IMG/VR virus record: IMGVR_UViG_3300050491_000011
DNA from: a virus
Taxonomy: Duplodnaviria > Caudoviricetes
Length of the DNA stretch: 64,000 nucleotides
Direction: 5' to 3' (one strand)
Shown here: piece by piece, positions 1 through 64,000 of the stretch
How positions within the stretch are numbered: position 1 is the first letter of the stretch
How the letters are laid out: each line of letters begins with the position of its first letter
Made by a program: the position numbers and the translations under genes
The notes under the pieces: generated by a model
What the model was told of the DNA's origin: nothing
Databases searched by the model: none
The model's input: the letters and a program-made list of their open reading frames with translations, nothing else

Positions 1-63
1 GTCCTCACGGTTATTGTGCAAGCCTACAACACCACCGTTGATGAAATCCGCAACAAGATCTAA
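1..63 (+). CDS. 3' end of an upstream hypothetical protein (partial)
   Basis: Frame 1 is open (VLTVIVQAYNTTVDEIRNKI) to TAA at 61-63, with phage-like codon usage. Confidence 0.55.
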   Translation, partial: VLTVIVQAYNTTVDEIRNKI

Positions 64-73
64 ATACCCTAAC

Positions 74-86
74 GACCGAGGAGGTC
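74..86 (+). promoter_or_regulatory. SD-loop leader hairpin (GACC-GAGGA-GGTC)
   Basis: 4-bp stem with pentaloop, 3 nt before ATG 90; one of 11 copies. Confidence 0.75.
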
Positions 87-89
87 AAC

Positions 90-344
90 ATGAACACTGC
101 ATTCCACGAACAAGCAATCATCAAACTGAACAGCCGCTACATGGCTCTGCGTGATCGACTGAAGCTGATGGCTATCCAGCCTTGCGCTTGGCCAGTTGCT
201 CAAGACCCGCTGTTCCAACGCTTCACTGATTTGATGCTGGATACTGATCCTACTCCTGACAACATCGAGCAGATCACTTCCGGCATCAATAAACTGATTC
301 TGGTTATCGACGACGAAGTCGATGTCCTTGCTCTAGCTGATTAA
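90..344 (+). CDS. Hypothetical protein (84 aa)
   Basis: ORF with GGAGG SD and typical codon usage. Confidence 0.8.
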   Translation: MNTAFHEQAIIKLNSRYMALRDRLKLMAIQPCAWPVAQDPLFQRFTDLMLDTDPTPDNIEQITSGINKLILVIDDEVDVLALAD

Positions 345-391
345 CTTAAACCCCCGGCGGGAATGTTCCCGCCAACCCCTTTCTTATAAAC

Positions 392-404
392 GTCCGTGGA
401 GGAC
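392..404 (+). promoter_or_regulatory. SD-loop leader hairpin (GTCC-GTGGA-GGAC)
   Basis: Compensatory variant of the motif, 4 nt before ATG 409. Confidence 0.75.
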
Positions 405-408
405 TAGC

Positions 409-942
409 ATGAAAAACCGTAACTTTATTACTAAGACCCCAATCAACACCAAGCGTCTGGTAACTGTTCTTGATGACACCTTCGGGATGGTCGGCTACAG
501 TGTCGAGCGCAACATCGGCGATGCATTCGTGTACATCAAGGAACACGATTACTTCGTCCGCTTCAACTTCTTCACCGCTGACTACAAGGACTACGCCACA
601 GCGGCGCAGTACTTGGAGCTTCCCGTAATTACTAACTATCTGTACAACGATTATGTACAGCGGTTGGAATACGAGCAAGCAGTCAGCAATGCGCTCAGAG
701 GTGCCATCAGCGAAGTCCAAATGGATCAGCTGCGTGTGTGTCTCGATAAGCTCGATAAGAACTTCGCTGGCGCTGACTTCGACGACTACGATCAAGTAGT
801 CGAAAGCATCTACGCTATCAAGCGTCTGGCTGTAGTTGACTCAGTCGTTGGTGTGGGCGAAGCCTTCATCGATGATCGCAGCACTTACAACCCGGCTGTT
901 CACTATTCGCTGAAAGTGATCCTGAGCTCCCGCCACTACTAA
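409..942 (+). CDS. Hypothetical protein (177 aa)
   Basis: ORF with SD, followed by a terminator. Confidence 0.85.
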   Translation: MKNRNFITKTPINTKRLVTVLDDTFGMVGYSVERNIGDAFVYIKEHDYFVRFNFFTADYKDYATAAQYLELPVITNYLYNDYVQRLEYEQAVSNALRGAISEVQMDQLRVCLDKLDKNFAGADFDDYDQVVESIYAIKRLAVVDSVVGVGEAFIDDRSTYNPAVHYSLKVILSSRHY

Positions 943-950
943 CCCGCAGC

Positions 951-982
951 AAGAGAGCAGCTAACCCTGCTCTCTTTTTTTT
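951..982 (+). terminator. Intrinsic terminator
   Basis: AGAGAGCAG/CTGCTCTCT stem followed by a T-run. Confidence 0.85.
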
Positions 983-1005
983 TACCCTAAAAAAGGAATA
1001 CCCCG

Positions 1006-1662
1006 ATGTTCGAACAAACCGAATCGCGTCAACTGACTGAAGCTCAGAAGAAAGACATTCAGAAGAAGTACGAGCAAGGTCTGAATCAGGACAAGGTCAA
1101 GAGCGCCCTGCACTCTGTCGACATGTCTCTGGGCATCTTCGGCGGCGGTAGCAAGATCTCCCTGATGGAGCGTCCAATCAGCCGTTTCGTCTTCCACGCA
1201 ATCTTCTCCAGCCCGAAGGTCGAATCGTTCTTCCGTCGCTGCCACGAAGCCGATACTTTCATCACGGCCGAAGAGTTCGCCGAGTTCGAAAAGATCTGCC
1301 AAGAGATCACCGTCAAGATCTCCAAGACCTCCATCGAACAGATCTTCCTGTCGGCCGCCAAGCTGCCGCACACCAATGTTGATCTGTGGGTGATCGAAGC
1401 TGACTGGCGTGACCTGACTGCCCGCATCACCTGGACTCCAGAAATGGAAGAAGCGATCGAGCAGCAAATGGGCGGTATCTTCAACCACCTCGAGCGTCTG
1501 CGCGTACTCACCAGCCGTGACGTTCAGTACTCGACTCTGGCCGACGTACTGACCGGTGAAGCTGCCTCTGAAGCTCGTGGTAACGAAGCGCTGATGGAAG
1601 CATCCTGCGCCCTGCTGCGTCAGTACATGCTCTCCATGCCGATGCAACAACATATCGGCTAA
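1006..1662 (+). CDS. Hypothetical protein (218 aa)
   Basis: ORF with AAGGA SD and strongly biased codons. Confidence 0.85.
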   Translation: MFEQTESRQLTEAQKKDIQKKYEQGLNQDKVKSALHSVDMSLGIFGGGSKISLMERPISRFVFHAIFSSPKVESFFRRCHEADTFITAEEFAEFEKICQEITVKISKTSIEQIFLSAAKLPHTNVDLWVIEADWRDLTARITWTPEMEEAIEQQMGGIFNHLERLRVLTSRDVQYSTLADVLTGEAASEARGNEALMEASCALLRQYMLSMPMQQHIG

Positions 1663-1668
1663 ACGACT

Positions 1669-1707
1669 GGCGCTCCTTCGGGGGCGCCGCTCCACTTTCT
1701 TTTTTTT
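1669..1707 (+). terminator. Intrinsic terminator
   Basis: GGCGCTCC-TTCG-GGGGCGCC, then a T-rich tract. Confidence 0.8.
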
Positions 1708-1722
1708 ATCTGGAGATTGGAT

Positions 1723-2178
1723 ATGAATGGGTTAAGACCTACCGTCCGTAATGTCTTCTTCTACATGGCAGTTATTCTTCTTGTACTCGCTGCATTGAAG
1801 TGCGGCGCTGTCTACAGTAAGTACGGTATTGAAGAACCGCGTGAGGTTAAGCTGACTGAAGCTTGGTCGTACCTAAGTGGCAATAAGCAATCCATGTCCG
1901 AACATTGGAAGGGCTATTTCATTGACGTGAAGTCAGGTAAGAGTTTCGAGCGTGAACTCGAAGGGCGTCTTTATAACCAGTTCCGTAACAACGGCCCTAT
2001 CACGATGACAGTGAACTTGCCGCGAGAATACTGGGCTGCGCCCGGCGACAGTGTTGAGAACCGTGAGGAGGCTATTTCCTTCTTCGGTAAGTGGATTCTG
2101 TGGATCGTGATAGGGTTCCTACTCCTCAAGTGGTGGTTAGGTACTTGGGGCGAATGGGGAGACAAATACAACTATTGA
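1723..2178 (+). CDS. Membrane protein with two predicted TM segments, paralog of 2974..3435
   Basis: Hydrophobic N- and C-terminal segments; shared PREV..W...G.K.S..E...GYF.D..G..FE motif; ATG 1723 chosen from GGAG SD. Confidence 0.8.
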   Translation: MNGLRPTVRNVFFYMAVILLVLAALKCGAVYSKYGIEEPREVKLTEAWSYLSGNKQSMSEHWKGYFIDVKSGKSFERELEGRLYNQFRNNGPITMTVNLPREYWAAPGDSVENREEAISFFGKWILWIVIGFLLLKWWLGTWGEWGDKYNY

Positions 2179-2205
2179 TGCTATGCCCACCTTGAGGATA
2201 GCATC

Positions 2206-2652
2206 ATGGCATCAAAAGAAAGACTGTTTGGTAATCTGGACACGCGTGAATTAGCACGTCAGGACTATCTCCTATTAGGAGACTTCTGGCGTCAAGACAA
2301 AGAGCTGGGACACATCGTTGCAAAGAAAGGCTTTCGTACCAACTACGCAAGTATCGATATCTTGCTGAAGACTGGTTTGATTTTCTTCTATGCCTTCTTG
2401 GCAAGTTACGGGGATCAGTCTGCAACCATCCACGACTGGCTGTATAGCGGCTATGGCATCGAACGTGCTAACGGCAGTATCTACTATCCTACCCGTAGAG
2501 AATGCGATGAGATCTTCCACAGAGCCTTGCTGGATGAGGGTGTGGGACCTATCAGAGCGATGTTGTTCTACATCGGTGTAAGGTTGGGCGGCGCTTCGCA
2601 TTATTCACATGAACCAGTTACGTTTGTGCCTCAGGCTGTAATCGAGGCGTAG
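2206..2652 (+). CDS. DUF1353-like protein
   Basis: F.TNYASI...ATIHDWLY...R.ECD.IF...L...GV...VRLGG matches the recalled DUF1353 pattern. Confidence 0.75.
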   Translation: MASKERLFGNLDTRELARQDYLLLGDFWRQDKELGHIVAKKGFRTNYASIDILLKTGLIFFYAFLASYGDQSATIHDWLYSGYGIERANGSIYYPTRRECDEIFHRALLDEGVGPIRAMLFYIGVRLGGASHYSHEPVTFVPQAVIEA

Positions 2653-2673
2653 TAGATTAATAGAAGGGCGACC

Positions 2674-2964
2674 ATGGAACGATTTCATCGTAAGAAAGAA
2701 GCAGAAGCGAGAGGATTCTACTTTCTAGATCATGAATGTACCGGTAAGGTTTACACCGGGAAGTCCATGAACATCATGAAAGAAGTATTGGCCATCAGAG
2801 CGGCCTTGAGAGTCGGGAACTGTAAATGCAAGAAGCTTCAGAAGCTCTTCAATTCAGATCCTGAGTTTGATGTGCGGTTTGTATTAACGAAGGCAATGCC
2901 TGACGCTGCGCTACTCGAGAAAGAGTTCCGTAAAGGTAAGCCCAAACATCTATTGATCAACTGA
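2674..2964 (+). CDS. Short degenerate GIY-YIG-like domain protein
   Basis: GFY-(10 aa)-YTG motif followed by L..G....LQ.LFN.D..F. Confidence 0.6.
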   Translation: MERFHRKKEAEARGFYFLDHECTGKVYTGKSMNIMKEVLAIRAALRVGNCKCKKLQKLFNSDPEFDVRFVLTKAMPDAALLEKEFRKGKPKHLLIN

Positions 2965-2973
2965 GGTAAAGAC

Positions 2974-3435
2974 ATGAAGTCTATCTGGACTGTATTCAAA
3001 CCGTGGAATCTTCCGTGGCTACTCATCACCATCGGGTTGGCGTTTACGTCGTACCACTATTACGGTGAGTATTCAGCTTACCGTAATAAGGCGCCTCGTG
3101 AAGTCGTTCTCCTCGATACGTGGAGTGAAATGCGCGGATCGAAACACAGCGTACATGAGGAGTTCGTTGGATACTTCCGCGATAACCTCACGGGTGCTGG
3201 TTTCGAGTATCCGGTAAGTGGTGGTCTTCACAAGTCGTTCTCCAAGACACTGAAGGCGATGCCTCTGAAGTTTCCGTTGGCGGAGCGCGACCTGAAGTTA
3301 GGGCAGCATAAAGACTGGATGATGTTCGTCTTCCTGATTGCCGGCATTGTGTCGTTGGTATCGCTGGTAGTACGTGTCGGTATCTGGGGCGAATCGATCA
3401 GCAAGAAGTCGTACGAGAAACACAAGAAAGAATAG
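2974..3435 (+). CDS. Membrane protein, paralog of 1723..2178
   Basis: Same TM-soluble-TM layout and shared motif. Confidence 0.8.
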   Translation: MKSIWTVFKPWNLPWLLITIGLAFTSYHYYGEYSAYRNKAPREVVLLDTWSEMRGSKHSVHEEFVGYFRDNLTGAGFEYPVSGGLHKSFSKTLKAMPLKFPLAERDLKLGQHKDWMMFVFLIAGIVSLVSLVVRVGIWGESISKKSYEKHKKE

Positions 3436-3442
3436 TACGCGA

Positions 3443-3475
3443 CATAAGGCCCGGCGTGAGCCGGGCTTTATGCTG
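3443..3475. terminator. Bidirectional hairpin terminator, CATAA...TTTATGC class
   Basis: CATAAGGCCCGGC-GTGA-GCCGGGCTTTATG between convergent genes. Confidence 0.8.
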
Positions 3476-3479
3476 TTCG

Positions 3480-6400
3480 TTACTTGATGCTGCGTTCCAT
3501 CCACAACAGCAGAGCGATGATCGTGTCCTTAGCGATCGAGTCTGGATGAGGTAGGCTCTCCACGAAGACTTGACAAACTCCCTGGTGATACCACTTATCG
3601 TAGAAATCCATGTACAGGGGATTGTCGTAATCGTAGATAGCGTCACTGAAAGCAGAGCCATCCGAGTGATCCAACCAAGTGAACCAGTAGTCCTGCTCAT
3701 ACATCGGAAGGAGCTGCTCGATCAACTTAACTGCCTGTAGGATCTCAGCTTGTGTCAATGCCTTGATCGTATCAGGAGCCTTCACTGGGATTTCACGACG
3801 GTTAATCCAAATGTCGAACTCACGTTTCTCCACCTTTTCGGTGAAGACCATGTGGCCACCGATAGAGTGAGTAGGCTTCAGATCAGTGATAGGGGTTGGG
3901 ATTTTGTTGAAGTCGGCGATAGCCTTCTCCCCCAGCTCCTTTACCTTATCCGCATCATCTTCATTGATCGCCGCGATGATCTTCGGCTTCACATCCTTGT
4001 AGATCGATTGAACCGCGTCGTTCATGGCTTTCAGTTGACCATGGTACTTATCGCACATCCGACTAGCGTCATTCACAGCGCTACTGACAGCAGATACCGA
4101 TCCCAAGAACTTACCGTTCACCGACAGTTCTTGAGCGATGCCACCACTTGATACCGTGGTATTGAAAGTCTGTTCCGACAACCATTTACTGTTGCCGAAG
4201 TATTCTTTCAGGTATCTGTCGAGGCCTGTCGCATCGAGATGGTTGTGCTTTTCTTTAATGACGGCCTTGTTCTTGGCTTCATCCATCTTCTTCTTTGGAT
4301 CGCCGACGATCAGACTTTTAATGCTCTTCAGCATGTCGGAGAAACTTTCAAAGGAAGGTGGAATAACCTTGATCTGCACAGAGTAACCATGCAGAGCCTG
4401 CTTGATATCGACAGGCACGCAACGAACGATGTTCTTGCTGACTTCGCCTTGAGTCTTGTACTCGCCAGACAATCCATTGACTGGGTTGTAGTTCGCCATC
4501 CAACCATCTTTGACGTCAGGTTTGATCGTGTACAGGAATACCTGCAACGAATGAACATCAGCGAGTGTCAGAGGTTCGTTCGACTCGATCTCGATACGAC
4601 GGCCAGTGAACTTGTAGCGGTTGAGTTTGAACTTCTTCTCGATAGCCGAGGAGATACCCAACATCACCGCTGCATCTTTATCGTCAGATGCGTAGAGCCA
4701 TTCATTAGACTCGCACTTATCCCAACGAACGATCTCACCGCTACGCTGGAAGCCAGGCATCAACTCACCTTGCTTGAACGCAGAACCATGGTACAGATAG
4801 TTCGGCAGATCCACTTCTGGTTCTTCACGCATGGAGTGCGGCGCAACGGTGTCGCTCACTTCGCGGCTATAAGCAGCCGACTGAGAGTTCCAGCCTTCGC
4901 CACCACCACGATGCATGTCGCCTTGGAAGACACCAAGCAGATCAGCAACGAACCCAGCCAGATCAGACATGAAGTCGAACACTTCCAGAGACAGAGTCTC
5001 AGTGTCCACGTTCTTGATGCCGAGGATAGATGCGGTCATTTCAGCCGACCACGTCAGGATGTCGTTACTGCGAGTGGAGATGTTTGGAGCATCGCCAGTA
5101 TCCAGCAAGAAATCGAAGACGAATACTTCACTGTCTTGACCCAAGCGGGCAGCACGAGCGATTGTCTGTGTGCGAATCGCATCACGGAACGGTTGGTTCA
5201 ACATCAGGATGGTGTTGGCTACTGTCAACGGAACGGCAGTTGACAGACTCTGGAACGTAGCCACCAGAGGATTGAGATCCTCATCCTTGTAGTACTTGGC
5301 CACGATGGTTGGTAAGTCCTTGTTGGTCTCACCGTAAACCTTCGCTGGGGTATACCCATCGTGGTACAGTTTGTCGGCAGCAGCTTCCAGCACTTCAACG
5401 TAACTGGTGAAGACCAGCGTCTTCTTCTTAGCCGCATCGATATACTTCTCAAGATCGATGTGTGCCAGCATGTCCAGGTGGCATGCACTGCGAGCCTTAC
5501 CAAGCACCCCGCCGAGTGCTTCACCCATGATCTTCAACTTGACATATTTAACAACGCTGCGGGCACCTTTGAACTCAGCTTTCAGAGAACCATTCAGCTG
5601 CGGCATGATGGTCTTCAGCTCGTACCGATTACAGAGCTGAGCCTCAGCCTTCATGGTCATCGGATCAAATCCGCCAGATACAGTTGCAAAAGCAGATCGA
5701 TAAGCATTGAACTCACGACGATCAAGATCAGTACGAAGAGTCTTCTCAAATTCATTGAGACCTTCCTTGTACTTATCTTCGTAGAACTTCCGGTTCTTCT
5801 CGTAGTAGTCCCTGCGTTCATCAATGAACTTACGCATCCGAGCGCCGATGGCTTCCAACGTATAGTCGTTACCATTAGGCATCTTCACCATGACCTGTTC
5901 CACAGTCACCACTGTGTCTACCACGTCCTGTTTAGGAACGTGATACTTCAGGTGACCGATACGGTTACGGAGAATGTCGTTTGCGCGCTTAGCATCCTTG
6001 CCGTAGATCTTACGGAAGGCTTCTTCGCAGTTGTCATCAAAGTACGGATCGACACACTTAAGGAAAGGAATACATTCCGATCCCATCGCTTGGATTGGTG
6101 TGCCAGACATCCAGAGGCAGTAAGCAATAGTCGGCATCTTACACATCTCGACCAAGAGCTGGGTGCGGTCGGCAGCAAGACGGTTGAAGTTGTGCGACTC
6201 GTCGACGATGATCATGGCGTCTTTGAAGTCACGAGGGTTGGCTTTAACGAAATCGAAGATCGTTTGGATCGACTCGTAGTGGCAAACGTAGAAGTGCTCG
6301 TCCAGCGTCGGGAGACGACCTTCAGTACTCACCCAGTAACGACGCTTGGTCATCATGATGTCTTGGATGGTATCTTTCCAAACACGCTCTGCGGCGTTCT

Positions 6401-6935
6401 TAGGAGTGAAGATGATAACCTTCGGCGCATGTAAGCATTCACTCAGCACGAGACTAGTGACGGTCTTGCCGGTGCCTGCGCCAGCATCCAGCAGATAACC
6501 TTTAAGCTTGTAAGCAGGAACCATACGCCCGTACAGTTGAGCGAACTCACGCTGGAATGGCTTCAGCGGGAATGGTACTTGCTTGTCCACAACGGACATG
6601 TCAGTGATCGACTTGACATCACGGTCAACATCACCGAGCCAAGTCTTCTCACGCAGTTCTTCAATGACCTTAGCCAGTACACGCTTCGGAGTACGGGTCT
6701 GCTTGTCATCGTACATCGTTTGACACATGTACAGGAAGTCGAACCCGAAGAAGTGACGCATCTTGAATTCACTACTACGGACGTTCTGGAACATGTGCTT
6801 GTAGAGGGCGCTGGTTCCCCAGATACGATACACGTCCTTAAAGAACAACATCGTACTGATACCTTCCACTACAATGAAATCACGGGTAGTGGTCACGTCC
6901 ACTAATCCTAGACGACGCCTTAATCCTGCTAACAT
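3480..6935 (-). CDS. SNF2-like SF2 helicase with about 500 aa C-terminal extension (ART-like domain plus head-protein-like domain)
   Basis: Walker A GAGTGKT, DESH, MSGTP and QTIARAARLGQ motifs in aa 1-640; extension carries LYHGS...LYAS...EYK. Confidence 0.85.
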   Translation of the reverse strand: MLAGLRRRLGLVDVTTTRDFIVVEGISTMLFFKDVYRIWGTSALYKHMFQNVRSSEFKMRHFFGFDFLYMCQTMYDDKQTRTPKRVLAKVIEELREKTWLGDVDRDVKSITDMSVVDKQVPFPLKPFQREFAQLYGRMVPAYKLKGYLLDAGAGTGKTVTSLVLSECLHAPKVIIFTPKNAAERVWKDTIQDIMMTKRRYWVSTEGRLPTLDEHFYVCHYESIQTIFDFVKANPRDFKDAMIIVDESHNFNRLAADRTQLLVEMCKMPTIAYCLWMSGTPIQAMGSECIPFLKCVDPYFDDNCEEAFRKIYGKDAKRANDILRNRIGHLKYHVPKQDVVDTVVTVEQVMVKMPNGNDYTLEAIGARMRKFIDERRDYYEKNRKFYEDKYKEGLNEFEKTLRTDLDRREFNAYRSAFATVSGGFDPMTMKAEAQLCNRYELKTIMPQLNGSLKAEFKGARSVVKYVKLKIMGEALGGVLGKARSACHLDMLAHIDLEKYIDAAKKKTLVFTSYVEVLEAAADKLYHDGYTPAKVYGETNKDLPTIVAKYYKDEDLNPLVATFQSLSTAVPLTVANTILMLNQPFRDAIRTQTIARAARLGQDSEVFVFDFLLDTGDAPNISTRSNDILTWSAEMTASILGIKNVDTETLSLEVFDFMSDLAGFVADLLGVFQGDMHRGGGEGWNSQSAAYSREVSDTVAPHSMREEPEVDLPNYLYHGSAFKQGELMPGFQRSGEIVRWDKCESNEWLYASDDKDAAVMLGISSAIEKKFKLNRYKFTGRRIEIESNEPLTLADVHSLQVFLYTIKPDVKDGWMANYNPVNGLSGEYKTQGEVSKNIVRCVPVDIKQALHGYSVQIKVIPPSFESFSDMLKSIKSLIVGDPKKKMDEAKNKAVIKEKHNHLDATGLDRYLKEYFGNSKWLSEQTFNTTVSSGGIAQELSVNGKFLGSVSAVSSAVNDASRMCDKYHGQLKAMNDAVQSIYKDVKPKIIAAINEDDADKVKELGEKAIADFNKIPTPITDLKPTHSIGGHMVFTEKVEKREFDIWINRREIPVKAPDTIKALTQAEILQAVKLIEQLLPMYEQDYWFTWLDHSDGSAFSDAIYDYDNPLYMDFYDKWYHQGVCQVFVESLPHPDSIAKDTIIALLLWMERSIK

Positions 6936-7040
6936 GGTGTTCCCCGTACTTCAAATAATGGAAGGTAAATGACATAAAATGTGTTGCTGCTTACTGAACG
7001 GTTTTATAGGCACACATAATCAAAGTACATAACCGCAATC

Positions 7041-7053
7041 GACTGAGGAAGTC
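7041..7053 (+). promoter_or_regulatory. SD-loop leader hairpin (GACT-GAGGA-AGTC)
   Basis: Compensatory T-A variant, 3 nt before ATG 7057. Confidence 0.75.
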
Positions 7054-7056
7054 AGC

Positions 7057-7605
7057 ATGACCGAGCTTAAAGATCCGTACGTTTTGTTTGAAGCACTGGT
7101 AGCAATTTCTAAGGGCTGCACTAACGTAACTCAGGCCAAGAGTATCGCAGCACAAGCGCTTAAAGACTACAGCGCTGGTGATGTACGTTTGGCTGTGAAG
7201 TCTGGCGTAGACAAAGTGACTGGCGCGGTGTTCCAACCTGTTACTCCGGGAATGTATACGAAGCCTGGCCAGAACTTAACTAGCTACGTTCTGGACATTC
7301 CTTATAACGACGAATGCGAATACCGCTGCGTGTACGTCAGTTATCGTAACGGCGATTCCACTCGATTCATCCTTGAGACTCCTAAAGGCGTTGATACTAA
7401 CGTACTCAAGAACGAACTCAAGGATGCTGGTCTCGGTTGGTATCTGCGTAACAATCCTGAATTCAAATACTGGATTCTGGATGATGTCGCTAAGACCAAG
7501 ATCGAAGCAGACTTCAAACCAACCACTCCGGTAATCACAATCCGCGAGTGGAACCACAATAAACGTTTCCGCCATGGCTACATTGTGGTGGGTAAACACT
7601 CATGA
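7057..7605 (+). CDS. Hypothetical protein (182 aa)
   Basis: ORF with leader hairpin; stop overlaps the next start (ATGA). Confidence 0.85.
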   Translation: MTELKDPYVLFEALVAISKGCTNVTQAKSIAAQALKDYSAGDVRLAVKSGVDKVTGAVFQPVTPGMYTKPGQNLTSYVLDIPYNDECEYRCVYVSYRNGDSTRFILETPKGVDTNVLKNELKDAGLGWYLRNNPEFKYWILDDVAKTKIEADFKPTTPVITIREWNHNKRFRHGYIVVGKHS

Positions 7606-8942
7606 GGAACCCATCGATGTCCAGCACTACTTCCATTGCGTTCTCCACCGTCAACCGTTACGCGCCTCAAGCGGCTTACCTGGTCGGCAATCCTGTCAGC
7701 GTACTTCCTGACGAGATCACTGCTGCAAACTTGGCTGAACATTTCTGCCACCGGAAAGATACATTGCACGAACGTATCTTCGATGCTTCCCAAGAGAACC
7801 GTCTGCAATTCGTCATTACCCACACGGTAAGCCAGTCTGCTAACTCGACCCTGGTTTACCACCTGTTCGGGTATTCCGATCACGACGGTAACCCTGAACT
7901 CCTGTCCGATGACATGAAGCTCTATTTCAGCCGGGCGGTCACAATCCGTTCTACGCTGATCCGCGACATCACCGGTTGCCGAACCATCTCCAACGTGGTA
8001 GAAGATGCACTGCTGACGCAGGGCTGGATGGAAGGCGCTCGGGTTCTACGTCCTAGCGACATCTTCCAGAATCTGGGTTCCGAGGCGGCTTTCAGTGCGT
8101 TCATCACGCCCGGTATGAAATGCATCAACCTGTCTGGCGCTTTCAATAAGAATCAGGTGAAGATGATGCACACGAGTAACGAGAGTCCTGCTCGTTATAT
8201 CAAGACCATCTCTGATGCACTTCACGGTGCTATCAAAGACTGCATCGCTGATCCGATAGAAATGAAAGACGACTATCTGTTCAGCGCGGCGATGGATCGT
8301 ACCTGCGAACCTTCGCTCATGCACCACTGGTTCCTCAGTGAATTGGTGCGTTCAACCAAGTTCGAATTCGACGGGTTCGTAACTCTCGGCGACTTCAAGC
8401 AAGTGTTTGAACCTGAAACGGTATCGGCGATGATCACCGAGTCTGTTGATCGTACAGACCTCACCCCGTGGACTGGCTCGGTAGAATCTTATCTGGCCAA
8501 CCTTCTGATCAATACCGTCAACGCGAGCATGACTGACTACGGTTACATGTCTGTTCGCGTTGACGGGGTAATCGGTAAGGTTACAACGGCAGCGCTAAAC
8601 GGTTCCAGCATGCTGGATAAGAATACGTTCGATGATCTCATTCCTGAGTTCGATATCAAACGTCCTCCGTTTGTCAGTATCGTGAAGAACGATCTGAAGG
8701 CCTTCGTGTGGAATCCAGCAGATGCGGAAATCCAGTTCAACGTGAAAGTCGATATCGCAGGCGTTGCTACAGTCAGCATTAAAGTCGGCGAAGAAGCACC
8801 TCAGATCTTCGAACGTCCGATGTACATGGTCGGTATGTTGTCCGGTCAGTGGGCGGTTGATGAATCTCTTATCGATCGCACTCGTTCGTACTTCAAGGAC
8901 GCTATCAGTGTTCTGACCAGTCGGGCAATCGTTCAGCAGTAA
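7602..8942 (+). CDS. Hypothetical protein, possible divergent member of the phiKZ gp69 (PicA/Imp1) family
   Basis: 446-aa ORF; motifs GYSD...DDMKLYF, LRPSDIF, SNESPARYI and FVTLGDF resemble my recollection of that family; unverified. Confidence 0.4.
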   Translation: MRNPSMSSTTSIAFSTVNRYAPQAAYLVGNPVSVLPDEITAANLAEHFCHRKDTLHERIFDASQENRLQFVITHTVSQSANSTLVYHLFGYSDHDGNPELLSDDMKLYFSRAVTIRSTLIRDITGCRTISNVVEDALLTQGWMEGARVLRPSDIFQNLGSEAAFSAFITPGMKCINLSGAFNKNQVKMMHTSNESPARYIKTISDALHGAIKDCIADPIEMKDDYLFSAAMDRTCEPSLMHHWFLSELVRSTKFEFDGFVTLGDFKQVFEPETVSAMITESVDRTDLTPWTGSVESYLANLLINTVNASMTDYGYMSVRVDGVIGKVTTAALNGSSMLDKNTFDDLIPEFDIKRPPFVSIVKNDLKAFVWNPADAEIQFNVKVDIAGVATVSIKVGEEAPQIFERPMYMVGMLSGQWAVDESLIDRTRSYFKDAISVLTSRAIVQQ

Positions 8943-8950
8943 GCGGCATA

Positions 8951-8995
8951 AGTACCCACTCCTTCGGGAGTGGGTACTGTCACTTCTTTTTTTTA
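8951..8995. terminator. Intrinsic terminator at a convergent junction
   Basis: 12-bp stem AGTACCCACTCC-TTCG-GGAGTGGGTACT plus T-run. Confidence 0.85.
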
Positions 8996-9310
8996 GAGTT
9001 CTTCTTCCGGAATGTCCACCATCGACACCGTCTGACCAGCCAGCTCGTGAGTGCAGTCATTGAGGAATTCCCACTGACCGTTACGAATAAAGCTGTGGCA
9101 AACAACGGCTTCCGTGCAGAACTTATTGAACTGAACCATAATGCTCGGAGAGTAAGTCGGCATATTGACGTTACCGTCCCACTGCCATTGCTGACCGCTC
9201 CCACTTGGCTTATCGATTGCGATGTGATGCATCCACTTACAGCCTGGGCAATAGAGCCCGTGCATATGTCCAGCAAAGAGTTCGATCTTTGGTGAAAGTA
9301 ATTCACTCAT
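8993..9310 (-). CDS. DUF6527-like small Cys/His metal-binding protein
   Basis: CPGC..MH...W.WDG....PTYSPSI...CHSFIRNGQWEFLNDCTH pattern. Confidence 0.75.
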   Translation of the reverse strand: MSELLSPKIELFAGHMHGLYCPGCKWMHHIAIDKPSGSGQQWQWDGNVNMPTYSPSIMVQFNKFCTEAVVCHSFIRNGQWEFLNDCTHELAGQTVSMVDIPEEEL

Positions 9311-9346
9311 GATTTGTATGTCCTATAGAACCGTTGGGGAACTAAC

Positions 9347-10189
9347 ATGTTGGCCGTGATAATCAAAGGTAATCCTAAGTTCATCAATACAGCATTAGCG
9401 AGAACGTACTACTCCGACATCGAGAAGTATCTCAAAGCCCTCGGCTATAAGGTTGAATTCGATGAGGGTAATGACTACACCAGACCCCGACAAGATGCTG
9501 ATCTGTACGTCGCACACTCCCGCGGTGTCGGACGTTACGAGTTCATGGAAGAGAGGAATAAATCGAAGTTCGTGAAGCTTGGTAGTCTGGACGGTGCAAT
9601 CGATCCAGTCGATCGTAAGTGGCAGGAAGAAGTCTGGCATCCGGGCATCAAGACGCCACCGCCGCATGAACACTTCATCTTCACCGACATCCAGAAAGAT
9701 GCGATCCTTCAAGTAGGCGGCGTTTCGATTGATTCGCTCAAGAAGGTAAATGGTCTATCCAGTACTCTTAGTCCAGATCTTCGAAGACTCGTAGAGCTGG
9801 CGATGAAGGACCCTTACCTCGGGACGCCTGCATTGAAGAGCAACATGGAGAACATCACACCTCTCCTCTATAAAGGTCGCACCGTTGGTTTCGCCGTTCC
9901 GTTCCGTGAGAGCGACGGTTACTGGCGTACTGGTTCTATCTATATAGAACCCGCATTCCGGCGTAAAGGGATTGCTCACGAATGGATTGAATCCTTCATG
10001 GAAGGTAAAGCTGGACGTGCGTGGATCGATCCACGTAACGCATCGAGCATCGCAGCTTACACTGCGGCAGGCTTTACCAAGTCAGGGCGGCATGTCAAAT
10101 CCCCGATCTCAGGTAATTGGTTTGATGAGTATCTAACCGAAGAAGCCGGCATGGAAAGTGCACCACCTAAGACCTTATTGACCTGGTGA
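9347..10189 (+). CDS. Two-domain protein: N-terminal alpha/beta-like domain (AHSRG) plus C-terminal GNAT acetyltransferase
   Basis: GNAT motif A IYIEPAFRRKGIA and motif B N.SSIAAYTAAGF. Confidence 0.75.
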   Translation: MLAVIIKGNPKFINTALARTYYSDIEKYLKALGYKVEFDEGNDYTRPRQDADLYVAHSRGVGRYEFMEERNKSKFVKLGSLDGAIDPVDRKWQEEVWHPGIKTPPPHEHFIFTDIQKDAILQVGGVSIDSLKKVNGLSSTLSPDLRRLVELAMKDPYLGTPALKSNMENITPLLYKGRTVGFAVPFRESDGYWRTGSIYIEPAFRRKGIAHEWIESFMEGKAGRAWIDPRNASSIAAYTAAGFTKSGRHVKSPISGNWFDEYLTEEAGMESAPPKTLLTW

Positions 10190-10203
10190 TCACTATTATA
10201 TAT

Positions 10204-10470
10204 GTACTAGGCTGCTTCGGGCTGATGAAGCCAAGTATCATGCTAGGTGGGCTCACACGCTCCTCCACCTAGCCACTGAGGTCGGGACGCTCTCCTCGAC
10301 CTAGGCGTTGATGTTCGCGGGTTCGTCAACGTCTTGTTAGGTACTCAGTACTTAGCCGTTTGTTCAGGGTATTGCGAGAGCGCGCCTTGAGCAAACGGAT
10401 AGCTACTGCGCCCCTGTGTGTTATCGGTATTCTCCCCACCCACTGGATTCGTCTGGTGGGTGGGGTTTAT
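10204..10470 (+). ncRNA. Candidate structured ncRNA 1
   Basis: No ORF with an SD; six tandem hairpins plus a terminal 14-bp UUCG hairpin; G-U pairs fit only the + strand; starts at TATG 10201-10204. Confidence 0.65.
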
Positions 10471-10534
10471 GCTGCGTTAATAAACCGCAGTCACACATTA
10501 CCATTTTAGATACACCAACCAAAGGAGAAGTTCC

Positions 10535-10927
10535 ATGACTCACATGCTGAACATCACGCTGGATAAGAACGATCGCGATAAACACTTCACCACTTACAAA
10601 GGTCGTAAGATCTACATCTCACCTCTTGCCGATAGTCGCGATAAGCCAGCCGCACCTGTCATCGCATTCAAAGGTCTTCTAGAAGGACATCTGACCGTCC
10701 ACATGGTTAAGACTTTTGACGGATACACTGACGAGTATCGACACACAATCCACAGTGGCGATTATAAGGGATACGTCTTCGTACTCGACCACGGATTCAA
10801 GATCAGCGTAGAAGAATTCAATAAGCGCTTCTATCCACATTACTACAAAGAAGATGGCGATAGAATCTGGCGCTGTCCTACACGTAGTTTAGACGAAGCG
10901 TGGGAGCATTCAGAAGAATACATTTAA
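10535..10927 (+). CDS. Hypothetical protein (130 aa)
   Basis: ORF with AAGGAG SD, downstream of a CAGTCACACAT motif. Confidence 0.85.
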   Translation: MTHMLNITLDKNDRDKHFTTYKGRKIYISPLADSRDKPAAPVIAFKGLLEGHLTVHMVKTFDGYTDEYRHTIHSGDYKGYVFVLDHGFKISVEEFNKRFYPHYYKEDGDRIWRCPTRSLDEAWEHSEEYI

Positions 10928-10932
10928 ATCGT

Positions 10933-11023
10933 AGTCAAATTAATTACAGTCACACATAGCGAGAGTACATACACACAACGATATCCATTCCGGATACGTT
11001 AAACGACCGTGGAGGTCAACATG
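10933..11023 (+). repeat. Promoter-leader cassette, copy 1
   Basis: 25-nt AGTCAAATTAATTACAGTCACACAT is identical to 32187-32211, and the leader downstream is near-identical. Confidence 0.85.
11005..11017 (+). promoter_or_regulatory. SD-loop leader hairpin (GACC-GTGGA-GGTC)
   Basis: 3 nt before ATG 11021. Confidence 0.75.
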
Positions 11024-11413
11024 TCTGCAATCACTATCGCTACTATCGAAGCCACCCTGCGTGCAGTACTGACCGCTCCAGAAGGCGCTCAGGTAATTAC
11101 CTTCTCTCAAGGTGCTCTCGATCAGATGAATGAAGTAACCGACGTCATCATCACTGCCACCGGCTACGATGAAACCAAGGTTACTGAAGAAGAGCTGATG
11201 ATCGCTGCTGCCTTCGCCAACCACTTCACCAAAGACGCAGTTACCGGCGAGGTAGTGGATGGCGTTATCCAGCCATCGCCTGAAGTAGAGTTCCGTGCCG
11301 AAGTTGTTCGGGTGAAAGAACTCTACAGTCTGGGTAGCGAGATGCACGGCGTAGCTCTGCCTGTAGTCCTGCTTTGCAAAGTGTTCAATTCCCTGACTCA
11401 CTTCACTCGCTAA
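11021..11413 (+). CDS. Hypothetical protein, tandem paralog of 11440..11826
   Basis: MSAITIATIEATLRAVLTAPEGA aligns with MSNITVALIEEQLRNVITAPTGA. Confidence 0.85.
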   Translation: MSAITIATIEATLRAVLTAPEGAQVITFSQGALDQMNEVTDVIITATGYDETKVTEEELMIAAAFANHFTKDAVTGEVVDGVIQPSPEVEFRAEVVRVKELYSLGSEMHGVALPVVLLCKVFNSLTHFTR

Positions 11414-11423
11414 TCAAACCAAC

Positions 11424-11436
11424 GACCGAGGAGGTC
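11424..11436 (+). promoter_or_regulatory. SD-loop leader hairpin (GACC-GAGGA-GGTC)
   Basis: 3 nt before ATG 11440; AACGACCGAGGAGGTCAACATG is identical to 71-92. Confidence 0.75.
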
Positions 11437-11439
11437 AAC

Positions 11440-11826
11440 ATGAGCAATATCACTGTAGCTCTTATCGAAGAGCAGCTTCGCAATGTTATCACCGCTCCTA
11501 CTGGGGCTCACTTGATCGTCATCCCGGAAGCTTCGTTGAAGCAACTCCAGCAGGTGAGTGATGCGTTTGTTGAGGCTAGCAACCTCGACCTCAACAACGT
11601 TTCCGATGACGCATTGCAAGCCGCCTGGATGGCTGCTGAGATGTACAGCAAGAATCACATCACCGGTGAGATCGTTGCCGGTGAGTTGATCACTTACAAT
11701 CAGGAAGCATTGGACAAGAACCTCAAGTCCATTCGTGAGAACCCTGACTTCGTCAATGAAGGCTTGGCTCTCACCATCTACCTGCTGAACAAGATCTTCG
11801 CCGAAGTCAAACAATTCCGTCGTTAA
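11440..11826 (+). CDS. Hypothetical protein, tandem paralog of 11021..11413
   Basis: Colinear similarity to the upstream gene; start taken from the SD. Confidence 0.85.
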   Translation: MSNITVALIEEQLRNVITAPTGAHLIVIPEASLKQLQQVSDAFVEASNLDLNNVSDDALQAAWMAAEMYSKNHITGEIVAGELITYNQEALDKNLKSIRENPDFVNEGLALTIYLLNKIFAEVKQFRR

Positions 11827-11836
11827 GGAGATTGAG

Positions 11837-12157
11837 ATGCGCTGGGTAGAAGTCCATGGATTAACGATCGCTGCTGTCATGGTGATTATCGCATCACTGA
11901 TACTCATCGGCATGGTGCTTTACAAATACAGCCGCTATAACGATGAGACTCACGAATACTGGGAACGGGTTATCAAGAAGACTATCAATCAGATTGATAA
12001 GCTCTCCCAGAAGAAAGGGTACAGGCTCAAGCCAGCTGATTCAGCAATGATCATCTGGGCTGGGCATCACTGTACCGTGAAGAACTTCCGCAAGGAAGAG
12101 CTGGAAACGTATTTCATTCAATTGAAAGACGTGCTACACTCGATTGAGAAACACTAG
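11837..12157 (+). CDS. Hypothetical protein with N-terminal TM helix
   Basis: LTIAAVMVIIASLILIGMVLY; AAGGAG SD. Confidence 0.8.
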   Translation: MRWVEVHGLTIAAVMVIIASLILIGMVLYKYSRYNDETHEYWERVIKKTINQIDKLSQKKGYRLKPADSAMIIWAGHHCTVKNFRKEELETYFIQLKDVLHSIEKH

Positions 12158-12167
12158 ACCACCTATC

Positions 12168-12180
12168 GCCCGAGGAGGGC
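12168..12180 (+). promoter_or_regulatory. SD-loop leader hairpin (GCCC-GAGGA-GGGC)
   Basis: Compensatory C-G variant, 6 nt before ATG 12187. Confidence 0.7.
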
Positions 12181-12186
12181 AACATC

Positions 12187-12633
12187 ATGTTCTGCGCAAC
12201 CCGTAATGAAGTAGCACTGACCAAGAAACGTTTTGAAGCTAAAACTCAAGACGACTTCACGGCCGGCATGTACACCATCGCGACTAAGCTGAACAAGTTC
12301 GCCGATTTCGCAATGTTCGATTCGTCTCACAACAATGACGGCATTCGGATGACTTTCTTTGTAGAGAATGCAAAAGGCGAGGAAATCGTTAAAGGGATCT
12401 ACCGCAAGTGGGCTCAGCTTCTGGCTAGCTCAATGCCAACCGGTGGCGTGAAGCGCAAGATGTACGCTACGACTCAAATCGCCGTACGTCAAATGCGTCA
12501 CCCGTACGCGGAAGGTCGTGATGTCCCAGTCTGGGTTTGGGAGATCTCTACCGGGTACGAACCTCGCACCAACGTTGGTACAGTCTACGAGCTATTGAAG
12601 ACTGCTATCGAATACGTTGAGAAGCATCATTAA
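12187..12633 (+). CDS. Hypothetical protein (148 aa)
   Basis: ORF with SD. Confidence 0.85.
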   Translation: MFCATRNEVALTKKRFEAKTQDDFTAGMYTIATKLNKFADFAMFDSSHNNDGIRMTFFVENAKGEEIVKGIYRKWAQLLASSMPTGGVKRKMYATTQIAVRQMRHPYAEGRDVPVWVWEISTGYEPRTNVGTVYELLKTAIEYVEKHH

Positions 12634-12691
12634 TTGAAACCCAGGCGGGGTTCCTCCCCGCCAACCTCATTTCTTATTTAGGAGCTTCACC

Positions 12692-13402
12692 ATGACTGCT
12701 ACAAATAACGCTGTACGGGTAATGGCTGCACTGGTTGAATCCGGTGGTCGTTACATCGATGGTCACAACAACCAGACGACCGCCGTCAAGTACGCTGCAA
12801 TCTTCAAGCGTCCTGACATGGAAGACATGGTTGTACCTCTCCTCACCAACACTTACTTCTCCTTGAGCGCCATCGAGGTCAATGAGGATGGTGTACTCCG
12901 CATGTCTCCGTGGTCTGTCGGCGGTGTAGTCGATAGCCGTGGTCTGACCATGGAACAAACTATCGCTGCTTTCAACGAGTCCTACAAGACCAGCTCTCTG
13001 GTAGAGCTTACCGAGTTCGAAGCGAAGCCTGAGCCTAAGGAAGAGAAACCTTTCTTCCTGCGCCGTGAAGCTTTCTACAGTGGCAACACTGAAGGTGAGA
13101 CTCACGATGCTGAAGGTACGATCTTCTACCGTAACTCTTACCACAACACCATCAGCGACAAGCCGGCTGTTGACTGGCAGATCGCACGCGCCACTGGGTT
13201 GAAACCGAACGACGTCTATGTTCGTGAGTACACCGAAGAAGGCAAGATCCGCAACTACGTTCACCTGCCGGTGATGGAGAAGCTGATCGAGTACAGCGAC
13301 TTCTGCAACGCCAACGGTATCCAGTGCGCCGAGATCCGTAATCTGGATGCTATCAAAGCGGCCATCGCTCAGTTCTATCAGCTGCGCGGCATCATCTGCT
13401 AA
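12692..13402 (+). CDS. Hypothetical protein (236 aa)
   Basis: ORF with AGGAG SD and biased codons. Confidence 0.85.
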   Translation: MTATNNAVRVMAALVESGGRYIDGHNNQTTAVKYAAIFKRPDMEDMVVPLLTNTYFSLSAIEVNEDGVLRMSPWSVGGVVDSRGLTMEQTIAAFNESYKTSSLVELTEFEAKPEPKEEKPFFLRREAFYSGNTEGETHDAEGTIFYRNSYHNTISDKPAVDWQIARATGLKPNDVYVREYTEEGKIRNYVHLPVMEKLIEYSDFCNANGIQCAEIRNLDAIKAAIAQFYQLRGIIC

Positions 13403-13408
13403 TTAGGG

Positions 13409-13438
13409 TGGGGACTTCGGTCCCCATTCTTTTTTTTT
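13409..13438 (+). terminator. Intrinsic terminator
   Basis: TGGGGAC-TTCG-GTCCCCA plus T-run. Confidence 0.85.
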
Positions 13439-13480
13439 GTCGTAATCCGTAATTAGTTACAGATGGCGATGTACTACTAT

Positions 13481-13807
13481 GTAGAAACACCCTCGTTGAT
13501 TAGTCAACGCCCAGTTGATACACCTAGCTCTTTTACAATTTGGGTCTCCCTGCCGATAGTCTTGAGTACGGTGCCAATACGGTCACGCTCTTGCTTCCCT
13601 CGCATAGACAACTCGCTTAGCTGGTATAAAGCCCAGCAAACCCCTAGCGGTCTGACAGAGTCTGATCGCGTTCCCTAAGAGTTTGGAATAGTACCAGTAC
13701 AGTACGGGTTCAATCGCCGCGATTGCTTTAGTACTCGAACAAACGTGCCGGGCCTTTCGGAGCATCCCGTAAGAAATATAAAGCCCGGCCTCGCGCCGGG
13801 CTTTATG
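13481..13807 (+). ncRNA. Candidate structured ncRNA 2
   Basis: About 330 nt between an 18-nt promoter-like motif plus TATG and a terminator; several short hairpins; no convincing ORF. Confidence 0.4.
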
Positions 13808-13810
13808 CTG
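13778..13810. terminator. Hairpin terminator, ATAAA...TTTATGC class
   Basis: ATAAAGCCCGGC-CTCGC-GCCGGGCTTTATGCTG. Confidence 0.8.
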
Positions 13811-13890
13811 CATGCGTAATAAAAGAAAACAGAGTCTTATATTGTACACTTGAATCTATACCGCCCCTAATACCCGCACGGAGCATCAAC

Positions 13891-14688
13891 ATGTCTGCCT
13901 ACCTGTCGCAACAAGATCAAATCAAAGTCAACATTCTGGAAGGCTACGCTCCTCGCAAGCTTACCAATGTGGAAGTCATCATCAACGAGATCCGTCTGTT
14001 CGATTGGACCTATCCTGATAGTGACTGCCCTAAGGCCTACAGGGCTGGCGCTGAGCGTAAAGAAGTTCTGCGTAGCGCTATCTCCTACACGCTTGGCGAT
14101 AACCCGTCTCTCGCTACTCTGGCGCGTGCTGCGCTGGAAGGTCAACAGGCCCGTAACGATCTGTTTGACAAATACCCGTACGTCAAGCACTTCGATCTGA
14201 TGAATGCCAAGCACCACAAAGGTCTGCTCGGTTGTCATCTGGCTGGTATTGAAGAACATCGTGTCCGTGGAGCCATCAGCTTCCTCAAAGACCTCTACGA
14301 CGTCGTTGTAGCGCTTCCAGCGAACAAGAGCAACGTATTCATCTCCACCAATAGAACGCCGATGTATCGCGAGCTGAGAGCCATTGCTACCAACTCCAAG
14401 GTTCCGGCTCTCTTCGGTATGGCGATCCCGGCTCCGCTTCAGAAGCAGGTCTATGAACTCCTGCGTATCAACACGTATACGCTCGACACCATCCAGACGT
14501 ACAGCCTGCACTGCACCGACGAAATGATGGATTACTACAAGAACCATCCGAGCGCCAAAGAAGCTTTCCGCGTCTTCAATATGTTTGAAGTCGTTAACTG
14601 CCCTTACGTGCAGGATGCGAAGTATCTTCAGGTCATCATGAATGATCGGTACTACTCGTTCTACGTCAAGCGTAATCAATTCGTGTAA
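13891..14688 (+). CDS. Hypothetical protein (265 aa)
   Basis: ORF with GGAG SD and biased codons. Confidence 0.85.
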   Translation: MSAYLSQQDQIKVNILEGYAPRKLTNVEVIINEIRLFDWTYPDSDCPKAYRAGAERKEVLRSAISYTLGDNPSLATLARAALEGQQARNDLFDKYPYVKHFDLMNAKHHKGLLGCHLAGIEEHRVRGAISFLKDLYDVVVALPANKSNVFISTNRTPMYRELRAIATNSKVPALFGMAIPAPLQKQVYELLRINTYTLDTIQTYSLHCTDEMMDYYKNHPSAKEAFRVFNMFEVVNCPYVQDAKYLQVIMNDRYYSFYVKRNQFV

Positions 14689-14695
14689 CTAGGTG

Positions 14696-14731
14696 GGAGG
14701 CTTCGGCCTCCTGCCCCTCCTTCTTTTTTTT
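14696..14731 (+). terminator. Intrinsic terminator
   Basis: GGAGGC-TTCG-GCCTCC followed by a pyrimidine/T tract. Confidence 0.7.
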
Positions 14732-14733
14732 GG

Positions 14734-15549
14734 GTGATTTCCGTGAGCGATATTAAAGTCATGGTTAGCGGTGCAGTGGGCGTTGGTAAGAGTCACGTAT
14801 TGGCGGTCATTGAGCGAGCCTTGAATGAGGCTTACGGAGATACCATCAAGATCGAATGTGAGGACACTGAGAGCGAGCGTCGATCTATCGGTGAAGACAT
14901 CCGTGAGTGGCAGCAGCCTACGGTTGAGAAGATCATTCTAACGCCGTATACGGCGTGGCGTCGAGAAGAGATCGTTGAGGATGGCGACGTACCTGCCCTC
15001 GATTACTTTAGTGAGTGGACGACAGGTCGGGTAAGTGAAGTAGTCCCTGCTAATCTGTCTCCGTCTGAAGTCAGCGATATGGTTAAAGCTTTCGATGAAC
15101 TGTATCCTCCGTTCAAGCCTCGGTACGAATCGCTGAATGGTCGGATCATTCGGATGGATGAAGGTCATCCAACTGCGGCTAAAGCAGCTCTCGCCAAACT
15201 GGCTGAGTCTGCGAACTTACTGCACGTCGAAATGTTCATGCCGGGTGATACCAACCAGATGATCGGGCTGGGTTACATGAATGACGCCAACCTCGCAGTG
15301 CAGTACGCGAACCTTATTAAAGGCATGGTCTTCGATATGGCATTCGTTGAACCGTACTTCGGTGATCAGGAAAAGGTCACTACGTTCCGTAATGTAGAAG
15401 TCCAGTCTGCGATGACTCAAAAGAATGACGGTAAGACTTCAGCGTCCGTTGGATTCAAAGTCGGTAAGATGCGCGTCCACCTTCGGAATAAGCACGACAA
15501 CGATCCATTGCAGTTCGGCATTCCTCTTGGCGTTACCGAGGAAAGCTAA
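14734..15549 (+). CDS. Hypothetical protein with N-terminal P-loop-like motif
   Basis: VMVSGAVGVGKSH Walker A-like motif; start codon uncertain (GTG). Confidence 0.7.
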   Translation: MISVSDIKVMVSGAVGVGKSHVLAVIERALNEAYGDTIKIECEDTESERRSIGEDIREWQQPTVEKIILTPYTAWRREEIVEDGDVPALDYFSEWTTGRVSEVVPANLSPSEVSDMVKAFDELYPPFKPRYESLNGRIIRMDEGHPTAAKAALAKLAESANLLHVEMFMPGDTNQMIGLGYMNDANLAVQYANLIKGMVFDMAFVEPYFGDQEKVTTFRNVEVQSAMTQKNDGKTSASVGFKVGKMRVHLRNKHDNDPLQFGIPLGVTEES

Positions 15550-15582
15550 TCCGTAATTAATTACGGGTGATGGAATCAGTAT

Positions 15583-15767
15583 GTGAGAACGTCCTCCGAC
15601 CATTAAAGTCCTAAGCTTGGTCGCCCAATGTCCTGCGTGGTCGTGGGGTGTCTTCACGTTCAATGAGAAGTTGTACGGTTGCGGTATTTCCTGTGCTTAA
15701 ACTCTCATCCGCTCATTGAACATCTTGCACTCCGTCGGTGGCTTCGGTCATCGACGGGGTTATTTTT
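15583..15767 (+). ncRNA. Candidate structured ncRNA 3
   Basis: Starts at TATG 15580-15583; 6-bp and perfect 10-bp stems; 13-bp C(UUCG)G terminal hairpin with 3 G-U pairs; no ORF. Confidence 0.5.
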
Positions 15768-15836
15768 CGCTTTATGCTGCATGTTAGGGATCGTATGTAG
15801 TGAATTGGTTCGCTACTTTTAGCAAGGAACTTCACC

Positions 15837-16361
15837 ATGAAAGTGAATATCGCTATCACCGCCAAGGCTAACATCTTGGCAGCAATCAACGCGGCCAACG
15901 CTGCAACGTCCACCAACATCACTGAAGCTCAAGTGACCTGGGAGTTGCCTGTCGTATCCGCCGGCATTGCCGGCCGTAACACTAGCGTAACTCTGTTCGG
16001 CATTGACGGTCAAGGCATCGAAGGTGGTCGTACCTTCTCATACACCCGTCAACCGCTGAGCGGCGGCGCTATCGCCACCACCGCCCCTGCTTTCGTACCA
16101 ATCCTCGAGGCCGACACCCGTCCTCAGGTATTGGCGAAGGTCATCACCGCTCTGGGCCTGCTGGCCAGCGAGATCGAAGACATCTCGTACACCGCTCCTG
16201 TGGATCTCGCCACTCCGGGCACCATGCAGATCGCGGCAATCGCGAACAGTTACCTGTACTACGATCTGAAAGACGTCGAAATCCGTCTGGCAGACCTGGA
16301 CGTACCGTTCGCTGAAATCGCTCCAATCGTTGACTTGGATGCTTTCGAAGCTGAAGAGTAA
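15837..16361 (+). CDS. Virion structural protein, repeated adaptor-like (N-module) family
   Basis: ILAAINAAN...NTSVTL.G...G.EG...F.Y.R motif shared across the array; upstream TATG. Confidence 0.75.
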   Translation: MKVNIAITAKANILAAINAANAATSTNITEAQVTWELPVVSAGIAGRNTSVTLFGIDGQGIEGGRTFSYTRQPLSGGAIATTAPAFVPILEADTRPQVLAKVITALGLLASEIEDISYTAPVDLATPGTMQIAAIANSYLYYDLKDVEIRLADLDVPFAEIAPIVDLDAFEAEE

Positions 16362-16371
16362 TTGATGTAAA

Positions 16372-16403
16372 CATAAGGCCCGGCTTCGGCCGGGCTTTAT
16401 GCT
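16372..16403. terminator. Hairpin terminator, CATAA...TTTATGC class
   Basis: CATAAGGCCCGGC-TTCG-GCCGGGCTTTATGC. Confidence 0.8.
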
Positions 16404-16445
16404 ATGCGAGGGGTGTTTATACTCTTCACAGTTTGAGGGTTCCTT

Positions 16446-16892
16446 ATGAAAATCAATTTGGCGATCAGTTCCGTTGCCAACGTATTGGGTTTGATCAACG
16501 AGAAGAATGGATCGAACATCACCGAGTCTCAAGTTACTGTCGATGAAATTATCGAGAGCGATGAGAACCCAGGCGATAACACCAAGATCACGTTGTCAGG
16601 GAAGAACGGCCACGGTATTGATGGAACGCGTTCGTTTTACTACGGACGTGTAAATGTGGTGTCGCAACAGTCGCCACCGACAGGGATCGTCATCTTGGCT
16701 CCTGGCGAAGTAGGTGGTGAGGCTGTGGCGAAGATCCTCACACAACTCAACATCCGGCTTGAAGACATAGCCTACGACAATTGGGTATTCCCAACTGAAG
16801 GCGTGGATGGTGGTGTAGATATCTGGGGGTTGGAAGGTTCGCCTATCTATACTCCAGATGTAATCAGAGTCACCCTTACGCAGTCAGCGTAA
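16446..16892 (+). CDS. Virion structural protein, N-module family
   Basis: VLGLINEKN...NTKITLSG..G.GI.G...FYY.R; paralog of 15837..16361. Confidence 0.75.
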   Translation: MKINLAISSVANVLGLINEKNGSNITESQVTVDEIIESDENPGDNTKITLSGKNGHGIDGTRSFYYGRVNVVSQQSPPTGIVILAPGEVGGEAVAKILTQLNIRLEDIAYDNWVFPTEGVDGGVDIWGLEGSPIYTPDVIRVTLTQSA

Positions 16893-16898
16893 TCAACA

Positions 16899-16930
16899 GC
16901 ATACAGCCCGGCTTACGCCGGGCCTTATGT
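16899..16930. terminator. Bidirectional terminator at a convergent junction
   Basis: CATACAGCCCGGC-TTAC-GCCGGGCCTTATG. Confidence 0.75.
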
Positions 16931-16934
16931 CGCG

Positions 16935-17591
16935 TTATGCTTCTGGATCGAAACCCGGAAGGTCTGTTACAGGAGCAACGGTAGCGAATGGAACATCCGA
17001 ATCAGTGGAGCCGATGCGGATTGTCGTGCCTGGCAAGAAGTAGATACTGCTAGCCAGAGTTGTCAGCAAGATCGAAGTAGCGTCCGGCGCGATAGGTCCA
17101 TCGGCCACATCTGTTTGATCTAGCTTCACGGTGAACTTGGTATTGATAGCCGCCAAGGTCTCCCAGATGGTAGCGCCCACCGTTGCCGGTAGGCTCAACG
17201 TCTGTCCATCGAAAGCATCCGATATAGGCATGCGAGCGTAGACAAACGTGTAGCTACCAGAATACCCTGAACTCTTTCTCGCGGTTACAAGAATGGTCGT
17301 GTTGTTCGACGTCTGAGTGTCAGGGTTTGGCTGTGGTGTGGCGAAGGTCAGCTGAGACGCGATGAAGTTTACAGCTTTCTCTTTATTGATCGCCGCCAGT
17401 AACCCGTCCTTACCAAACAAGTTAAGGTTTGGGCGCTTCACCACATCCACTAGCGCGTAGCCACTTACACGCCGAAGCGTGACAGGCTCCACAGCGTCGG
17501 CAAGCGTATAACCATCGATCGCACGAACTTCAAATGTCGGTAACGATCTTACAGCTACGTAAAGGTCAACACCCCGCAAGGTAGTAGACAT
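16935..17591 (-). CDS. Virion structural protein: short N-terminal repeats plus N-module
   Basis: VRAIDGYTL/LRRVSGYAL repeats, then LLAAINKE...NTTILVTA...GYSG..F.Y.R. Confidence 0.75.
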   Translation of the reverse strand: MSTTLRGVDLYVAVRSLPTFEVRAIDGYTLADAVEPVTLRRVSGYALVDVVKRPNLNLFGKDGLLAAINKEKAVNFIASQLTFATPQPNPDTQTSNNTTILVTARKSSGYSGSYTFVYARMPISDAFDGQTLSLPATVGATIWETLAAINTKFTVKLDQTDVADGPIAPDATSILLTTLASSIYFLPGTTIRIGSTDSDVPFATVAPVTDLPGFDPEA

Positions 17592-17602
17592 AAGTACTCC
17601 TA

Positions 17603-18676
17603 TTACGATGTAGGGGTAATGACCAATTCAAGATCACCCACGTTAGTCGCATTCAACTTACTTCCACCTGGGAGGGTGTTAGTGAGTATACCGCCTGCGA
17701 CGTTGACTGTCGTCCCACCTGGAGACGGAGTCATGCCAACCGGCACCGTGTCGTTACCTGAATAACTGAAGTTCACATTGAAGTTCTGGCCGTCGGTAAT
17801 CTTGGTCGATGCGACCTTTACATCTACACCAACCACATCCACTACTCCGAGGGCACTATTATCAAACTTCAGATGAAGCGGGGTGTTGCCGGCTGGCATG
17901 ACGACGTTCGGCGTATTCAGACTGGCAGTACCTTCGCGACCTGTGTTCAGTACACTTGGCATATCCGATCCATCGGATGTGGTATACCCAGAACCTACAG
18001 CGGAAAGCACAGGGAGTCGCTTCACGCTAATCGGACCAAGTCTTTCGAGTGGAACTGGCGCGTCGTTACCGTCATCACACATCGCGTAGATATCCGAGAA
18101 CATCCAGACGTCTTCAGGAGCACCGGCAGGAATCCAGCTAGCGTTCGGTTGACCGATACCCCACCAAGCCACGGTACTGATCGTCGTCCTACTGAAGCCA
18201 GAGATCGTACCTGTAGCGGCCTGGACGTCATCGACGAATCGATACCATTTACTGGCAGTGAAGTCCATGACGATTTCGACGTAGCAGTCATCTGGCAACG
18301 TACTAGCAGGACAATAGACCCCAAGATCAGCAGCGACCGCCGATGCTGATCCACGCACTACGAATGCGTTAGGTGCGCCAGTCGTTGCGGCTAGACGCTT
18401 AAACCTAAATCCAATGACTACCCAATTAGGGCTAGCAGCATCGCCGATCATTTTACTGATCTTCATCACGTTCTGGCCGGAAGAGGCAGCGGCGTTACCG
18501 ATCGTTTTCCCAACCACGAGTTTGTTGGCAGAAATACGTGCCGGTGACAAGATCGAAAGTGTGGTGACGCATATCGGCGCCAACTCATGGTACGATAAGC
18601 CGTAGCATGTGGCTGGCGTACCAATGGCGTTACCTTCCGGCAGATTATCGAAACCGAAAAGCCTGAGTTTCTTCAT
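17603..18676 (-). CDS. Putative tail/receptor-binding protein, FGFD family
   Basis: N-terminal LFGFDNLP, YVEI..DF, SDIY...D.G.....LGP..V shared with four neighbours. Confidence 0.7.
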   Translation of the reverse strand: MKKLRLFGFDNLPEGNAIGTPATCYGLSYHELAPICVTTLSILSPARISANKLVVGKTIGNAAASSGQNVMKISKMIGDAASPNWVVIGFRFKRLAATTGAPNAFVVRGSASAVAADLGVYCPASTLPDDCYVEIVMDFTASKWYRFVDDVQAATGTISGFSRTTISTVAWWGIGQPNASWIPAGAPEDVWMFSDIYAMCDDGNDAPVPLERLGPISVKRLPVLSAVGSGYTTSDGSDMPSVLNTGREGTASLNTPNVVMPAGNTPLHLKFDNSALGVVDVVGVDVKVASTKITDGQNFNVNFSYSGNDTVPVGMTPSPGGTTVNVAGGILTNTLPGGSKLNATNVGDLELVITPTS

Positions 18677-18681
18677 GAGAG

Positions 18682-19779
18682 TCAGCCTGTCGTCAGTTTG
18701 AGTTTAGCGGCCTGAAGTGCCGATCGAGTCCAACGGATGCCGGCAGGCGACTTCTCAGCCAGATACAATCTGTATCCAGATGTTGGAGTGTTCGTCAGGT
18801 TAGCATTGACGTTCGCCGAACTGTTAGCGCCGGATACGACTTGACTACCGACGATCCCTGACGCGCCGTCTTTCTTACGTCCAGCCATGGTGAGAATCAC
18901 GCCATTGATCTGACCTTGGAAATTAGGCACCGATAGACCGATGTTTGCAATAGGGTTAGCGATATCTGTAGTTACGATGGGTGTCGCCAGACTGGCCGTG
19001 TCAGTGATGTCGGTATTCAGAGCTGATGTCACGTCAGCTGCACCAGTCGCTACCCATGTAGGTTGGTCAAGGTTAGCTACTGTAATAGGAACTACCTGTT
19101 GGGGACCCAGGAAGTTATCCGCAGTACCGTCGCCAGTCTTCTCGATCAGGTACATGTCCTTGATCCACCAGCTGTAATCTAATCTCGCAAGAGTGGTGGA
19201 CCCAGGGTTGTAGCACCCCATGATAAGCCGTGCAGTTCCCGCGCCGAATGCGGTTACGATGTTCGAGTCCATCACTTTATCGGCGATAGCCACACCGTCG
19301 ACACGCCGGCGAATTACGGCTGCGGGTACATCGTACTGAGCTTCAAGGTAATACTCTTTACCGGCCGTCCACCCAGGGATATCTCCGAATGAAAACGCTG
19401 AACCGAGGATGATGTTTGCCTGGCTCAACCCAGCGACAGTGATAGCTATCGGGTGCGGCCAATGCGTAACCAGTGTTACAACGGCAGGACAAACCCACCG
19501 CAAACCAACCGTCACTACGGAAGACGCTGTCGGATTAAGTCCGACCTCCTGTAAGGTATTGGTAGTGTAATTGTTTTTAACGCCCTGTGTGCTGCTGTCC
19601 GGCGCGGTGTTCTTACATTTCAACCACCCACCTTCTTTAAGGTAGGTAACCCCACCGACACCAGCTGTTGTACCTGGTTTGAAAGCAAACGGCAATGGCG
19701 GTAGCAGAACAGTAATTGCAATCTGCTCACCAGCCGGCACCGGTACGTCATCGAAACCAAAGAAATTACGAATAGCCAT
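18682..19779 (-). CDS. Putative tail/receptor-binding protein, FGFD family
   Basis: FFGFDDVP...YYLE..YD...KDMY..EKTGDG...FLGPQQV...KSPAG..WT. Confidence 0.7.
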   Translation of the reverse strand: MAIRNFFGFDDVPVPAGEQIAITVLLPPLPFAFKPGTTAGVGGVTYLKEGGWLKCKNTAPDSSTQGVKNNYTTNTLQEVGLNPTASSVVTVGLRWVCPAVVTLVTHWPHPIAITVAGLSQANIILGSAFSFGDIPGWTAGKEYYLEAQYDVPAAVIRRRVDGVAIADKVMDSNIVTAFGAGTARLIMGCYNPGSTTLARLDYSWWIKDMYLIEKTGDGTADNFLGPQQVVPITVANLDQPTWVATGAADVTSALNTDITDTASLATPIVTTDIANPIANIGLSVPNFQGQINGVILTMAGRKKDGASGIVGSQVVSGANSSANVNANLTNTPTSGYRLYLAEKSPAGIRWTRSALQAAKLKLTTG

Positions 19780-19789
19780 ATTGAATCCC

Positions 19790-20332
19790 TCAGCTCCAAC
19801 GGATAATTGGATCGCTAAACAGAGCTGCGAATGAAGGCAGTTGTTTACCTGCCATGACTTTAGACCCTGCGGTGAAGAAGTAGCTGCCGGACTTGACCGT
19901 CAGCTCTACCATACTCGCCTCAGGATCGATTGGACCGTCCTCGACATCATTCTGGGTGAGGACCATCCCTGAACCAGCATTGATGACTGCAAGGGCTCCG
20001 TAGATCGTTGTAGCGGAACCGAGATCGATATTGGAGAGACTAACGCTCCTACCAGCAATCGAAGCTCGGTTATACCGTACGACCATCTGCCCCTTGTAAC
20101 CCTGACCAACAATAGAGTCCAGAGTCACCTGGGTATTGAAGCGGGCATCGCCAGATGGAGTATCAACTGGCGGACCGACAGTAACCTGACGAGCCAGCAA
20201 CGTGACACTGTTTTCAAGGTTGATCTGTGCGATGATACCGGCACCATCAGCAGCCAAGGGCTTCGGCGTGCTGATGGTGGTGTACATCACCCAGGCGTCA
20301 AGTGACCTGAGAGCTTGTTGTGGATTCGCCAT
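19790..20332 (-). CDS. Virion structural protein, N-module family
   Basis: IIAQINLEN...FNTQVTL...GQGYKG...VRYNR. Confidence 0.75.
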   Translation of the reverse strand: MANPQQALRSLDAWVMYTTISTPKPLAADGAGIIAQINLENSVTLLARQVTVGPPVDTPSGDARFNTQVTLDSIVGQGYKGQMVVRYNRASIAGRSVSLSNIDLGSATTIYGALAVINAGSGMVLTQNDVEDGPIDPEASMVELTVKSGSYFFTAGSKVMAGKQLPSFAALFSDPIIRWS

Positions 20333-20334
20333 GA

Positions 20335-21444
20335 CTACACCTTAGGCTTGACTTTGACTGTCAATCCAGCCAAATTAGGTTGAGTCCAGGCCTGCCCGGA
20401 CGGGTTCTTGTCCGTGATGAATACCCTGTCCGTGAACGACTGAGTAACTCCGTAAGTGACATCGACATCCGATGTTTCAACACCACCTACAGTTAGCGAT
20501 ACGCCAACCTTACCGATCGGAGCAGCTGTCCACTGCACACCACGAGTCTTGACGTTAACGCCGCGGATCTTGGCATTCAGTGGAATAGCCGAAGCATCGT
20601 AAGTGATTACAGCTGGCGTCAGCGCTTCGGCACTAAGCACCAGAGGTGTTGTGACGCCACTAGTAGGGTTGCTATAACCGCGTTGCATCGCAGCTAGTGT
20701 CGTACCTGAAGCTGGGTTAACCGGCGCCCATCCGTTAGCATCCACTGCGGCGATAGGCAGCTTGTTGATGTTCACAGGACCGAGAGGCTGAGGAGTCTCA
20801 CCAGCTTCCCACTCGACGTAATACATGTCACGCCACGACCAGAAGCATGGGTTGCCGGGCGAGACGCTTGAACTAACGAGTGCGCCTAGGGCTAACCAGA
20901 TCTCCTGCCCAGCCGGTGTCGCTGAAACAGCCGTCTTCATGAAAGCTTCCATCGGCACAGATGGGAGTTTCTTCCCGTCTACCCAACGGTTGATGACGTT
21001 ATTCGTGAAGTCCAACTGGTGCTCAAGGTAGTACTCTTTGTTGAGAGCATATCCCGGCAGGTCAGTTTTAGCGAACACGAGTGTAGTGTTAGTACCACCA
21101 GCGTCGTAGCTGTTCATGTAGCTGAGAACTTGACTATCCGGTGATACCGACGCTACCGAATACCGGATGCCGTGGAACAGGTTCGAGGTCGGACCTATTG
21201 TTGGGATCGCTGTCTTCAAGTTACCTGCGATACGGTTGCGCCAGTTACCGTAGTTGGATTGAGTGATGGTGGTGTACACCATCAACCAGCCAAGAGCAGT
21301 CGTCTGTGCAGTGATGTACTCGTCACCGTTAGTGGCCATGATCTCAAACATGGTGTTTGGGATTGGGCCACGACCCATGTTGGGACCACTACCGCCAATC
21401 GACGTAGTCGGCACGTCCCAACCAGACATTAAATGAATCTTCAT
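20335..21444 (-). CDS. Putative tail/receptor-binding protein, FGFD family
   Basis: LMSGWDVP...YYLEH.LDF...RDMYY...LGPV...KNPSG.AWT. Confidence 0.7.
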   Translation of the reverse strand: MKIHLMSGWDVPTTSIGGSGPNMGRGPIPNTMFEIMATNGDEYITAQTTALGWLMVYTTITQSNYGNWRNRIAGNLKTAIPTIGPTSNLFHGIRYSVASVSPDSQVLSYMNSYDAGGTNTTLVFAKTDLPGYALNKEYYLEHQLDFTNNVINRWVDGKKLPSVPMEAFMKTAVSATPAGQEIWLALGALVSSSVSPGNPCFWSWRDMYYVEWEAGETPQPLGPVNINKLPIAAVDANGWAPVNPASGTTLAAMQRGYSNPTSGVTTPLVLSAEALTPAVITYDASAIPLNAKIRGVNVKTRGVQWTAAPIGKVGVSLTVGGVETSDVDVTYGVTQSFTDRVFITDKNPSGQAWTQPNLAGLTVKVKPKV

Positions 21445-21456
21445 GATTGGGCTCCT

Positions 21457-22137
21457 TTACGGGAAGAGTAGCATGTCAGACTTGAAGATACTTGCCAGCG
21501 TAGGTGTGTTGCCGACGTTAACAGTAGATCCAGGCTGGAAGATATAACTGGTAGCTGCTGCGGTAAGGGTGACCTCAACAGAACCAGCCACGATTGGATC
21601 GTTGACAAGATCCGCTGTAGTCAGCACCATGCCAGTGGCCGTGTTGATGGCTGGGATCAATGCATGTACGTTAGCTGCCGAACCAATAACGATGTTGGCG
21701 ATGTTACCTGCACTGGACAACTTACTCATTGGAGAGCGGTTGTAGTACCAGTACATGCTACCGCCCAGCAGCGAGGCTGGGAGCGCCGTCAGCAACGCCT
21801 TGGTGTCAAAGCCTGGCTCTGTACTAACTTCTACAGGACCGAGCGTAAACTGCGACGCAGGACGTACAGACTTAGACTTCTGAAGGATCAGAGTCATCAA
21901 CGCTGTAGGGCCGTTAGCCCCAACCGGCAACTTAGCGAATGGCACCATCGCGTATCCGCCTAGCTGACGGAGAGCAACGGTGTTAGCTTGGGCCGCCATG
22001 GCGTAGCCACTAAGCTGACGCAAAGCGACCGGGTTGGGTGGTGCGATCAGGCCGTAAGCCTGAATGGTAGCCACCTTAGCTCCCATCGCCGGACGCGTCA
22101 GGGCGTAACCCTGAAGTGTGGAAACGTTAACAGACAT
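21457..22137 (-). CDS. Virion structural protein: four short N-terminal repeats plus N-module
   Basis: TLQGYAL / TIQAYGL / LRQLSGYAM / LRQLGGYAM repeats. Confidence 0.75.
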   Translation of the reverse strand: MSVNVSTLQGYALTRPAMGAKVATIQAYGLIAPPNPVALRQLSGYAMAAQANTVALRQLGGYAMVPFAKLPVGANGPTALMTLILQKSKSVRPASQFTLGPVEVSTEPGFDTKALLTALPASLLGGSMYWYYNRSPMSKLSSAGNIANIVIGSAANVHALIPAINTATGMVLTTADLVNDPIVAGSVEVTLTAAATSYIFQPGSTVNVGNTPTLASIFKSDMLLFP

Positions 22138-22147
22138 GGACTACTCC

Positions 22148-23116
22148 CTACGCATCAGGCGATAAGATGAAATCCGTGGCGTCAATACTCGCAGCGTCCC
22201 ACGTCCCACCGGCTGGGTTCTTATGGAATACGCCGGCGCTAGCATTATAGCCGTACGCACCAGAAGGACCAACCATCGGGAGACCGGCAACCTCATTGGC
22301 GCCGTTCTTGATCTTGGTCGCGCAGGTAACCGTACCGGCACCGTTCGAACTAAGACCAGCTACCACCTCAATGGCGGCGACGACGGTTCCTACTGGTATC
22401 GTGGCTTTCAAGCTAGCCGCCAATGGACCTTTGGTGGTGGTGTTAGATGTCGCGATCTTGGCAGTTGGTACTGTGCCTGCTTCATAGATCGCGGTAGCCA
22501 ACGCCGTTCCACCCGGAGTAGTGGTCCAATCAGAACCGGTAGCGGAATCGATGCTAATCGGAATAACGGACTGCGCGCCCAGCGGTCCAACCGGCAGACC
22601 TTGCGAGGCCCCCTGGTCGTCGCAGATGTAGAAGTCCCGGTAATCGAAACGGCCATTCAGACTACCTTTGGCTTCAAGACCAAAGGTCATGCTACGACCG
22701 CCGGCGGCGGCGGCGTTACCGATCGACACACCGTTGACCCAACGCTCTACCACACCTGTATTCACGTCGTACGAGAATTCGATGTAAACTGTGTTACCGC
22801 TAGCCGGGAGAGTGTAGTCCAAAAGGACGTAGCTTGTGCCGAAGTAAACGATACCAGCGCCGCCGTTGACGTTGGTTACGATACGGCAGCGATAACCTAT
22901 CCAGATCTTATTGACAGGTGCTTCAAGATACTTGTCTAATGGAATGCTGACGCGTTCGGCGCCAGCGGCTTGCGACTGACTTACGAGCCATCCGTTGACA
23001 ATCGTATTCTGCAACGATAAGTCTTGGTTACGCGTTATTCCGTGAGTGGCGTAGTTAGCCCAGTTCACGTCATTCTGCGGCAAGTGCTCGAAGCCTATAA
23101 CTGCTCTAATTGCCAT
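22148..23116 (-). CDS. Putative tail/receptor-binding protein, FGFD family
   Basis: VIGFEHLP...YIEF.YD...RDFYI.DD.G...PLGAQ...KNPAGG.W. Confidence 0.7.
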   Translation of the reverse strand: MAIRAVIGFEHLPQNDVNWANYATHGITRNQDLSLQNTIVNGWLVSQSQAAGAERVSIPLDKYLEAPVNKIWIGYRCRIVTNVNGGAGIVYFGTSYVLLDYTLPASGNTVYIEFSYDVNTGVVERWVNGVSIGNAAAAGGRSMTFGLEAKGSLNGRFDYRDFYICDDQGASQGLPVGPLGAQSVIPISIDSATGSDWTTTPGGTALATAIYEAGTVPTAKIATSNTTTKGPLAASLKATIPVGTVVAAIEVVAGLSSNGAGTVTCATKIKNGANEVAGLPMVGPSGAYGYNASAGVFHKNPAGGTWDAASIDATDFILSPDA

Positions 23117-23133
23117 GATTATAAAACCTCTTA

Positions 23134-24180
23134 TCAGACACTGGTGTCAGGTGTCAGTTTGACGGCTGTGGCGTCGAGCTTGGCTAAGGTCCACGTAGCT
23201 CCATCAGGCGCTTTAGTCAGCAGACTGATCTGAGATACAGCCTGTGCAGCCGCCGGCGAGGTAAGGAATTTAGCTGCAAGCGTCGTTCCACCTTGCGTGA
23301 CTTCGACTTTGCTACTAGATCCCGCATCGCCAAGACTACGACCGGTGAGTGAAAGTTTTACAGCACTGATGCGTGCTCCAGTCGGGATTGAGTGCTTCAG
23401 GCTCGTAACCAACGGAGTCTTATCTGTCGCAGACGTCACCGCGTTTGCAGCTGGGAGAGGTGCGTTCAATGTATCCATGATCGAACCGCCACCTGCTGCT
23501 ACCCACCCTGCACCATCAGCAGCATCTAGTGTAACAGGATACATACGCTGAGAACCGAGTGGTCCAGTCATGCCATCGCCAGCGATGTCATCCAGAACGT
23601 AGATGTCCCGGATAGCGTAGCGTCCACCGTTGACCGTGCCGAGTCTGAACATCAGGCACCCAGTACCAGCCACGAATGCAGCCTTACTACCTGCCGACAT
23701 CGCAGGAGCTGTATAGTTGGCGATAGCGACACCGTTGATCCATGTAGCCACAACACCGGTCACGAAGTCGTACGTATGCTCTACGTAATACTCAGTGCCA
23801 ATGCCAGTGAGCCACGGAGCACCGGCAGAACCGGCTAGATACATGTAGCAGGTCAGATCGTTCGGTGTCGTATCGGCAGTAAGATGGCAGATGGAATGTC
23901 CACTTGCGTACGCAACCAACGTCTTGATACGATAGCCGATGGTCAGCTTGTTAGGATTGTTTGGAACCAATCCATTCAGGAAGATCGGAACCATTTGGTC
24001 CTGACCGTTAGACAGAGCCGAGATCCAACCATCCTGGTCGATCGCGCAGCGGGCGATGTTCGTTCCCTGACCGGCGCCCGGAATACCGGACAGCGTCCAC
24101 CAATCAGGGAATGCTGGAGTAGCAACCGCCGGGTTGGTGGTCTTCAAGGCATTATCTGTACCGAAGATTGCACGAAGCAT
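23134..24180 (-). CDS. Putative tail/receptor-binding protein, FGFD family
   Basis: IFGTDN...YYVEH.YDF...RDIYV.DD..G...PLGSQ...KAPDG..WT. Confidence 0.7.
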   Translation of the reverse strand: MLRAIFGTDNALKTTNPAVATPAFPDWWTLSGIPGAGQGTNIARCAIDQDGWISALSNGQDQMVPIFLNGLVPNNPNKLTIGYRIKTLVAYASGHSICHLTADTTPNDLTCYMYLAGSAGAPWLTGIGTEYYVEHTYDFVTGVVATWINGVAIANYTAPAMSAGSKAAFVAGTGCLMFRLGTVNGGRYAIRDIYVLDDIAGDGMTGPLGSQRMYPVTLDAADGAGWVAAGGGSIMDTLNAPLPAANAVTSATDKTPLVTSLKHSIPTGARISAVKLSLTGRSLGDAGSSSKVEVTQGGTTLAAKFLTSPAAAQAVSQISLLTKAPDGATWTLAKLDATAVKLTPDTSV

Positions 24181-24184
24181 GATA

Positions 24185-24562
24185 TTACTCCTCGCTAGCG
24201 GCTGGTTCAGCAGACTCTTCTACAGCCGGATCATTCCAGCAGAGGTACAGGCGCCCGCATGGCGCCACAGAGCCCTCTGGGAACTTCACACAGAGCGCGT
24301 ACTTGAAGATGCTGAAGGTAGGCAGGCTATGGTCGTTAAGCCCGTTATAGAGGACCTCAACGCCGAACGTCGAGTACTCACGCAAGTCAGCCTGAGCGTT
24401 CCATTTACTGCGATCTTCTTCGGGACCGTAGTTAGCCAGAACGCTGGAGAGGAGTTGCATGTTGCGAATGTCGCACTGACCCAGCTGTATCCCCGCCAGC
24501 AGCTCACCCATTTCAGTGAAGTCAGCACGCAGCAGGTAATTTGGCCAATCGTTCATTTTCAA
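24185..24562 (-). CDS. Stand-alone C-module of the structural paralog family
   Basis: W...STFGVEVLYNG.N..LP...FKY.L...G.LYL.WNDP matches the C-termini of 26032..26910 and 28681..29514. Confidence 0.7.
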   Translation of the reverse strand: MKMNDWPNYLLRADFTEMGELLAGIQLGQCDIRNMQLLSSVLANYGPEEDRSKWNAQADLREYSTFGVEVLYNGLNDHSLPTFSIFKYALCVKFPEGSVAPCGRLYLCWNDPAVEESAEPAASEE

Positions 24563-24574
24563 ATTCCCAATTAA

Positions 24575-25069
24575 TTAGAAGGCCTGCAACGTGTTACCGT
24601 TGAATGCAGTGGCGATGTCAGGATAGCCGCCGAACTTCAGAGTAGCGGAGCCTGTCCAACCGAGATGGTTAGGACCAACCTCAATCTTGACGTTAACCTT
24701 ACCGTCTGCGGTAAAGCTCGGGTTATCAACCAACTCACTCACAAGGAATGGAACTCGAGTGTAGGCGAAGACGATAGGAACCCACGTCGCTACTGGAGCT
24801 GCGTCTGGACAGACGCAGAGATTGAGGTTGAAGTTCTCCAGCGGTTGCAGTGGAATGCGATCGTAGAAGACCGTCGTGAAACCAACCGTCTTGGTGGACG
24901 CTGGAGCTGAGTTCACTTGAATGGCAGTGTTCTTGCCGTACTTGGTAACCTCCGCGCCTGTCGCTGCACGAGGAGTACCGAAGACAACGTCGGCTTCTAC
25001 AAGCGATAGACCAGAAGCTACGTTGATCATCGCGACAAGGTCAGCCGCACTAGATACGAAAATAGTCAT
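24575..25069 (-). CDS. Virion structural protein, N-module family
   Basis: LVAMINVAS...VFGTP...KNTAI...GFTTVFYDR. Confidence 0.75.
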   Translation of the reverse strand: MTIFVSSAADLVAMINVASGLSLVEADVVFGTPRAATGAEVTKYGKNTAIQVNSAPASTKTVGFTTVFYDRIPLQPLENFNLNLCVCPDAAPVATWVPIVFAYTRVPFLVSELVDNPSFTADGKVNVKIEVGPNHLGWTGSATLKFGGYPDIATAFNGNTLQAF

Positions 25070-25077
25070 GGCGGACC

Positions 25078-25977
25078 CTATACTTTATATTGAAGGACAC
25101 ACCGGCCGGTAAACCAGCTATCGGCACTGGATTGGATAAGCACAACCGTGTTGTACTTGACGGAGTCGGCTTCTGGCACGTTGGCATTAGGTAGCGTGTA
25201 ACGATACCACTGAATGTTCGCAGTGCCGCCGGGCGTATTGGCGTTACCAATATTCCACCCGGTTTGGCCGGAGTTAGCATTCAGCCAATCGCAGATCTGC
25301 TGAAGCCCGGCGTTAGCGCCGCCTGGTGGAACCCATGCACTTGGGATGGTTTGCAAGATCGTTTTGATCTCGGTAGCATCCTGAGTGATAGTCATGAACT
25401 CGCCTGTTGGTTTACGCCCAACGGAGAAGTCGTTACCGCCTGGATATAGGCGTCCAACCAGTCCACGGTTCGCATCGGTAATCAGGTCAGTGATCGGACG
25501 CTTACCGAGAGTCCATGCGACAGTGAAAGTACCTTTATAACACAAACTAGCGGCGAGGATAGTTTGCGTTGTGTTGTTACCGGTCACAATAATCGGACTA
25601 CCGTTGATATCAGCAGCTACTAAGCTGACACCGTACTTTGCCGTATAAGCCGGAAGCCAAACCGAAAGAGGTATTGTAGATCCACTGTACCAGATATCCA
25701 ATCTCTGAGTAGTGTTCTTAAATAGCTTAGTCAGGTCGATACGACGATACTTGACAGTGACCTTACCGATACCACCGGAAGCGGCTGTCGGCGTAACCAG
25801 AATGCTGGTGTCATTCTTGAACGGGTCAGCGCCATCCACCGTAATGGCGGTTGGGGTTCCGAACGTCACAGAGCCGATCGGATATACATCTTTGAAGCCG
25901 GGGTTACTTTTCTCAATCAGATCGTAGATCATCTCTGATTGAGGTTTACGGTAATCTGTAGGGACCGCAGTAGCCAT
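25078..25977 (-). CDS. Virion structural protein, N+C modules
   Basis: Start at MATAVPT (GGGAG SD); IYDLIEKSN..FGTP..NDT..YRR; C-terminal LP.AN.PEA.S..YN.V. Confidence 0.75.
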   Translation of the reverse strand: MATAVPTDYRKPQSEMIYDLIEKSNPGFKDVYPIGSVTFGTPTAITVDGADPFKNDTSILVTPTAASGGIGKVTVKYRRIDLTKLFKNTTQRLDIWYSGSTIPLSVWLPAYTAKYGVSLVAADINGSPIIVTGNNTTQTILAASLCYKGTFTVAWTLGKRPITDLITDANRGLVGRLYPGGNDFSVGRKPTGEFMTITQDATEIKTILQTIPSAWVPPGGANAGLQQICDWLNANSGQTGWNIGNANTPGGTANIQWYRYTLPNANVPEADSVKYNTVVLIQSSADSWFTGRCVLQYKV

Positions 25978-26031
25978 GAGTATTCTCCCAATGGAAGTAG
26001 CAGACGGGTGTTGCCACCCGTCTGCATCCAC

Positions 26032-26910
26032 TTATGTCGCGTTCGGATCGAACGGATCGTTGTAGTGGAGATACATGACACCGGCTGGCGTGAGTACCGC
26101 TGGATCAAGCTGCAACGCCAGTACGTACTTGTACGCAGGGTTGGTTGGAAGCGAGACGGAGTTCAGACCGTTGCTAACAACTGTTGCACCGGACACGTTC
26201 CAAGCAGTACCGCCCGGAGTGTTGGTCCACAGCGCTTTACCAGCCGAGATGTCAACAGCCTTGAGCATGGTGACCAATGCATCAGCTTGAGTGCTGTTGA
26301 TGACGCCAGGAGTCAGCGTCTGCACCTGAGTGAAGTACGACGTGAAGTCGTATCCGTACAGATACAGTTGACCGTAGGTATCACTATCCAACGCGGTCGG
26401 GTAGTTAAGGCCCGGCAGCGAGGTAACTTGAACCATCTCGTTGATCGGCGCAGAACCTTTCTTAACGATCACGCTGACGTTACCGATCCAACCGATCGAA
26501 CCCGGCTTAGCGGACAGGATCGCTGTCCACGTATTGTCGCCGTTATCCGTCAGTGGGTTATCGATGAGGTCATCGGTGGTGAAGTGAATGCCGGTCCAGT
26601 AAGCGATCATTGGAATCAGATCGTGTACCGAATCTTTGTTATACGCAGAGATCCGGAAACCCGGAATATGCGCGGCGGTGAGTTCGTTCAACTTCAAGCG
26701 ATCGAACGTCAGCACTTTGGTGCCTTGGTACTGCCCGCCCGGTTTGGCCGTAAGGCGCAGAGCGGTGTTGTGGGTGGTGACTTGACCTTGCCAAGTACCT
26801 TCTACAACTTGCGGTGTACCAATGACAACGTCTGCTATCGTGAACGCCGTCGAGTTGGCGGTATTGATGGCCGCCAAGAAATCGTCGACTGACAGATTCA
26901 TGTAAGACAT
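26032..26910 (-). CDS. Virion structural protein, N+C modules
   Basis: FLAAINTAN..IGTP..HNT..FDR; C-terminal YLHYNDP. Confidence 0.8.
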   Translation of the reverse strand: MSYMNLSVDDFLAAINTANSTAFTIADVVIGTPQVVEGTWQGQVTTHNTALRLTAKPGGQYQGTKVLTFDRLKLNELTAAHIPGFRISAYNKDSVHDLIPMIAYWTGIHFTTDDLIDNPLTDNGDNTWTAILSAKPGSIGWIGNVSVIVKKGSAPINEMVQVTSLPGLNYPTALDSDTYGQLYLYGYDFTSYFTQVQTLTPGVINSTQADALVTMLKAVDISAGKALWTNTPGGTAWNVSGATVVSNGLNSVSLPTNPAYKYVLALQLDPAVLTPAGVMYLHYNDPFDPNAT

Positions 26911-26921
26911 TGTTTCTATCC

Positions 26922-27863
26922 TCAGACGTTGAAGTGGACGTAGTTCCGACCAGGGCCGAAGTCAGCCAGCATGGACTCAGGAGTTTCCCACGTCAACAGG
27001 CGGTTGAAGTATTCAGAGTTCGCCTCTGGGTACTTCGTCGATGGAAGAGTGACGACTTCGAAGACGTTGTTCGGTACGCCGTTCCATGCAGCGTTGATCG
27101 GGAAGGCCGTACCCAAATCGGCGTTGAGCTGACCGAACACGAAGTTGAGGAACTGTGCCGAGAGTGGGTAGTTCCCGAACACAACGAAGCTGTTTGGGTA
27201 ACCACTCCATGGGTTAGTGGCCAGACGCCCACTCCAATCGTACGCGTACGCGGCGTTACTCATGATCGGACGACGCTCACCAGTGAAGTCGTTACCGCCT
27301 GGGTACATACGTGCATTCAGGTCAGTCACGGTGATCATGGAGCTGAGGTCTTGTGGAGCACCTTTCCACTTCAGCGCGAACGACCCGGTGTACGCCAAGC
27401 TTGTAGCCTTGGTAGCCACGGTAACGGTACGGGTATAGAAGCCATCTTCCAGAGTCGAGCCACGGGTGATGTTCTGATCCACCACGTCGTCTTGAGTCAG
27501 GTTGATACCGTACTTCGCATTGATCAGCGGAAGCAGACTGTACACCGAGAACACAACTGCACCAGCGCCAGCAGCGGCACCTTGGTTAGCCGAGTAGCGT
27601 TCGATCTGGATCGTGATACTGCGGAACAAGACAGCCATGTCGCGACGGCGATAGTTAACTTCCTTACGACCGATGAAATCGGCGTTGGGGAGCGAGTTCA
27701 GCATGATCTTGGTGTTCATTGCCGAGTTGCCTGGAACAGTAGCTGGCGCAGGCACCCCCAGAAGAACGTTGGTCTTCGTCACTGGAATCCAATCAGGACC
27801 AGCGTTTGCCAAGTTGATAAGGTCATAAACCTCATCGATAGGCGGTTTGCTAAAAATAGGCAT
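26922..27863 (-). CDS. Virion structural protein, N+C modules
   Basis: VYDLINLAN..LGVP..NT..YRR; RMYPGGNDF shared with 25078..25977. Confidence 0.8.
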   Translation of the reverse strand: MPIFSKPPIDEVYDLINLANAGPDWIPVTKTNVLLGVPAPATVPGNSAMNTKIMLNSLPNADFIGRKEVNYRRRDMAVLFRSITIQIERYSANQGAAAGAGAVVFSVYSLLPLINAKYGINLTQDDVVDQNITRGSTLEDGFYTRTVTVATKATSLAYTGSFALKWKGAPQDLSSMITVTDLNARMYPGGNDFTGERRPIMSNAAYAYDWSGRLATNPWSGYPNSFVVFGNYPLSAQFLNFVFGQLNADLGTAFPINAAWNGVPNNVFEVVTLPSTKYPEANSEYFNRLLTWETPESMLADFGPGRNYVHFNV

Positions 27864-27868
27864 CTTGA

Positions 27869-28669
27869 TTAAGCCTCTTCGAGGATGTTGTAGTGAAGAT
27901 ACATCGGCCCGATCAGCTGGTCGCTGTAGAAGCCAGCCTGAACAACCACGCGGTCAAAGGCAGGGTTACTATCTTCGATAGCCGAGGTCGGATAGTCGGC
28001 AATATAACCTTCAGCCCAACCGGGAATACCCAGATACGAGCAGGCGTTCTGAAGAGCAGCCCAATCGGTGTAACGCGCCCCAGGATTTGTAGGCTTGATC
28101 GCATCACGAAGACTGGTGAAGTCAACATCCCACGTAACCATCCGAGCGGACATCTTCGAATTCACCGGGTCCGGGTGGTTACGGACTGGGAGGATCTTGA
28201 TGCCAACGATGCTATCAAGCAAGGACTTGGCGTGGGTGATGTTGATTACCGCTGAGCCGATGAAGCCACGACTGGTTGCCCGCGCGGTCAAGGTCAGTGT
28301 GTCAGCCTCGCCATTGGCCGGATTAGGCGGCGTAAACGGTACGAAGTCATCAACGGTAAGGAATAGGCCGAACGCGCCGTTAATCAGCGATACGATGCTT
28401 TCCTGCGTGAACACTTCTTCACTACGAACGTCCGCATCCTGAATGATGTCGCCAAGCACCAGACGTTTGTAATAGATGTCGACTTCGTTGTAGTAACCAC
28501 GCCCCGGAACCGACTTCACAGTCAGCTTGGTATTCGCAGTTTCCGTATCAACGACTTCGAGGTCTATCAGGCTGACGTTCATTTCAGTGAACGTCTTCGG
28601 CGGCACGTTGAGGATGTTTAGTTCCTCAATGATTTTACTGGTAGCAGACGGAACTGGAGGAACGGCCAT
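27869..28669 (-). CDS. Virion structural protein, N+C modules
   Basis: NTKLTV...GRGY...IYYKR; C-terminal MYLHYN. Confidence 0.8.
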   Translation of the reverse strand: MAVPPVPSATSKIIEELNILNVPPKTFTEMNVSLIDLEVVDTETANTKLTVKSVPGRGYYNEVDIYYKRLVLGDIIQDADVRSEEVFTQESIVSLINGAFGLFLTVDDFVPFTPPNPANGEADTLTLTARATSRGFIGSAVINITHAKSLLDSIVGIKILPVRNHPDPVNSKMSARMVTWDVDFTSLRDAIKPTNPGARYTDWAALQNACSYLGIPGWAEGYIADYPTSAIEDSNPAFDRVVVQAGFYSDQLIGPMYLHYNILEEA

Positions 28670-28680
28670 GACTACACCTC

Positions 28681-29514
28681 TTAATCCACAATCGGATCGT
28701 TAAAGTGAAGAACCAGTTGGCCAGACCAACCCAACGACTTGGTGTCATCGAGATCGACGATGATCACGTTGTCATAGTCCTGGTTGGAGATAGGTTCGCC
28801 AGAGGTCGGCCCTACGTAGCTAACGACCGCCCCATCCAAGGAGAAGCGGGAAGCGCCGACGAGCTGCCACGCATCGCCAGAGGCCGCCACAAGGGCATCC
28901 TTGATGATACCGAGACTATCTTGTCCAGTAACCACCGTACTTAGAGTAGCGTAGTAGCCACTCATGTTACGCCAGTAGGAATAACCGACCGAAGCGTAAG
29001 GTTTGGTGATCTGAGCCGAAGGGTAGTTCAAGCCCGGCAGTTGAGTGACGGTGATCACGTCAGATAGAGGCTGTGCCCCCAGAGCGAGACTGAACGTAAC
29101 TGTGCCAACCCAACCCATGCTATCAGCTTCAGCCACCAGCGTAACTTCACCAGCACCGTTCACCAAGGTCAATGGCGAAGAGACGATGTCGCCCGGCTCA
29201 AAGCCGATACCGTGCCGTTTGTTCAGCATGGCGACGAAGTCGTCAGTGGTACTGATGTCGTAGCCCTTGATGTTCGAGCTGATCAGGATCAGAAGATCCG
29301 CCAGATCCAAACGCTTATAGCGGATGGTAGTCGAACCATCGTAAGGACTCAGTGGGTTGAGTGCAGTAACCAGCAACGAAGTGTTAGTGCCTGATGCGTC
29401 CGGAGCAACTGCCGTAGGCGTACCGAACGTATACTCACCCGCAATCAGTTCGACGTTGTTTAACGTCTTGATCGCTTCGAGGATGGCATCAAGCGGTCTT
29501 TTATACAAAGCCAT
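28681..29514 (-). CDS. Virion structural protein, N+C modules
   Basis: FGTP..NTSL..YDG..IRYKR; C-terminal LHFNDP. Confidence 0.8.
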   Translation of the reverse strand: MALYKRPLDAILEAIKTLNNVELIAGEYTFGTPTAVAPDASGTNTSLLVTALNPLSPYDGSTTIRYKRLDLADLLILISSNIKGYDISTTDDFVAMLNKRHGIGFEPGDIVSSPLTLVNGAGEVTLVAEADSMGWVGTVTFSLALGAQPLSDVITVTQLPGLNYPSAQITKPYASVGYSYWRNMSGYYATLSTVVTGQDSLGIIKDALVAASGDAWQLVGASRFSLDGAVVSYVGPTSGEPISNQDYDNVIIVDLDDTKSLGWSGQLVLHFNDPIVD

Positions 29515-29526
29515 ATCGAAACCTCT

Positions 29527-30324
29527 TTATGACCGGTTGAAGTGAATATACGCGTCGCCTTTGTAGCCGTTGATGTCAACGCCCGTCTGGATGCAGACGT
29601 TGGTGAAATCTTGGTTGGCTTCAGGTACGTCTTTGGTCGAATACGACTTCACTGATTGAGTCATGAACACAGGGATGTCTGGGAAGCCCATCTCAATGAA
29701 CATCTTCTGGACAGCAGGCCAGTTGGTCCAACCGTACCAAGCAACGCCCAGAATGTTGGAGTAGTACGAGAAGTCCAGGCCCCACGTCGCCATGTCAAGG
29801 GAAGGTTTACCCAAGTCCAATGGATTGTGGTGGGATAGGACGTCCAGCTCTTTCTCCGCGATCGCTACTTCAAGCAGCGGACGGATACGGATGAACTGGA
29901 TAACAAACGTGCCTTCATAACCCAATGAGTTCGGGCTAGCCTTGATCACCAAGTTCGCCTGTTCGTTACCACCCAGCCAGTCAATCGGCTCGTTGATGAT
30001 ATCGATAGGTTGTAGGTTCAGGCCAAGACGTTTGTTCAGAATTGGGAGCAACCGATGGATGGTTGTCTGACCCAAGTCTTGGATGATCGGACGCACACCA
30101 CCAAAGACCTTATCGAAGTTGATGCGACGATATTTCCACCGCGCGTATCCTTCGTAGTCCTCGTTGTTGTACATCGTAACGGAGGGAAGTTCGATCGATC
30201 CATCAGCCAACGACTTCACGTTGCCGTAGTAAAGACCGCCTACTTCCAGCGGTACAGCCAAAGCGTTCTGTTCGTTGATGAGACCGACCAGCGCTTCTTC
30301 CGACGATCCCGGTAAAAGTAACAT
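29527..30324 (-). CDS. Virion structural protein, N+C modules
   Basis: LVGLINEQN..YEG..WKYRR; C-terminal YIHFN. Confidence 0.8.
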   Translation of the reverse strand: MLLLPGSSEEALVGLINEQNALAVPLEVGGLYYGNVKSLADGSIELPSVTMYNNEDYEGYARWKYRRINFDKVFGGVRPIIQDLGQTTIHRLLPILNKRLGLNLQPIDIINEPIDWLGGNEQANLVIKASPNSLGYEGTFVIQFIRIRPLLEVAIAEKELDVLSHHNPLDLGKPSLDMATWGLDFSYYSNILGVAWYGWTNWPAVQKMFIEMGFPDIPVFMTQSVKSYSTKDVPEANQDFTNVCIQTGVDINGYKGDAYIHFNRS

Positions 30325-30366
30325 AAGGCATCTCCTGGAGTCGAAGCTGACTTAAACGGTAAATAA

Positions 30367-30397
30367 GAGAGGACGAGGCCGAAACCCCGCCCTCTCA
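30367..30397 (-). terminator. Hairpin terminator on the minus strand
   Basis: Reverse complement GAGAGGGCGGGGT-TTCG-GCCTCGTCCTCTC; G-U pairs fit the minus strand. Confidence 0.65.
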
Positions 30398-30429
30398 GAT
30401 TTATTTGTATTAAGGCAGTGGTGAAGACC

Positions 30430-30954
30430 TTACGCTACTGGAACGTAGGTCAGACCGTTCAGTTCAGTCACGGTCAGGTATTCAGCCAGGTCGATCTCGT
30501 CGGACTTCAGATGGAAGGTCAGGCTGCCGATATACGCCAGCGAGTCAGCCTTCGCCACGACTTGTACGTCGTGAGTTTCGTTCGGGATACCACCGGTGAA
30601 GGTTGGCAGCACGCCGTCGACGAAGTCTTCAGCCTGGAGATTGATGTTCAGGAGAGCGTTCAGCTCTGGGATGATGTCAGCGATGTTGACCGCGTCACCC
30701 AGGTTGAAGGTTGCGTCCTTGCCCGATGGCACGAGGATCGCGGTGTTCAGGTGCAGACGGTTGTACTTGAACGTCTGGCTACCGACGAAACCCGAACCAG
30801 CTTTGGCGGTCAGGGTCACGGAGGTGTTCTTGTCGCCAGTGCTGTTTACGGTTGGCAGACCGATGTCGACGACGCCGTAGGTGATACCTTTGCCGTTGTC
30901 GGAGTTGATAAGGTCAAGGACTACGACCTTGCTTGCTTTAGTCATATCGCTCAT
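30430..30954 (-). CDS. Virion structural protein, N-module family
   Basis: VLDLINSDN..IGLP..KNTSV..GSGFVG..F.YNR; highly optimised codons suggest abundance. Confidence 0.8.
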   Translation of the reverse strand: MSDMTKASKVVVLDLINSDNGKGITYGVVDIGLPTVNSTGDKNTSVTLTAKAGSGFVGSQTFKYNRLHLNTAILVPSGKDATFNLGDAVNIADIIPELNALLNINLQAEDFVDGVLPTFTGGIPNETHDVQVVAKADSLAYIGSLTFHLKSDEIDLAEYLTVTELNGLTYVPVA

Positions 30955-31025
30955 TACAGGTACTCTTCAGTAAGTAAGGACAAGTCGGCCTTGGCCAACC
31001 ACATAGAATTCTACTTATACACGGA

Positions 31026-31553
31026 TCAAACAACCGGCTCGTAAGTCAAGCCATTCAGATCAGTGACAGGTAGATACGCGCTCAGAGGAATCAATTCAGG
31101 CTGCACTTCAAGAATCAATGAGCCAAGGTACACCATCGAATCGAACGTCACCTTGAGTTCAATGTTCGCCGACAGATTTGCACTGAGATCTGGCAGAGGT
31201 TTGTCGATGATCTTGCTTGCTGTCAGGTTGATGTTCAACCGTTCGTTAATAGCCGGCAAGAGATCGGACAGGTTCACTTCATCCGTGATAGTGAACTCTA
31301 GCGACGTCGTATCAGGATCTACGAAGTCTACTAGTCTTACTCGGTTGTAATAGAAGCTTTGACTACCTTCATAGCCTCTGCCCGCGACAGCCGTACCAAC
31401 CATCAGGGTATTACGATTCACCCCAGCAATAGGGGTATAAACGCTCGGAGTGCCAAAGGTCACCTGACTGGACGTTAAGGTCCTGTTCTGGTTATCTTGG
31501 CGAATGAGATCGATAACGACGTCTATCTCACTCCGTGTGTAGTCAATGGCCAT
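31026..31553 (-). CDS. Virion structural protein, N-module family
   Basis: VIDLIRQDN..FGTP..RNT..GRGYEG..FYYNR; paralog of 30430..30954. Confidence 0.8.
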   Translation of the reverse strand: MAIDYTRSEIDVVIDLIRQDNQNRTLTSSQVTFGTPSVYTPIAGVNRNTLMVGTAVAGRGYEGSQSFYYNRVRLVDFVDPDTTSLEFTITDEVNLSDLLPAINERLNINLTASKIIDKPLPDLSANLSANIELKVTFDSMVYLGSLILEVQPELIPLSAYLPVTDLNGLTYEPVV

Positions 31554-31596
31554 ACACGAGTTCTCGTTAAGGAATCAGGAGGTCATAGAATTTCGG

Positions 31597-32136
31597 TCAG
31601 TGGACTAACTGATCGTAAACTCCGCCGTCGGTCATTGGCTCGCCCCCAGGCGCTACAAGGCCGTTCAAAACGTTGTTCGGGAATTGTGACGCTAGGGTGA
31701 GGACTCCTTGGCTTGCGTTGAGTACAAGCGTTCCTAGCCACACGAAAGACCTATTCGAAACGGTGATGGTGACAACGCCGTCCACGTTGGTGTAATCTTT
31801 GATATCGTTCAGGCTCAATACGAAGTTGTACTTGAGCTTCAGGGCATTCACCACAGACGCAGGTGTGATCTCTCCCTGTACTTCGACACTGACATCGGGC
31901 TCGCCAATATCGATGAATGCTTGCTGCATATCCAAGCGGTTGTAATAGTAGACGTAACTGCCGGTGATCTGCCTACCACGAGCCGTAGCACCCACCTTCG
32001 TATTCTTTCCATCGAACTCGCCCAGCACCAAACCGGTGAAAGACAGGTTCGACGTACTAAGCGTTACGCCGTATCCTTCCAAGATGGCCTGATTCGCTAC
32101 CTGAATCATCTCGGCCAGCATTTCCTCACCGGTCAT
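31597..32136 (-). CDS. Virion structural protein, N-module family
   Basis: KNTKV.ATA.G....G..YYYNR; upstream TTTATG on the minus strand. Confidence 0.75.
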   Translation of the reverse strand: MTGEEMLAEMIQVANQAILEGYGVTLSTSNLSFTGLVLGEFDGKNTKVGATARGRQITGSYVYYYNRLDMQQAFIDIGEPDVSVEVQGEITPASVVNALKLKYNFVLSLNDIKDYTNVDGVVTITVSNRSFVWLGTLVLNASQGVLTLASQFPNNVLNGLVAPGGEPMTDGGVYDQLVH

Positions 32137-32186
32137 AGTCGATACCTGTGCATAAATGGATTAACTCTACATCCTATTTGGATTGG

Positions 32187-32277
32187 AGTCAAATTAATTA
32201 CAGTCACACATTGTCTCGGTACAACATAACAACGATATCAATTCCTGATACGTTGCAACGACCGAGGAGGTCACATG
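32187..32277 (+). repeat. Promoter-leader cassette, copy 2 (includes SD-loop hairpin GACC-GAGGA-GGTC at 32260-32272)
   Basis: Near-identical to 10933-11023. Confidence 0.85.
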
Positions 32278-32595
32278 GACAATAGTAAACTCGCTAACAC
32301 GTTGATGGGTATGGCTACTGAGCTGATGATTCAGTTCAATCGTACCACTGCGTTGAGTGAGACACTGCACAACCAGTACATGGAGCGTACGTCTGTAAAA
32401 GGACGGCACGAGTGCAGTAAGCCGGTGGATGCAAATGCCGAGGAGTTGGCTATTATCAGCAACTCTTTAGGTAAGCGGGTTCTTGAGATCGCTAATCTCT
32501 TGCGTCTGCTGCATCCGGCATACGAAGTCAAGATACCTGAAAGGGTTAAGTTGACTTACGTATCCACTGAGCTCGAGCTAACGCCTCGATCTTAG
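32275..32595 (+). CDS. Hypothetical protein (106 aa)
   Basis: ORF after the leader hairpin. Confidence 0.8.
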   Translation: MDNSKLANTLMGMATELMIQFNRTTALSETLHNQYMERTSVKGRHECSKPVDANAEELAIISNSLGKRVLEIANLLRLLHPAYEVKIPERVKLTYVSTELELTPRS

Positions 32596-32640
32596 TCGGC
32601 CGGCTACAGACGGGTGGAATTCTCCACCCGTTACCATAAC

Positions 32641-32653
32641 GACTGAGGAAGTC
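32641..32653 (+). promoter_or_regulatory. SD-loop leader hairpin (GACT-GAGGA-AGTC)
   Basis: 4 nt before ATG 32658. Confidence 0.75.
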
Positions 32654-32657
32654 TAAC

Positions 32658-32987
32658 ATGATGAACATCCCTACATTCTTGAAGCTGTGTGCAGTAGTTG
32701 CTACCGTTGGTGCAGCAGCAGGTGCTACAGTTGGTTACTTCGAAAAGAAAGAACGCGATCGTCAGGCTGAGGTTGTTAAGCGCAATATCAAAGACCTCAC
32801 CGCTCTCTGCAATGACATCATTGACGTCCACGGCCAGAAGGCTCTCAGCGCTAACCAGCTGGCGAACCTGCTGGAGATACGTCGGCGCATCGGTTCCGAC
32901 TTCAGCAACATGAAGTACCACGAGATCATGGTTCTTCAAAGCCAGATCGAAGTGATCTACAACGTTCTTAATTCTGCTCGCAAATAA
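32658..32987 (+). CDS. Membrane-anchored hypothetical protein, paralog of 33006..33344
   Basis: N-terminal hydrophobic anchor; ALS.NQL..L...R and Y...V...Q...IY..L..A.K shared. Confidence 0.8.
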   Translation: MMNIPTFLKLCAVVATVGAAAGATVGYFEKKERDRQAEVVKRNIKDLTALCNDIIDVHGQKALSANQLANLLEIRRRIGSDFSNMKYHEIMVLQSQIEVIYNVLNSARK

Positions 32988-32988
32988 C

Positions 32989-33001
32989 GACCGTGGAGGT
33001 C
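32989..33001 (+). promoter_or_regulatory. SD-loop leader hairpin (GACC-GTGGA-GGTC)
   Basis: 4 nt before ATG 33006. Confidence 0.75.
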
Positions 33002-33005
33002 TGTC

Positions 33006-33344
33006 ATGATTTCTGATGTACTCAAGATAGCAGCAGGCGTAACAATACTCGCCAGTGCCATTGGTGGAGCGATCTATTACGTCACCAAGAAGGATAACGA
33101 GAACAAGTTGGCAAGTATCAAACGGCAGGTGGGCGATAACCTGGACTTCATCGACGCTTACATCGCGTTGATGACCAGCGATGCGCTGTCTGTGAAGCAG
33201 CTGGGTGAGTTGGAGAAATTGCGTGAAGCGCACCAGACTCAATTCGCTGGAATCCCTTACAACGTGATGGTCGTTATGTTGGCTCAGTCCAACGGTATCT
33301 ACATGACCGTCCGTGATGCTGCAAAGGCACATCAGAAGAAATGA
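33006..33344 (+). CDS. Membrane-anchored hypothetical protein, paralog of 32658..32987
   Basis: Colinear similarity to the upstream gene. Confidence 0.8.
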   Translation: MISDVLKIAAGVTILASAIGGAIYYVTKKDNENKLASIKRQVGDNLDFIDAYIALMTSDALSVKQLGELEKLREAHQTQFAGIPYNVMVVMLAQSNGIYMTVRDAAKAHQKK

Positions 33345-33430
33345 TCGGGAAAGACCCTGATCTACCTACCCGATGAACCGCGGATCTTCAAAGAAGCTTT
33401 CCGCTGGCAATACCAACCCGAACCCGAATC

Positions 33431-33443
33431 GACTGAGGAAGTC
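33431..33443 (+). promoter_or_regulatory. SD-loop leader hairpin (GACT-GAGGA-AGTC)
   Basis: 5 nt before ATG 33449. Confidence 0.75.
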
Positions 33444-33448
33444 CTACC

Positions 33449-33979
33449 ATGCAAGATATCCAAAAGCAAATCGAAGATGACGTTAGCAAAGTCATTCGCG
33501 ACAAGAACACTCTCGCAGCTATCGACGCTGCTATTGAAGTTGGTGCGGACTACGAAACAAAGTTCCACGCCAACTGGATGATCGCTCGTGGTTTCTATAA
33601 CCTCGGCATCGTCACCGCGCTGTTCCATGCTGCTGATCGCGCCATCGAACGGATCGCTAAAGATCCTGAAGAACTCGGTTGCAAGATGGCATTCATCGAC
33701 AAAGATGGACGCGAGTGCATCATCATCGCAGGGCACCATGGCTACGTGTTCATGTATGCCAATGGTTACGTCTCTATCCATAGCGGGTATCACTGCGATA
33801 ACCTCGATGTCTTGATGGCCCTTGACGGAATTAGCTTAAAGCAAACATTCCGTGACCTCATGGTACAAGGCTTGCCATTCATGGGGCTGATTCCTATCCT
33901 CGATTCGATTGTAGAAAACCGATCGAACCAGGAAGAGATGACTCGCCTCCACGCAAAATTCAGAAGCTACTTGGCTTAA
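33449..33979 (+). CDS. Hypothetical protein (176 aa)
   Basis: ORF after the leader hairpin. Confidence 0.85.
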   Translation: MQDIQKQIEDDVSKVIRDKNTLAAIDAAIEVGADYETKFHANWMIARGFYNLGIVTALFHAADRAIERIAKDPEELGCKMAFIDKDGRECIIIAGHHGYVFMYANGYVSIHSGYHCDNLDVLMALDGISLKQTFRDLMVQGLPFMGLIPILDSIVENRSNQEEMTRLHAKFRSYLA

Positions 33980-33989
33980 GGAAACAATC

Positions 33990-34343
33990 ATGTCACTCGT
34001 ATCTGTAACCATCATGGGTAACGACCTGGTTCTCGGTTCTCAATCCGACCCACCGGTTGGTCACCGGATCGGCACAGTTCCGTTGAAGTTTGATAACGGT
34101 AAGACCGAGCATATCTGCGTGTTCGGTTCTGTCCACATCTACACCGATTCGAGAGAGCGTGATCACTTCGAGGCAGAGCTGCGTAAGTTCTGCCAAGATC
34201 CTGATACCGTTCAGAAGGTTCTCGACATCACCGGGCAATCTGCCTACGCTAAACGTTTCAATCCATCGCGGTCCCAAACGGATCGCGGCTGGTATCGTGC
34301 CGGTAAAACCGGTGGTCTAGAAACCCAACATAGCTGCGCGTAG
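33990..34343 (+). CDS. Hypothetical protein (117 aa)
   Basis: TAAGGA SD. Confidence 0.8.
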   Translation: MSLVSVTIMGNDLVLGSQSDPPVGHRIGTVPLKFDNGKTEHICVFGSVHIYTDSRERDHFEAELRKFCQDPDTVQKVLDITGQSAYAKRFNPSRSQTDRGWYRAGKTGGLETQHSCA

Positions 34344-34355
34344 GAGTGGTCCTGA

Positions 34356-34712
34356 ATGCGTGGACGATGTGAGTTGACCACAGATAGTAAACGCAGCAAA
34401 GAGCAGATGCTTAACAAACTGATGCGGATCAACCTCGCAATCGGTAAAGATCCTAGGTTCGCTGATCTACTGAATGACGAGATGTTTATTCAGAATCTGA
34501 AAGAGGCGCAAAAATACCTCAATCTGATGATCAACGATAATACTCTAATGGGTCGTGATCTTCGACACGTAATCACGTTATACCACGCACATGTTCACGA
34601 ATGGCTAGACGCTATACAAACCCATTGCGACTATAACCAAATCCTCGAAATAAATTTCAGGACTACGACTCTGGGTGAGTTGATCGAAGCCTTAGAACCG
34701 ACTACAAAGTAA
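34356..34712 (+). CDS. Hypothetical protein (start uncertain)
   Basis: ORF fills the gap in a + strand operon. Confidence 0.65.
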   Translation: MRGRCELTTDSKRSKEQMLNKLMRINLAIGKDPRFADLLNDEMFIQNLKEAQKYLNLMINDNTLMGRDLRHVITLYHAHVHEWLDAIQTHCDYNQILEINFRTTTLGELIEALEPTTK

Positions 34713-34729
34713 TACCCATTATACCCAAC

Positions 34730-34742
34730 GACCGTGGAGGTC
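34730..34742 (+). promoter_or_regulatory. SD-loop leader hairpin (GACC-GTGGA-GGTC)
   Basis: 3 nt before ATG 34746. Confidence 0.75.
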
Positions 34743-34745
34743 AAG

Positions 34746-35264
34746 ATGTCTACTTACAAAGCATACAAACTTGAAGGCCGTAAAGTTGTTCTCTCCGAGA
34801 ATGGCGTATCCAAAGTAATCATCCCGCCAGTCGGCATCTGCTTCAGTGAAATCCGCAACACTTGGCAAGCCAACATTCTCGATGATGAAGGCAACTGGAT
34901 GGCGGTGCGTTACAGTGCCAACGCCCACGGTTTCATGGAAGCGCTTCAAATGGCAATGGATGTGCGGGAACTGTCTCTGACATTCCTCCTGAACGTTCGT
35001 ATGCTTCCACGCTTGCGTAAAGCTTATGACATCAAAGAAGTCGGTGGTCTGTACCGCGTCCGAGATCCTCTCGAGAAGTGCTACAAGTTCTTCACATCCC
35101 GTAAGTTCGCTGAAGCTTTCAACAAGGAAGTAACAGCGAAGTGGGTTGATAAGCACACCTTCGACACAAACGAAATGGTTCAACCGTACATGCCAACGAT
35201 TCCACTTGTACGGATGGATTACCTCACCGCCATTAGCCCAGCTGCCTCACGGAGCATTCACTAA
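34746..35264 (+). CDS. Hypothetical protein (172 aa)
   Basis: Start at ATG 34746 from SD spacing. Confidence 0.85.
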   Translation: MSTYKAYKLEGRKVVLSENGVSKVIIPPVGICFSEIRNTWQANILDDEGNWMAVRYSANAHGFMEALQMAMDVRELSLTFLLNVRMLPRLRKAYDIKEVGGLYRVRDPLEKCYKFFTSRKFAEAFNKEVTAKWVDKHTFDTNEMVQPYMPTIPLVRMDYLTAISPAASRSIH

Positions 35265-35422
35265 TGAATAAGCCAGGGATTCCGTTGGAAGATGTAATCG
35301 ACGCTTCCGTTAAGCGCCGCAAGCGTCGTAACCGCGATAAGGCTATCCGCGCATTCTGCGCAGTATTCATCGCGCTCAACTTTGTCTTCATCATCGGCTA
35401 TGCGGTGAAGACCTATGTCTGA
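35264..35422 (+). CDS. Small membrane protein (52 aa, not in ORF track)
   Basis: MNKPGIPLEDVIDASVKRRKRRNRDKAIRAFCAVFIALNFVFIIGYAVKTYV; TAATG overlap with the upstream stop. Confidence 0.65.
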   Translation: MNKPGIPLEDVIDASVKRRKRRNRDKAIRAFCAVFIALNFVFIIGYAVKTYV

Positions 35423-35633
35423 GGTAGAGTCTGAGTTTGAAGAAGACGGGGTTGATAACCTGACCCTGTGGTTACTCGCAGCCGCTCTCTCGTTCGCGTT
35501 CTCTGTCTCGATGGTATTCATCGATTGGCACGAACAGATGAGCCGCTGCGTCGGCCCTAAAGAAGTGGCTAAGGCTGGTATCACTTTGGACGTAAGTTCA
35601 GGGGTAGTTGTTCGAGACTGTCCAGTCGAATAA
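35415..35633 (+). CDS. Small membrane protein (72 aa)
   Basis: One TM helix; start overlaps the previous ORF. Confidence 0.65.
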   Translation: MSEVESEFEEDGVDNLTLWLLAAALSFAFSVSMVFIDWHEQMSRCVGPKEVAKAGITLDVSSGVVVRDCPVE

Positions 35634-35687
35634 ATTACAGATAGATATCATCCACCTGCAATTATCCCCTAATGCAAGGAGTTGGAC

Positions 35688-35831
35688 ATGCGTGAAGTAC
35701 TGTTGATCAGCTTTGGTATTGGCCTCGGCTATTACATTCGTCATCTGCGCGCACAGCGTGATGACCAGGAACTGAGAATGAAAGGTGCTGAAGCTGCGGC
35801 TAAAGCATCTGCTTCAGCGGCAACGGCCTAA
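35688..35831 (+). CDS. Small protein (47 aa, not in ORF track)
   Basis: MREVLLISFGIGLGYYIRHLRAQRDDQELRMKGAEAAAKASASAATA; AAGGAG SD, own upstream AAATTACAG motif and terminator. Confidence 0.7.
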   Translation: MREVLLISFGIGLGYYIRHLRAQRDDQELRMKGAEAAAKASASAATA

Positions 35832-35837
35832 CGGCAT

Positions 35838-35881
35838 AGAGAGCGTGGCGCAAGCCACGCTCTCTTTACTTCTTTTTTTTT
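35838..35881. terminator. Terminator, twin of 57379-57422
   Basis: 12-bp stem, GCAA loop, T-run. Confidence 0.85.
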
Positions 35882-35890
35882 GTCGTGAAA

Positions 35891-37435
35891 TCAGTCGTCG
35901 AAGTCACGCCAGTCATTACCACCTTCGCCATTAGTAGTACGCGCACCTACTTTCTTATACGAAAGATCTTCGTCAAGAAGCAGATCGTACTTGAAGCCCA
36001 TCATCGGGTAATCCAAGAACTTCAATGCGTAATACTTATCCTGTTCCTGAGTTGCACCGATCTTACGATGCTTACCCCATTGGAACTCAGCCCATGCTTG
36101 ACCTTGGTGGATAGTCTTCGCGGTAAAGACCTCATAGTCAAACTCGGTGTTGAGCTTCTTGGAGCCCTCGTAGTAGCCTTTATCTACCAGACGCTTGATG
36201 TAGTCGTCAGGATAGGTTCGAGCCAAGTCACGAGTCGCTGGAGACAGTTGGTGAGCTGTGTACGCAAAGATGTTGTTCGGAGACGTGAACTTACGGACGC
36301 GACGGTGCGCTCCTTGAATCTCGTCACCGGCAACAGCAGCCACGATGTTGTTTTTTGTCAACAGGTTGATGTAGTCGCAACCAGCCGAAACAATCTCGTA
36401 ACCTTCTTTGATGAATTGCTTCAAGTCATCGATATAGTCATCGACGTCTGCACCACGAGTGTAGTCCAGAATCATGACGTGCCAGCCATTGGCTGTCATC
36501 TTATCGAAAACGTACTGGGCGATCTCACGGGAGTCGACGCCCTTGGTTACAACAGGTAGACCAAACTCGTATTGCATCAACAGGGTGTATAGCTTCTGAA
36601 GAACCAGCTCGGGTTTATCTTCCGCAGTAGCAAATACATGTAGCGGTTTCTTCGTCTCATCAAACAGCACGGGACTGTTGAAGATACAGAATGCAAACAA
36701 TTGATCCAGCAGAGTACCGGACTTGTTCATACCCGGCAATGCGGATACGTTAGCCCACTCACCACGTCGTGCGCCTTCCTGATCGCCGGTCATCCGGTTA
36801 GCAGCCTTGAAGCCGTACTTGAGGATAGCCCGTGGATCAATAGCAAGCTGAGCCATCGCGTAGACTTCCGACAGACTTTCAACGTCACTGATGTCAATGC
36901 GACGCATCGCACCACCAGCTTGACGCTTACCAGACAGTGGAAGCTCTGTCATCTTGGCGATGATCTCTTCACGGAAGCGCGCTACGTCGCCGACCTTCTC
37001 ACGATCAAAGCCGAGCTTACGTGCAGCGTCCCGCAGGAGTTTCGTGAACTCCTCTACACCAATGAAGTCGTACAGCTCAGCTGTTGCTTCATCGAGTTTA
37101 TCCTTGGCTGCGTCCGGATCGTCTACCAATAGAATGGTGCGGGTAAATAGATCATATAGGCGATCATTATCCCCTGCGGCGATTCGGATGCGACCCATTA
37201 GGTCGTTAATGTCGTACGGATGCTCTGATCCTTTCTTCTTCATCCAGATGACTAAGTTCCGAACTCGGGACAAAGCGTTGTGTTCCCGGTTGGAGTTTGA
37301 AGCATCATCAGTTAGATGAAGGTGATCGAGTGTACGATCGATTACATTGAGCAAAGCCTCAGGGTCATTCTTGCCCGAATGACTCGAGTAGTACATGGCA
37401 CTGATGGCCTTGGCTAACAGTAGCTTAATTTCCAT
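35891..37435 (-). CDS. dnaB: DnaB-like replicative helicase (phiKZ gp118-like)
   Basis: Walker A variant ALPGMNKSG, CDYINL, AHQLS, WGKHR motifs; lies next to the capsid gene as in phiKZ. Confidence 0.85.
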   Translation of the reverse strand: MEIKLLLAKAISAMYYSSHSGKNDPEALLNVIDRTLDHLHLTDDASNSNREHNALSRVRNLVIWMKKKGSEHPYDINDLMGRIRIAAGDNDRLYDLFTRTILLVDDPDAAKDKLDEATAELYDFIGVEEFTKLLRDAARKLGFDREKVGDVARFREEIIAKMTELPLSGKRQAGGAMRRIDISDVESLSEVYAMAQLAIDPRAILKYGFKAANRMTGDQEGARRGEWANVSALPGMNKSGTLLDQLFAFCIFNSPVLFDETKKPLHVFATAEDKPELVLQKLYTLLMQYEFGLPVVTKGVDSREIAQYVFDKMTANGWHVMILDYTRGADVDDYIDDLKQFIKEGYEIVSAGCDYINLLTKNNIVAAVAGDEIQGAHRRVRKFTSPNNIFAYTAHQLSPATRDLARTYPDDYIKRLVDKGYYEGSKKLNTEFDYEVFTAKTIHQGQAWAEFQWGKHRKIGATQEQDKYYALKFLDYPMMGFKYDLLLDEDLSYKKVGARTTNGEGGNDWRDFDD

Positions 37436-37473
37436 ACCGCCTCACCGCAGGCAAATTGAATTGGGGATATCTC

Positions 37474-38001
37474 ATGAGTAAGCCAGTCAGTATTCGCTAC
37501 ATCCCAAAATGGTTGAGCGGTGCTATGACGCACTACGGGACTGACATCAAAGAATTCGAAAGCATAGTATCGAGACACGATGTTGATCTTTACAAGTTGG
37601 CGAACCATCTGTTCCGCGCTCGTCTGAACAGTATGGGTCTGGAAGAGTTTGATTTCCCAGACGCCGATGCTGGTAAAGGCTTCAGCGCAGATGATGCTGT
37701 GTTCGCTCTGTTCGGGGGTAACCCACAACAGCTGGCGATCCCTCAGTTCGTCCTGGGCTACTTCGACATCTATCCTGACAAGTACGATGGTATCATCATC
37801 GTCGAGCGGGAAGGTGGTGAAGTAAAGGATGTTATGAAAGAACTGCTGAAAGCTGTCGCCCTTTATCGGGGCGTCGATGTGGCTTACGCGTCGGTTGTCT
37901 TCAGAAGATATCTGGAGAAAGTAAATAAAGACCTTGAGCCCGGCAGCAGTCATGCGGTCAACCTTACTCGTGAATTGGCGAACAACGACCAGCACGAGTG
38001 A
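37474..38001 (+). CDS. Hypothetical protein between helicase and capsid
   Basis: GGGGA SD before ATG 37474. Confidence 0.8.
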   Translation: MSKPVSIRYIPKWLSGAMTHYGTDIKEFESIVSRHDVDLYKLANHLFRARLNSMGLEEFDFPDADAGKGFSADDAVFALFGGNPQQLAIPQFVLGYFDIYPDKYDGIIIVEREGGEVKDVMKELLKAVALYRGVDVAYASVVFRRYLEKVNKDLEPGSSHAVNLTRELANNDQHE

Positions 38002-38041
38002 TAAGTGATACATGTTATGCAAATCACTGCTATTACGGTGA

Positions 38042-38180
38042 TATGTATAAACACACGGTTTCCATAACGCCTGCGGGACGTAGGATCGCTGTCTCTAGTC
38101 GACTAGTGACAGGTCGGCGTCGATCCTAAAATAGAAGCTTCTATCCTTCAGCAACACCAAATTGCAATTTGGAGCAATTC
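38042..38180 (+). promoter_or_regulatory. Late-type TATG promoter and structured capsid 5' leader
   Basis: TATG at 38042-38045; 8-bp stem TAGGATCG/CGATCCTA; three perfect palindromes. Confidence 0.55.
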
Positions 38181-40367
38181 ATGAGCAAGATCGTAATTGA
38201 CAAAAAATCCGGTATGCCGGATCTGGAACACGTTTCCGCAGTGAAGATCAAAGATCACCTGCTGAACGGTAATGGTTACAGCACCGAAGCCAGCGACATG
38301 CTGAGCGCCCTGCAAAACGGCAGCTTCGAAGCTCGTAGCACCCTGTCCCAGATCGCTGGTGAACTGGCCGGCGTCCTGCAAACCACCGTTGAAAACCAGA
38401 AAGCCGAATACGCCAACCCTGCTGGTCTGGCCGCTGCGTCCTTCCTGAAAGCATTCGGTAGCAAGCCTTCCGAACTGCTGCGCCTGCAAACTTCGATGGA
38501 AGGCAAGTCGCTGACCGACGGCACCCGTTACGCTCACGCTGACGGTTCCGAGTACGACAGCGTCTACTCCACCGAATCGTACGACAACCAGTCGCTGATC
38601 GACCACCTGTCGATTTCGATCGGTCTGAACTACAAGATCGCTCGCCAAGGCCCGGCCATGGAAATGATCTACCGCACTGTGCCTCTGTCCCCAGAGCAAG
38701 GCGGTATCGACATCCAGATCCCGAACCTGTACGTCGAAAACACCCTGCAACACGCCCTGGACGGTTCCGAGTCGGACTTCGGCCTGCGCCGTGTAATGGA
38801 CTCCGCGATCGACTTCACCGTTCTGAACGACAACAGCACTCAGCTGATCCCTGGCTACAACGCCACTTCCGCTGCGAACTTCGTCGCCACTTCGGTTATC
38901 ACTCCGTTCGACTACGTCAACGGTCGCCGCACTGTCAAGACCTCCGGTCTGGCCGTTGGCAAAACCATCAACCTGCTCGGCATCGGCCAGATCGATTCCG
39001 TACAGCGCGTTGGCCAGGCTGACTACACTGAAGCACTGGACCGCAACATCGGTATCGAATCCGTGTTCCTGAGCCTCGGCGCAGACACCATCCGCTTCGA
39101 CACCAAAGGCCTGCCGTACAGCCGCTTCGTGAAGACTCCAGAGCAAGGCGGTCGCGCCATGGCGCTGAACTTCCCGCTGACCACCCTGGAAATCAACAAG
39201 GACACCGTTGCCTACGACGACGCTGCCCTGGCTGGTTCGGTCTTCGGCACCATCGCTACCGGCGACTACAAAGTCCGCCTGAAAACCATCATCAACGGTC
39301 AAGCTGACGTTGAGCGCGGTACTGTGAACATCAACGCCGGTTCGCTGGAAGTGATGTACATCAAGAACGCCGCTGGCGACAAGATCGACGTTGCTGCTGG
39401 CGTTGGTAAGACCATCGTTGATGGCCTCGCTGCACTGACCACCTCTGCCTGGTGGCCTGATGCTCGCCTGACCAACACCAACCATCGTCACCTGGGCCTG
39501 ATGCTCAACGTGCGTAACGTGACCGAACGTCTGCTGACCCGTCAGCGCGCGCCGTTCTTCGTTCCGTACCCACTGAGCGAAAACCGCGACCAGACCGTAA
39601 TGGACTGGTTGACCTTCGCCGTTGGTTCCTACATCAACAACGAAGCTGTCGGCACCCTGATCGGCTACCACGAGCGCCTGATGCGCCTGACTGGCGGCCT
39701 GCGCGGTGAGCTGACCGGCGGTGACTTCGAAATCAACGCACTGCCTATCGAAGGTATTGGCCGCTGGTTGGTCAACCCTTACGTTCAGGAACTGGACGTT
39801 GACCTGATGGAAACCGCTCAGTCGCAGGAAACTGTGGCAAACGTGGAAAACGGTATCGAAGTGCTGGTCAACACCCTGCGCTCCGTGTCCTTCGACATCC
39901 TGCAACGCACCAACTACGAAAACGCCTGCCGTTACATGGACGGTGGCGAGATCACTTCGAAGTGGCGCATTGCCCTGGTTACCAGCAAGAAGATCGAGCG
40001 CTTCATGACGATCCAAGGCGACAGCCGCACCCTGGGTGCCGGCCTGAGCTACCAGCTGGAAGCCGACGTCGACCAACGTCTGTCGGACGTGATGTACCTC
40101 ACCATCGTTCGCGATGGCGAAGGCGTGGACGCTCTGTCCGCCGGTGCAATGCTGTTGACTCCGACCCTCGTGTCGACCATCAGCGTTACCCGTAACAACC
40201 GTCCTGGTAACGAAGCTGTTGTACAGCCTCGCTTCCAGCACTACAACTTCCTGCCGATCATCGTCAAGCTGAACATCAAAGGCGTCGACGAGCTGCTGGA
40301 ACAGACCCTGCCTTTTCGTATCAAAGGCGACGTTAATACCACTGAAGTTGGCGGCACCCAGCCGTAA
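38181..40367 (+). CDS. Major capsid protein (phiKZ gp120-like)
   Basis: 728 aa, extreme codon optimisation, N-terminal region with S-x-E sites (STE36, SFE50, SME107, STE132), position between DnaB and the nvRNAP subunit. Confidence 0.85.
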   Translation: MSKIVIDKKSGMPDLEHVSAVKIKDHLLNGNGYSTEASDMLSALQNGSFEARSTLSQIAGELAGVLQTTVENQKAEYANPAGLAAASFLKAFGSKPSELLRLQTSMEGKSLTDGTRYAHADGSEYDSVYSTESYDNQSLIDHLSISIGLNYKIARQGPAMEMIYRTVPLSPEQGGIDIQIPNLYVENTLQHALDGSESDFGLRRVMDSAIDFTVLNDNSTQLIPGYNATSAANFVATSVITPFDYVNGRRTVKTSGLAVGKTINLLGIGQIDSVQRVGQADYTEALDRNIGIESVFLSLGADTIRFDTKGLPYSRFVKTPEQGGRAMALNFPLTTLEINKDTVAYDDAALAGSVFGTIATGDYKVRLKTIINGQADVERGTVNINAGSLEVMYIKNAAGDKIDVAAGVGKTIVDGLAALTTSAWWPDARLTNTNHRHLGLMLNVRNVTERLLTRQRAPFFVPYPLSENRDQTVMDWLTFAVGSYINNEAVGTLIGYHERLMRLTGGLRGELTGGDFEINALPIEGIGRWLVNPYVQELDVDLMETAQSQETVANVENGIEVLVNTLRSVSFDILQRTNYENACRYMDGGEITSKWRIALVTSKKIERFMTIQGDSRTLGAGLSYQLEADVDQRLSDVMYLTIVRDGEGVDALSAGAMLLTPTLVSTISVTRNNRPGNEAVVQPRFQHYNFLPIIVKLNIKGVDELLEQTLPFRIKGDVNTTEVGGTQP

Positions 40368-40424
40368 CTTGGACCTGCCGCCGGAAGTAATTCCGGTTGC
40401 ACCCTAAGTGGATTGACGGGTTAA

Positions 40425-40457
40425 CATAAAGCCGGGACTTCGGTCCCGGCTTTATGC
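40425..40457. terminator. Hairpin terminator, CATAAA...TTTATGC class
   Basis: CATAAAGCCGGGAC-TTCG-GTCCCGGCTTTATG. Confidence 0.85.
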
Positions 40458-40572
40458 CGTCTACGGCTATTAGTGGATAAAGAAATTACAGCCATACATT
40501 ACTAAAATAGGCGTAGTAGGAAAGAGTAAAACAATTGGGGACCGTAGTTATATACACAGGGGCAATAAGGTT

Positions 40573-41688
40573 ATGGATAGTTCGGGACGTCGTTTTGTTC
40601 CGTTCGATAAGTTCACCTCTAGAGCAGAGTTGAACGACCCCGACTTGAAGGGTCGCGAGAACGCAGCGTTTACAATGCGCTATGTTAATGCGTCAAGTCG
40701 GACTCTAAGCGTCAAAACCAGAATGGGCGTGCATTCGATTCTCAAACCGAAGCAGTACACTCAGGGCGGTGAATACATTGACGTCTTTCTCGAATGGACT
40801 ATGACTAAGGAATCTTACAAATCGACCTATGTTGATTTCTTAGACCGGCATCACAATCCGCAGGGGTTAGCAGCGGAGATCATTAATGCCTTTGAAGCCA
40901 GATTGAATTCCTGGTCTCATGCAGGCAAGTTGTCTACTCTACAGATCCATGTGGAGATTCAGCTTAATGATGTTGTTAATGCTGGCGGCACTGTGTACCT
41001 GGAAGAGTTGGATCTGCTGATCTCGCTTGAGCCAGAAGTTGAGAAGTTCGAGGAACATCCGTTCAGTAACTTTAATCGGTTGCAGTACGGGTTAGCCGCT
41101 GACCTACCTCACTTGGGTAAAGATACTCTGCTGTTCTCGATCAAAGCCGTAGACAATAGTTCTCTTAGGAATCGACATGATCGGTTTATCCTATTGGGTA
41201 ATACCGTTCACCACATTCCAATTGAACGCGATTTAAGGTTACGTGACGGTGTACATGTCACAACTCGGCGACCAGCCGCTGTGAAGAACGTCGTAGGGTC
41301 TGGTGCAACCATCCACACTGAACATCTGTCGTTTGAAGATGCAGATGCTCGGTACAACTTAGCTGACAGTATTGAGAAAGCCCAAGCTGGTGTTAGTTGG
41401 CAAGAAATGCGTAAAGAAGAAATCGCTCGTAGGGCTCACGATCAGAAGATGAAAGAATTTGATCGGGCGGGTGAGAAGGCTGATACAGACCACACGTATA
41501 CACGAGAGAAGACAGAGTCCGAAAGGGCATTCGCTCGTGAGCGTGAGGAATGGCTTCGCTGGAAACATCGCGAAGACGATGTTAAGGAGAAGACTAAAAA
41601 CTTGGGCGACTGGATACGTCTGGTCGGTGGGATAATCACATCGTCGCTAACTGTGTTAACGATGGTGGCTAAAATGAAACCTTCATAG
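40573..41688 (+). CDS. Conserved phiKZ-like hypothetical protein (charged coiled coil and C-terminal hydrophobic helix)
   Basis: 371-aa ORF directly before the nvRNAP subunit; AAATTACAG motif upstream. Confidence 0.8.
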   Translation: MDSSGRRFVPFDKFTSRAELNDPDLKGRENAAFTMRYVNASSRTLSVKTRMGVHSILKPKQYTQGGEYIDVFLEWTMTKESYKSTYVDFLDRHHNPQGLAAEIINAFEARLNSWSHAGKLSTLQIHVEIQLNDVVNAGGTVYLEELDLLISLEPEVEKFEEHPFSNFNRLQYGLAADLPHLGKDTLLFSIKAVDNSSLRNRHDRFILLGNTVHHIPIERDLRLRDGVHVTTRRPAAVKNVVGSGATIHTEHLSFEDADARYNLADSIEKAQAGVSWQEMRKEEIARRAHDQKMKEFDRAGEKADTDHTYTREKTESERAFAREREEWLRWKHREDDVKEKTKNLGDWIRLVGGIITSSLTVLTMVAKMKPS

Positions 41689-41704
41689 ATGGGCAGGGGA
41701 TGGA

Positions 41705-43357
41705 ATGCATACTTGGTTATTTGACGACTTGCAGCAAAGGATGCCTGTTTTCAATCAGGACATTCTGGATGGCCTCGCCTATCGCGGCCTGGACGATGCT
41801 AAAGGCCTCGTAGATCAGACTATTGCGTGTGCTGAAAACAGTTATCCAGATGACTTTGAGTACAACGGATCTTACATCTGTAGTCCTCAAGAAGCGTACA
41901 GCGTTATGTCATCTTCGCTGACACGCTCCGATCGTTCCACCCCCTCCATCGACTTAGCGCAAAGCGATGTCTACATGGTGAAGTATCAGTTCTCCTGTAA
42001 TGGCGTTCCGCTATACCCGCGGTACTTCTGTCTGCCAGCACCGCGGCGCGGTGGTTTGCTCACAATTACAGGAAAGCAATTTGCCATCGGCGATGTTCTC
42101 ACAGACCCTGGCCTTTCGATAGGCCAGGACTTTGTGTTCATCCGTATGTCACGCGCTCCGGTTACATTCAAGCGCCTGATCTACACCGTTTTGAAAGATG
42201 GAGAAGATTACTCCGAGTACATTGCTTATTCTTGGTTGCACCATCGGTCTGCCAACAATAACAAGAAGTCGGAAAGTGACACCATCACGCTAGGTAAGGT
42301 GATGTCTACTCTGCCGCATTATCTCTTCTGCCGTTATGGCTTGAAGGAGACGTTCGCTCGGTTTGCGTATTGCGATGTTGCAATCGTTACCGAAGAGTTC
42401 TTGGCGGAGAACCCTGTTGACCCGGACAAGTACACCGTAGTCAGATCAGCCAAGTCCCGGCCGGCTGCATTGAAGCTGCGTGTGCATTACCCTGATATCG
42501 CTACAAATCTCTGCTTGATCATTCCTAAAGCGGCTACCAATCAACTTACCATGGCTTTCGCCCTGGCCTTCTTCTATCTCGTGGATCTGTTTCCTCAGGA
42601 TCTGCTGGTTGAAGACTTGCTGGGTGATGACATCTGGAAGCGCTGGATGGGTTACGTTCTCTTTGGCGACCAGATGTCTGTTGGTAAGCTGGTTGAGAAC
42701 GTGGTGAGTCACCTCATCAGTCTGGATGATTACGTAGACATCGAGGTACGCAAGACTCTGCTGGATGAAGAGAACTTGGATGTTGAAAACCTCTACGAGT
42801 TCTTCGCTTACATCCTCGTTCAGATCGATCACCTGATCGACTCGAAAGCGGAATCCATTGGCTCCATGTATGGAAAACGCTTGGTGACTGCGCAGTATGT
42901 ACTGCGTGACATCTACGAGCAGATCTTCCGGTGTCTCTTTGAGATCACAAACAACCGGAAGCGTAAGCACACAGCGGATGACTACAACAAGATCTTGGGT
43001 AAGTTCTTTATGCCCACGATCATCTTCAACCTTCGCAAGACCAGCAGCAAACCGTTTATGTCCAGCGTGTCTACACCTGGCGACAACATGTTCTTCCGAA
43101 TCACATCTCGCTTGGTAATGCAGGCGCAAACAAGCGCTGGGCGTAAATCCCAGAACTTGAACGTGAACGATCCACAATCGTGGCTCGACGGTTCGATTGC
43201 TGAAGGGGGTAACCACCTTATCCTTCCGAAGCACTCCCCACTGGGTCGTAATACGATCAACCCGACAGTGGAACTGGACGAGAAGAACACGATTGTGCGG
43301 AAAGAACACATGAAGCCAATCGTTGCGCATATCGACGCCGCTATCGGCCGTAACTAA
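41705..43357 (+). CDS. Non-virion RNA polymerase beta-type subunit (phiKZ gp123-like)
   Basis: 550 aa; P.FN..I.DGLA N-terminus and AEGG...LPK.SP.GR..INP C-terminus; syntenic downstream of the capsid gene. Confidence 0.75.
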   Translation: MHTWLFDDLQQRMPVFNQDILDGLAYRGLDDAKGLVDQTIACAENSYPDDFEYNGSYICSPQEAYSVMSSSLTRSDRSTPSIDLAQSDVYMVKYQFSCNGVPLYPRYFCLPAPRRGGLLTITGKQFAIGDVLTDPGLSIGQDFVFIRMSRAPVTFKRLIYTVLKDGEDYSEYIAYSWLHHRSANNNKKSESDTITLGKVMSTLPHYLFCRYGLKETFARFAYCDVAIVTEEFLAENPVDPDKYTVVRSAKSRPAALKLRVHYPDIATNLCLIIPKAATNQLTMAFALAFFYLVDLFPQDLLVEDLLGDDIWKRWMGYVLFGDQMSVGKLVENVVSHLISLDDYVDIEVRKTLLDEENLDVENLYEFFAYILVQIDHLIDSKAESIGSMYGKRLVTAQYVLRDIYEQIFRCLFEITNNRKRKHTADDYNKILGKFFMPTIIFNLRKTSSKPFMSSVSTPGDNMFFRITSRLVMQAQTSAGRKSQNLNVNDPQSWLDGSIAEGGNHLILPKHSPLGRNTINPTVELDEKNTIVRKEHMKPIVAHIDAAIGRN

Positions 43358-43383
43358 TTCAACCTCACTAATAGGGAAGCTGT

Positions 43384-45327
43384 ATGTCACGCGACCAACG
43401 CGAATCTGAACGGATCTGGAACCTCGTCTTTGACGAGACCGTCCGTTACATCGAGGCAAAGGCTGATGGTGTCGATGTACGGGATGATTTCATTCTGGAT
43501 CTTCGCCGCAGTTACGCTGAGAACCTCGGCAAGCATCGTTACAACAACAACAACATGGACAAGCTGGTCAAGTTGACCTTTGTGAACCTTCGCGAAATCG
43601 AAGACGAACTGGGTCAACGTGGTGATCGCGAGAAAGACGTCATCCGTATGGGTGTTGAAGCGATGGTGGATGGTCACTTCGCTGAATCCGTCTTTGCCGA
43701 TCCGAAGCTTGTTCGGGAACTACCGCGTGATGCTGAGCGCGGTATGGAAGAAGCAATGCGGTTGGCTGGTAAGCTGGCCGGCGGTGGACGCCGTCGTGGT
43801 GGTCGTGATGATCGTGATGACGATCGTGGCGGTGGTGGGGCTCGTTGGAGCAATCGTGATGATCGTGATGATCGGGACCGTGACCGCGGTGGCCGTGATC
43901 GTGATCGTCGTGATACTCGCCGTAGTGGTCCTCGTGATAGTCGTGCTGGTAACGATAGCGACGACATTCACGATATCCTCTCTGACATCGGTGTTGCTAA
44001 CGATGAACGGGATGATCGGGACGACCGCGATGAGCGTGATGACCGTCGTGATGAGCCACGGCGTGAACGCGAACCTGAGCGTGAACGCGAGTACGAACAC
44101 CCTGCTGAACCGCTGCCGCATCTGGAAGCACGTAACACCCACGTAGATGGTCCTGACCATACGCGTGCAAACCCGTACGAAGATTACTGGGTGGATGATG
44201 AGCATTGGCGTGTCGCTCACTTGTCCGGCTGGAAACTTACTGGCGATGGTGAATCCCTGATCACTCTCGTCCCAACCCTTTACGACGTAAACCAGTACAT
44301 CAAGTACTACGTCATGAATAGCAGCGGCGAAGTCCGCGAGGAGTTAGTTGAAGTGGATAACGAAAACAAGCAATTGGCACACAGCCTGCGTGAAGACACC
44401 CAAGGTATCGACATCCCGAAAGCAGCTCCTACCGGCGGTATCTCGCTGAAGGCTCTGAAAGAAGGTACTACCGAAATCAGCCTGGAGCTGGATAAGCCTG
44501 GTCTGAAGCTGGGTGACCTGATCAAGCAGATCCCTACTGACCAGTTGACCTTCAGCAATGCTCTCGCCGCCGACAGCATCGCAAGCTCCGTATTCCAAGG
44601 GCGTGTACGCCTGAACTCGGAAGAAGCACCTGTTCGCGTTGATGTGCAATTCCTGCGTACCCCAATCGCTGTACAAGACATCGGTCAACTCGACCTGGTT
44701 GCTAAAGTCGGCGCCGCTGGCACCCTGACCCAAGCCGCTGAGCTGATGGAAGAACTGAAGCCACAATTCGAGAAGCCTGTATTCGAGCTTCTGAACAAAC
44801 GCTTCACCGAAAACCTGCTGCGCTCCGCGAAATTCCAGTTCCAGTTCGACAAGGTTGCTAAGCTGAACTTCAGCCAGCACTACGGCCGCTTCCTGACCGC
44901 TTACGGCAATGTCCGTGGCGCTGGTGAAGCTGCGCAGTTCGCACAGCGTGTTGGTCACGTCACCACCCTGTCGACCGCTTACGTATCTGCTGAAGAAATC
45001 GCCGACATCGCCGGCGATCTGATCGTTGATGTGAAGAATCCGAAAGCTCTGGTCTTCCTCGACGTTCTGGCTGTTGCATCCTTCGCTGCTACCATCGACG
45101 AACTGGGCATCGGCCTGGCTCTGACCATGGACGAAACCGGTCTGGCTGTAACTCAGTCTACCAACCGCGACCTGTTCACCACCCTGCGCGGTCTGTACTC
45201 GGCTCTCGAGCAGCAGACTCCCCCAGGCCTGAAGCCTCGCCTCTTGCTGTCCACCTCTGACAACCGCCTGATTGAAGTACTGCCTTACGCCTGCCGCCTG
45301 GAATCTTTCATCCTGGCTGCTGTGTAA
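43384..45327 (+). CDS. Hypothetical protein with a long R/D/G-rich disordered segment
   Basis: 647 aa; aa about 133-240 are low-complexity mixed charge. Confidence 0.85.
   Translation: MSRDQRESERIWNLVFDETVRYIEAKADGVDVRDDFILDLRRSYAENLGKHRYNNNNMDKLVKLTFVNLREIEDELGQRGDREKDVIRMGVEAMVDGHFAESVFADPKLVRELPRDAERGMEEAMRLAGKLAGGGRRRGGRDDRDDDRGGGGARWSNRDDRDDRDRDRGGRDRDRRDTRRSGPRDSRAGNDSDDIHDILSDIGVANDERDDRDDRDERDDRRDEPRREREPEREREYEHPAEPLPHLEARNTHVDGPDHTRANPYEDYWVDDEHWRVAHLSGWKLTGDGESLITLVPTLYDVNQYIKYYVMNSSGEVREELVEVDNENKQLAHSLREDTQGIDIPKAAPTGGISLKALKEGTTEISLELDKPGLKLGDLIKQIPTDQLTFSNALAADSIASSVFQGRVRLNSEEAPVRVDVQFLRTPIAVQDIGQLDLVAKVGAAGTLTQAAELMEELKPQFEKPVFELLNKRFTENLLRSAKFQFQFDKVAKLNFSQHYGRFLTAYGNVRGAGEAAQFAQRVGHVTTLSTAYVSAEEIADIAGDLIVDVKNPKALVFLDVLAVASFAATIDELGIGLALTMDETGLAVTQSTNRDLFTTLRGLYSALEQQTPPGLKPRLLLSTSDNRLIEVLPYACRLESFILAAV
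43785..44100 (+). repeat. Degenerate GATCGT/GACCGT microrepeats encoding RD/RE dipeptides
   Basis: Visible in the sequence and in the translation. Confidence 0.75.
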
Positions 45328-45492
45328 GCTTTACCATCAGGTTCCTGCTACGCCAAGCACAGAGGTGGCCCGCAATGTGGCCGCACCCAACCATCTAACC
45401 GTAATACTGTAGGACGAATCCGTACACCCTTCAATGGGTGTACGGTGCATTATCCGAGAGGTAATGTTTTTTTTGTTTGGAAACCACAGGGG

Positions 45493-46137
45493 ATGACGAT
45501 GACTTCTATCATCGAACGCTTGGCATTTGCTAATCCCGAGGAAGAAGCTTCTTTTGAAGCCTCCGGGATGGAATACGAAAACGAGATTTACATCTCGGGT
45601 TATGATCTTAATCAGATCGTCACCACAGCGACGTATCACGAGGGTCAGGAGCAATGGGGGATCTTTGTACCCAAGTCTGATCAGAACGCCTCCAGCGGCT
45701 CCATACGCGTTCGTATGACCGAACATGAAGACGCTTCGGTTGTGTACGAGCAAACTACGAAGACTGACGCTAAAGAGAAGGGTAAACTCGAGAACGAGCG
45801 TCCTTCTGATGAAGTAATGTTCGGCCAGTTCAAACTGATGGCTGATCAGGGTCTCATCAAGATGCGCTACGTCATCGAAGCTCAGACTCGTGACGGCGAA
45901 CCCTTCAAGTTTGAAGTGGACATCTTCCGCAACGGTAAAGGTGAAGTAGTTCCATGGGCGAAGATCGATGCTGAACTTCCTGACGGTTATGAACTGACCC
46001 CAGAAGAGATCCCGTTCACTCATGATGAACTCATCATCCTGACCCCTGCCATGAAAGTGGACCGTCAGGCTGAAGTGAATAAGAAGGTCGCTAAGTTGTA
46101 CGAGACCTACTTCCGTAGCCCGAACGTTCACGTATGA
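45493..46137 (+). CDS. CYTH / triphosphate tunnel metalloenzyme-like protein
   Basis: EYENEIY, IRVR, YEQTTK, ENE, KMRY, FEVDIF, KIDAEL follow the CYTH motif order. Confidence 0.7.
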   Translation: MTMTSIIERLAFANPEEEASFEASGMEYENEIYISGYDLNQIVTTATYHEGQEQWGIFVPKSDQNASSGSIRVRMTEHEDASVVYEQTTKTDAKEKGKLENERPSDEVMFGQFKLMADQGLIKMRYVIEAQTRDGEPFKFEVDIFRNGKGEVVPWAKIDAELPDGYELTPEEIPFTHDELIILTPAMKVDRQAEVNKKVAKLYETYFRSPNVHV

Positions 46138-46145
46138 GGTGCTGT

Positions 46146-46298
46146 ATGTACGCCAACAAGTTAGCCTTGGCTATCAGTGCCGTTATCCATTCCAAAGCTT
46201 ATACAGATCAGCAGCGCCGGGATGATATTGCTTGGCTGCGTAGTTTGTATGAGATCACGGAACCTAATGTGGTTGGCACTATCGGTCACGTTAGTTAA
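46146..46298 (+). CDS. Small hypothetical protein (50 aa, not in ORF track)
   Basis: GAGGTG SD; MYANKLALAISAVIHSKAYTDQQRRDDIAWLRSLYEITEPNVVGTIGHVS. Confidence 0.55.
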   Translation: MYANKLALAISAVIHSKAYTDQQRRDDIAWLRSLYEITEPNVVGTIGHVS

Positions 46299-46311
46299 TG
46301 GCATAAGCCGA

Positions 46312-46346
46312 CATAAAGACCGTGGGTTTCCCCACGGTCTTTATGC
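46312..46346. terminator. Bidirectional terminator, CATAAA...TTTATGC class
   Basis: CATAAAGACCGTGGG-TTTC-CCCACGGTCTTTATG. Confidence 0.85.
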
Positions 46347-46386
46347 TCATTCTTTTTTTTTGTGTAACCACCCTAACAGTGAGTTA

Positions 46387-46806
46387 TCACATCGAAGCCA
46401 GCACTTTGATCAACTCAATGATTTCCGGGATGTTCAAGCCATTCTTGGCTGCGACCAAGGTGGTGACAAACAGAATACCAAGACCAACCAATTTCTGAAG
46501 CTCACTCGGCGACCATGGAACTGTTGGCGCTTGAGCTGTCGCAGGGGTTTGGAGAGGGGCAGGAGTCGGATTCTGACCACCGGCAGCTACGCCGAGACTC
46601 GAAGTCAAAATCATATCCTGAGTAGCCGCGTCCAGGGTTGCGAGTGCATCCTGGATCTCCTTAGCTTCTGCGGTGCTTGGGTCCAACTGACGATCACTTG
46701 GAAGGAAGCCATTGACCAGAGCGATCAATGTAGGCTCCCAGGTGAAGCCCACCGCCGGGTTCTTTGCCATAAGCGAGATAGCATCTCTTACGTTCATGGG
46801 AACCAC
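46387..46806 (-). CDS. Hypothetical protein with C-terminal TM helix
   Basis: LVGLGILFVTTLVAA; P/A/T linker. Confidence 0.75.
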   Translation of the reverse strand: MVPMNVRDAISLMAKNPAVGFTWEPTLIALVNGFLPSDRQLDPSTAEAKEIQDALATLDAATQDMILTSSLGVAAGGQNPTPAPLQTPATAQAPTVPWSPSELQKLVGLGILFVTTLVAAKNGLNIPEIIELIKVLASM

Positions 46807-46867
46807 CAGATGTCATGTTAAGTGCATGACGGCCTAAGGCCATCATTTATCTACATTAACTCCATGT

Positions 46868-47461
46868 CTATGTAAATGCTTTAGCGGCGTCCAGAGCAAG
46901 GAATCTGCAAACTGTGATACCGTCAACGGAGTGTTCGTCAAGATCCTTGATAGAGACCCCCTCCCCCTCAATGATGTTATCATCATCCATGATAAATTGA
47001 CGAATTAATTCTTTATCGGTTTTATATTGCCCAACAGGGCACACCGCTTTCTTTGCCTTACCTGGAGAGACTTCAACGAACTGTAAAGTCCGTCTATGTT
47101 TATAACAGGTATCGTCCAAGTACTTCATGGCCGTTACCAGTGTCCGGTAGGTGCTGATGTTCAGGTGAGAGAACGGAGCCTCACATCCTACGATATCAGG
47201 ATCGTACTCTTCTAAGATTTCTGCAAGGCGTTCATTAACAACCAGCAGACGTGCGTCAAGGTTGCCTCTGTTCGCTGCAACCCCCGCGTGCTTGTTATAA
47301 GCCGACTTGTCGGCAGTAACAGTTTCAGCAAAGATTACAGTTGATACACCTGTACGGAGATCGTGGTCTATGATTGTAAACCCGACCGTATTGGTGCCGT
47401 TGTCGATACCGAGAATCCGATATATCCAATGGCCACTGAATCCTGGCTTAAGCTCGAACAT
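46868..47461 (-). CDS. ruvC: RuvC-like Holliday junction resolvase
   Basis: ILGIDNGT (D), GCEAPF (E), V.P..AKKAV, DEHSVD acidic tetrad layout. Confidence 0.85.
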   Translation of the reverse strand: MFELKPGFSGHWIYRILGIDNGTNTVGFTIIDHDLRTGVSTVIFAETVTADKSAYNKHAGVAANRGNLDARLLVVNERLAEILEEYDPDIVGCEAPFSHLNISTYRTLVTAMKYLDDTCYKHRRTLQFVEVSPGKAKKAVCPVGQYKTDKELIRQFIMDDDNIIEGEGVSIKDLDEHSVDGITVCRFLALDAAKAFT

Positions 47462-47497
47462 AGCTGGTAGGCGCTACCGAAGTAGCGCCACTCCTGT

Positions 47498-48382
47498 TTA
47501 AACGGACTCGCCGATCGTTTCAAGGGTAGGGATCGACTGCGTGCCGAGCATCGGGATTTGGTTACCGACGTCGAATTGCAGAGTCAATTCCTGTTCGTTG
47601 TAGTACAACGCCTTGTGGTCAGCTGCGAACGCGTAGATTTGAGTACCGATCGCTTCGTTGAACTGGGTAGTACCCGAAGTGGTCTGTACGGTAACGGTGC
47701 GGTCAGCGGCTGTGCAGAGTGCGAACTCCGACATGATCGCGTATTCCTCGTCACCACCATACAAGATCTTGGACACGTTGACGTACTCTTGCACGTCAGT
47801 GGTGGACAGGACAACTGGCAGCAAGGCAGATACAGCCAGCTTGACGTCAGTGGTGGTGGCAGCGCCGGTGGAAGGCAGCTGGATCGGTTCTGGGTACAGG
47901 TTCGAGGTGTTAGGCACGAACACGACTTCAGTAACAATACCATCTTCGGTAGTGATCTTCTTCATCACTACAGTCACGTCATCCTGGCTGACGTGAATAC
48001 GCAGACCGAAGTAAGCGTAGTAGTTGACGCCGTCAACCAACATCTCTACACGCAGAGCGTACTTGTCGCGGATGGACTTTGGAAAGTCGTCATCCACAGG
48101 ACGCATTGCCATTGGCATTGGGTTGTAGAGCGAAGCGTTGTCGGCGTAGTGGTCCAAGATCGAAGTCTTGGCAATACCGTTGTTACCGATCGACGCGGTG
48201 TGGCCTTTGTTACCGGCCATGAGGATGCAGAGCTTCACACGCTCAGTGGCGGTAGGACGGGCGTTCTCTTGAACCTCGAGACGTTCGTTCATGGTGGACT
48301 TGGCATCGATCACTGGGTTCTGACCGAGCAACAGCGACACCAGAAGTTTCGCACCGTAAACCGTGGCTTGTACCGTATTCAT
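47498..48382 (-). CDS. Virion structural protein (phiKZ-like baseplate region)
   Basis: T.YG..L...L.LG N-terminus, GN.GH, P...RP..DD; biased codons; synteny. Confidence 0.7.
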   Translation of the reverse strand: MNTVQATVYGAKLLVSLLLGQNPVIDAKSTMNERLEVQENARPTATERVKLCILMAGNKGHTASIGNNGIAKTSILDHYADNASLYNPMPMAMRPVDDDFPKSIRDKYALRVEMLVDGVNYYAYFGLRIHVSQDDVTVVMKKITTEDGIVTEVVFVPNTSNLYPEPIQLPSTGAATTTDVKLAVSALLPVVLSTTDVQEYVNVSKILYGGDEEYAIMSEFALCTAADRTVTVQTTSGTTQFNEAIGTQIYAFAADHKALYYNEQELTLQFDVGNQIPMLGTQSIPTLETIGESV

Positions 48383-48391
48383 AATTGTCCC

Positions 48392-49420
48392 TTAACGAGA
48401 GAAGAGTGGTGGGGTGGATGCGTGGTTAAACGGCAGGTTACCGGGAACCTTGCTGTCGGAATAACGGTACGCAATCTTGAGGACACCCGTGATGTTGTTA
48501 CACCATTTGCTCAGATCGAGACAGAACACGTAATTGTACGCTGGATCTTTCACAGTGTGCGCTACGCTCACGAAGCCGTTGTAGATCACTTCAGAGCCGT
48601 GGACGTTGAAAGGCAGTGCCTGATCAGGCACGGACACCCATTCATCACCAGTGAGCCTACGGAGCAGCTGGGGCAGCTTCTCGAGATCACTCCACACGAA
48701 ACCGGTTGGGAACGTGTACAGCCACGATTCAGCAGCGCGACGATCGTCATGAGACATGTAAGCGTCAGACAACTTCAGCTCGCCTTCTTCCAGAATCATG
48801 TCAACTGGAGGCAAGCCTTGGTTACTGTCGCTATAGAACTGACGGATGTTCAGCAGCGAATCAATCGTCGAACCCAGCAGCGTCAGAGACTGGCGCGTGA
48901 TGACCTTGAAGCTACCGACGAAGATCAGGTGGTCACCTGAGATCGTTACTCGATAGTTACTGTTCTGAAGCGCAGGTAGCGGCTCAGGTTCAGTAGGTTC
49001 ATCTTCAGGCTGGAAGCCGGGAGTGTCGGTGATCGGAGCAATCACTACGAAGTTGACGTCAGCCAACTCAATGGTGATCAGCTCAGGTTCCAACTTCAAC
49101 CCGTACTGTTCGTACAGAGCGGCATTGATAGCCTCAGCTGTAAGTTCAGGAACGTGGACTGCCAGTGGCTCATCGTTCAGGAGCTGATTGATATCAACCC
49201 GACGATACAGCAGACGCTGGACTTCTTCACTCCAACCATTAGTCGAAGCAAACTTGATGTCAACCGCCGTCAAATTCTCCTCACCTTCATGAGTGGGGAG
49301 CCCGAACTGTAGCTGCTCGGGTTTAAGCAAGCGGTTGTTTGTAGCGTTGATATAATCGACCAGCAAGTCTTTTGAGTTCTTGCTGTATCGAGATATCCGG
49401 GGTTTCTTAATCGTTTCCAT
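48392..49420 (-). CDS. Virion structural protein, N+C modules
   Basis: LVDYINATN..FGLP..LYRR; C-terminal W...FN..G..V.YNG..YNYV..L; start at METIKK from GAGG SD. Confidence 0.75.
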   Translation of the reverse strand: METIKKPRISRYSKNSKDLLVDYINATNNRLLKPEQLQFGLPTHEGEENLTAVDIKFASTNGWSEEVQRLLYRRVDINQLLNDEPLAVHVPELTAEAINAALYEQYGLKLEPELITIELADVNFVVIAPITDTPGFQPEDEPTEPEPLPALQNSNYRVTISGDHLIFVGSFKVITRQSLTLLGSTIDSLLNIRQFYSDSNQGLPPVDMILEEGELKLSDAYMSHDDRRAAESWLYTFPTGFVWSDLEKLPQLLRRLTGDEWVSVPDQALPFNVHGSEVIYNGFVSVAHTVKDPAYNYVFCLDLSKWCNNITGVLKIAYRYSDSKVPGNLPFNHASTPPLFSR

Positions 49421-49434
49421 AATCACCTCTCGCC

Positions 49435-49944
49435 CTAAAATGCAGGCGGCCACAATCCGTCAAGTACATTGTTCGAGAAAGCGTCAGAGAGAAGGATCGT
49501 AGTCCCAGGCTCTCCCAGCGTTACTGTCGTTTCACCAACCCATCTCAACGAATTCGGCTTGGCCTTGAGAGTAAAGCTGCTGCCCTGTACGAGCGCATTC
49601 TCAAAGTCCATATCCGTAATCACCAAACCTGAGGCCAGCGCGATGTTGTTCATCACGCCCTTCACCGTAATAGGTGGCGTCAGATCCAGACTCATACCAC
49701 CGAAGACGTCCGCTACGTGCAATCTATTGTAGCGGTACGTCATCTGACCTGTATGCTGTCTGTAGATGTTTTCATCTATAGATTCATGCGTGGTGATCAC
49801 CACGTTGGTCACGGCACCTTCAACAATCATCGGAGGACCGATGCTTGCGAACTCTGCTCTCAGGTGGAGATTGAAATGGTTATTGGCCATGATCAGTAAC
49901 GCCACGGCAGGATCGAACTTCAATAACCGTAGCGTGTCAGTCAT
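49435..49944 (-). CDS. Virion structural protein, N-module family
   Basis: G...YRYNRL..D.F..WVG..V. Confidence 0.75.
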   Translation of the reverse strand: MTDTLRLLKFDPAVALLIMANNHFNLHLRAEFASIGPPMIVEGAVTNVVITTHESIDENIYRQHTGQMTYRYNRLHVADVFGGMSLDLTPPITVKGVMNNIALASGLVITDMDFENALVQGSSFTLKAKPNSLRWVGETTVTLGEPGTTILLSDAFSNNVLDGLWPPAF

Positions 49945-49962
49945 GGGGTTACCCGTTAGGTC

Positions 49963-50922
49963 TTAAGATGTCCGAGTGTATTCAACCAAGATGGCGCCGC
50001 AGTAAGCCAACGAGTTGTTAGCGAACGTCACTGGGAAGGAAGCTTTAGCTCCTACCGCAAGCGTAGGCATCGCAGTTGGCTTGATGTCGGTTGCTGTTAT
50101 CGCACATCCCATTTGCGTCGAAAGTAACGCAGCAAGTTGTGTCATGTTCGCATAGCCAGGCCCACCGAACTTAACAGGGCGTCTGAAGGTCAATGGCCAC
50201 GATCTACGACCGTAGTAAACCGTCAGTGCCCCGATGTAAGGAACGCCGTTGAACGTCAACAGGAGAGCTGTGTTGTCACCAGCATCCTGAGGCCCATTCT
50301 CACTAACTTGCGAGATGGTGAACATGTTCGATTGAATCGGAGTGTTCAATGACGCAGCATTCATCAAGTTCAAGTGCATCGCAATCTGATTCTTGATGTT
50401 AAGGCTAATGAACGCATCGGTGTGAGACAACGTCAACGTATTAACCAGAATTCGGCCAGCGATCTCAAGACCAAGGCGGGCAATCACGCAATCAACTTCA
50501 CCTACCCATCGATAGGAGTCAGCAGCTGCGATAACCGAAGCTGTACCCAATTGGGTAAAGGTATCATCGATGAAGTCTGTCTCACCGATTGGAACCTTGA
50601 ACGGCCAGAAGAGATTACCCATCAAGTCCTTAGGAGTTGCTGGAACTTCAGCCGCTACAGACAGATCCACCCCAGACAAGAACGTAGGGAGGTTGATCCG
50701 CTGGTATTCGAACGTGAATGAACCGTCACGATCCCACAGACTAACCGGAGCCCTACTCTTGTCGATAGACACCTTAACGCTGGTATTGACACCACCGAGA
50801 GAGACTGGCTTTTCTATCTTCAGGTATGTAGCTTTGAGGGGAGCTTTTAACTTCTCCCCGATTTGAGCCCTCAACGCATCGAGTGGATGCATCTTCAAGA
50901 GTGTTTCTGGTGCAATGCTCAT
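49963..50922 (-). CDS. Virion structural protein with two tandem N-modules
   Basis: NTSVKV...F.YQR..L..WVG, then NT.LLL...Y.G..VYYGR. Confidence 0.75.
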   Translation of the reverse strand: MSIAPETLLKMHPLDALRAQIGEKLKAPLKATYLKIEKPVSLGGVNTSVKVSIDKSRAPVSLWDRDGSFTFEYQRINLPTFLSGVDLSVAAEVPATPKDLMGNLFWPFKVPIGETDFIDDTFTQLGTASVIAAADSYRWVGEVDCVIARLGLEIAGRILVNTLTLSHTDAFISLNIKNQIAMHLNLMNAASLNTPIQSNMFTISQVSENGPQDAGDNTALLLTFNGVPYIGALTVYYGRRSWPLTFRRPVKFGGPGYANMTQLAALLSTQMGCAITATDIKPTAMPTLAVGAKASFPVTFANNSLAYCGAILVEYTRTS

Positions 50923-50932
50923 GAGTGCATCC

Positions 50933-53161
50933 TTAGATACCCAGGAAGTTCTTTCTACGCGCTTCTGTCAGAAGCTCATACCCGGCAAGGGTATCGTCGA
51001 TAACCAGATCACCCAATGGTCGTTTAGGAATCGCAAGATACCCAACAACATCAGTCTGAACGATCTCACCGATATCAGTCTGAGGACTTTCAATCAGCGT
51101 CATTCTTGGAAGCGGCATGTCGATCTGTTGTTTCAGCTCGATGCTACCTACAAGTTTGATTCCGACGTCAGCAGGAACCTTAGCCATTACCCGCAGGTCT
51201 TTGGCCACCATGTTGACTTTCGGATACGGCATCAACTGCTGCATGTACATCTTGCCGTTCTCATGAAGGTTCATGATAGTGGGCAAGCGGTTCTCTACGT
51301 CGTAGTAGCTGTCAGACCATTCTTTAGGAATGGAAAGCTTCGGGAACTTACCATCAACAATCTTAATAGGACTGTCGTTGATCTGACCGATGTATTGAAC
51401 CGTGTACGAGGACAGCGCAGTCATCACGCGAAGCATCGCGGAGTGGACTTCACGAACACGCGTTGCGTTAGAAAGGTTACTGCCTGTAGCTGTGTTGAAG
51501 ATCTGGTCAGCCATCATGGAGAATTCAAGATCCCCCATGCCGGTAATGTCGATGCCGACACTATTCAACCAGTTGTCGTAGTTCATCTCACCCGCAAGGT
51601 CAATGCGGATGTCCATGTAGCAATGGTCGATGATCGTGTGCAGTTCACCTTCGGTTTTGTAGTCGCCGTTGTAGTTCCGCATGTCACGATGATGCAACAT
51701 CAAAGCCTGGATGTCTTTACAGGTGTCGCGGAATGCCTCGATGCTGACGTACGTGCCGATCTGCACCTGAGTATCCAGAATGTAGTCGACGTAGTATTCA
51801 GGCACCTTCTTACGCGTTGTCATGCTCATCAGCTTCGCCTTGGTAGGCAAAGGGATACGACGAACACGGCGAGCGTTTACGATCGGAACGTGAGAAAGCT
51901 TCTGACCGATAGAACGGTTGTAGGCGTAGAGGTAGAAAATAAAGGCATTCTTAACCGAGAGACGATAGAGATCACCGTTCGCAGGGTTAGTGAACACGAC
52001 CACGGAATTAAAGCGTTTGTAATGAGACAGATAGATCCAATGGTTGAGCAGCACCTCTGTCAGCGTGAATGGCTCAGCATCGGTTCGGTCAACGACGTTC
52101 GACTCAAGCACTTTCGTCTTAAGTTTGTTGCCCTTGAACTTATTCATCTCAGCGAAGACATCTTCTACGACGTCGTCTTGAATAACGATGTTGTCACGAG
52201 CAAGCGGAGTCTCGAGCTCGAGAAGTTCCTGAGGACTCCTAACACTGCTACCCATCGCAGGCTCAATACCGTTGATGGTCTTACGGACGAATACAACCAG
52301 CGGCTTCAGATCAATCGTCAGCCTTTCGTAATCATGCTCGAGGTCGTAACCTGCCAGCGAGAAGCCACGGTCAGTCAGATACTTCTGAGTAATCAGATCG
52401 AAGGTTTCCCCACGACCCAAGTTCAGGTTCAGGTAACGGATGTTCCGGTACGTGAACAGTTTCTGCTTGAGCGTCATGAGATCGAACTCATCACCTACAG
52501 CTTGGTTAAAGCTGCTGATGTACTGACGCAGGTGGTAGCTGTGAGCTTGATCCGTTTTACAGACAGCCTTACGGCTGTTGATGATCACTTGGGTCAGTCG
52601 TGTGTACAGAATGCCCAAGAACGCCGGATAGTAGTACGGCTCGAACAAAGCGTAGTCCGAGTTGTCCCACCGTTTAAAGCAGTGAGTGATGTAACGCTGG
52701 ATATCAGGAATCAACTGCTGCTCTGAGGCTTCCACCAAAGACGCGTCATACTTGAGGATAGTATGGTCAGCGGCTTGGATAGCTGTCTCTATGTCAATCG
52801 GGTTAATGATCCCGTTGATCAGCATCTTCTGGTCCGGGTACGCAGCTACCAGTTCTTTATAGTAGGTAGTCCCGTAGGTGTATTCCTTTCGCGTTGCAGC
52901 ATGGATCTTTAAGTTGGCTTGCGTGAAGTCAATGATCGTGTTGTCGTCGAGGGAGGTTACCTGCATCAACGTGTTGCTGGAGTGATACAAACCCGCGTTG
53001 TTCTTGTAGTACTTCCAGCTGTACGGATCATTGAGGTTAACAGCTATCCCCGCTTTAAGTAACCGCTGGTTCATCATGTTGGCGGTGTAGCTACTTTTAA
53101 TCACGAGTGTCGCGACAAGCTTTATAATGCTTTTGATGTAAAGCCTGTAGTAGGCATTCAT
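50933..53161 (-). CDS. Virion structural / baseplate wedge-like protein (phiKZ gp128-like)
   Basis: 742 aa; WKYY.N..G.YH motif; divergent from the portal gene as in phiKZ. Confidence 0.7.
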   Translation of the reverse strand: MNAYYRLYIKSIIKLVATLVIKSSYTANMMNQRLLKAGIAVNLNDPYSWKYYKNNAGLYHSSNTLMQVTSLDDNTIIDFTQANLKIHAATRKEYTYGTTYYKELVAAYPDQKMLINGIINPIDIETAIQAADHTILKYDASLVEASEQQLIPDIQRYITHCFKRWDNSDYALFEPYYYPAFLGILYTRLTQVIINSRKAVCKTDQAHSYHLRQYISSFNQAVGDEFDLMTLKQKLFTYRNIRYLNLNLGRGETFDLITQKYLTDRGFSLAGYDLEHDYERLTIDLKPLVVFVRKTINGIEPAMGSSVRSPQELLELETPLARDNIVIQDDVVEDVFAEMNKFKGNKLKTKVLESNVVDRTDAEPFTLTEVLLNHWIYLSHYKRFNSVVVFTNPANGDLYRLSVKNAFIFYLYAYNRSIGQKLSHVPIVNARRVRRIPLPTKAKLMSMTTRKKVPEYYVDYILDTQVQIGTYVSIEAFRDTCKDIQALMLHHRDMRNYNGDYKTEGELHTIIDHCYMDIRIDLAGEMNYDNWLNSVGIDITGMGDLEFSMMADQIFNTATGSNLSNATRVREVHSAMLRVMTALSSYTVQYIGQINDSPIKIVDGKFPKLSIPKEWSDSYYDVENRLPTIMNLHENGKMYMQQLMPYPKVNMVAKDLRVMAKVPADVGIKLVGSIELKQQIDMPLPRMTLIESPQTDIGEIVQTDVVGYLAIPKRPLGDLVIDDTLAGYELLTEARRKNFLGI

Positions 53162-53193
53162 GACTTACCCCGATCTTAGTAGGAGAGGATTAA

Positions 53194-56055
53194 ATGGCAG
53201 CAGATGACGAACGCGCGCAGAAGAAAGTCTCGCAGTTCAGGAATTTAAGTAAGGCTGATGAACGCGTTCTTGGTCGTCTGGTCACTGACCGTACTGATCC
53301 GAACCGCGGGAAACTTAAGGATATCGATCTCAGTGCCGTAGGGGCAGTAACTCGCCGCACACTTCGTGACGCCACTGATATCCGTAACATCTTCCAAGTT
53401 CAGCCGGACTTGAACATTGCTCGAGAAATTCTGGTCAGCGCTGTGGTATCGCCAGGCGATCTATCGTCGACCACATTGATCTTCAGCAGCAAGATCGACG
53501 GCAAAGAAACGGCACTCACCGCCCAGATGGTGGATGTCATCGAGAACTTCTTTATCAATGAGAAGAACCTCGACAAGAAAATCACTGGCTGGATCGATGA
53601 TGCATTGGTCTGGTCAGGCGCACACCCGATCATGATTATCCCCGAGGCTTCTATCGATCGGATGATCAACGGCGCTCAATCGGCCAGTATGGAATCCGTG
53701 GCGAGCTTTGACGGAGAGTGGACTAATGGATGGTATCGTCCAAAAGGCATCTTCGGTCTAGCTCTACCAACCGCAAAGGGCATCGACTACGTCAGCTTGG
53801 AGTCAAGCCAACGGAGGATAAACACCGCGGATATGGCGGATTATCATACCATCAAGATGATGGGTGGAGCCAAAGAAACGAAGGGCAAGAAGATCTCCCT
53901 TCCTATTAAGGTTACCGACAACTTGGCTGCGTTCCGTATGCCAATGGTGATGGAAGCCAAGCGCACCAAGATGCGTGAATCGGTTTACGGTAATCCTTCG
54001 ATGGAATCCCGCCGTCGCCGTCGGGCTCAGCGTGATGCTGATGCTGCTCAGAATGACAATGGTGAAGGTACTGGCGCTGGCAAGAAGACTGCCGCTCAGT
54101 CTCCAGGTGCTATCCACAGTCAGTTCTTCAAACCCCCACAGGGAATGAAGCGTAGTCGCCTTGAGGTCGTGCCTACTCGTAAGCAGGTCGGTGGCGAAGC
54201 CATCGGTCACCCTCTCGAGTATCACCTCGCTATCGAAGCCGTGATGCCTATCTGCGTTCCGGGTGATCCGACCAACATTGTTGGGTATTTGGTAGCTCAG
54301 GATCAGAATGGATTCCCGCTATCATTCTCACGGCGAGTGGATTATTACAGCGACATCCGTCGCGGTGCAATGGGTGGTGATCAGGTTGGCTCCAGTAGTC
54401 AGGTTTCTGGTGAACTACTCAACATGGCAAACGAAACCCTCAACGGGGGTATCTCTAATGCCAGTGATGCACTGATCGACCGTTTGGTTCAGTTGCACGG
54501 TGAAGTGGTTGAACACGACATTATCGCTCGGATCTCTTCTGGTCTGCTCGGTGGTGAAGTTGAGATCGCTCGTAGCGAACACATCGACAAGCTGATGTTT
54601 GCACGGACCATGAAGAACCAACAAACCATCCTGCTGTACGTTCCTGCCGAACTCATGATCTACATGTGCTTCGATGTGAACGAGTATGGTGTTGGTAAAT
54701 CGATCCTTGACGACGCTAAGGCGTTGGCAGCAATGCGTGCAACTCTGCTCGTAGCCAACATCATCGGCGCTGTGAAGAACGCGATTCCTGGTAAAGACAT
54801 CAACATCACGTTGGACGCTAAGGACGGTGACCCGGTTGGTACGGTTACATTCCTGTCGAACGAAGCGATGGCGCTGTCCTATCACCAGTTCCCAACTGGT
54901 ATCATCAGTGTTCAAGGTTTGGCCGAACAACTTCAGATGTCGGGTTACTCGGTTAACGTAACGGGTCACCCTGCTTATCCTGAAGTATCGACCACCATTA
55001 CGCCGCGTGAAAGCAACTACGTCCCTGTGGACACTGATCTGCTGAACTCTCTGCGTAGTGACCTGCATCGGGTGTTCTCCCTGACGCCTGAGATGGTCGA
55101 TGGCGTGAATGAGCCTGACTTTGCTACAACGGTGGTGGCTAACCACTTGATGCTCCTGAAACGCGTCATGGTGCTTCAGAACATCGCTAACCCACAGATC
55201 ACTGACTACGTGCGTGTCTTTACGTACAACTCGGGGATTCTGCTGGAACAGCTGATGGACATCATCGATAACAACGAGAAGCTCATCCCTGATGAGTACA
55301 AGGAAGACCCGGAGGCTTTCCTCGAAGCTTTCCTGAACTCCCTCGTAGTTAACCTGCCAGCGCCTAGCACTGACAACCTGACCAAACAGATCGAGCTGTA
55401 CGATAAGTACTCTGAAGCGTTGGACAAGATCATTCCTGCCTACGTTACTGAGGAATACTTCCACGGCTACACGAGCGACACGGTCAAGGAAGCAATCCCA
55501 ACAGTTATCGCATCGCTCAAGGGTATCGAGCTGCGTCGTTGGATGCGCGAACGCGGGTTCTTCCGTGAGTTGGATATCTTCGTTAATACCGAAGATGGCA
55601 GCCCACTGCTGAATCTCAACGAAGAAATGAAGCAACACGTTACAGCAATGATCGCCGGCCTCGGCGATTACATCAAGATCGTCGCTGAAGATGCTTATAA
55701 GCATCGTAAGGGTCAGGAACGTCTGAAGAAGCTTGACCAGAAAGTGAAAGATGCAATCGCTGAACTGGGTGCTGAATCGGAAGAAGCTGCTCCTGACTTC
55801 GACGCAGAAGCTCCAGTACCGGATATGGGTGAGCCGGATGCTGAAGAACAACCTGCTGATGATGAGCTCTCCCTCGATGAAGAACCAGCTCCAGAGGAAG
55901 AACCTCTTGAAGAGGAGAAACCTGAGGAGGAGTTGGAAACTCCTGAAGAAGAGAAGCCAACTGAAGAAGAGCCTGTAGAAGAAGAGGCTCCTGCTGAAGA
56001 ACCTACTGAAGAGAAGCCTGCTTCTCCTGAAGATGAGTTCAAGTTGGACCTGTAA
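53194..56055 (+). CDS. Portal protein (phiKZ gp129-like) with acidic E/P tail
   Basis: 953 aa; YG.GKS.L and GHP motifs, S-x-E sites in the N-terminal third, long acidic C-terminus; synteny. Confidence 0.75.
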   Translation: MAADDERAQKKVSQFRNLSKADERVLGRLVTDRTDPNRGKLKDIDLSAVGAVTRRTLRDATDIRNIFQVQPDLNIAREILVSAVVSPGDLSSTTLIFSSKIDGKETALTAQMVDVIENFFINEKNLDKKITGWIDDALVWSGAHPIMIIPEASIDRMINGAQSASMESVASFDGEWTNGWYRPKGIFGLALPTAKGIDYVSLESSQRRINTADMADYHTIKMMGGAKETKGKKISLPIKVTDNLAAFRMPMVMEAKRTKMRESVYGNPSMESRRRRRAQRDADAAQNDNGEGTGAGKKTAAQSPGAIHSQFFKPPQGMKRSRLEVVPTRKQVGGEAIGHPLEYHLAIEAVMPICVPGDPTNIVGYLVAQDQNGFPLSFSRRVDYYSDIRRGAMGGDQVGSSSQVSGELLNMANETLNGGISNASDALIDRLVQLHGEVVEHDIIARISSGLLGGEVEIARSEHIDKLMFARTMKNQQTILLYVPAELMIYMCFDVNEYGVGKSILDDAKALAAMRATLLVANIIGAVKNAIPGKDINITLDAKDGDPVGTVTFLSNEAMALSYHQFPTGIISVQGLAEQLQMSGYSVNVTGHPAYPEVSTTITPRESNYVPVDTDLLNSLRSDLHRVFSLTPEMVDGVNEPDFATTVVANHLMLLKRVMVLQNIANPQITDYVRVFTYNSGILLEQLMDIIDNNEKLIPDEYKEDPEAFLEAFLNSLVVNLPAPSTDNLTKQIELYDKYSEALDKIIPAYVTEEYFHGYTSDTVKEAIPTVIASLKGIELRRWMRERGFFRELDIFVNTEDGSPLLNLNEEMKQHVTAMIAGLGDYIKIVAEDAYKHRKGQERLKKLDQKVKDAIAELGAESEEAAPDFDAEAPVPDMGEPDAEEQPADDELSLDEEPAPEEEPLEEEKPEEELETPEEEKPTEEEPVEEEAPAEEPTEEKPASPEDEFKLDL

Positions 56056-56065
56056 TGTGATTGGG

Positions 56066-56110
56066 GTAGACAGGATCTTAATGGTCCTGTCTACTTCGAT
56101 TTATGCTGCG
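56066..56110 (+). terminator. Terminator after the portal gene
   Basis: GTAGACAGGATC-TTAAT-GGTCCTGTCTAC, then TTTATGCTGC. Confidence 0.75.
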
Positions 56111-56142
56111 TGTTAATTATTCACTATCACACTTGCTTTTAT

Positions 56143-56292
56143 GTTAAAGAGCTTTCTTCCTTATTCTAGAGGAGACGTAGTAACCTAGACTAGAAGTCTA
56201 GGGGACGAAGTCGACGATGGACTAACGTGAAGGAGTCGTAGACGACTGAACCTCTCTAGTTCTTTACTAGGGAAGGGGAGGGGGCTTTTTGC
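56143..56292 (+). ncRNA. Candidate structured ncRNA 4
   Basis: Starts at TATG 56140-56143; 17-bp closing stem 56146-56162/56274-56290 with 6 G-U pairs; internal perfect hairpins. Confidence 0.55.
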
Positions 56293-56359
56293 TGTATAGT
56301 TAAATTTACTTGGGTGATACATTACAAACCCGATATGTAAACCCCCGAGGAACAACACC

Positions 56360-56986
56360 ATGATTACTGGCACGATGAGATTCGCAGCAGGTTGTGTATT
56401 AGCCGCAGGCGGCCTCTTGGTGACGTATAAGGCAGGGATGGACCTGTACGACAAGCATCAAGAGAACAAGAAGATCCGCGCCTATCTAGAGGCGCTTAGA
56501 ATCCACAACAGCTATTACGAAGAAGAGTACAAGCTGTCCAAACACGACTACATGGAACGACTAGCTGTACCGTTTCGTTATGTCCACCGATTTCCTTACG
56601 TCAACTGCACTAAAGCTGAGAAGTACGAAATCTTAATGTGTCCCTTCGGGGTACTCATTAATCACGACGTAGCGCTTATGCTGGCATGCGCTATGGCAGT
56701 TAAGCAGTATCAGTACGACTACCCTAAGATTCTTGGCGGTGGTCCGCTGGTGTGGTCCTCGGCGCAAACACGGTACGTCACTCAAGACAATCTGGAAAGC
56801 GGTATGCGTGACCTCTTCCATGCTGAGTACACGGCCGAACATTACCTCGATCAATGCCTGTACTTCCGTAAACAAATGAAAGAACACAAGGGAGAGGCGA
56901 TAGTCCTCTTCGTCCAGAAACAATCCAAAATCATTCGCCACTTACTCAATGATGATTCATTCGAGCCCGGCGAAGACATGCTCTAA
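56360..56986 (+). CDS. Hypothetical protein with N-terminal membrane anchor
   Basis: GAGGA SD; own TATG at about 56334. Confidence 0.8.
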   Translation: MITGTMRFAAGCVLAAGGLLVTYKAGMDLYDKHQENKKIRAYLEALRIHNSYYEEEYKLSKHDYMERLAVPFRYVHRFPYVNCTKAEKYEILMCPFGVLINHDVALMLACAMAVKQYQYDYPKILGGGPLVWSSAQTRYVTQDNLESGMRDLFHAEYTAEHYLDQCLYFRKQMKEHKGEAIVLFVQKQSKIIRHLLNDDSFEPGEDML

Positions 56987-56997
56987 GGAGAGTAGCA

Positions 56998-57372
56998 ATG
57001 CCAGAAGCTAAAGAAGTACTCAGCCCTGAAGTGGAACGTTTCCACAATAACCTCGAGTTTACACTCGAGTGCATCACGACTCCTGAAACAGTAAAGAAGA
57101 TCCTCGGTGATTTGGCTGCTAAAGGCTACCACCTGGAACTGTGGCAGAAGATGGCACACCCTCCCAGGCTCCCCGGTGACTTTGACTTCAACGAAACTTA
57201 CGAACCTGAGCGCGGTGCTCCGGAAGCAGATGACGGCATCTACGCTAACCTGGGTTATTACATCGCACGATACACCGGTCTGAGCGTCCGTGCTGATCAG
57301 GTGGCGTACCTGATGGGTCAGATGCGTGAAGAGCTTCAGTACGAGTTCTTCTATCGTCCAGTAAGCGCCTAA
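56998..57372 (+). CDS. Hypothetical protein (124 aa)
   Basis: TAAGGAG SD. Confidence 0.85.
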   Translation: MPEAKEVLSPEVERFHNNLEFTLECITTPETVKKILGDLAAKGYHLELWQKMAHPPRLPGDFDFNETYEPERGAPEADDGIYANLGYYIARYTGLSVRADQVAYLMGQMREELQYEFFYRPVSA

Positions 57373-57378
57373 CGGCAT

Positions 57379-57422
57379 ACAGAGCGTGGGGCAACCCACG
57401 CTCTGTTTACTTCTTTTTTTTT
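57379..57422. terminator. Terminator, twin of 35838-35881
   Basis: 12-bp stem, GCAA loop, T-run. Confidence 0.85.
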
Positions 57423-57424
57423 GT

Positions 57425-58105
57425 CTACGCAGCGCGCAAGTTCTGAGGAAGGAAACCCTTCACCATCTTGTTGTTCACTTTGTGCAGACATTCGATACGC
57501 AGGATCTGACCATCGAGGTTGAGGTCAAGGCCTTTGTTCGGAGCGAACTGACGATCGCCAGACTTCCACATCACGTAATCATCAGGCTTGCCGATACCAA
57601 CAGGCCAGATGATGCTCATGTACACGTCCCCAAGGTTCTGGATACGTTTGGCGTACGGTTTGAAGTAACGTTCGACGTAATCCAATTGCTCGATCACGGT
57701 CATCTTCGCCAACTTCGCTGTAGTCGTACCCATTCCAGCAGCGGTAGCTTCCATGAACTGGATCAGACCGGTAGCTGTGGAGACAGGACTACGAACAGAT
57801 GCCGTGAACGCTTCACCGGTTTCCCACGCCATGCAGGCCATGAGATCGTTGATGGATTCTTTCGGCAGACCGAGATTGGCGATAACCTGAGCGAGCTTAG
57901 CGATCTCAGCCGGAGTAAACTTATTACCCCAGCAGACCTTGTTCACACCCAGAGGTTTGCTCGCATCGACAGCGCTCTTGATGAGTGCGTACATTGCGTT
58001 CTGAGAGTTTTTACCCCAGACACCATCAGCAACCCCGCAATTGAAGCCGAGTTGATTCAGGTAGCCTTGGGTTTGCTTGATCGTGAAATCCGAAGGGATT
58101 GGCAC
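57425..58105 (-). CDS. Endolysin-like protein: peptidoglycan-binding domain plus lysozyme/lytic transglycosylase domain
   Basis: LNQLGF..G.ADG.WG..S PG-binding motif; WETG (catalytic Glu) and ATGLIQFM motifs. Confidence 0.8.
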   Translation of the reverse strand: MPIPSDFTIKQTQGYLNQLGFNCGVADGVWGKNSQNAMYALIKSAVDASKPLGVNKVCWGNKFTPAEIAKLAQVIANLGLPKESINDLMACMAWETGEAFTASVRSPVSTATGLIQFMEATAAGMGTTTAKLAKMTVIEQLDYVERYFKPYAKRIQNLGDVYMSIIWPVGIGKPDDYVMWKSGDRQFAPNKGLDLNLDGQILRIECLHKVNNKMVKGFLPQNLRAA

Positions 58106-58116
58106 AGATCTTCTCC

Positions 58117-58740
58117 TTAAATGGTTTTGAGATGAGACAATGCAACTTGCACTGCGTCAAACTCACCAGTCGGAAGGGTGACAAGGTCAACATGGTGGCT
58201 GACCGTATCGCGAGTGTAATCGATCCCGAGGTTCTGAGAGGTGAGACTCAGTGGCTGACCAGCGACTGCGTTGAACGTCATGGTGATTTCCACGGCATCC
58301 AACCCAGCCCACTTGGCCATGGTTTCCACGAACACCTTGCTTTGAGCGAGGATGTTTGCTTTCTCGAGATCGCCGAGCATCTCAGCCCCTGCTTCCGCGT
58401 AATGCGTGTAGTAGGAGTTGACTGCCCAGTATTCCGCCATGATTGGCGTTGCCACGAGGCCACGGGTAAACGTGTCGAACCACTTCGTACCGTTGGGAGC
58501 ATCCAGCAGCGTCCCAGCAGCGTACTGTGCGGCGGTTTCTGGCTTACTAGAGTAAGTCATCACCTGATACTCCAACACGCCCACAGAAGCTCGTGGGCCG
58601 TTACAGACCCAACGTGCTGCGTGGATGCGAGCGTATTGAGCCAGCCCAGGCGCTCGGTACAGAAACAGTCCACGATCCAGCCCGACGTACGGGTTAGTCG
58701 ATTGGACATTGGTAGGAATCTCTGGTACTGGCTGTGTCAT
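58117..58740 (-). CDS. Hypothetical, probably virion-associated protein
   Basis: Lies within the tail-tip operon. Confidence 0.7.
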   Translation of the reverse strand: MTQPVPEIPTNVQSTNPYVGLDRGLFLYRAPGLAQYARIHAARWVCNGPRASVGVLEYQVMTYSSKPETAAQYAAGTLLDAPNGTKWFDTFTRGLVATPIMAEYWAVNSYYTHYAEAGAEMLGDLEKANILAQSKVFVETMAKWAGLDAVEITMTFNAVAGQPLSLTSQNLGIDYTRDTVSHHVDLVTLPTGEFDAVQVALSHLKTI

Positions 58741-58760
58741 CTAAACGTTTCCTTAAAGGA

Positions 58761-59504
58761 TCATGGTAGAGGGTTCCACGCCGCCGTCAGTTTAGTCGGT
58801 ACGTCGTAGTTGCCTTGAGTTGCAGGAATTGCAGAACCGATCGGCGCTTGACTAACACGGAACGTATCGATCCGCAAGCACGTCGAGAACGACATCGCAA
58901 CGATACCAGCCGCACCAGTGGTGATACGGCCAATGTACATTACAGATACCGATTCAGGTGGAGAGTCAGCTCGGCACTGATAGGTCACGATGCCGAACGT
59001 CGAACGAACGTAAACGTAGAACGTCTTGTTCGCTGGCGCTGGATCGATAGCCAATAGGTTGATAGACGTAGGTTGGAGAACATACGGCGTACCCGAGAGG
59101 ATGGTATTCATCACCCGCCCACAGGAAGCCACCCAACCATTGAACGTCCACTGAGCATCGACTTGAGCATCGGTCAACTCATCCACCACACCGTAACTGG
59201 AGACAGGTACGATCGAGATCGGAACCTTCTGCCCCAACTTCTGGTTAATGGTGTTCGCCGTATACGAGCCGATGGTATCCATGTTCTCGCCGTGCGGGTT
59301 ATTTCTTAGCGCGATGTGTGCAGCCAGCGCATCACGCGCTGGCTTAAGCAGACCGAGCCAATCAAACTGATTACCGATCAGATCAGCGGTATCCGCTTCA
59401 AGAGCCAATGCCCGCTTACGAGCGAGCAGCCGCTTGATCTGTTCTTGGTAATGTCTGAAGTACTTGCTGACCAGGAGATACCCGGCCGTAACTGGACCGC
59501 TCAT
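58761..59504 (-). CDS. gp131-like tail-tip paralog
   Basis: H...RNNPHG motif and C-terminal YIG.I.T....R...GSAIP; start at MSGPV from GGGAGG SD. Confidence 0.7.
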   Translation of the reverse strand: MSGPVTAGYLLVSKYFRHYQEQIKRLLARKRALALEADTADLIGNQFDWLGLLKPARDALAAHIALRNNPHGENMDTIGSYTANTINQKLGQKVPISIVPVSSYGVVDELTDAQVDAQWTFNGWVASCGRVMNTILSGTPYVLQPTSINLLAIDPAPANKTFYVYVRSTFGIVTYQCRADSPPESVSVMYIGRITTGAAGIVAMSFSTCLRIDTFRVSQAPIGSAIPATQGNYDVPTKLTAAWNPLP

Positions 59505-59515
59505 GATGACCTCCC

Positions 59516-60196
59516 TTAAGTCGTCCAACCACTGTTGATAGTGGATGGAGCCGCCTGTGTACCAGTAGACGCAGGGATAGCCTGACCACGAGGTGTTTGC
59601 GTTACCGCATACATGCCGAGTCGAACGATCTGCACCATCGCTGGAGTCCAAACACCCCCAGCGTAGTTCACAGCGCCGAAGATGATCTTGTTCAACGATT
59701 CAGTGACGTTGGTAGTCACCCCCAATGTAGCGACGCGGTTAGGCGCCAGTCCACTGATGGTGACAGTCACGTACTGTCTGGCAGATGTACTCAAGGTGAG
59801 ATTAGCTGCCGCTACGTTGACCTTACGACCTTGGTAGATCATGGTGAATGCAGGAATGTTTAGAGTCCCTGCCCCCACCGTCACCGCTACCAAAGGAACC
59901 TTACTAACAGGTATTGCATCCTTCGGATAGTAGTTGACCTTCTGAAGATCGTACTGAGTCTTCGACATACCGCCAAGCAGGGCGAGAGTATCGCCGTGAG
60001 CATTGACGGTGTCTTCGTGAGTCTTGACTTCCCCACGGATCAAAGCAACGAGGTCCGCAAGCGAATACCCATTGATACGATCCGTGTTGTACGCACGTAC
60101 TGCGAATTGCGCAGCTTGTTTGATAAGCCTGTAGATCTCTGTCTTCCAGAGAGCGTACTTATCCTCCAAGTCCTGCCGGATCTCTTCTTCCGTCAT
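59516..60196 (-). CDS. gp131-like tail-tip paralog
   Basis: H...NAHG..L and C-terminal R...GQAIPAS.G. Confidence 0.7.
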   Translation of the reverse strand: MTEEEIRQDLEDKYALWKTEIYRLIKQAAQFAVRAYNTDRINGYSLADLVALIRGEVKTHEDTVNAHGDTLALLGGMSKTQYDLQKVNYYPKDAIPVSKVPLVAVTVGAGTLNIPAFTMIYQGRKVNVAAANLTLSTSARQYVTVTISGLAPNRVATLGVTTNVTESLNKIIFGAVNYAGGVWTPAMVQIVRLGMYAVTQTPRGQAIPASTGTQAAPSTINSGWTT

Positions 60197-60198
60197 GA

Positions 60199-63138
60199 TT
60201 ATCTCCAGTTCAGGCGGCCAGGTGTGTTAGGCGTACCGGAGGTGAGAGGGATACCAGAACCTTGCGATGCACGAGCAAGAACCATTCCGCCAATAGCAAC
60301 ACGCTTCGCAGTGATAACTGCGTTGAGACCAGCGTTCGTAGTGGTGAAGTAACCGAGGTACAACGAAGCCTCAGCCACTGGAGTAGCTGTAGAGCTATCC
60401 ACGATCTTGTACGACAACACACCGGCGATCTTCACGATCCAGACGTGATACGTCTTATTGATGTCCACCCCCGGATTCAGTTCGTAGGTAGTCTGTCCAA
60501 TCGACTGGAAGACGCCGTCCAGCATTGCTGGCGCATCGTCCGAGAAGTAAACAGTCCACGCACTCACCGTCTTCTGGGAGACGATCACGATCGAGTTGTT
60601 GATATCGGAAATCCGTGTATCGTAGATCTCAGCAAGCCCTTGAGTCGGTGGCTCGGTTGTGGCGATCAATGTCCCGATCATCTTCGTACCGCAGTCGATC
60701 TGACCACGGATAAACTCGGACGACTTCGTGTAGTACAAACCACGGTTAGGGAAGTTCAAGAAACCACACGGAGCTACCTGAACGTAATCCCAGAACGGCG
60801 CTCCGATGAACGTCCAAACTCCGCCAGTCCATGTGGCGAGATTCATCAAAGCTTCACGGTCACCGGATACCCAGTTCACGATTGCTGGCATCAGACCCAG
60901 CGTGAAGCCGTTGCTGGTTGGACGGATACAGGTTTGGCCTGACTCAGCCCAGTAGTCCAGCGAGATGGAAACGCCCGCGCCGTAGATACTGTTGATGTAT
61001 TTGAACGTACCGGTCTGAAGTGAAGCCCCTGTGACGTTCTGGCGGTTACCCGAGATATCCACACTACAGATGAACAAACGGGTGATGCGGTCACTGCCGA
61101 TGAACATACCGCAGACAAATGGAGGTAAGCCACCATATCGCTGAGGGACGTTCAGTTCGAACAACACGTTCTCGCCAGTGTTAGGGCCGTAATACAAACC
61201 GAACCCTAACGAACCCAACAGGTTGATGACCTGCTGTTTCAGACTATCCATCACAGCCTGATACGTTTGCACCGTGCCGGACGCAGTCATGTTCTCATCG
61301 ATGTTGTACGAGCGAACCAGCGGACCATCCCTGCTGGCGAAACGAGCCTGACTAACCGTTGAACCACTAGGGTCGGATTCGTTCAACAACTGAAGACAGT
61401 TAGTTTCAGGAATCCCGAGAGCCGACAACTGATACCGGTTCTTAGTTGGTGCGAAGCCGAGATAACCGAACGTGCCAGTAACGGACGAATAACGATAATT
61501 CGGAGCACCTTCCAGAACGCAACGCACACCCCACCGACCGTATTGATTGGCAGCATTACGTGAGTTGTTCACGCAGTTAACCACGTAGTCACCCACGTTG
61601 GAGTGAGCTGCGAACGATTCGGTCAGACCGCTACCGTAACGACCAGTGACGTTCAGACCGAGGGTCTTAGGTCCCCACGGGGTACGAGCATCAAAGATGA
61701 CGAACGGGTCAGCGTTCTGATCATGATCCATGCGGTACAGCGTACGGGCCGTGTAGTACGTGGACGTCTGGTGAGTCCACATCTGGTTGAACTTGGTGGT
61801 GTATAGCGACGAAGCCGACTGACCACCGAGCGTTGATCCGTAGATCCCAGAGATTTGAGCTGGGCACGCTGGACTGTCGTTGAACGTAAACACCGAGCCG
61901 TTATAATTACAGACGGCTTTCTGGTTGTAGTAACGTGCGACGTCAATGACCTTGTTGTCAGGGATCAGGAAATTGAAGAAGTAGTTACGACCGAGCTCAG
62001 CCGTAGCGCCATCACCAGCGTAGAACTGCTGATAGAACAGCTGCCAGATGTTGACGCGACCATCTTCACGGACCATCGCCTGACGTGCAGGTGTCGAGTT
62101 GGTCAATGAGTGCAGGCCGGCAGGCTGACCAGTCAATACGAATGGGGCAGCCGGACTATCGAACAGCACGATGTCATCGCTACCGACAACGCCACCTGAA
62201 CCACGGTTAATGGTCCAGCCAGTTACTCGCTCGAACCCACCCAGCACGCCAGAGATCAGGTTAGCGACAGGGCAGCGCCATACGCGATACCCGATCTTAC
62301 CTTCAGCGAACAGGTCGATTAGGAAGTAAGCCCAACCATTTTTGATGTAGCCCATCGGAACGCCACGCTGACCAGGACCTTCCTGAGCCGGCACTTCCAT
62401 GTATTGTCTTAGGACTACGTTGAAGAGATAGCCTTCAGGGATGAAGAAGCCCGTGTGTTTCGTATGGTCCATCGTGTTGTTTGTAAGCGACACGAAGTAT
62501 CCGTTACGGGCACCATCCGATTTGTTACACATCACGCCGATGATGAGGTCTTGGCTACCATGAAGGATTGCCATTGCTCGTTTGTCGGCTGGGAAATAAG
62601 CCGGCTCATAGCGGGTGTTGGACATGATGATCTTACTGAGATCAGTCTCAGTCATGGCATTACGGATGTAACTGTAGTAAACCCCTTTGGAGTCACCGTC
62701 AGTGCCTGTCCGCAACATCATCAATGTACCGTTGTCTTCCATCATCATTGCAACGGTACTCCAAGGAGTCAGGTTAGAACCCGACTCGAAGGAACCCGTG
62801 ATGTTCGGTGGAAGGAACTCACGGTCACCGTAGAAAGACATTGGAACGCCAGAGTCCGCATCCAAGATGAGGTCGAGGCTGGCGTCGAACTCTGCCTTGT
62901 TATAACTGCCAAGACTGTTCGGAACATCCTGGTGGACATTCTGACCACGCTTGTTTGTGTGCGCAGTTACTTCAGCAAGCAATTGTGCCTGAACTTGAGC
63001 CGCTGTTTTGTGCTCCAGCGTGTCCGCATAGTCAGCATGCTGGGTACGATCAGCTGGCCGTGCCAACGCAGCCGCGAGCTCAGTTTTGAAATGCCTGAAC
63101 CCCGCGGTGACAGCAGCTAAGGCTGTAGTCTTCGACAT
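60199..63138 (-). CDS. Large gp131-like tail fibre / tail-tip protein
   Basis: 979 aa; N-terminal H...NVH, beta-rich middle, C-terminal YLG.F.T...GSGIP..SG. Confidence 0.75.
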   Translation of the reverse strand: MSKTTALAAVTAGFRHFKTELAAALARPADRTQHADYADTLEHKTAAQVQAQLLAEVTAHTNKRGQNVHQDVPNSLGSYNKAEFDASLDLILDADSGVPMSFYGDREFLPPNITGSFESGSNLTPWSTVAMMMEDNGTLMMLRTGTDGDSKGVYYSYIRNAMTETDLSKIIMSNTRYEPAYFPADKRAMAILHGSQDLIIGVMCNKSDGARNGYFVSLTNNTMDHTKHTGFFIPEGYLFNVVLRQYMEVPAQEGPGQRGVPMGYIKNGWAYFLIDLFAEGKIGYRVWRCPVANLISGVLGGFERVTGWTINRGSGGVVGSDDIVLFDSPAAPFVLTGQPAGLHSLTNSTPARQAMVREDGRVNIWQLFYQQFYAGDGATAELGRNYFFNFLIPDNKVIDVARYYNQKAVCNYNGSVFTFNDSPACPAQISGIYGSTLGGQSASSLYTTKFNQMWTHQTSTYYTARTLYRMDHDQNADPFVIFDARTPWGPKTLGLNVTGRYGSGLTESFAAHSNVGDYVVNCVNNSRNAANQYGRWGVRCVLEGAPNYRYSSVTGTFGYLGFAPTKNRYQLSALGIPETNCLQLLNESDPSGSTVSQARFASRDGPLVRSYNIDENMTASGTVQTYQAVMDSLKQQVINLLGSLGFGLYYGPNTGENVLFELNVPQRYGGLPPFVCGMFIGSDRITRLFICSVDISGNRQNVTGASLQTGTFKYINSIYGAGVSISLDYWAESGQTCIRPTSNGFTLGLMPAIVNWVSGDREALMNLATWTGGVWTFIGAPFWDYVQVAPCGFLNFPNRGLYYTKSSEFIRGQIDCGTKMIGTLIATTEPPTQGLAEIYDTRISDINNSIVIVSQKTVSAWTVYFSDDAPAMLDGVFQSIGQTTYELNPGVDINKTYHVWIVKIAGVLSYKIVDSSTATPVAEASLYLGYFTTTNAGLNAVITAKRVAIGGMVLARASQGSGIPLTSGTPNTPGRLNWR

Positions 63139-63165
63139 CGTAGAAACTCCTGGATGCGCTGTGGT

Positions 63166-63810
63166 TTAAAGTAACGCCAATTCACTAGCACCCTGTTCGA
63201 AGCAGAAAGCGAGCTTCATGCAGAAGTCATCGATCGAATCGAACTTCTTGCTGACCTGAGTCAGGAGCAATTGACGAGACGCCAGATCACCGTCGCGGAT
63301 AGCCGCAGCGATATCAGCATTGGACTCGACAATATACTTCATGCCGTACAGATCGTAGGCGCTGTGCAAGTGCGGTGCAGGAACGAACTGAGAAGGAACC
63401 CCGATGAGGTCACCCCACGCCACTGGGCGGTTATCGTTCTGCAACGCCTCGATAGCTTGTTTGAGTGCATACGTAGAGAATGAAAATTCACCACCTACGT
63501 ACTGGCACGTCAAAAGGATGTTGGTGCTGACATCCGGGTTGACGATCTGCACTGCCGAATAGACAGCCTGCCCGGCAGCGTTGGACGCTTCCCGGTAGTA
63601 GTGAACCAGGTTGTAGTCATCGACCGCGTCCAGTTCACGGCCGTTAGCCGCATCCTTGATGATGAGACCAGAGTTGCCGAAGAACGGACCGTAGTCAGCC
63701 ACAAAGATCCGGCCTTTCACTGATCCAATCGAGTGCGCCTCATCGACCACTTTGTTGTTAGGACTAGTCCCAAACAGGTCGAGAGGATATTTGAAGATAG
63801 TGTTAGCCAT
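63166..63810 (-). CDS. Virion structural protein (phiKZ gp130-like N-terminal domain)
   Basis: YPLD..G....N.V..E.H, GPFF, YQ.VGGE-like YVGGEFS, W..L...P..F.P.PH.H. Confidence 0.7.
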   Translation of the reverse strand: MANTIFKYPLDLFGTSPNNKVVDEAHSIGSVKGRIFVADYGPFFGNSGLIIKDAANGRELDAVDDYNLVHYYREASNAAGQAVYSAVQIVNPDVSTNILLTCQYVGGEFSFSTYALKQAIEALQNDNRPVAWGDLIGVPSQFVPAPHLHSAYDLYGMKYIVESNADIAAAIRDGDLASRQLLLTQVSKKFDSIDDFCMKLAFCFEQGASELALL

Positions 63811-63875
63811 TTCAGCATAACCCCGAAAGAAGAGGATTGGAGATTACTAGCCGCTCGAGTACAAAGGATTTGCGC

Positions 63876-63998
63876 TTACGCAGTCCAAGCAGGATTGAGC
63901 TGAGCCATGAGATCAGGCGAGCTGGGAGTTACAGGGATAGCCGAGCCCACAGGCACCACAGAGACACGATAAGTGTCAAGGCGGGTAACCCGACTGAA
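63876..63998 (-). CDS. 3' end of another gp131-like paralog (5' part outside the window)
   Basis: FSRVTRLDTYRVSVVPVGSAIPVTPSSPDLMAQLNPAWTA*, same C-terminal motif as 58761..59504. Confidence 0.7.
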   Translation of the reverse strand, partial: FSRVTRLDTYRVSVVPVGSAIPVTPSSPDLMAQLNPAWTA

Positions 63999-64000
63999 GC

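Follow-up and report, generated by a model that had tools for sequence, protein, structure and literature searches.

What is the role of a small hairpin that overlies the Shine-Dalgarno sequence (SD) of a whole series of genes in one phage? The question arises from a stretch of 64,000 nucleotides (the window) of a 188 kb contig, itself part of the ~254 kb genome of a jumbo phage. A first-pass annotation of the window had claimed eleven such hairpins, placed a few nucleotides upstream of ATG codons. All eleven were present where claimed, with the claimed spacing and stems: GACC/GGTC in six, GACT/AGTC in three, GTCC/GGAC and GCCC/GGGC in one each (Table 1). The pattern GNCNGWGGARGNC had 12 matches in the window, all of them (12/12) on the + strand, whereas 0.44 were expected and 100 shuffles gave a maximum of 3; the twelfth match, at 47864, is unpaired and unrelated to the hairpin family. 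When the window was scanned with a covariance model (filters off), precisely the 11 sites were recovered at 21-27 bits, the next match scoring 13.9 bits. The hairpin at 7041 was found even though it had been left out of the training set. Rfam gave no matches within the window at the gathering threshold.

Table 1. SD hairpins and promoter-like sites in the window
Feature	Coordinates	Strand	nt to ATG	ATG	ORF	Product (aa)	Remarks
SD hairpin GACC-GAGGA-GGTC	74..86	+	3	90	90-344	84	covariance model 27.4 bits
SD hairpin GTCC-GTGGA-GGAC	392..404	+	4	409	409-942	177	terminator-like hairpin immediately 5'
Promoter-like site	6989..7024	+					PWM 27 bits; 17 nt 5' of hairpin 7041
SD hairpin GACT-GAGGA-AGTC	7041..7053	+	3	7057	7057-7605	182	covariance model 23.2 bits
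Putative early promoter, conserved class (TCGTAGTCAAATTAATTACAGTCACACATAGCGAGA)	10929..10964	+					38 bits; operon head for hairpins 11005, 11424, 12168
SD hairpin GACC-GTGGA-GGTC	11005..11017	+	3	11021	end 11413	130	
SD hairpin GACC-GAGGA-GGTC	11424..11436	+	3	11440	end 11826	128	
SD hairpin GCCC-GAGGA-GGGC	12168..12180	+	6	12187	end 12633	148	
Putative early promoter, conserved class	32183..32218	+					34 bits; operon head for five hairpins
SD hairpin GACC-GAGGA-GGTC	32260..32272	+	2	32275	end 32595	106	
SD hairpin GACT-GAGGA-AGTC	32641..32653	+	4	32658	end 32987	109	
SD hairpin GACC-GTGGA-GGTC	32989..33001	+	4	33006	end 33344	112	
SD hairpin GACT-GAGGA-AGTC	33431..33443	+	5	33449	end 33979	176	
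SD hairpin GACC-GTGGA-GGTC	34730..34742	+	3	34746	end 35264	172	

Sites of the form N4-GNGGA-N4 upstream of genes were gathered from four genomes without regard to pairing. Among the 171 sites obtained, 27, 37, 35, 5 and 67 had zero, one, two, three and four Watson-Crick pairs, respectively; the fully paired class compares with 0.7 expected, while the class with three pairs is at background. The earlier statement that every stem change is compensated also holds in an unbiased test: gene-upstream matches to the pairing-agnostic pattern NNCNGNGGARGNN in the four genomes numbered 71, and in 66 of them all three free pairs were Watson-Crick (about one expected). Paired cells amounted to 98.8% (shuffles: 76.6%). 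The score for covariation was 0.591, which 0/500 shuffles reached, as compared with 0.166. Both sides changed in three of the four stem pairs (GC, AU and UA at 1/13; AU, UA, CG and GC at 2/12; CG and UA at 4/10), and a G.U pair was present in one copy. In orthologs, the stem had either switched with full compensation (GACC, GTCC, ACCC, GCCC, GGCC) or given way to a plain SD, and half-broken stems were not observed. For example, the ortholog of the 7041 gene in relative G001 has the stem GACC/GGTC, that of the 11440 gene has GTCC-GTGGA-GGAC, and the positional counterpart of the 32989 hairpin in the same genome is GTCC-GAGGA-GGAC. Orthologs of the 34730 hairpin read GACC-GCGGA-GGTC (G001), GTCC-GTGGA-GGAC (G003) and ACCC-GTGGA-GGGT (G004). 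The pairing kept among gene-upstream sites, the covariation and the stem switches between orthologs all support the proposed selection on structure. Hence the hairpin acts as a structure, and RNA is where it would most plausibly do so. As its stem varies only by matched double substitutions, it can be regarded as a real and undescribed RNA signal for translation control, and there is good support for assigning it to the elements that act on translation initiation at the RNA level.

The hairpin is 13 nt long; its stem has exactly four Watson-Crick pairs, and its loop reads G-N-G-G-A. Among 67 copies, all of them on the coding strand and 1-9 nt from the start codon, the loop was GAGGA in 34, GTGGA in 30, GGGGA in two and GCGGA in one. 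GGA occupies loop positions 3-5 in 67/67 copies, and the SD continues into the 3' arm with its following two or three bases. Stems of 3 bp were not enriched, a fifth pair was depleted (6/67 vs 25% expected), and of the 4-bp hairpins located 5' of 1,112 genes, taken together, only those with the 5-nt loops GAGGA and GTGGA were in excess. Predicted stability ranged from -1.5 to -8.1 kcal/mol. Since stem length and loop are fixed despite this variable stability, the hairpin appears to be a recognised shape rather than a tuned stability. The exact hairpin is part of the minimum free energy (MFE) fold in 48/67 contexts. The first loop G is invariant, yet SD pairing has no need of it; the loop sequence fits the GNRNA pentaloop class, G-N-R-N-A (PMC9830547). 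The boxB-like fold of this class has a sheared G.A pair, three stacked bases and a fourth base that is extruded, and the loop might have such a sheared G.A closure.

The GACT/AGTC form had been taken to weaken GGAGG to GGAAG while keeping the pair. The pair is indeed kept, but simple weakening does not describe the change. In copies with U4-A10 (GACT/AGTC), the loop carries A in 9/10 cases, and the resulting UGAGGA is complementary to UCCUUA at the 3' terminus of 16S rRNA; the loop A together with this stem thus shifts the SD register. The flanks are conserved as well: immediately 5' to the stem, the genome of the window shows an almost invariant A-W-C triplet, which is conserved in G000/G001, while in G003 conservation falls on A at -1, +1 and +4, so that flanks vary by lineage. 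The 15 nt upstream of the hairpin are poor in G (8.9% vs 19%), the first 50 nt of coding sequence contain 0.19 GGA in hairpin genes vs 0.59 in other genes (p = 1e-5), and only 34% of copies have a GGA within 50 nt upstream.

The hairpin marks a defined class of genes, namely small ORFans of ~130 aa with no Pfam or PHROG matches. No core, structural or minus-strand gene carried it, in agreement with the earlier claim that only small non-structural genes are involved. A promoter match was present at most 2.5 kb upstream of 54/66 hairpin genes as compared with 212/730 other + strand genes (p = 3.5e-17). Furthermore, promoters driving hairpin genes made up 18/29 of the subclass ACAT[AT]G[TC] but 4/44 of the subclass ACATTAC (p = 2.8e-6). 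With the promoter PWM, G000 yielded 26 sites and G001 yielded 31, without exception on the + strand; G003 and G004 contain the motif too. In phages of the phiKZ type, a conserved AT-rich motif in one orientation precedes early operons (PMC7598289). By this analogy (PMC7598289, PMC11512511), the promoter class of the hairpin operons, which is the most conserved one of the phage, is probably early and used by the virion RNA polymerase. The claim of a translational regulon of accessory genes can be retained as far as structure, position on the SD and a defined gene and promoter class are concerned; the readers named for it are not supported.

Duplication as the cause of the shared hairpin is disfavoured, as just two weak paralog pairs were found among the downstream proteins. 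The product of the 11440 gene is a 33% paralog of the preceding (11021) gene product, and the promoter-leader-hairpin module at 32176-32277 is 82% identical to 10922-11023. Between G000 and G001 the ORFans are 48-92% identical, with the hairpin kept, which likewise speaks against duplication. Of 17 hairpins, 5 had an end of a G000-G001 alignment at a distance of 20 nt or less, a rate above that for gene starts in general (10.5%, p = 0.026) but not significantly above that for neighbouring gene starts (6/33, p = 0.48).

Over the whole 188 kb contig, 16 perfect copies and one GGCC-GGGGA-GGCC variant were detected, 17 in all, each on the + strand and 5' of a start codon. Complete relatives (phiKZ-like, ~254-267 kb, capsid identity 60-97%) contained 15-21 hairpins each, on one strand only. 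This group consists of uncultured giant phages from soil and rhizosphere metagenomes, and its closest annotated relatives infect Pseudomonas and Xanthomonas. The hairpin was not in excess in phiKZ, DT01, Xoo-sp14 and LucasX. It thus appears to be limited to one clade, as would be expected if it co-evolved with a reader. Very similar hairpin-SDs were also seen on contigs of unrelated temperate phages, in two copies with the compensated stems GACC/GGTC and TGCC/GGCA. Across 185,579 species genomes the extended motif had 86 exact, scattered matches, which characterised no bacterial group.

As the best explanation we tentatively propose, short of calling it probable, that the hairpin is a class-specific translational operator. 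Its fixed 4-bp scaffold would show GGA in a defined shape and half-hide the SD, and the 30S subunit would open it, as 6-7 bp of SD:anti-SD pairing should beat a fold of ~-6 kcal/mol. We infer that it is read by a factor other than the ribosome: a trans-acting RNA-binding factor could recognise the hairpin shape and the adjoining flank and thereby time translation of the early gene set, probably by shut-off. Host CsrA/Rsm would be a less likely candidate for this factor than a new protein encoded by the phage. The operator is favoured by the selected structure, the fixed shape at variable stability, the lineage-specific flanks, the regulon-like gene set and the restriction to one clade. CsrA, RegA, RegB, S1, CSD and ProQ domains were not found in four complete relatives (PF01818 for RegA and PF10715 for RegB both being unmatched), which counts against the operator and means that a phage-encoded reader, as the first-pass annotation had also envisaged, could only be a new protein. 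A more specific version, which we regard as possible but not probable, has an RNA-binding protein of no known family, phage-encoded or virion-delivered, reading the GNRNA-type 4-bp SD hairpin as a post-transcriptional timing switch for immediate-early ORFans in a nucleus-forming phage lineage. Against an operator it can also be held that the "early" label of the promoter class comes by phiKZ-type analogy only, that the similar hairpins of temperate phages fit a clade-private reader poorly, and that an ordinary SD replaces the hairpin at orthologs, which makes it non-essential for a given gene. Moreover, each feature can be read as acting in cis only, with the invariance of G and A explained by the GNRNA fold, and much of the loop and 3' arm fixed by the SD itself. 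The ribosome would then be the sole reader of a pre-organised, insulated ribosome-binding module, an explanation we consider possible but not probable. A local fold of small size would contain the SD, stacked at the 3' side of a GNRNA-type loop and flanked by sequence poor in G; 30S would nucleate on the loop GGA and displace the 4-bp arm, and often-shuffled ORFan cassettes would be translated reliably whatever their neighbours. The G-poor upstream region and the GGA-depleted early coding sequence fit this, as if competing pairings were avoided, and so do the frequency of the exact hairpin in MFE folds, the co-maintained SD strength of the U4-A10 variants, and the depleted fifth pair, which leaves the stem openable. 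The interchangeability with plain SDs, the occurrence in unrelated phages, the missing reader domains and the G000-G001 gene replacements that start or stop at hairpins point the same way. However, a geometry that never varies is combined with predicted stabilities spanning about five-fold in kcal/mol, and a thermodynamic design should also allow stems of 3 or 5 bp and loops of other sizes, none of which is enriched. Insulation needs neither lineage-specific flanks nor a single promoter class, plain TAAGGAG suffices for many of the neighbouring genes, and breakpoints at hairpins are not above those at neighbouring gene starts.

The first-pass annotation had named host CsrA/RsmA-family proteins, which, bound to the GGA loop, would repress or modulate the early genes; this we consider unlikely. 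GGA in a short, C-G-closed hairpin loop over the SD is their canonical recognition mode, the hosts of the nearest annotated relatives, Pseudomonas and Xanthomonas, possess Rsm proteins, and the similar hairpins of unrelated phages would be compatible with a host factor. CsrA targets have a second nearby GGA, bridged by the dimer, and here a second GGA within dimer reach is depleted. ANGGA pentaloops have been reported to be effective RsmE targets, but RsmE specifically recognises the A of A(N)GGA (PMC4005645), which is replaced by G in 67/67 copies. Furthermore, the flanks vary with phage lineage, and the extended motif marks no bacterial group. Still less probable is an endoribonuclease mark or shield on the SD, that is, RegB-like GGAG cleavage of early mRNAs, protection from a nuclease or stabilised processed 5' ends. 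The hairpin does mark early-class SDs with GGAG or GGAA, like RegB targets, but RegB requires its GGAG to be single-stranded, with an A-rich tail 3' of it (PMC1702504), and no RegB homolog was found in the four complete relatives. Finally, a purely DNA-level role as a palindromic protein site, cruciform or recombination microhomology seems extremely improbable. The stem arms are inverted repeats, almost all pairs are Watson-Crick, and the hairpin coincides with some homology breakpoints and with the end of the repeated promoter-leader module. Nevertheless, every copy has the coding-strand orientation and is 1-9 nt away from its start codon, the loop lacks symmetry, being the SD itself, and the SD register is compensated; half-site changes that keep only complementarity would ill suit a dimeric DNA binder, and the breakpoint excess is non-significant against local controls.

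Several known systems resemble the proposed operator. The MS2/R17 coat-protein operator is a small hairpin of fixed geometry with a covarying stem at a translation start, through which a phage protein represses. It is a single site per genome with another loop and a bulged A, whereas here we deal with a multi-copy regulon signal of a dsDNA jumbo phage. Sites of CsrA/RsmA-RsmE share the loop GGA, the short stem, the C-G closing pair and the position over the SD, and pentaloop targets are known (PMC4005645). In the phage, however, loop base 1 is always G and not A, the partner GGA is missing, stems have exactly 4 bp, flanks are lineage-specific, and ~15-20 copies per genome occur in a phage clade. 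The PeSL cassettes of T4-type phages (PMC2839356) are likewise short conserved regulatory modules flanking ORFan early genes in plastic regions, and some gene replacements here begin or finish at a hairpin; PeSLs, though, are promoter and terminator stem-loops instead of SD hairpins, and the breakpoint excess here is non-significant relative to neighbouring gene starts. T4 RegB and RegA also act on translation-initiation regions of early genes as a class. RegB cuts GGAG in intergenic SDs, which inactivates early mRNAs, and is inhibited by secondary structure (PMC1702504). Our hairpins contain GGAG in C4-G10 copies and GGAA in U4-A10 copies, and their gene class is early-like; their GGAG, however, lies within a selected hairpin and not in a single strand with an A-rich tail, and no homolog of either protein was found in the four complete relatives. 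Lambda boxB, too, is a G-N-R-N-A pentaloop on a short stem (PMC9830547) in phage early transcripts, the likeness of fold being one of sequence. In lambda it is read by a small phage protein; no N-like partner is known here. It serves antitermination at nut sites, off ribosome-binding sites, whereas here the loop is the SD. If the more specific version with a dedicated RNA-binding protein is true, the hairpins would represent a new RNA-protein regulon in which the task of T4 RegA/RegB is carried out with a boxB-like RNA.

All 11 hairpins that the first-pass annotation had placed in the window, each a 4-bp stem with a GAGGA or GTGGA pentaloop over the Shine-Dalgarno sequence (SD) just 5' of a start codon, were recovered with the stems, loops and 2-6 nt spacers it had described. 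A degenerate hairpin pattern matched the window 12 times, against 0.44 expected. The annotation had also proposed a covariance-model scan as a check; run with filters off and trained on a pairing-agnostic alignment, the model picked out precisely these 11, scoring 21-27 bits (next match 13.9 bits), including the hairpin at 7041, although this site was absent from the training set. The whole contig (G000) carried 16 perfect copies and one GGCC-GGGGA-GGCC variant; each of them is on the + strand and immediately precedes a start codon. Only two weak paralog pairs (33% and 27% identity) were detected among the downstream proteins, and similarity between sites stopped about 3 nt beyond the stem, with unrelated outer flanks; gene duplication was therefore ruled out as the source of the repeats. 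Translational coupling to an upstream stop codon was rejected as a rule, the stop-to-stem distance ranging from -2 to >100 nt. An Rfam search of the window matched no family.

The contig measures 188,198 bp at 51% G+C, and the window is its final 64 kb. PHROG matches included a phiKZ-type major head protein (728 aa), an RNA-polymerase subunit, helicases and virion proteins. The nearest annotated capsid was that of Pseudomonas phage pPa_SNUABM_DT01 (37% identity), followed by Xanthomonas, Burkholderia and Ralstonia jumbo phages, and a megablast search of GenBank phages with 12 kb of query DNA gave zero matches. Closer relatives were found in IMG/VR: G001 (253,921 bp; direct terminal repeats; 97% capsid identity), the fragment G005 (75%), G002 and G003 (267 and 264 kb; 66-67%) and G004 (258 kb; 60%). 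Set beside these relatives, G000, which has no terminal repeats, therefore represents only part of a jumbo phage genome of about 254 kb. Relative to G001 it lacks about 65 kb, including more hairpin operons (at 88.7 kb and 105.5 kb of G001). Among public runs, near-identical DNA occurred in soil, rhizosphere and compost DNA metagenomes, with no RNA dataset among those listed.

The first-pass annotation had stated that every stem change was compensated; since it had collected perfect hairpins only, full compensation might have been built into its set. We therefore called genes in four genomes and took every N4-GNGGA-N4 sequence 1-10 nt before a start codon, ignoring pairing. The 171 sites obtained had 0, 1, 2, 3 or 4 Watson-Crick pairs in 27, 37, 35, 5 and 67 cases, respectively. 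The fully paired class thus stood at 67 against a binomial expectation of 0.7, while the three-pair class was at background (about 5), a bimodal distribution in which decayed copies do not exist. Under the pattern NNCNGNGGARGNN, the three free pairs were all Watson-Crick in 66 of 71 sites. An alignment of 64 plus-strand sites had 98.8% paired cells (76.6% in shuffles) and a covariation score of 0.591 (0.166 when shuffled), neither value being reached in any of 500 shuffles; sliding the partner column by 1-3 positions abolished the covariation signal. Pair 1/13 was GC 50, AU 5 and UA 5 times, pair 2/12 was AU 32, UA 18, CG 7, GC 2 and GU 1 times, and pair 4/10 was CG 48, UA 11 and UG 1 times; pair 3/11 was invariant but is fixed by the search pattern itself. 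The sole family member with a wobble pair (G.U at 2/12), GGCT-GAGGA-AGTC at G001 105509 (positions 5509-5521 of its slice L050), still has its AAC flank, and the gene behind it encodes 243 aa. For a 13-nt structure this covariation is unusually clean.

The strongest evidence for a selected structure comes from comparing the sequences of orthologs, defined as reciprocal best hits between genomes. Orthologs of the window gene at 34746 carry the 5' arms GACC (G000, G001), GTCC (G003) and ACCC (G004), and a second family has GGCC, GCCC and ACCC. All four stem switches between G000 and G001 (GACC to GTCC, GACC to GACT, GGCC to GCCC, GACT to GACC) altered both arms, so that the annotation's claim of compensation holds in orthologs as it does in the pairing-agnostic set. 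In orthologs without a hairpin, an ordinary SD (e.g. TTAGGAG) replaced it in full.

The stem is exactly four pairs long, a fifth Watson-Crick pair occurring in 6 of the 67 fully paired copies from the four genomes against 25% expected. Their loops were GAGGA (34), GTGGA (30), GGGGA (2) and GCGGA (1). When perfect 4-bp hairpins with loops of 3-7 nt were surveyed upstream of 1,112 genes, the excess was limited to these 5-nt loops (161 observed, 85 in shuffles), the surplus being the hairpin family. By its sequence the loop fits G-N-R-N-A, the single pentaloop family that has long been recognised (PMC9830547); such a fold would explain the invariant first loop G, as SD pairing has no need of it. 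ViennaRNA predicted the common forms to have about -5.9 kcal/mol (range -1.5 to -8.1) and placed the exact hairpin within the minimum free energy fold in 48 of 67 contexts (-40 to +30). The 15 nt 5' of the hairpin are poor in G (8.9% vs 19%), and the genes behind it are depleted of GGA over their initial 50 coding nt (0.19 vs 0.59 per gene). Flanks are alike within a lineage and unlike between lineages, with A-W-C directly 5' of the stem in G000 and G001, and A at -1, +1 and +4 in G003. Loop A accompanied 9 of 10 U4-A10 stems as opposed to 24 of 56 C4-G10 stems (p = 0.013), and this association shows that ribosome pairing is a co-constraint on the hairpin. Together the two features produce UGAGGA, which, judged by complementarity, can pair with the 16S rRNA 3'-terminal UCCUUA. 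The GACT/AGTC form had been noted earlier as weakening the SD; the form exists, but it shifts the SD register (UGAGGA) rather than simply weakening it.

A conserved, AT-rich promoter-like motif (consensus TCGTAnTCAAAnnAATTACAGTCAyACATnnn) was found at 26 sites in G000 and 31 in G001 and also in G003 and G004, in all four genomes on the + strand only; its window sites are listed in the table. RNAP-encoding jumbo phages as a rule carry such motifs in front of their early operons (PMC7598289; PMC11512511), and the motif here often directly follows a hairpin-TTTATG terminator of phiKZ type (PMC10914365). A perfect palindrome between convergent genes (window 46312-46345, CATAAAGACCGTGGG-TTTC-CCCACGGTCTTTATG) resembles an intrinsic terminator of this type working in both directions, with a hairpin and then TTTATG on either strand, and similar hairpin-TTTATG sites lie upstream of many promoter-like sites.

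Promoter-like sites in the window and SD hairpins in the temperate-phage-type contig L119
Feature	Sequence	Position	Strand	Basis
Promoter-like site, 36 nt	window	6989	+	motif
Promoter-like site, 36 nt	window	10470	+	motif
Promoter-like site, 36 nt	window	10929	+	motif
Promoter-like site, 36 nt	window	13814	+	motif
Promoter-like site, 36 nt	window	32183	+	motif
Promoter-like site, 36 nt	window	35620	+	motif
Promoter-like site, 36 nt	window	40471	+	motif
Promoter-like site, 36 nt	window	56294	+	motif
SD hairpin	reverse complement of L119	105		
SD hairpin	reverse complement of L119	623		

Hairpin genes lay within 2.5 kb downstream of a promoter-like site, with no opposing gene between, in 54 of 66 cases, the count for the remaining + strand genes being 212 of 730 (p = 3.5e-17), and 18 were the first gene after the motif, 31-61 nt away. 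Of 29 sites in the longer, conserved subclass, which ends in ACAT[AT]G[TC], 18 drove hairpin genes, as did 4 of 44 in the subclass ACATTAC (p = 2.8e-6), the latter having larger genes behind it, including a 670-aa ORF; the two subclasses may represent two temporal classes. The proteins encoded behind hairpins are short, with a median of 129 aa, and Pfam and PHROGs assigned no family to any of the 10 that were searched. The restriction to small non-structural genes proposed at first pass was borne out, as no minus-strand, structural or replication gene carried a hairpin; the same operons contain genes without one whose SD overlaps the upstream stop (TAAGGAG). By analogy of their promoters, the hairpin genes are probably early.

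The ORFans behind hairpins are only 48-92% identical between G000 and G001, compared with 97% for the capsid, indicating that early cassettes evolve much faster than core genes. Between these genomes, small early genes are swapped or inserted (window 32275-32640 and 34304-34716; G001 12.4-15.1 kb). A promoter-leader-hairpin module of about 100 nt occurs twice in the window (10922-11023 and 32176-32277; 82% identity), ending exactly at the ATG and followed by mutually unrelated genes; G001 contains matches to these copies at 88.6 kb and 244.0 kb. Where early genes are replaced or inserted, alignments break off no more than 20 nt from the hairpins at 32260, 32641 and 34730; as regards a role as recombination junction, the breakpoint excess at hairpins did not exceed that at neighbouring gene starts.

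Genomes of the clade contained 15-21 matches each to GNCNGNGGARGNC, on one strand (reversed control 0-3), and the core pattern was not above the reversed control in the other chimalliviruses phiKZ, DT01, Xoo-sp14 and LucasX. The extended motif (AAC, hairpin, ATG) had 86 exact matches among the genomes of 185,579 prokaryote species; they were scattered, most of them in high-GC MAGs, and none of the taxa stood out, hence no host signal. In IMG/VR, a few unrelated contigs carried the motif. L119 (IMGVR_UViG_3300021957_000868) and its sister contigs L095, L102, L104 and L107 are of an unrelated temperate-phage type, with an integrase, a RecE-like exonuclease, a Sak-like annealase and a primase-helicase; L119 has two compensated SD hairpins before small ORFs, GACC-GAGGA-GGTC and TGCC-GAGGA-GGCA, both behind the common leader CTTGGAAAACTA[AC]C. 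The 68% G+C viral contig L113 (IMGVR_UViG_3300008120_002880) bears GACC-GAGGA-GGTC at 638 and 1307, with unusually G-poor, A/C-rich leaders and ORFs of 134 and 126 aa behind. When intact and broken stems sharing the same 3' half were compared among the IMG/VR matches listed, where related contigs inflate the counts, gene-start-like contexts made up 45% for GACC/GGTC against 20% for broken GTCC/GGTC (p = 1.7e-4), and 25% for GTCC/GGAC against 21% for its broken form (not significant). The hairpin design is thus not strictly private to the clade, but a genome-wide class mark only there.

There is good support for a role in translation initiation at the RNA level: the element is confined to the coding strand and to SD distance, its loop is the SD, the register is compensated, a G.U copy exists and the stem covaries. 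A DNA-level role does not fit the strand, spacing and SD constraints and is highly improbable. How the hairpin may work is a more tentative matter. The reading we lean towards, without holding it firmly, is that of an operator that would be read by a trans-acting factor, most weight falling on a new phage protein. It is suggested by a geometry that is invariant though predicted stability varies widely, by the invariant first loop G, by flanks that are conserved yet lineage-specific, by the restriction to one promoter class and by a distribution limited to the clade. Searches of G001-G004 with the known reader domains CsrA, REGB_T4, Translat_reg, S1, CSD and ProQ gave no match, and this lack of a recognisable reader also speaks for a somewhat less probable, though quite conceivable, explanation: a pre-organised, insulated SD module acting only in cis. 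Such a module would agree with the G-poor flanks, the co-maintained SD strength, the interchangeability of plain SDs with the hairpin and its presence in unrelated phages.

Host Csr/Rsm proteins, one of the two kinds of reader proposed at first pass, would match in general recognition mode, but two of their defining features fail, as the A(N)GGA motif reads G(N)GGA in 67 of 67 copies and the second GGA is missing, so that we consider them unlikely. Still less probable is a target or shield for a RegB-like nuclease, given that no homolog of the nuclease was found in G001-G004 and that RegB requires single-stranded GGAG (PMC1702504). Should action in cis prove to be its whole function, the hairpin would be of practical interest as a compact RBS design insulated from context.

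To our knowledge, gene timing in nucleus-forming jumbo phages has been described almost wholly as transcriptional, via virion and non-virion RNA polymerases; a multi-copy hairpin on the RBSs of one probably early ORFan class points to a translational control layer. The motif can also serve to pick out probable immediate-early genes in uncultured relatives by sequence. The jumbo-phage literature searched, transcriptome studies included, contained no account of an SD hairpin of this kind, which would be a sound candidate for an RNA family. Hairpin operators at RBSs are of a known kind, represented by Csr/Rsm sites, the MS2 operator and the T4 RegA/RegB targets, from which the present hairpin is set apart by a fixed geometry (4 bp, GNGGA), by its copy number and by being tied to a single promoter class.

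Follow-up and report, generated by a model that had tools for sequence, protein, structure and literature searches.

Hairpins at the starts of small genes

The analysed window is a 64,000-nt stretch (positions 124199-188198) of an uncultivated phage record of 188,198 bp, IMGVR_UViG_3300050491_000011 (G000), from a phiKZ-like jumbo phage. In this window, eleven small genes are preceded by a 13-nt element of the form N4-G(A/T)GGA-N4, in which the two outer tetranucleotides form a perfect Watson-Crick stem of 4 bp and the pentaloop carries part of the Shine-Dalgarno sequence (SD). The element lies 2-6 nt before an ATG. The stems are GACC/GGTC in six copies, GACT/AGTC in three, and GTCC/GGAC and GCCC/GGGC in one each. 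An earlier note had described these eleven sites, and its observation is confirmed, as every site exists with the position, stem and spacing that were claimed. The features are listed below together with the homologous sites in related genomes, of which G001 (86% nucleotide identity to G000), G002 and G005 are named.

Features of the window (all on the + strand; positions are those of the window)
Position	Feature	Start and downstream gene	Other observations
74..86	SD hairpin GACC-GAGGA-GGTC	ATG at 90; 84-aa ORFan, 90-344	Model R1 hit at 31.3 bits; G001 orthologue has GACT/AGTC, a compensated swap
392..404	SD hairpin GTCC-GTGGA-GGAC	ATG at 409; 177 aa, 409-942	No PHROG or Pfam hit for the product
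7006..7017	Weak copy of the promoter-like motif (ATAGGCACACAT)		Score 15.0
7041..7053	SD hairpin GACT-GAGGA-AGTC	ATG at 7057; 182 aa, 7057-7605	G001 orthologue (93% aa identity) has GACC/GGTC, a compensated swap; weak promoter-like motif 35 nt upstream
10946..10957	Promoter-like motif ACAGTCACACAT, core of A.T.AA-N5-TTACAGTCAYACAT; probable virion-RNA-polymerase early promoter		Score 39.5
10977..11000	Second hairpin in the leader (AACG-AUAUCC-AUUCC-GGAUA-CGUU)		4 nt before the SD hairpin; compensated variants at window 32230-32255 and at G001:88724
11005..11017	SD hairpin GACC-GTGGA-GGTC	ATG at 11021; 130 aa, 11021-11413	59 nt after the strong promoter-like motif; G005 homologue has ACCC/GGGT
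11424..11436	SD hairpin GACC-GAGGA-GGTC	ATG at 11440; 128 aa, 33%-identical paralogue of the previous gene	G001 orthologue has GTCC/GGAC, a compensated swap
12168..12180	SD hairpin GCCC-GAGGA-GGGC	ATG at 12187; 148 aa, 12187-12633	G001 orthologue has the same stem
32200..32211	Promoter-like motif ACAGTCACACAT		Head of the operon that holds five of the hairpins; score 39.5
32230..32255	Same leader hairpin as at 10977, variant AUAUCA/UGAUA		
32260..32272	SD hairpin GACC-GAGGA-GGTC	ATG at 32275; 106 aa, 32275-32595	60 nt after the strong promoter-like motif; gene has no orthologue in G001
32641..32653	SD hairpin GACT-GAGGA-AGTC	ATG at 32658; 109 aa, N-terminal membrane-like helix	
32989..33001	SD hairpin GACC-GTGGA-GGTC	ATG at 33006; 112 aa, N-terminal membrane-like helix; distant paralogue of the previous gene	G001 orthologue has GTCC/GGAC, a compensated swap
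33431..33443	SD hairpin GACT-GAGGA-AGTC	ATG at 33449; 176 aa, 33449-33979	
34730..34742	SD hairpin GACC-GTGGA-GGTC	ATG at 34746; 172 aa, 34746-35264	Homologues also carry a hairpin: G001 GACC/GGTC with a GCGGA loop, G002 GACC/GGTC, G005 ACCC/GGGT
40488..40499	Weaker copy of the promoter-like motif (ACAGCCATACAT)	Before the operon with the non-virion RNA polymerase beta/beta' homologue (41705-43357)	Basis for calling the motif early

The sites are far more numerous than expected by chance. The window contains 275 occurrences of G[AT]GGA on both strands, and 275/256 gives about 1 perfect stem by chance, whereas 13 were observed. The 13 comprise the eleven sites and two unrelated ones, one inside a gene at 43780 and one on the minus strand at 8671. 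The whole record holds 17 family members, all on the + strand, and no family-like copy has a broken stem. Five related jumbo-phage genomes hold 9-19 copies each by the same strict pattern. The + strand ORFs behind 32641 and 32989 overlap a minus-strand ORF, but the + strand ORFs are the real genes; they show a third-codon-position bias and are better conserved than the minus-strand ORF.

Selection for pairing

Candidate sites were collected in the six genomes with a pattern that ignores pairing, NNNN-G[AT]GGA-[AG]GNN followed by 1-8 nt, a start codon, and an ORF of at least 40 codons. On the + strand, the number of sites with 0, 1, 2, 3, or 4 Watson-Crick pairs was 12, 23, 14, 2, and 93 (144 sites). 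On the - strand it was 13, 14, 14, 1, and 0 (42 sites). On the gene strand, 93 of 144 sites have a perfect stem and only 2 have three pairs, and no perfect stem occurs on the other strand. A permutation null in which 5' arms were shuffled among all SD contexts gave 1.9 ± 1.4 stems in G000 against 15 observed, and about 2 in the other five genomes against 12-21 observed.

A lack of covariation across homologs had been named beforehand as an outcome that would overturn the idea of a selected structure. Covariation was found at three of the four pairs. The 99 sites in six genomes carry 14 different stems with no mismatch and one G·U. In the four closer genomes, pair 1/13 was GC 52, AU 3, and UA 1; pair 2/12 was AU 34, UA 14, CG 6, GC 1, and GU 1; and pair 4/10 was CG 48 and UA 8. 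No shuffle out of 500 reached the observed covariation score, and all slid registers collapsed. Between G000 and G001, 5 of about 15 orthologous sites changed stem by a double compensated swap and none by a single change. However, five double swaps at 86% identity are too many for independent point mutations, and copying among a small set of stem alleles may inflate the apparent covariation, although all 14 alleles are perfectly paired. Local folding energies were no better than those of shuffled sequence (z about 0), so the case for pairing rests on covariation.

These findings bear on two readings that we consider very unlikely. One is that the element has no function and is a repeated sequence spread by duplication, with perfect stems arising from shared ancestry. 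Two stems (GACC and GTCC) do account for 74 of 99 copies. However, the genes behind the copies are mostly unrelated, all 14 stems are paired, no decayed copy exists, and the element persists in genomes whose major head proteins are only 60-67% identical. This reading is already contradicted by these results. The other is that the inverted repeat acts at the DNA level, either as an operator for a dimeric DNA-binding protein or as a hairpin promoter such as those of the N4 virion polymerase, whose early promoters are reported to be DNA hairpins (PMC4496689). The element is an inverted repeat that recurs before genes, but half-site recognition does not demand that variable positions stay complementary, yet they always do. 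Furthermore, the distance to the start codon is fixed at SD spacing, the loop plus 3' arm is the only SD, all copies are on the sense strand, a transcript starting at the hairpin would lose its own SD, and a separate conserved promoter motif lies upstream.

Anatomy of the element

The element consists of a G-poor, C/A-rich single-stranded leader, the 4-bp stem, a G-(A/U)-G-G-A loop, and then 1-6 nt (up to 8 in the distant clade) before the start codon, which is ATG in 55 of 61 cases. It is the SD of the gene behind it. The SD is GGAGG(U), or GAGGA when position 10 is A, and all 8 stems with A at position 10 have a GAGGA loop, which keeps an SD. GGA is displayed unpaired at the 3' end of the loop, while the next bases of the SD (positions 10-11) and two further bases (12-13) are clamped by the 5' arm.

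The stem is capped in length and isolated. Positions -1/+14 cannot pair in 88 of 99 sites. The upstream 30 nt are 12% G against 20% for other genes, and GGA is depleted on both sides, with 0.28 against 0.48 per 45 nt upstream and 0.13 against 0.59 per 50 nt downstream. The hairpin is the MFE or centroid structure in most local folds, and its stability is about -2 to -8 kcal/mol, at or weaker than about -6 kcal/mol for most stems. Loop base 1 is G in 97 of 99 sites although an ideal SD would have A there, and G1:C13 is kept in about 89% of sites. Unpaired flanks are conserved but differ by clade, being A-A/T-C in one and YTA/TRA plus an AGYAAC spacer in the other. The loop G could be explained by a G·A mismatch closing the loop, and the flanks by avoidance of stem extension or by copying of the cassette.

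Genes and operons that carry the hairpin

Copies of the hairpin lie in operons that start with the conserved promoter-like motif. The motif is found only on the + strand in four genomes (13, 16, 9, and 19 hits against 0). Of 61 sites, 18 lie 34-62 nt after it and the rest are internal to the same operons, next to genes without the hairpin. The same motif precedes the operon of the non-virion RNA polymerase beta/beta' homologue. Such genes are early in phiKZ and AR9, and a conserved motif before early operons is the rule in these phages (PMC7598289). The hairpin genes are thus probably early, although timing is inferred from the motif and was not measured.

The genes behind the hairpins are mostly unrelated to each other, and they have no PHROG or Pfam hit. 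Their median length is 126 aa, and 6 of 17 encode an N-terminal membrane-like helix against 14 of 217 other genes. An equal frequency of the hairpin before late genes had also been set out as a result that would count against a regulon. In the window, no copy precedes a core or structural gene, as the earlier note had claimed: the major head protein, the helicases, the RNA polymerase subunit, and the minus-strand array of virion proteins all have ordinary SDs.

The genes behind hairpins are also hypervariable, which raises the possibility that the cassette mainly serves as short homology at gene borders so that accessory genes are swapped as modules. One G000/G001 gene replacement (window 32278-32637) is bounded by the hairpins at 32260 and 32641 to within 12 nt, another replaced segment ends 21 nt from a hairpin, and an alignment break sits at the hairpin at G000:70442. 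Overall, 3 of 56 segment ends lie within 40 nt of a hairpin against 0.38 expected (P = 0.006). A precedent is the promoter-stem-loop cassettes (PeSLs) of T4-type phages (PMC2839356, PMC4122927), conserved regulatory cassettes that flank small variable ORFans of early regions and coincide with borders of gene replacement. PeSLs, however, are a sigma-70-type promoter plus a terminator stem-loop that act in transcription, whereas the element here is a 4-bp SD hairpin with a separate promoter motif. Homology-driven exchange gives no reason for compensated changes or for a stem capped at 4 bp, 13 nt is very short homology, and 25 of 28 replaced segments have no hairpin at either end. A linker role is therefore unlikely as the selected function and is probably a side effect.

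Similar elements in other phages

phiKZ lacks the feature. The cultured Pseudomonas phage pPa_SNUABM_DT01, which is distant, has a looser version with the same architecture (GGA at the 3' end of the loop, the next G paired, a C/A-rich leader) but with quite different stems and a hexaloop (10 observed against 1.6 ± 1.2 expected).

The closest known parallel is the start-associated sequences (SAS) of cluster K mycobacteriophages (Pope et al. 2011, PMC3203893). The SAS is a 13-nt asymmetric motif that contains the SD core and has symmetric outer bases (GGG-N7-CCC). It has 11-19 copies per genome, lies 3-7 nt before mostly ATG starts, occurs in one orientation, and precedes non-structural genes of different families. 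Its function was still unknown in 2025 (PMC12699233). A similar 26-bp repeat precedes 8 hypothetical genes in the Felix O1-like phage Mordin (PMC4611695). The SAS differs in sequence (GGGATAGGAGCCC), its stem is 3 bp with a 7-nt loop, and its phages are temperate siphoviruses of an actinobacterial host. No covariation was reported for the SAS, and for the extended SAS the authors argued against RNA pairing. Here the pairing is shown by compensated changes, and the element sits in a lytic jumbo phage downstream of a probable virion-polymerase promoter.

A phage that marks the SDs of its early genes (GGAG) for class-wide inactivation is found in T4, through RegB endoribonuclease targets and RegA translational repression of early mRNAs (review PMC3014915). 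The geometry described there is the geometry here, with GGA in the loop and the next G as the first base of the 3' arm. However, strong RegB sites follow GGAGRAYARAA and need S1, secondary structure generally protects from RegB, and about one site in ten here is GGAA. Translational operator hairpins of the RNA phages MS2, Qbeta, and PP7, in which coat protein binds at the replicase start, offer another comparison. A short hairpin containing the start signals of a gene is bound by a phage protein, and stem identity is largely free while loop bases and shape are read. Those phages have one operator per genome that covers the start codon, whereas here there are about 17-24 copies per genome covering the SD.

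Candidate readers of the hairpin

What, if anything, reads the hairpin? The earlier note inferred a translational regulon for accessory genes, read by host Rsm/Csr proteins or by a phage-encoded RNA-binding protein. This interpretation is only partly supported. Selection on pairing, a distinct set of small accessory genes, and the jumbo-phage assignment all held and the regulon idea is supported, but CsrA/Rsm as the reader is not supported.

In the CsrA/RsmA model, the host protein would bind the GGA loop, stabilize the SD-occluding stem as RsmA does on pslA, and repress these genes, or the abundant early transcripts would titrate CsrA. In its favor, GGA sits in the loop of a 4-bp hairpin that overlaps the SD, SELEX hairpins mostly have 4 or fewer base pairs, binding of a protein to such a weak hairpin blocks the ribosome in the psl precedent (review PMC7652899), and the nearest cultured relative infects P. 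aeruginosa, which has Rsm proteins. However, ACA and GGA are 100% conserved in the SELEX consensus RUACARGGAUGU and the usual loop is the hexaloop ANGGAN (PMC7652899). The A of ANGGA, which is contacted by RsmE, is replaced by G two positions before GGA in 97 of 99 sites, and the loop has five bases with GGA abutting the 3' arm. Furthermore, 41 of 99 loops (GUGGA) have no A before GGA at all, and a second GGA within 10-63 nt, used for dual-site binding, is depleted rather than enriched. No CsrA gene was found in the phage genomes, and the host and its Csr system are unknown. These results make a CsrA/RsmA reader doubtful.

A phage-encoded reader remains possible but none was identified. No RegA or RegB homologue was found in the phage genomes, the only hit being a 13-bit sub-threshold match outside the window that is absent from G001. 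One possibility, which we hold more tentatively than a dedicated factor, is that the hairpin works in cis only. In this view, it displays GGA in a pre-ordered loop as a nucleation point for the anti-SD, insulates the strong GGAGG from pairing elsewhere, and trims its effective strength, giving a standard, context-independent start signal for newly acquired early genes. The capped stem, G-poor unstructured flanks, low stability, freedom of sequence at three pairs, and lack of an RNA-binding protein candidate are in line with this view, and the architecture in pPa_SNUABM_DT01 fits a general property of ribosome binding at least as well as a specific protein. However, a cis-only site does not explain why only some genes of an operon use the hairpin, why unpaired flank bases are conserved in a clade-specific way, and why phiKZ does without it.

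A proposed model for translational control of probable early accessory genes

The element is best explained as an RNA feature of the mRNA, a start-associated hairpin that is itself the ribosome-binding site of a subset of genes in the probable early operons of the phage. The analysis establishes its anatomy, the selection for pairing, the SD function, the gene class, and the clade distribution, whereas the early timing, the need to melt the stem, and the existence and identity of a factor are inferences. In this model, the 30S subunit must open the stem to complete SD/anti-SD pairing, and the stem is kept weak (mostly about -6 kcal/mol), never longer than 4 bp, and free of competing structure. 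Translation of these genes would therefore be poised, and separable from that of neighboring genes in the same transcript that have ordinary open SDs. The near-invariant loop G, the retained G1:C13 pair, the clade-specific flanks, and the restriction of the hairpin to some genes of an operon favor a factor over pure thermodynamics. Our reading, held with roughly even confidence, is that this common operator is read by a trans-acting hairpin-binding factor, more likely phage-encoded than host CsrA. The factor would stabilize or cut the hairpin and so switch this set of small early accessory proteins off, or set their level, as a class. For this clade of uncultivated phiKZ-like jumbo phages, the shared hairpin at a subset of small, fast-evolving, probably early genes points to a shared translational control.

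The SD hairpin family in the phage genome and its relatives

The window covers bases 124199-188198 of a 188,198-bp IMG/VR virus record (G000), which is estimated to be 75% complete and represents an uncultivated phiKZ-like jumbo phage of unknown host with 51% G+C. It encodes a phiKZ-type major head protein, helicases, a homologue of the non-virion RNA polymerase beta/beta' subunit, and a minus-strand array of virion proteins. Nucleotide searches of the phage collection in near and distant modes found no match. The nearest named phage is Pseudomonas phage pPa_SNUABM_DT01, whose major head protein is 37% identical.

The observation made in the earlier note, that eleven genes of the window share a hairpin displaying part of the SD in its loop, is confirmed and extended. 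All eleven sites have the stems, the loops and the 2-6 nt distance to ATG that the note had described. By chance, about one perfect 4-bp stem around G[AT]GGA is expected in the window (275 occurrences/256), whereas 13 were found, two of which are unrelated to the family. The whole record holds 17 members, all on the + strand, and no family-like copy has a broken stem. The other roughly 215 genes, as called with a simple caller of our own, have ordinary open SDs such as TAAGGAG. No Rfam family matched in the window at gathering score.

A 16-mer scan and a head-protein search of viral contigs identified relatives. The 16-mer scan gave 56 stretches, most of them single, unconfirmed matches, and only contigs with several hits or a related head protein were kept. 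These were G001 (254 kb, complete), which has 86% nucleotide identity over 96% of G000; G002 (154 kb), G005 (258 kb, complete), G009 (267 kb) and G011 (264 kb), whose head proteins are 66%, 60%, 67% and 66% identical to that of G000, respectively; and several fragments. A covariance model built from 61 sites found 17, 22, 11 and 19 copies in G000, G001, G002 and G005. In G009 and G011 it found 12 and 18 copies at E <= 1, some of them weak. Nearly all copies lie on the gene strand.

Selection for pairing

The alignment of the family, A1, was assembled from sites already known to pair, and its 100% pairing is therefore partly built in. A pattern that ignores pairing gave 93 perfect stems on the gene strand, 2 with three pairs and 49 with two or fewer, while on the other strand 0 of 42 sites were perfect. 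A loose context scan (A[AT]C plus any loop) and a generic scan over all ATG/GTG were too noisy to use and were replaced by a permutation test on called gene starts. When 5' arms were shuffled among all SD contexts, 12-21 perfect stems were observed per genome against about 2 expected.

A lack of covariation among homologs had been set out in advance as an outcome that would count against the hairpin, and the sites show the opposite. Across 99 sites there are 14 stem versions (GACC, GTCC, GACT, ACCC, TACC, GCCC, TACT, AGCT, GGCC, GGCT, TCCC, TCCT, TTCT and GTCT, each with its complement), with one G·U and no mismatch. Three of the four pairs covary; C3:G11 is invariant because G11 belongs to the SD. 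R-scape was not run on an alignment from all metagenomic relatives. Between the orthologous sites of G000 and G001, five changed stem by a compensated double swap and none by a single change. This is too frequent for independent point mutations at 86% identity, and copying among a set of stem alleles probably contributes. Even so, every allele is perfectly paired and no chimeric stem exists, so pairing is selected.

Anatomy of the hairpin

The loop is GAGGA in 53 sites and GTGGA in 41. GGA ends the loop, and the following G or A opens the 3' arm. When that base is A, which destroys GGAGG, the loop is always GAGGA, which keeps an SD (8 of 8). The element therefore works as the SD. Positions -1 and +14 cannot pair in 88 of 99 sites, and -1 is never G; in other words, the stem is held at exactly 4 bp. 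The 30 nt upstream are G-poor (12% against 20%), and GGA is depleted on both sides, with 0.28 against 0.48 per 45 nt upstream and 0.13 against 0.59 per 50 nt downstream. The hairpin alone is worth about -6 kcal/mol for GACC and GUCC, -4 for GACU, -8 for GCCC and -2 for the weakest stems. Local folds were not significantly more stable than shuffled sequence, as expected for a 13-nt hairpin, so thermodynamics alone gives no evidence. A conserved AAC flank was considered as the stop codon of the upstream gene, but this was rejected because the gaps to the upstream stop range from 1 to 177 nt, and in the distant clade only about 6 of 38 TAA/TAG/TGA-like flanks are in-frame stops.

Coordinates of the SD hairpins with compensated changes and of other features of the window and related genomes
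Location	Strand	Feature	Details
window 74	+	SD hairpin	compensated double swap between G000 and G001
window 7041	+	SD hairpin	compensated double swap between G000 and G001
window 11424	+	SD hairpin	compensated double swap between G000 and G001
window 32989	+	SD hairpin	compensated double swap between G000 and G001
G000:83996	+	SD hairpin	compensated double swap between G000 and G001; third version, ACCC/GGGT, in G005
window 43780		perfect stem unrelated to the family	
window 8671	-	perfect stem unrelated to the family	
G001:105509-105521		SD hairpin GGCT-GAGGA-AGTC	the only G·U pair in the family; before a 243-aa gene in the part of the genome missing from G000
G001:103628-103641		hexaloop variant GACC-GTAGGA-GGTC	behind a copy of the promoter-like motif
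G002:112654-112667		hexaloop variant GACC-GTAGGA-GGTC	behind a copy of the promoter-like motif
window 10946-10957	+	promoter-like motif	
window 32200-32211	+	promoter-like motif	
window 7006-7017	+	promoter-like motif	weaker
window 40488-40499	+	promoter-like motif	weaker
window 56311-56322	+	promoter-like motif	weaker
window 10977-11000		second hairpin in the leader	
window 32230-32255		second hairpin in the leader	
G001 near 12420, 88700 and 244090		second hairpin in the leader	
window about 355-380 and 32600-32625		G+C-rich stem-loops (GGCGGGAA..TTCCCGCC; ACGGGTGGA..TCCACCCGT)	just upstream of two SD hairpins
window 32278-32637		segment replaced between G000 and G001	106-aa gene between two hairpins
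G000:70461, 70677, 71059 and 83607; window 32658 and 33006	+	hairpin genes	N-terminal hydrophobic helix
window 9347-10189		gene for a 280-aa protein	weak GNAT acetyltransferase-like C-terminal part (Acetyltransf_1, 22.4 bits)
window 16935-32136	-	array of about 15 similar-sized genes	several are paralogous virion structural proteins (phrog_1037/2935 and phrog_2448); all have ordinary SDs
window 38181-40367		phiKZ-type major head protein	phrog_3231
window 41705-43357		homologue of the non-virion RNA polymerase beta/beta' subunit	
G000:34457-34717 (outside the window)		86-aa ORF	13-bit sub-threshold match to the T4 RegB family
pPa_SNUABM_DT01 (MW735835), e.g. 43189, 121374, 122268, 173708, 248285, 255954, 256358		4-bp hairpins with a T-N-N-GGA hexaloop	

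Genes and operons behind the hairpins

The products of the hairpin genes are mostly unrelated to one another, with only two distant paralogue pairs. PHROG and Pfam searches with ten products each, covering 13 distinct products of the 17, gave no match, and a Pfam search of ten neighbouring genes gave only a GNAT-like hit. The hairpin genes are short (median 126 aa) and non-structural, and all genes of the minus-strand array of virion proteins have ordinary SDs. Six of the 17 encode small proteins with an N-terminal membrane-like helix (35%), against 14 of 217 other genes (about 6%). The genes evolve fast or are replaced between G000 and G001.

A long conserved promoter-like motif, A.T.AA-N5-TTACAGTCAYACAT (the ACAGTCAYACAT motif), occurs only on the + strand, with 13, 16, 9 and 19 hits in four related genomes and none on the other strand. 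It is probably the early promoter of the virion RNA polymerase of this clade. Of 61 hairpins, 18 lie 34-62 nt behind the motif, and the others are internal to the same operons, next to genes that lack the hairpin. A weaker copy of the motif heads the operon with the non-virion RNA polymerase subunit. In phiKZ and AR9 those subunits are early genes, and in every such phage a conserved motif marks the early, virion-polymerase promoters, whereas middle and late promoters cannot be predicted (PMC7598289). The hairpin genes are therefore inferred to be early genes, although their timing was not measured. Between the promoter-like motif and the SD hairpin lies a second hairpin with a conserved loop (AUUCC) and compensated changes in its stem (AUAUCC/GGAUA, AUAUCA/UGAUA, AUAGCC/GGUUAU). 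The UCC of its loop is complementary to the GGA of the SD loop, but no function is known. The G+C-rich stem-loops just upstream of two SD hairpins may be terminators or stabilisers between genes of the operon.

The cassette may also serve as a module border, as PeSLs do in T4-type phages. One gene replacement between G000 and G001 is bounded by two hairpins to within 12 nt; the 106-aa gene of G000 has no counterpart in G001, which has two other small genes there, each with its own hairpin. Furthermore, 3 of 56 segment ends lie within 40 nt of a hairpin, against 0.38 expected. However, recombination cannot explain the compensated changes. The element also differs from a PeSL cassette, in which a sigma-70-type early promoter is fused to a terminator stem-loop: the hairpin has 4 bp, no U-run and contains the SD, and the promoter-like motif is separate from it and present at only some of the sites.

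Candidate readers of the hairpin

How does the hairpin act? In the most likely view, the SD is half displayed and half clamped in the mRNA. The 30S subunit can nucleate on GGA but must open the stem to finish the SD/anti-SD helix. The stem is kept weak, short and isolated, which is what one expects of a structure that has to open yet be sensitive to whatever stabilises it. This would give one set of genes a control point of its own inside polycistronic early transcripts. The favoured reading, held with moderate confidence, is that a trans-acting factor reads this operator and shuts these genes off or sets their level as a class. The selection for pairing and the role as the SD come from the sequence comparisons themselves, whereas the early timing, the opening of the stem by the ribosome and the factor are inferences. 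The reasons for invoking a factor are features that neither the SD nor the pairing requires: an invariant loop G where an ideal SD has A, G1:C13 in about 89% of sites, conserved unpaired flanks that differ between subclades (AAC, against YTA/TRA with an AGYAAC spacer), and use by only some genes of an operon. The main rival, possible but less likely, is a purely cis-acting standard start signal. It is favoured by the lack of any candidate protein, although no phylogenetic profile of genes present in all hairpin-bearing genomes and absent from phiKZ-like phages without the hairpin was made to nominate a reader, and by the hairpins of pPa_SNUABM_DT01.

The note had interpreted the hairpins as a translational regulon for accessory genes, read by host Rsm/Csr proteins or by a phage-encoded RNA-binding protein, and this interpretation is partly supported. 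The resemblance to a CsrA/RsmA site is real, because GGA is unpaired in the loop of a short hairpin (4 bp or fewer) over the SD in 99 of 99 sites, and RsmA action on pslA is a precedent. However, the defining details fail (PMC7652899). The A two bases 5' of GGA (ANGGA; ACA is 100% conserved in SELEX) is G in 97 of 99 sites. In place of the hexaloop ANGGAN closed by AC/GU there is a pentaloop, G-W-G-G-A, with GGA directly followed by the 3' arm, and only two hexaloop variants (GTAGGA) were seen, in G001 and G002. In 41 loops there is no A before GGA. A second GGA site 10-63 nt away, which is usual but not obligatory for dual-site binding, is not supported either, as such sites are depleted. No CsrA gene is present in eight phage records; binding by CsrA was not assayed, and the host was not assigned by CRISPR spacers. 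CsrA is considered an unlikely reader.

Targets of T4 RegB offer another parallel. RegB cuts GGAG/U in the SDs of early genes, with GGA unpaired and the fourth base constrained (PMC3014915), and that is exactly the geometry of the hairpin: 86 of 99 sites have GGAG and 13 have GGAA, GGA is in the loop, and the next base is paired. However, the A-rich 3' context GGAGRAYARAA is missing, the 3' context being G-(T/A/G)-C followed by a short spacer. Family searches for CsrA, RegA and RegB in the phage genomes gave nothing above cut-off. The RegB family (PF10715) gave only a 13.3-bit sub-threshold match in G000 and none in G001, G002 or G005, and because control genomes give matches at the same level, this match is probably noise. 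RegB-like action remains a lead within the reading of a phage factor.

A more speculative possibility, regarded as doubtful but of considerable interest if true, is that nucleus-forming jumbo phages of this clade run a post-transcriptional switch for their early accessory proteins. A so-far unrecognised hairpin-specific RNA-binding protein or endoribonuclease, made by the phage and a functional analogue of T4 RegA/RegB without sequence similarity, would read the clamped-SD operator. It would silence about 20 small early genes, many of them for membrane proteins, as a class and independently of transcription. In this view, pPa_SNUABM_DT01 would use a hexaloop version of the same device.

Distribution and comparison with start-associated sequences

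phiKZ has no excess of SD hairpins (13 against 22.5 expected). The covariance model found nothing in phiKZ, Xoo-sp14 or LucasX, and one weak hit in pPa_SNUABM_DT01. By contrast, the permutation test showed an excess in pPa_SNUABM_DT01, a cultured P. aeruginosa jumbo phage: 10 against 1.6 +- 1.2, with a maximum of 5 in 500 permutations. About nine of its sites have the form N4-T(A/T/C)(A/T)GGA-N4, 2-5 nt before ATG and behind C/A-rich leaders, with the stems GTTC, GATC, TGTC, GGAC, ATGC and GCCC. This looks like a looser version of the same device. Thus the architecture, not the sequence, may be older than the clade.

The closest described element is the start-associated sequence (SAS) of cluster K mycobacteriophages (PMC3203893, PMC12699233). 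It is 13 nt long (GGGATAGGAGCCC), present in 11-19 copies, located 3-7 nt before mostly ATG starts of non-structural genes, in one orientation, and of unknown function. A similar repeat occurs in phage Mordin. The consensus of the hairpin, GACCGWGGAGGTC, does not match the SAS with at most 2 mismatches, so the element is not an SAS by sequence. It is nevertheless the same kind of thing: about 13 nt, asymmetric, holding the SD core, a few nt before starts, in one orientation and many copies, and before non-structural genes of unrelated families. What is new is the jumbo-phage early-operon setting and the clear evidence for an RNA stem.

Implications for jumbo-phage gene expression

Conserved sequences at gene starts have been noted in several phage groups, including the SAS and the repeat in phage Mordin, but their function has never been explained, and for the extended SAS an RNA structure was argued against. 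Here, the same kind of element comes with clean evidence that base pairing is selected, from about 100 copies and 14 compensated stems, and with a defined gene class, the small, fast-evolving ORFans of probable early operons of phiKZ-like phages. That turns a vague motif into a testable translational operator. The stem can be broken and restored at positions 1-2/12-13 without touching the SD, and the looser version in a cultured P. aeruginosa phage offers a laboratory system. The finding also bears on an open question in jumbo-phage biology, namely how expression is ordered after transcription. These phages use their own polymerases, and little is known about how their translation is controlled.

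What the first reader, a model, noticed from the sequence alone, without database searches (positions are those of the whole stretch)
10204..10470. Candidate ncRNA 1: about 265 nt of back-to-back hairpins
Seen: the gap between the GNAT gene and 10535 has no SD-led ORF but folds continuously. Stems are 10204-10238; GCTAGGTGG/CCACCTAGC (10242-10273); AGGTCG/CGACCT (10279-10302); 10 bp at 10304-10333; 7 bp at 10338-10354; 14 bp at 10356-10398 with an inner GCG-AGAG-CGC; and a 14-bp UUCG hairpin at 10434-10465. Five of the stems contain G-U pairs that would be A-C mismatches on the minus strand. It starts at the G of TATG (10201-10204), the known phiKZ late promoter motif. I could not match it to any RNA class I recall.
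Basis: partly seen in the sequence, partly recalled or inferred. Interest (0 to 1): 0.8.

Follow-up and report, generated by a model that had tools for sequence, protein, structure and literature searches.

The report
New folded RNA in jumbo phage
The gene-free gap holds a real, uncatalogued folded RNA of about 267 bases. A group of uncultured giant soil phages keeps it almost letter-perfect while the neighbouring protein genes drift, and matching mutations preserve its shape, but its function is still unknown.

Summary
Observation confirmed. The + strand of 10204-10470 folds at -124.2 kcal/mol (z -6.1 against shuffles; minus strand z -3.9). Rfam, tRNA/tmRNA and repeat searches found nothing.

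The same gap follows the same GNAT acetyltransferase gene in nine lineages of uncultured soil and rhizosphere jumbo-phage contigs, one of them a complete 258-kb genome. In close relatives the element is 94-99% identical in DNA, while the flanking genes are 42-96% identical. In distant relatives the sequence diverges but the helices stay: 96% of cells are paired against about 40% in slid controls, and 63 of 96 pairs change on both sides.

A 7-bp loop-loop (kissing) contact between hairpin 3 (10288-10294) and hairpin 6 (10376-10382) also covaries: 99% paired, 5 of 7 pairs changed on both sides.

The element begins at a conserved TATG, the phiKZ late-promoter motif. It ends in the phage's standard terminator, a hairpin followed by TTTATGCYG.

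Best reading: a new family of compactly folded, single-copy phage ncRNA. It is not a leader of the downstream gene, which differs between lineages. Transcription and function are untested.

The scan had flagged this same stretch once before, in an overlapping window. It has found other, unrelated new jumbo-phage RNAs, but not this family on other DNA.

The parts
9347..10189 (+). Upstream gene: a 280-aa fusion of a domain of unknown function (phrog_30942) with a GNAT acetyltransferase domain. It is the only gene whose linkage to the RNA is conserved.
   Evidence: Pfam Acetyltransf_1/7 match at residues 170-244; PHROG match; generic GNAT fold. The RNA follows this gene in all nine lineages.
10190..10204 (+). 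Promoter-like AT-rich box ending in TATG (10201-10204). The inferred +1 is the G at 10204.
   Evidence: (T)ATTATATG or a close variant, always with TATG, sits at the 5' edge in all nine lineages. The phiKZ nvRNAP late promoter is TATG with G as +1 (PMC4666361). The start site itself is inferred, not measured.
10204..10241 (+). 5' domain. Bases 10204-10208 (GUACU) can pair with 10426-10430 (GGUAU) to close the junction (P1). Hairpin H1 carries the conserved loop motif GGGC(U)GA(A)U.
   Evidence: MFE fold. In the model-fitted alignment, helix 1 has 4 of 5 pairs changed on both sides and helix 2 has 6 of 9. The alignment of distant members is uncertain here.
10242..10273 (+). Hairpin H2 (9-bp stem GCUAGGUGG/CCACCUAGC), with a conserved CUCC-containing loop.
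   Evidence: 100% of cells paired and 8 of 9 pairs changed on both sides. RNAalifold recovers it on an unfitted MAFFT alignment.
10279..10302 (+). Hairpin H3 (6-bp stem AGGUCG/CGACCU). Loop bases 10288-10294 (CGCUCUC) form one side of the kissing contact.
10303..10334 (+). Hairpin H4, with conserved GGGU in its loop.
   Evidence: 98% of cells paired and 6 of 12 pairs changed on both sides; alignment.
10336..10356 (+). Hairpin H5, ending in the invariant CUYAGCC junction.
10356..10398 (+). Hairpin H6 (14-bp stem). Apical bases 10376-10382 (GAGAGCG) form the other side of the kissing contact.
   Evidence: 12 of 14 stem pairs changed on both sides. Compensatory changes appear even among the 98%-identical variants L010, L012 and L015.
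10288..10382 (+). Long-range 7-bp loop-loop (kissing) pairing between 10288-10294 and 10376-10382.
   Evidence: Present in all nine lineages as 5-8 bp. 99% of cells paired and 5 of 7 pairs changed on both sides (helix 6). The covariance model that made the alignment does not contain this pairing. Point covariations: L010 UGCUCUC/GAGAGCA and L011 CACUCUC/GAGAGUG.
10399..10433 (+). 3' domain: a small hairpin, the conserved CCCC(U/A)GUGUG segment and the 3' strand of P1.
   Evidence: This is the least certain part of the fold.
10434..10475 (+). Intrinsic terminator: a 14-bp G+C-rich hairpin with a UUCG loop, then the tail TTTATGCTGC.
   Evidence: Found by the terminator scan. The tail TTTATGCYG occurs 19 times in the 188-kb record, mostly just after a G+C-rich stretch that looks like a hairpin arm. 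12 of 14 pairs changed on both sides, and the loop swaps between UUCG and GCAA.
10486..10499 (+). Promoter-like motif CAGTCACACAT, lying behind the terminator and ahead of the next gene (10535-10927). It is not part of the RNA.
   Evidence: GTMAYAYAT matches 12 times in the record, all on the + strand, about 10 of them with the longer (A/T)TTACAGTCAYACAT-like context and ahead of genes. It is kept after the terminator in all lineages.

Best explanation
Bases 10204-10470 (+ strand) are a gene for a non-coding RNA of about 267 nt that belongs to a previously uncatalogued family. The family is single-copy and is found in a clade of uncultured, phiKZ-related (chimallivirus-like) jumbo phages from soil and rhizosphere. 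Shown: the sequence is under strong purifying selection, and it folds on the + strand into six to seven helices. Two of the hairpin loops (H3 and H6) form a covarying 7-bp kissing contact, which points to a compact tertiary fold. Inferred: the RNA is made late in infection by the phage's non-virion RNA polymerase from the conserved TATG at 10201-10204. Read-through from the GNAT gene probably adds to it, since no terminator separates the two. It ends at the standard phage terminator (10434-10465 plus the UUUAUGC tail). It most likely acts as a folded RNA in trans, either as a protein-binding scaffold or as a self-associating 'ornate' RNA, and not as a leader of the downstream gene. Its molecular partner and role are unknown.
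For: Folding: z -6.08 on the + strand against -3.93 on the minus strand. Synteny: the gap follows the GNAT gene in nine lineages whose GNAT proteins are 46-90% identical to the window's. Selection: the element is 94-99% identical in DNA, against 42-96% for the parts of the upstream GNAT gene and 43-59% for the downstream gene where one could be aligned. Structure: model R1, built from close variants, finds the distant members at 35-136 bits. 95.9% of cells are paired against 37-41% in slid controls, and 63 of 96 pairs change on both sides against 14-26. RNAalifold on an unfitted MAFFT alignment recovers H2-H6, with 33 of 48 pairs compensatory. Distant members folded one by one give the same series of hairpins. 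Kissing loop: 99% paired and 5 of 7 pairs changed on both sides, on an alignment not fitted to it. RNA-level signs: many G-U pairs and a UUCG/GCAA tetraloop swap. Ends: TATG is kept in all lineages and the phiKZ late promoter is TATG with G as +1 (PMC4666361). The terminator motif recurs 19 times in the genome. Not a leader: the downstream genes are not homologous across lineages, and a separate promoter-like motif lies behind the terminator. Copy number: one copy in the window's own record and one in a complete 258-kb relative. No conserved ORF.
Against: There are no transcript data, so the start, the end and the expression itself are all inferred. TATG is a 4-base motif, and the longer TATATG box is not a general promoter signal in this genome (8 copies), so the RNA could simply be the 3' end of the GNAT mRNA. 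The pair counts use a model-fitted alignment, which leans towards the model's helices. The 5' and 3' domains of distant members are poorly aligned. The near-identity among close relatives could partly reflect recent recombination and not selection alone. Nothing links the RNA to any partner or activity, and the neighbouring GNAT domain is generic.
Confidence: 0.65

Rival explanations
1. The element is the structured 3' untranslated region of the GNAT mRNA and has no promoter of its own. It would act in cis, for example by protecting the mRNA from 3' exonucleases or tuning GNAT expression, or it would be released as a 3'-UTR-derived RNA.
For: It starts 14 nt after the GNAT stop codon with no terminator in between. 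Linkage to the GNAT gene is the only conserved gene association.
Against: In L019 and L020 a 168-aa ORF lies between the GNAT gene and the element, yet the ATTATATG box stays directly in front of the element. The TATG box is conserved in lineages whose surrounding sequence has diverged completely. About 230 nt of near-invariant sequence with a tertiary contact is far more than a protective 3' hairpin needs.
Confidence: 0.2
2. The element is a cis-regulatory leader (riboswitch or attenuator). A ligand or protein would decide whether the 10434-10465 terminator forms, and so control read-through into the genes downstream.
For: It ends in a strong terminator just upstream of a gene array. Within each lineage, part of H2 resembles part of the terminator hairpin, which would allow alternative pairing (permutation p 0.013).
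Against: The downstream genes are not homologous between lineages. A separate promoter-like motif lies between the terminator and the next gene in every lineage. No Rfam riboswitch matches. The H2-terminator resemblance is weak and falls at different positions in different lineages.
Confidence: 0.08
3. The element works as DNA, for example as a replication origin, a packaging or recombination site or a protein-binding array, or it is a mobile element spreading between phages. That would explain the near-identity.
For: The island of 94-99% identity has sharp edges inside diverged flanks. The minus strand also folds better than shuffles (z -3.9). Several relatives' contigs break just after it.
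Against: Many G-U pairs would be A-C mismatches on the other strand. The tetraloop swaps between UUCG and GCAA. Distant lineages keep the pairings but not the sequence, including a loop-loop contact that has no meaning in duplex DNA. There are no direct or tandem repeats. It is single-copy and always at the same syntenic place.
Confidence: 0.04
4. The gap encodes one or more small proteins.
For: Short ORFs of 28-49 aa exist on the + strand.
Against: None has a Shine-Dalgarno sequence. They differ in position, frame and length between lineages. Substitutions follow base pairing and not codon positions.
Confidence: 0.01

Closest known systems
Large 'ornate' RNAs of phages and prophages (ROOL RF03087, GOLLD RF01998; also raiA and OLE)
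   Same: It is phage-encoded, stand-alone, heavily structured and non-coding. It has long-range loop-loop contacts supported by covariation, and its function is unknown.
   Different: No Rfam model matches it. At about 267 nt it is far shorter than ROOL or GOLLD, which from my own knowledge are about 500-800 nt. The window has no tRNA genes. Multimer formation, as reported for those RNAs (from my own knowledge), is untested here.
Small RNAs mapped by ONT-cappable-seq in chimalliviruses phiKZ and 201phi2-1, such as sRNA005 / sRNA-gp182 (PMC11512511)
   Same: It lies in a related kind of giant phage and is bounded by a phage promoter and a motif-bearing terminator. Conservation across phage genera is the main argument for function in both cases.
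   Different: Those RNAs were selected as shorter than 250 nt, and most are 5'-UTR fragments. The conserved one lies upstream of a tail gene. This RNA lies behind a GNAT gene in an accessory region. The core model finds no copy in 201phi2-1, Psa21, PhiPA3, PA1C or FLC9.
phi29 packaging RNA (pRNA)
   Same: It is a phage-encoded structured RNA with complementary, covarying loops. If the TATG promoter is real, it is expressed late.
   Different: No Rfam pRNA match. The size and architecture differ, and it lies in a Gram-negative-type jumbo phage lineage. Whether the loops pair within one molecule or between molecules is unknown. There is no evidence of a packaging role.

Membership tests
Any Rfam 15 family | Covariance-model score at or above the family's gathering threshold | tested here: not met
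   The best match is mir-4524 at 18.8 bits against a threshold of 68, E 0.53. The other two matches have E above 4.
tRNA / tmRNA | Cloverleaf or tmRNA structure recognised by ARAGORN | tested here: not met
   0 genes in the whole 64-kb window.
phiKZ-type late (nvRNAP) promoter | 5'-TATG-3' with the G as the transcription start | tested here: met
   TATG is at 10201-10204 and is kept in all nine lineages. The definition is from PMC4666361. Only the motif was tested.
phiKZ-type late (nvRNAP) promoter | A measured transcription start at that G during late infection | not testable with these tools
   The phage is uncultured and no RNA holder is listed.
Intrinsic terminator of this phage | G+C-rich hairpin followed by a U-rich tail, here the recurrent tail TTTATGCYG | tested here: met
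   A 14-bp hairpin with 9 G-C pairs plus TTTATGCTGC. The tail motif occurs 19 times in the record, mostly after a G+C-rich stretch that looks like a hairpin arm.
ROOL / GOLLD ornate RNAs | Match to RF03087 or RF01998 | tested here: not met
   No match at E up to 10.
ROOL / GOLLD ornate RNAs | Homo-oligomeric RNA-only assembly | not testable with these tools
   Needs native gels, SEC-MALS or cryo-EM of the transcript.
Riboswitch / transcription attenuator | Conserved association with the regulated downstream gene | tested here: not met
   The first downstream proteins are not homologous across lineages. A promoter-like motif lies behind the terminator.
Riboswitch / transcription attenuator | A conserved alternative pairing that excludes the terminator | tested here: inconclusive
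   H2 resembles the terminator hairpin more within a lineage than between lineages (permutation p 0.013), but at inconsistent positions.
Type III toxin-antitoxin RNA (ToxI-like) | Tandem direct repeats of a short unit next to the toxin gene | tested here: not met
   No direct or tandem repeats in 10100-10600.
201phi2-1 / phiKZ mapped sRNAs | A homologous sequence and structure in those genomes | tested here: not met
   Model R2 finds nothing in 201phi2-1, Psa21, PhiPA3, PA1C or FLC9 beyond one 23-nt chance-level hit. phiKZ itself was not searched; PA1C is a phiKZ-like stand-in.

The most novel reading that the evidence does not exclude
The covarying 7-bp complementarity between the H3 and H6 loops may act between molecules. 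The RNA would then assemble into an RNA-only multimer or cage, as reported for ROOL and GOLLD, or into a ring as for phi29 pRNA. It would serve a late step of jumbo-phage development such as packaging, or act as cargo or a decoy, possibly together with the always-adjacent GNAT protein.
Probability: 0.12. Interest if true: 0.85.

Novelty: new variant of a known kind. Interest (0 to 1): 0.62.

Why it matters
Giant nucleus-forming phages are models for viral compartmentalisation and for escape from bacterial defence, yet their RNA biology is barely charted. This is a well-supported new RNA family with a covarying tertiary contact. It is conserved more strictly than the proteins around it, so it must do something the phage needs. 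It is short enough (about 267 nt) for in vitro probing and cryo-EM. If it turns out to bind the adjacent acetyltransferase, to self-assemble or to act on host machinery, it would add a new kind of RNA player to jumbo-phage infection. A possible distant relative in the cultured Xanthomonas phage Xoo-sp14 could make it experimentally accessible.

Tried and rejected
- **Rfam:** nothing significant at E up to 10.
- **ARAGORN:** no tRNA or tmRNA.
- **blastn and megablast to 50,697 phage records:** no match for the gap or for 2.2 kb around it.
- **tblastn of the downstream 130-aa protein to phages:** no match.
- **Single-protein scans of viral contigs:** nothing found.
- **Three-motif DNA pattern scan of viral contigs:** 16 loci. 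Only one (L023, the L018 contig) matched the model; the other 15 were chance hits.
- **cmsearch with filters off:** failed internally.
- **R2 on named phages:** nothing in 201phi2-1, Psa21, FLC9, PhiPA3 or PA1C. The weak hits in LucasX and DT01 lie inside genes on the opposite strand, so they are chance hits.
- **Whole-contig search of Logan, ENA and JGI loci:** not possible.
- **Expression data:** no RNA holder is listed. Laying four runs gave only single short contigs (151 and 202 nt) of a relative in two wastewater libraries labelled RNA-Seq, at least one of which is probably DNA. A rice-paddy RNA run gave nothing. None of this is usable as evidence on expression.
- **GNAT neighbour:** the profile search and the predicted fold match only generic small-molecule and protein acetyltransferases, which gives no clue to an RNA link.
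- **Anti-Shine-Dalgarno idea for the CU-rich loops:** dropped for the H3 loop, because that loop pairs with the GA-rich H6 loop. The 4-nt CUCC in H2 is too short to argue from.
- **H2-terminator resemblance as a switch:** weak.
- **Literature searches for jumbo-phage structured ncRNAs:** nothing found for this family.

Full report
**What is there**

The window is the last 64 kb of a 188-kb IMG/VR virus record that is about 75% complete. Its major capsid protein is 37% identical to that of Pseudomonas jumbo phage pPa_SNUABM_DT01 and 24-30% identical to those of Xanthomonas, Ralstonia and Burkholderia jumbo phages. The N-terminal domain of the gene upstream of the finding matches proteins of 201phi2-1, Psa21 and PhiPA3 at 42-47%. 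This is therefore a deeply branching relative of the phiKZ-like (chimallivirus) jumbo phages.

The finding lies in the 345-nt gap 10190-10534. On one side is a 280-aa gene (9347-10189, +) that fuses a domain of unknown function to a GNAT acetyltransferase domain. On the other is a 130-aa ORF of no known family (10535-10927, +).

**Check of the observation**

- The + strand of 10204-10470 folds to -124.2 kcal/mol. The mean of 200 dinucleotide shuffles is -93.4 (z -6.08). The minus strand gives z -3.93.
- Intergenic gaps of this phage are structured in general. Among 23 gaps folded, this one has the second-highest energy density. The folding score alone is suggestive but not decisive.
- Rfam 15 gives nothing below E 0.5.
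- ARAGORN finds no tRNA or tmRNA in the window.
- There are no direct or tandem repeats.
- The sigma-70 scan finds no promoter in the gap, but the terminator scan picks out 10434-10465.

**Relatives**

Cultured phages share no similar DNA. Homologues of the GNAT fusion protein in metagenome protein collections span 46-90% identity. Their contigs show the same arrangement: a DUF6527 gene on the minus strand (absent from the L019/L020 loci), then the GNAT gene, then an ORF-free gap of 345-385 nt, then small genes. In L019 and L020 one extra ORF lies between the GNAT gene and the gap.

About 20 soil, rhizosphere, root and compost DNA runs from 14 studies hold close variants.

In the close group (L005, L006, L009-L015, L039, L040) the element is 94-99% identical to the window in DNA. 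The two halves of the GNAT gene are 42-96% identical, and the downstream gene is 43-59% identical in the loci that reach it. The element is thus conserved much more strictly than the genes around it.

**Secondary structure and covariation**

The few substitutions inside the close group are compensatory:

- In H6, G-C changes to A-U, U-A to C-G, and there are three double changes in L010.
- In the terminator stem, C-G changes to U-A, with a U-G intermediate.
- The terminator loop switches between UUCG and GCAA.

A covariance model built from six close variants (R1) finds the distant members L041 (136 bits), L044 and L047 (90 and 88), L018 (72), L017 (65) and L021 (35). It finds nothing in the chance pattern hits or in the loci of the named phages.

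On the resulting 14-sequence alignment:

| Measure | Observed | Partner slid by 1-3 columns |
|---|---|---|
| Cells forming a standard pair | 95.9% | 37-41% |
| Pairs changed on both sides (of 96) | 63 | 14-26 |

That alignment is fitted to the model, so two unfitted checks were made:

- Folding the distant members one by one gives the same series of hairpins.
- RNAalifold on a plain MAFFT alignment of the core, now including L019, recovers H2-H6. 33 of its 48 pairs are compensatory.

G-U is the commonest pair type at positions in at least six helices. This fixes the + strand as the functional one.

**A tertiary contact**

The H3 loop (10288-10294, CGCUCUC) is the exact complement of the H6 apical loop (10376-10382, GAGAGCG). 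All nine lineages keep a complement of 5-8 bp between these two loops, with different sequences:

| Lineage | H3 loop | H6 loop |
|---|---|---|
| L010 | UGCUCUC | GAGAGCA |
| L011 | CACUCUC | GAGAGUG |
| L044 | GUCCUC | GAGGAC |
| L017 | UAUCCUC | GAGGAUA |
| L021 | CGUUCCC | GGGAACG |
| L018 | AUGUCCUC | GGGGACAU |

Counted as a pseudoknot on the alignment, whose model does not contain this pairing, the seven pairs are 99% paired. Five of them change on both sides (helix 6).

A cross-lineage control is only moderately discriminating, because all the loops are CU-rich on one side and GA-rich on the other. The point covariations within the 98%-identical group are the strongest evidence.

The contact competes with the small inner stems that the MFE fold predicts in H3 and H6. 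It implies a compact three-dimensional fold, or pairing between molecules.

**Boundaries**

At the 5' edge every lineage has (T)ATTATATG or a close variant, always with TATG, just after the upstream gene. phiKZ late promoters are defined by TATG with the G as +1 (PMC4666361).

At the 3' edge the strong hairpin is followed by TTTATGCYG. This tail occurs 19 times in the 188-kb record, mostly directly after a G+C-rich stretch that looks like a hairpin arm, so it is the phage's terminator signature. Motif-bearing terminators of this kind are described for phiKZ and 201phi2-1.

Behind the terminator lies a second recurrent motif, (A/T)TTACAGTCAYACAT. Its core occurs 12 times, about 10 of them with the longer context, all on the + strand and ahead of genes. 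It is kept in all lineages and is probably the promoter of the next gene.

The first downstream genes are not homologous between lineages. The RNA is therefore tied to the GNAT gene and not to what follows it. It is single-copy in the window's record and in a complete 258-kb relative with terminal repeats. It is absent from three large contigs that carry only the N-terminal domain or a distant GNAT gene.

**What it most likely is**

The evidence shows a conserved, strand-specific, non-coding RNA structure with a tertiary contact, bounded by promoter-like and terminator signals. I read it as a stand-alone gene for a folded RNA of a new family, probably expressed late and acting in trans as a folded molecule. 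It could be a protein-binding scaffold or a self-associating RNA.

These steps are inferred:

- the use of the TATG promoter;
- the exact ends of the RNA;
- action in trans;
- any partner.

Rival readings:

- **3' UTR of the GNAT mRNA.** This is the main rival, because no terminator separates the two. The TATG box stays with the RNA where an ORF intervenes (L019), which argues against it.
- **Attenuator or riboswitch.** Made unlikely by the variable downstream genes and the separate downstream promoter.
- **DNA-level or mobile element.** Made unlikely by the G-U pairs, the tetraloop swap, the kissing contact, the fixed syntenic place and the single copy.
- **Coding for small proteins.** Excluded for practical purposes.

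**Comparison with known systems**

The closest analogues in kind are three:

- the orphan 'ornate' RNAs of phages and prophages (ROOL, GOLLD);
- the small RNAs mapped in phiKZ and 201phi2-1 (PMC11512511);
- phi29 pRNA, for the complementary loops.

It is a member of none of them.

The core model gives one weak full-length hit (16.9 bits, E 0.003 per genome) in the cultured Xanthomonas phage Xoo-sp14. The hit lies inside a 900-nt unannotated gap with no ORF longer than about 80 aa. That gap folds with z -6.1 and ends in a hairpin plus CCTTTATGCC. It may be a distant relative or an analogue. It could not be confirmed, because no other phage record shares that gap.

**Earlier notes of this scan**

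The same stretch was flagged in an overlapping window with 'loop-loop pseudoknot potential' (e1-5392801). I tested that suggestion and confirmed it.

Two further candidate RNAs nearby (13443-13810 and 15547-15780) end in the same terminator tail, but R1 does not hit them. They are not paralogues of this family.

Other follow-ups of the scan report unrelated new structured RNAs in jumbo phages. The general phenomenon is therefore recurrent, but this family is new.

**Verdict**

This is a real, well-supported, uncatalogued structured RNA family of uncultured jumbo phages. Its function is unknown and its expression is untested.

Noticed in passing
window 3467, 10466, 13802, 15771, 40451, 56100 and 13 more places in the 188-kb record: TTTATGCYG occurs 19 times, mostly directly after a G+C-rich stretch that looks like a hairpin arm. 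It appears to be this phage's terminator tail motif. It contains TATG, so it could double as a restart site for the late polymerase.
   Followed up: partly
window 10486-10499, 10945-10961, 32199-32215 and about 7 more in the record: The recurrent motif (A/T)TTACAGTCAYACAT(A/T) is always on the + strand, in an AT-rich context and ahead of genes. It looks like a promoter class and resembles the phiKZ middle-promoter AAanTTAC box.
   Followed up: partly
L066:1692-2592 (Xanthomonas phage Xoo-sp14 MT939492.1 165691-166591): A 900-nt unannotated gap, with no ORF longer than about 80 aa, in a cultured jumbo phage. It folds into a closed multi-hairpin structure (z -6.1), ends in a hairpin plus CCTTTATGCC, and gives a weak full-length hit to the core model (16.9 bits). 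It may be a distant relative or an analogous RNA gene.
   Followed up: partly
G000:C1:14530-14733 and G000:C1:89863-91232 (same record, outside the window): A 204-nt gap has the highest folding density in the genome (-0.46 kcal/mol/nt, z about -7 on both strands). A second gap of 1370 nt has no large ORF and folds with z -2.7 to -4.1. Both may hold further structured RNAs.
   Followed up: no
window 10535 onward; L009, L011, L012, L013 contig ends: The genes right after the element differ between otherwise close relatives, and several relatives' contigs end within about 100 nt after the terminator. The conserved RNA seems to border a variable gene-cassette hotspot.
   Followed up: partly
window 10242-10273 versus 10431-10470, and the same parts in L018, L017, L021, L019, L044: Within each lineage, part of hairpin H2 resembles part of the terminator hairpin more than it does across lineages (permutation p 0.013). 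This could mean alternative pairing or a shared binding protein. The signal is weak and inconsistent in position.
   Followed up: partly
window 8993-9310 (-): A DUF6527 (PF20137, 'BubE') gene on the minus strand is kept next to the GNAT gene in most of the syntenic relatives, though not in L019/L020. L017 has two copies.
   Followed up: no
window 13443-13810 and 15547-15780: Two other ORF-free structured gaps nearby end in the same terminator tail. The model of this RNA does not hit them, so they are separate elements.
   Followed up: partly
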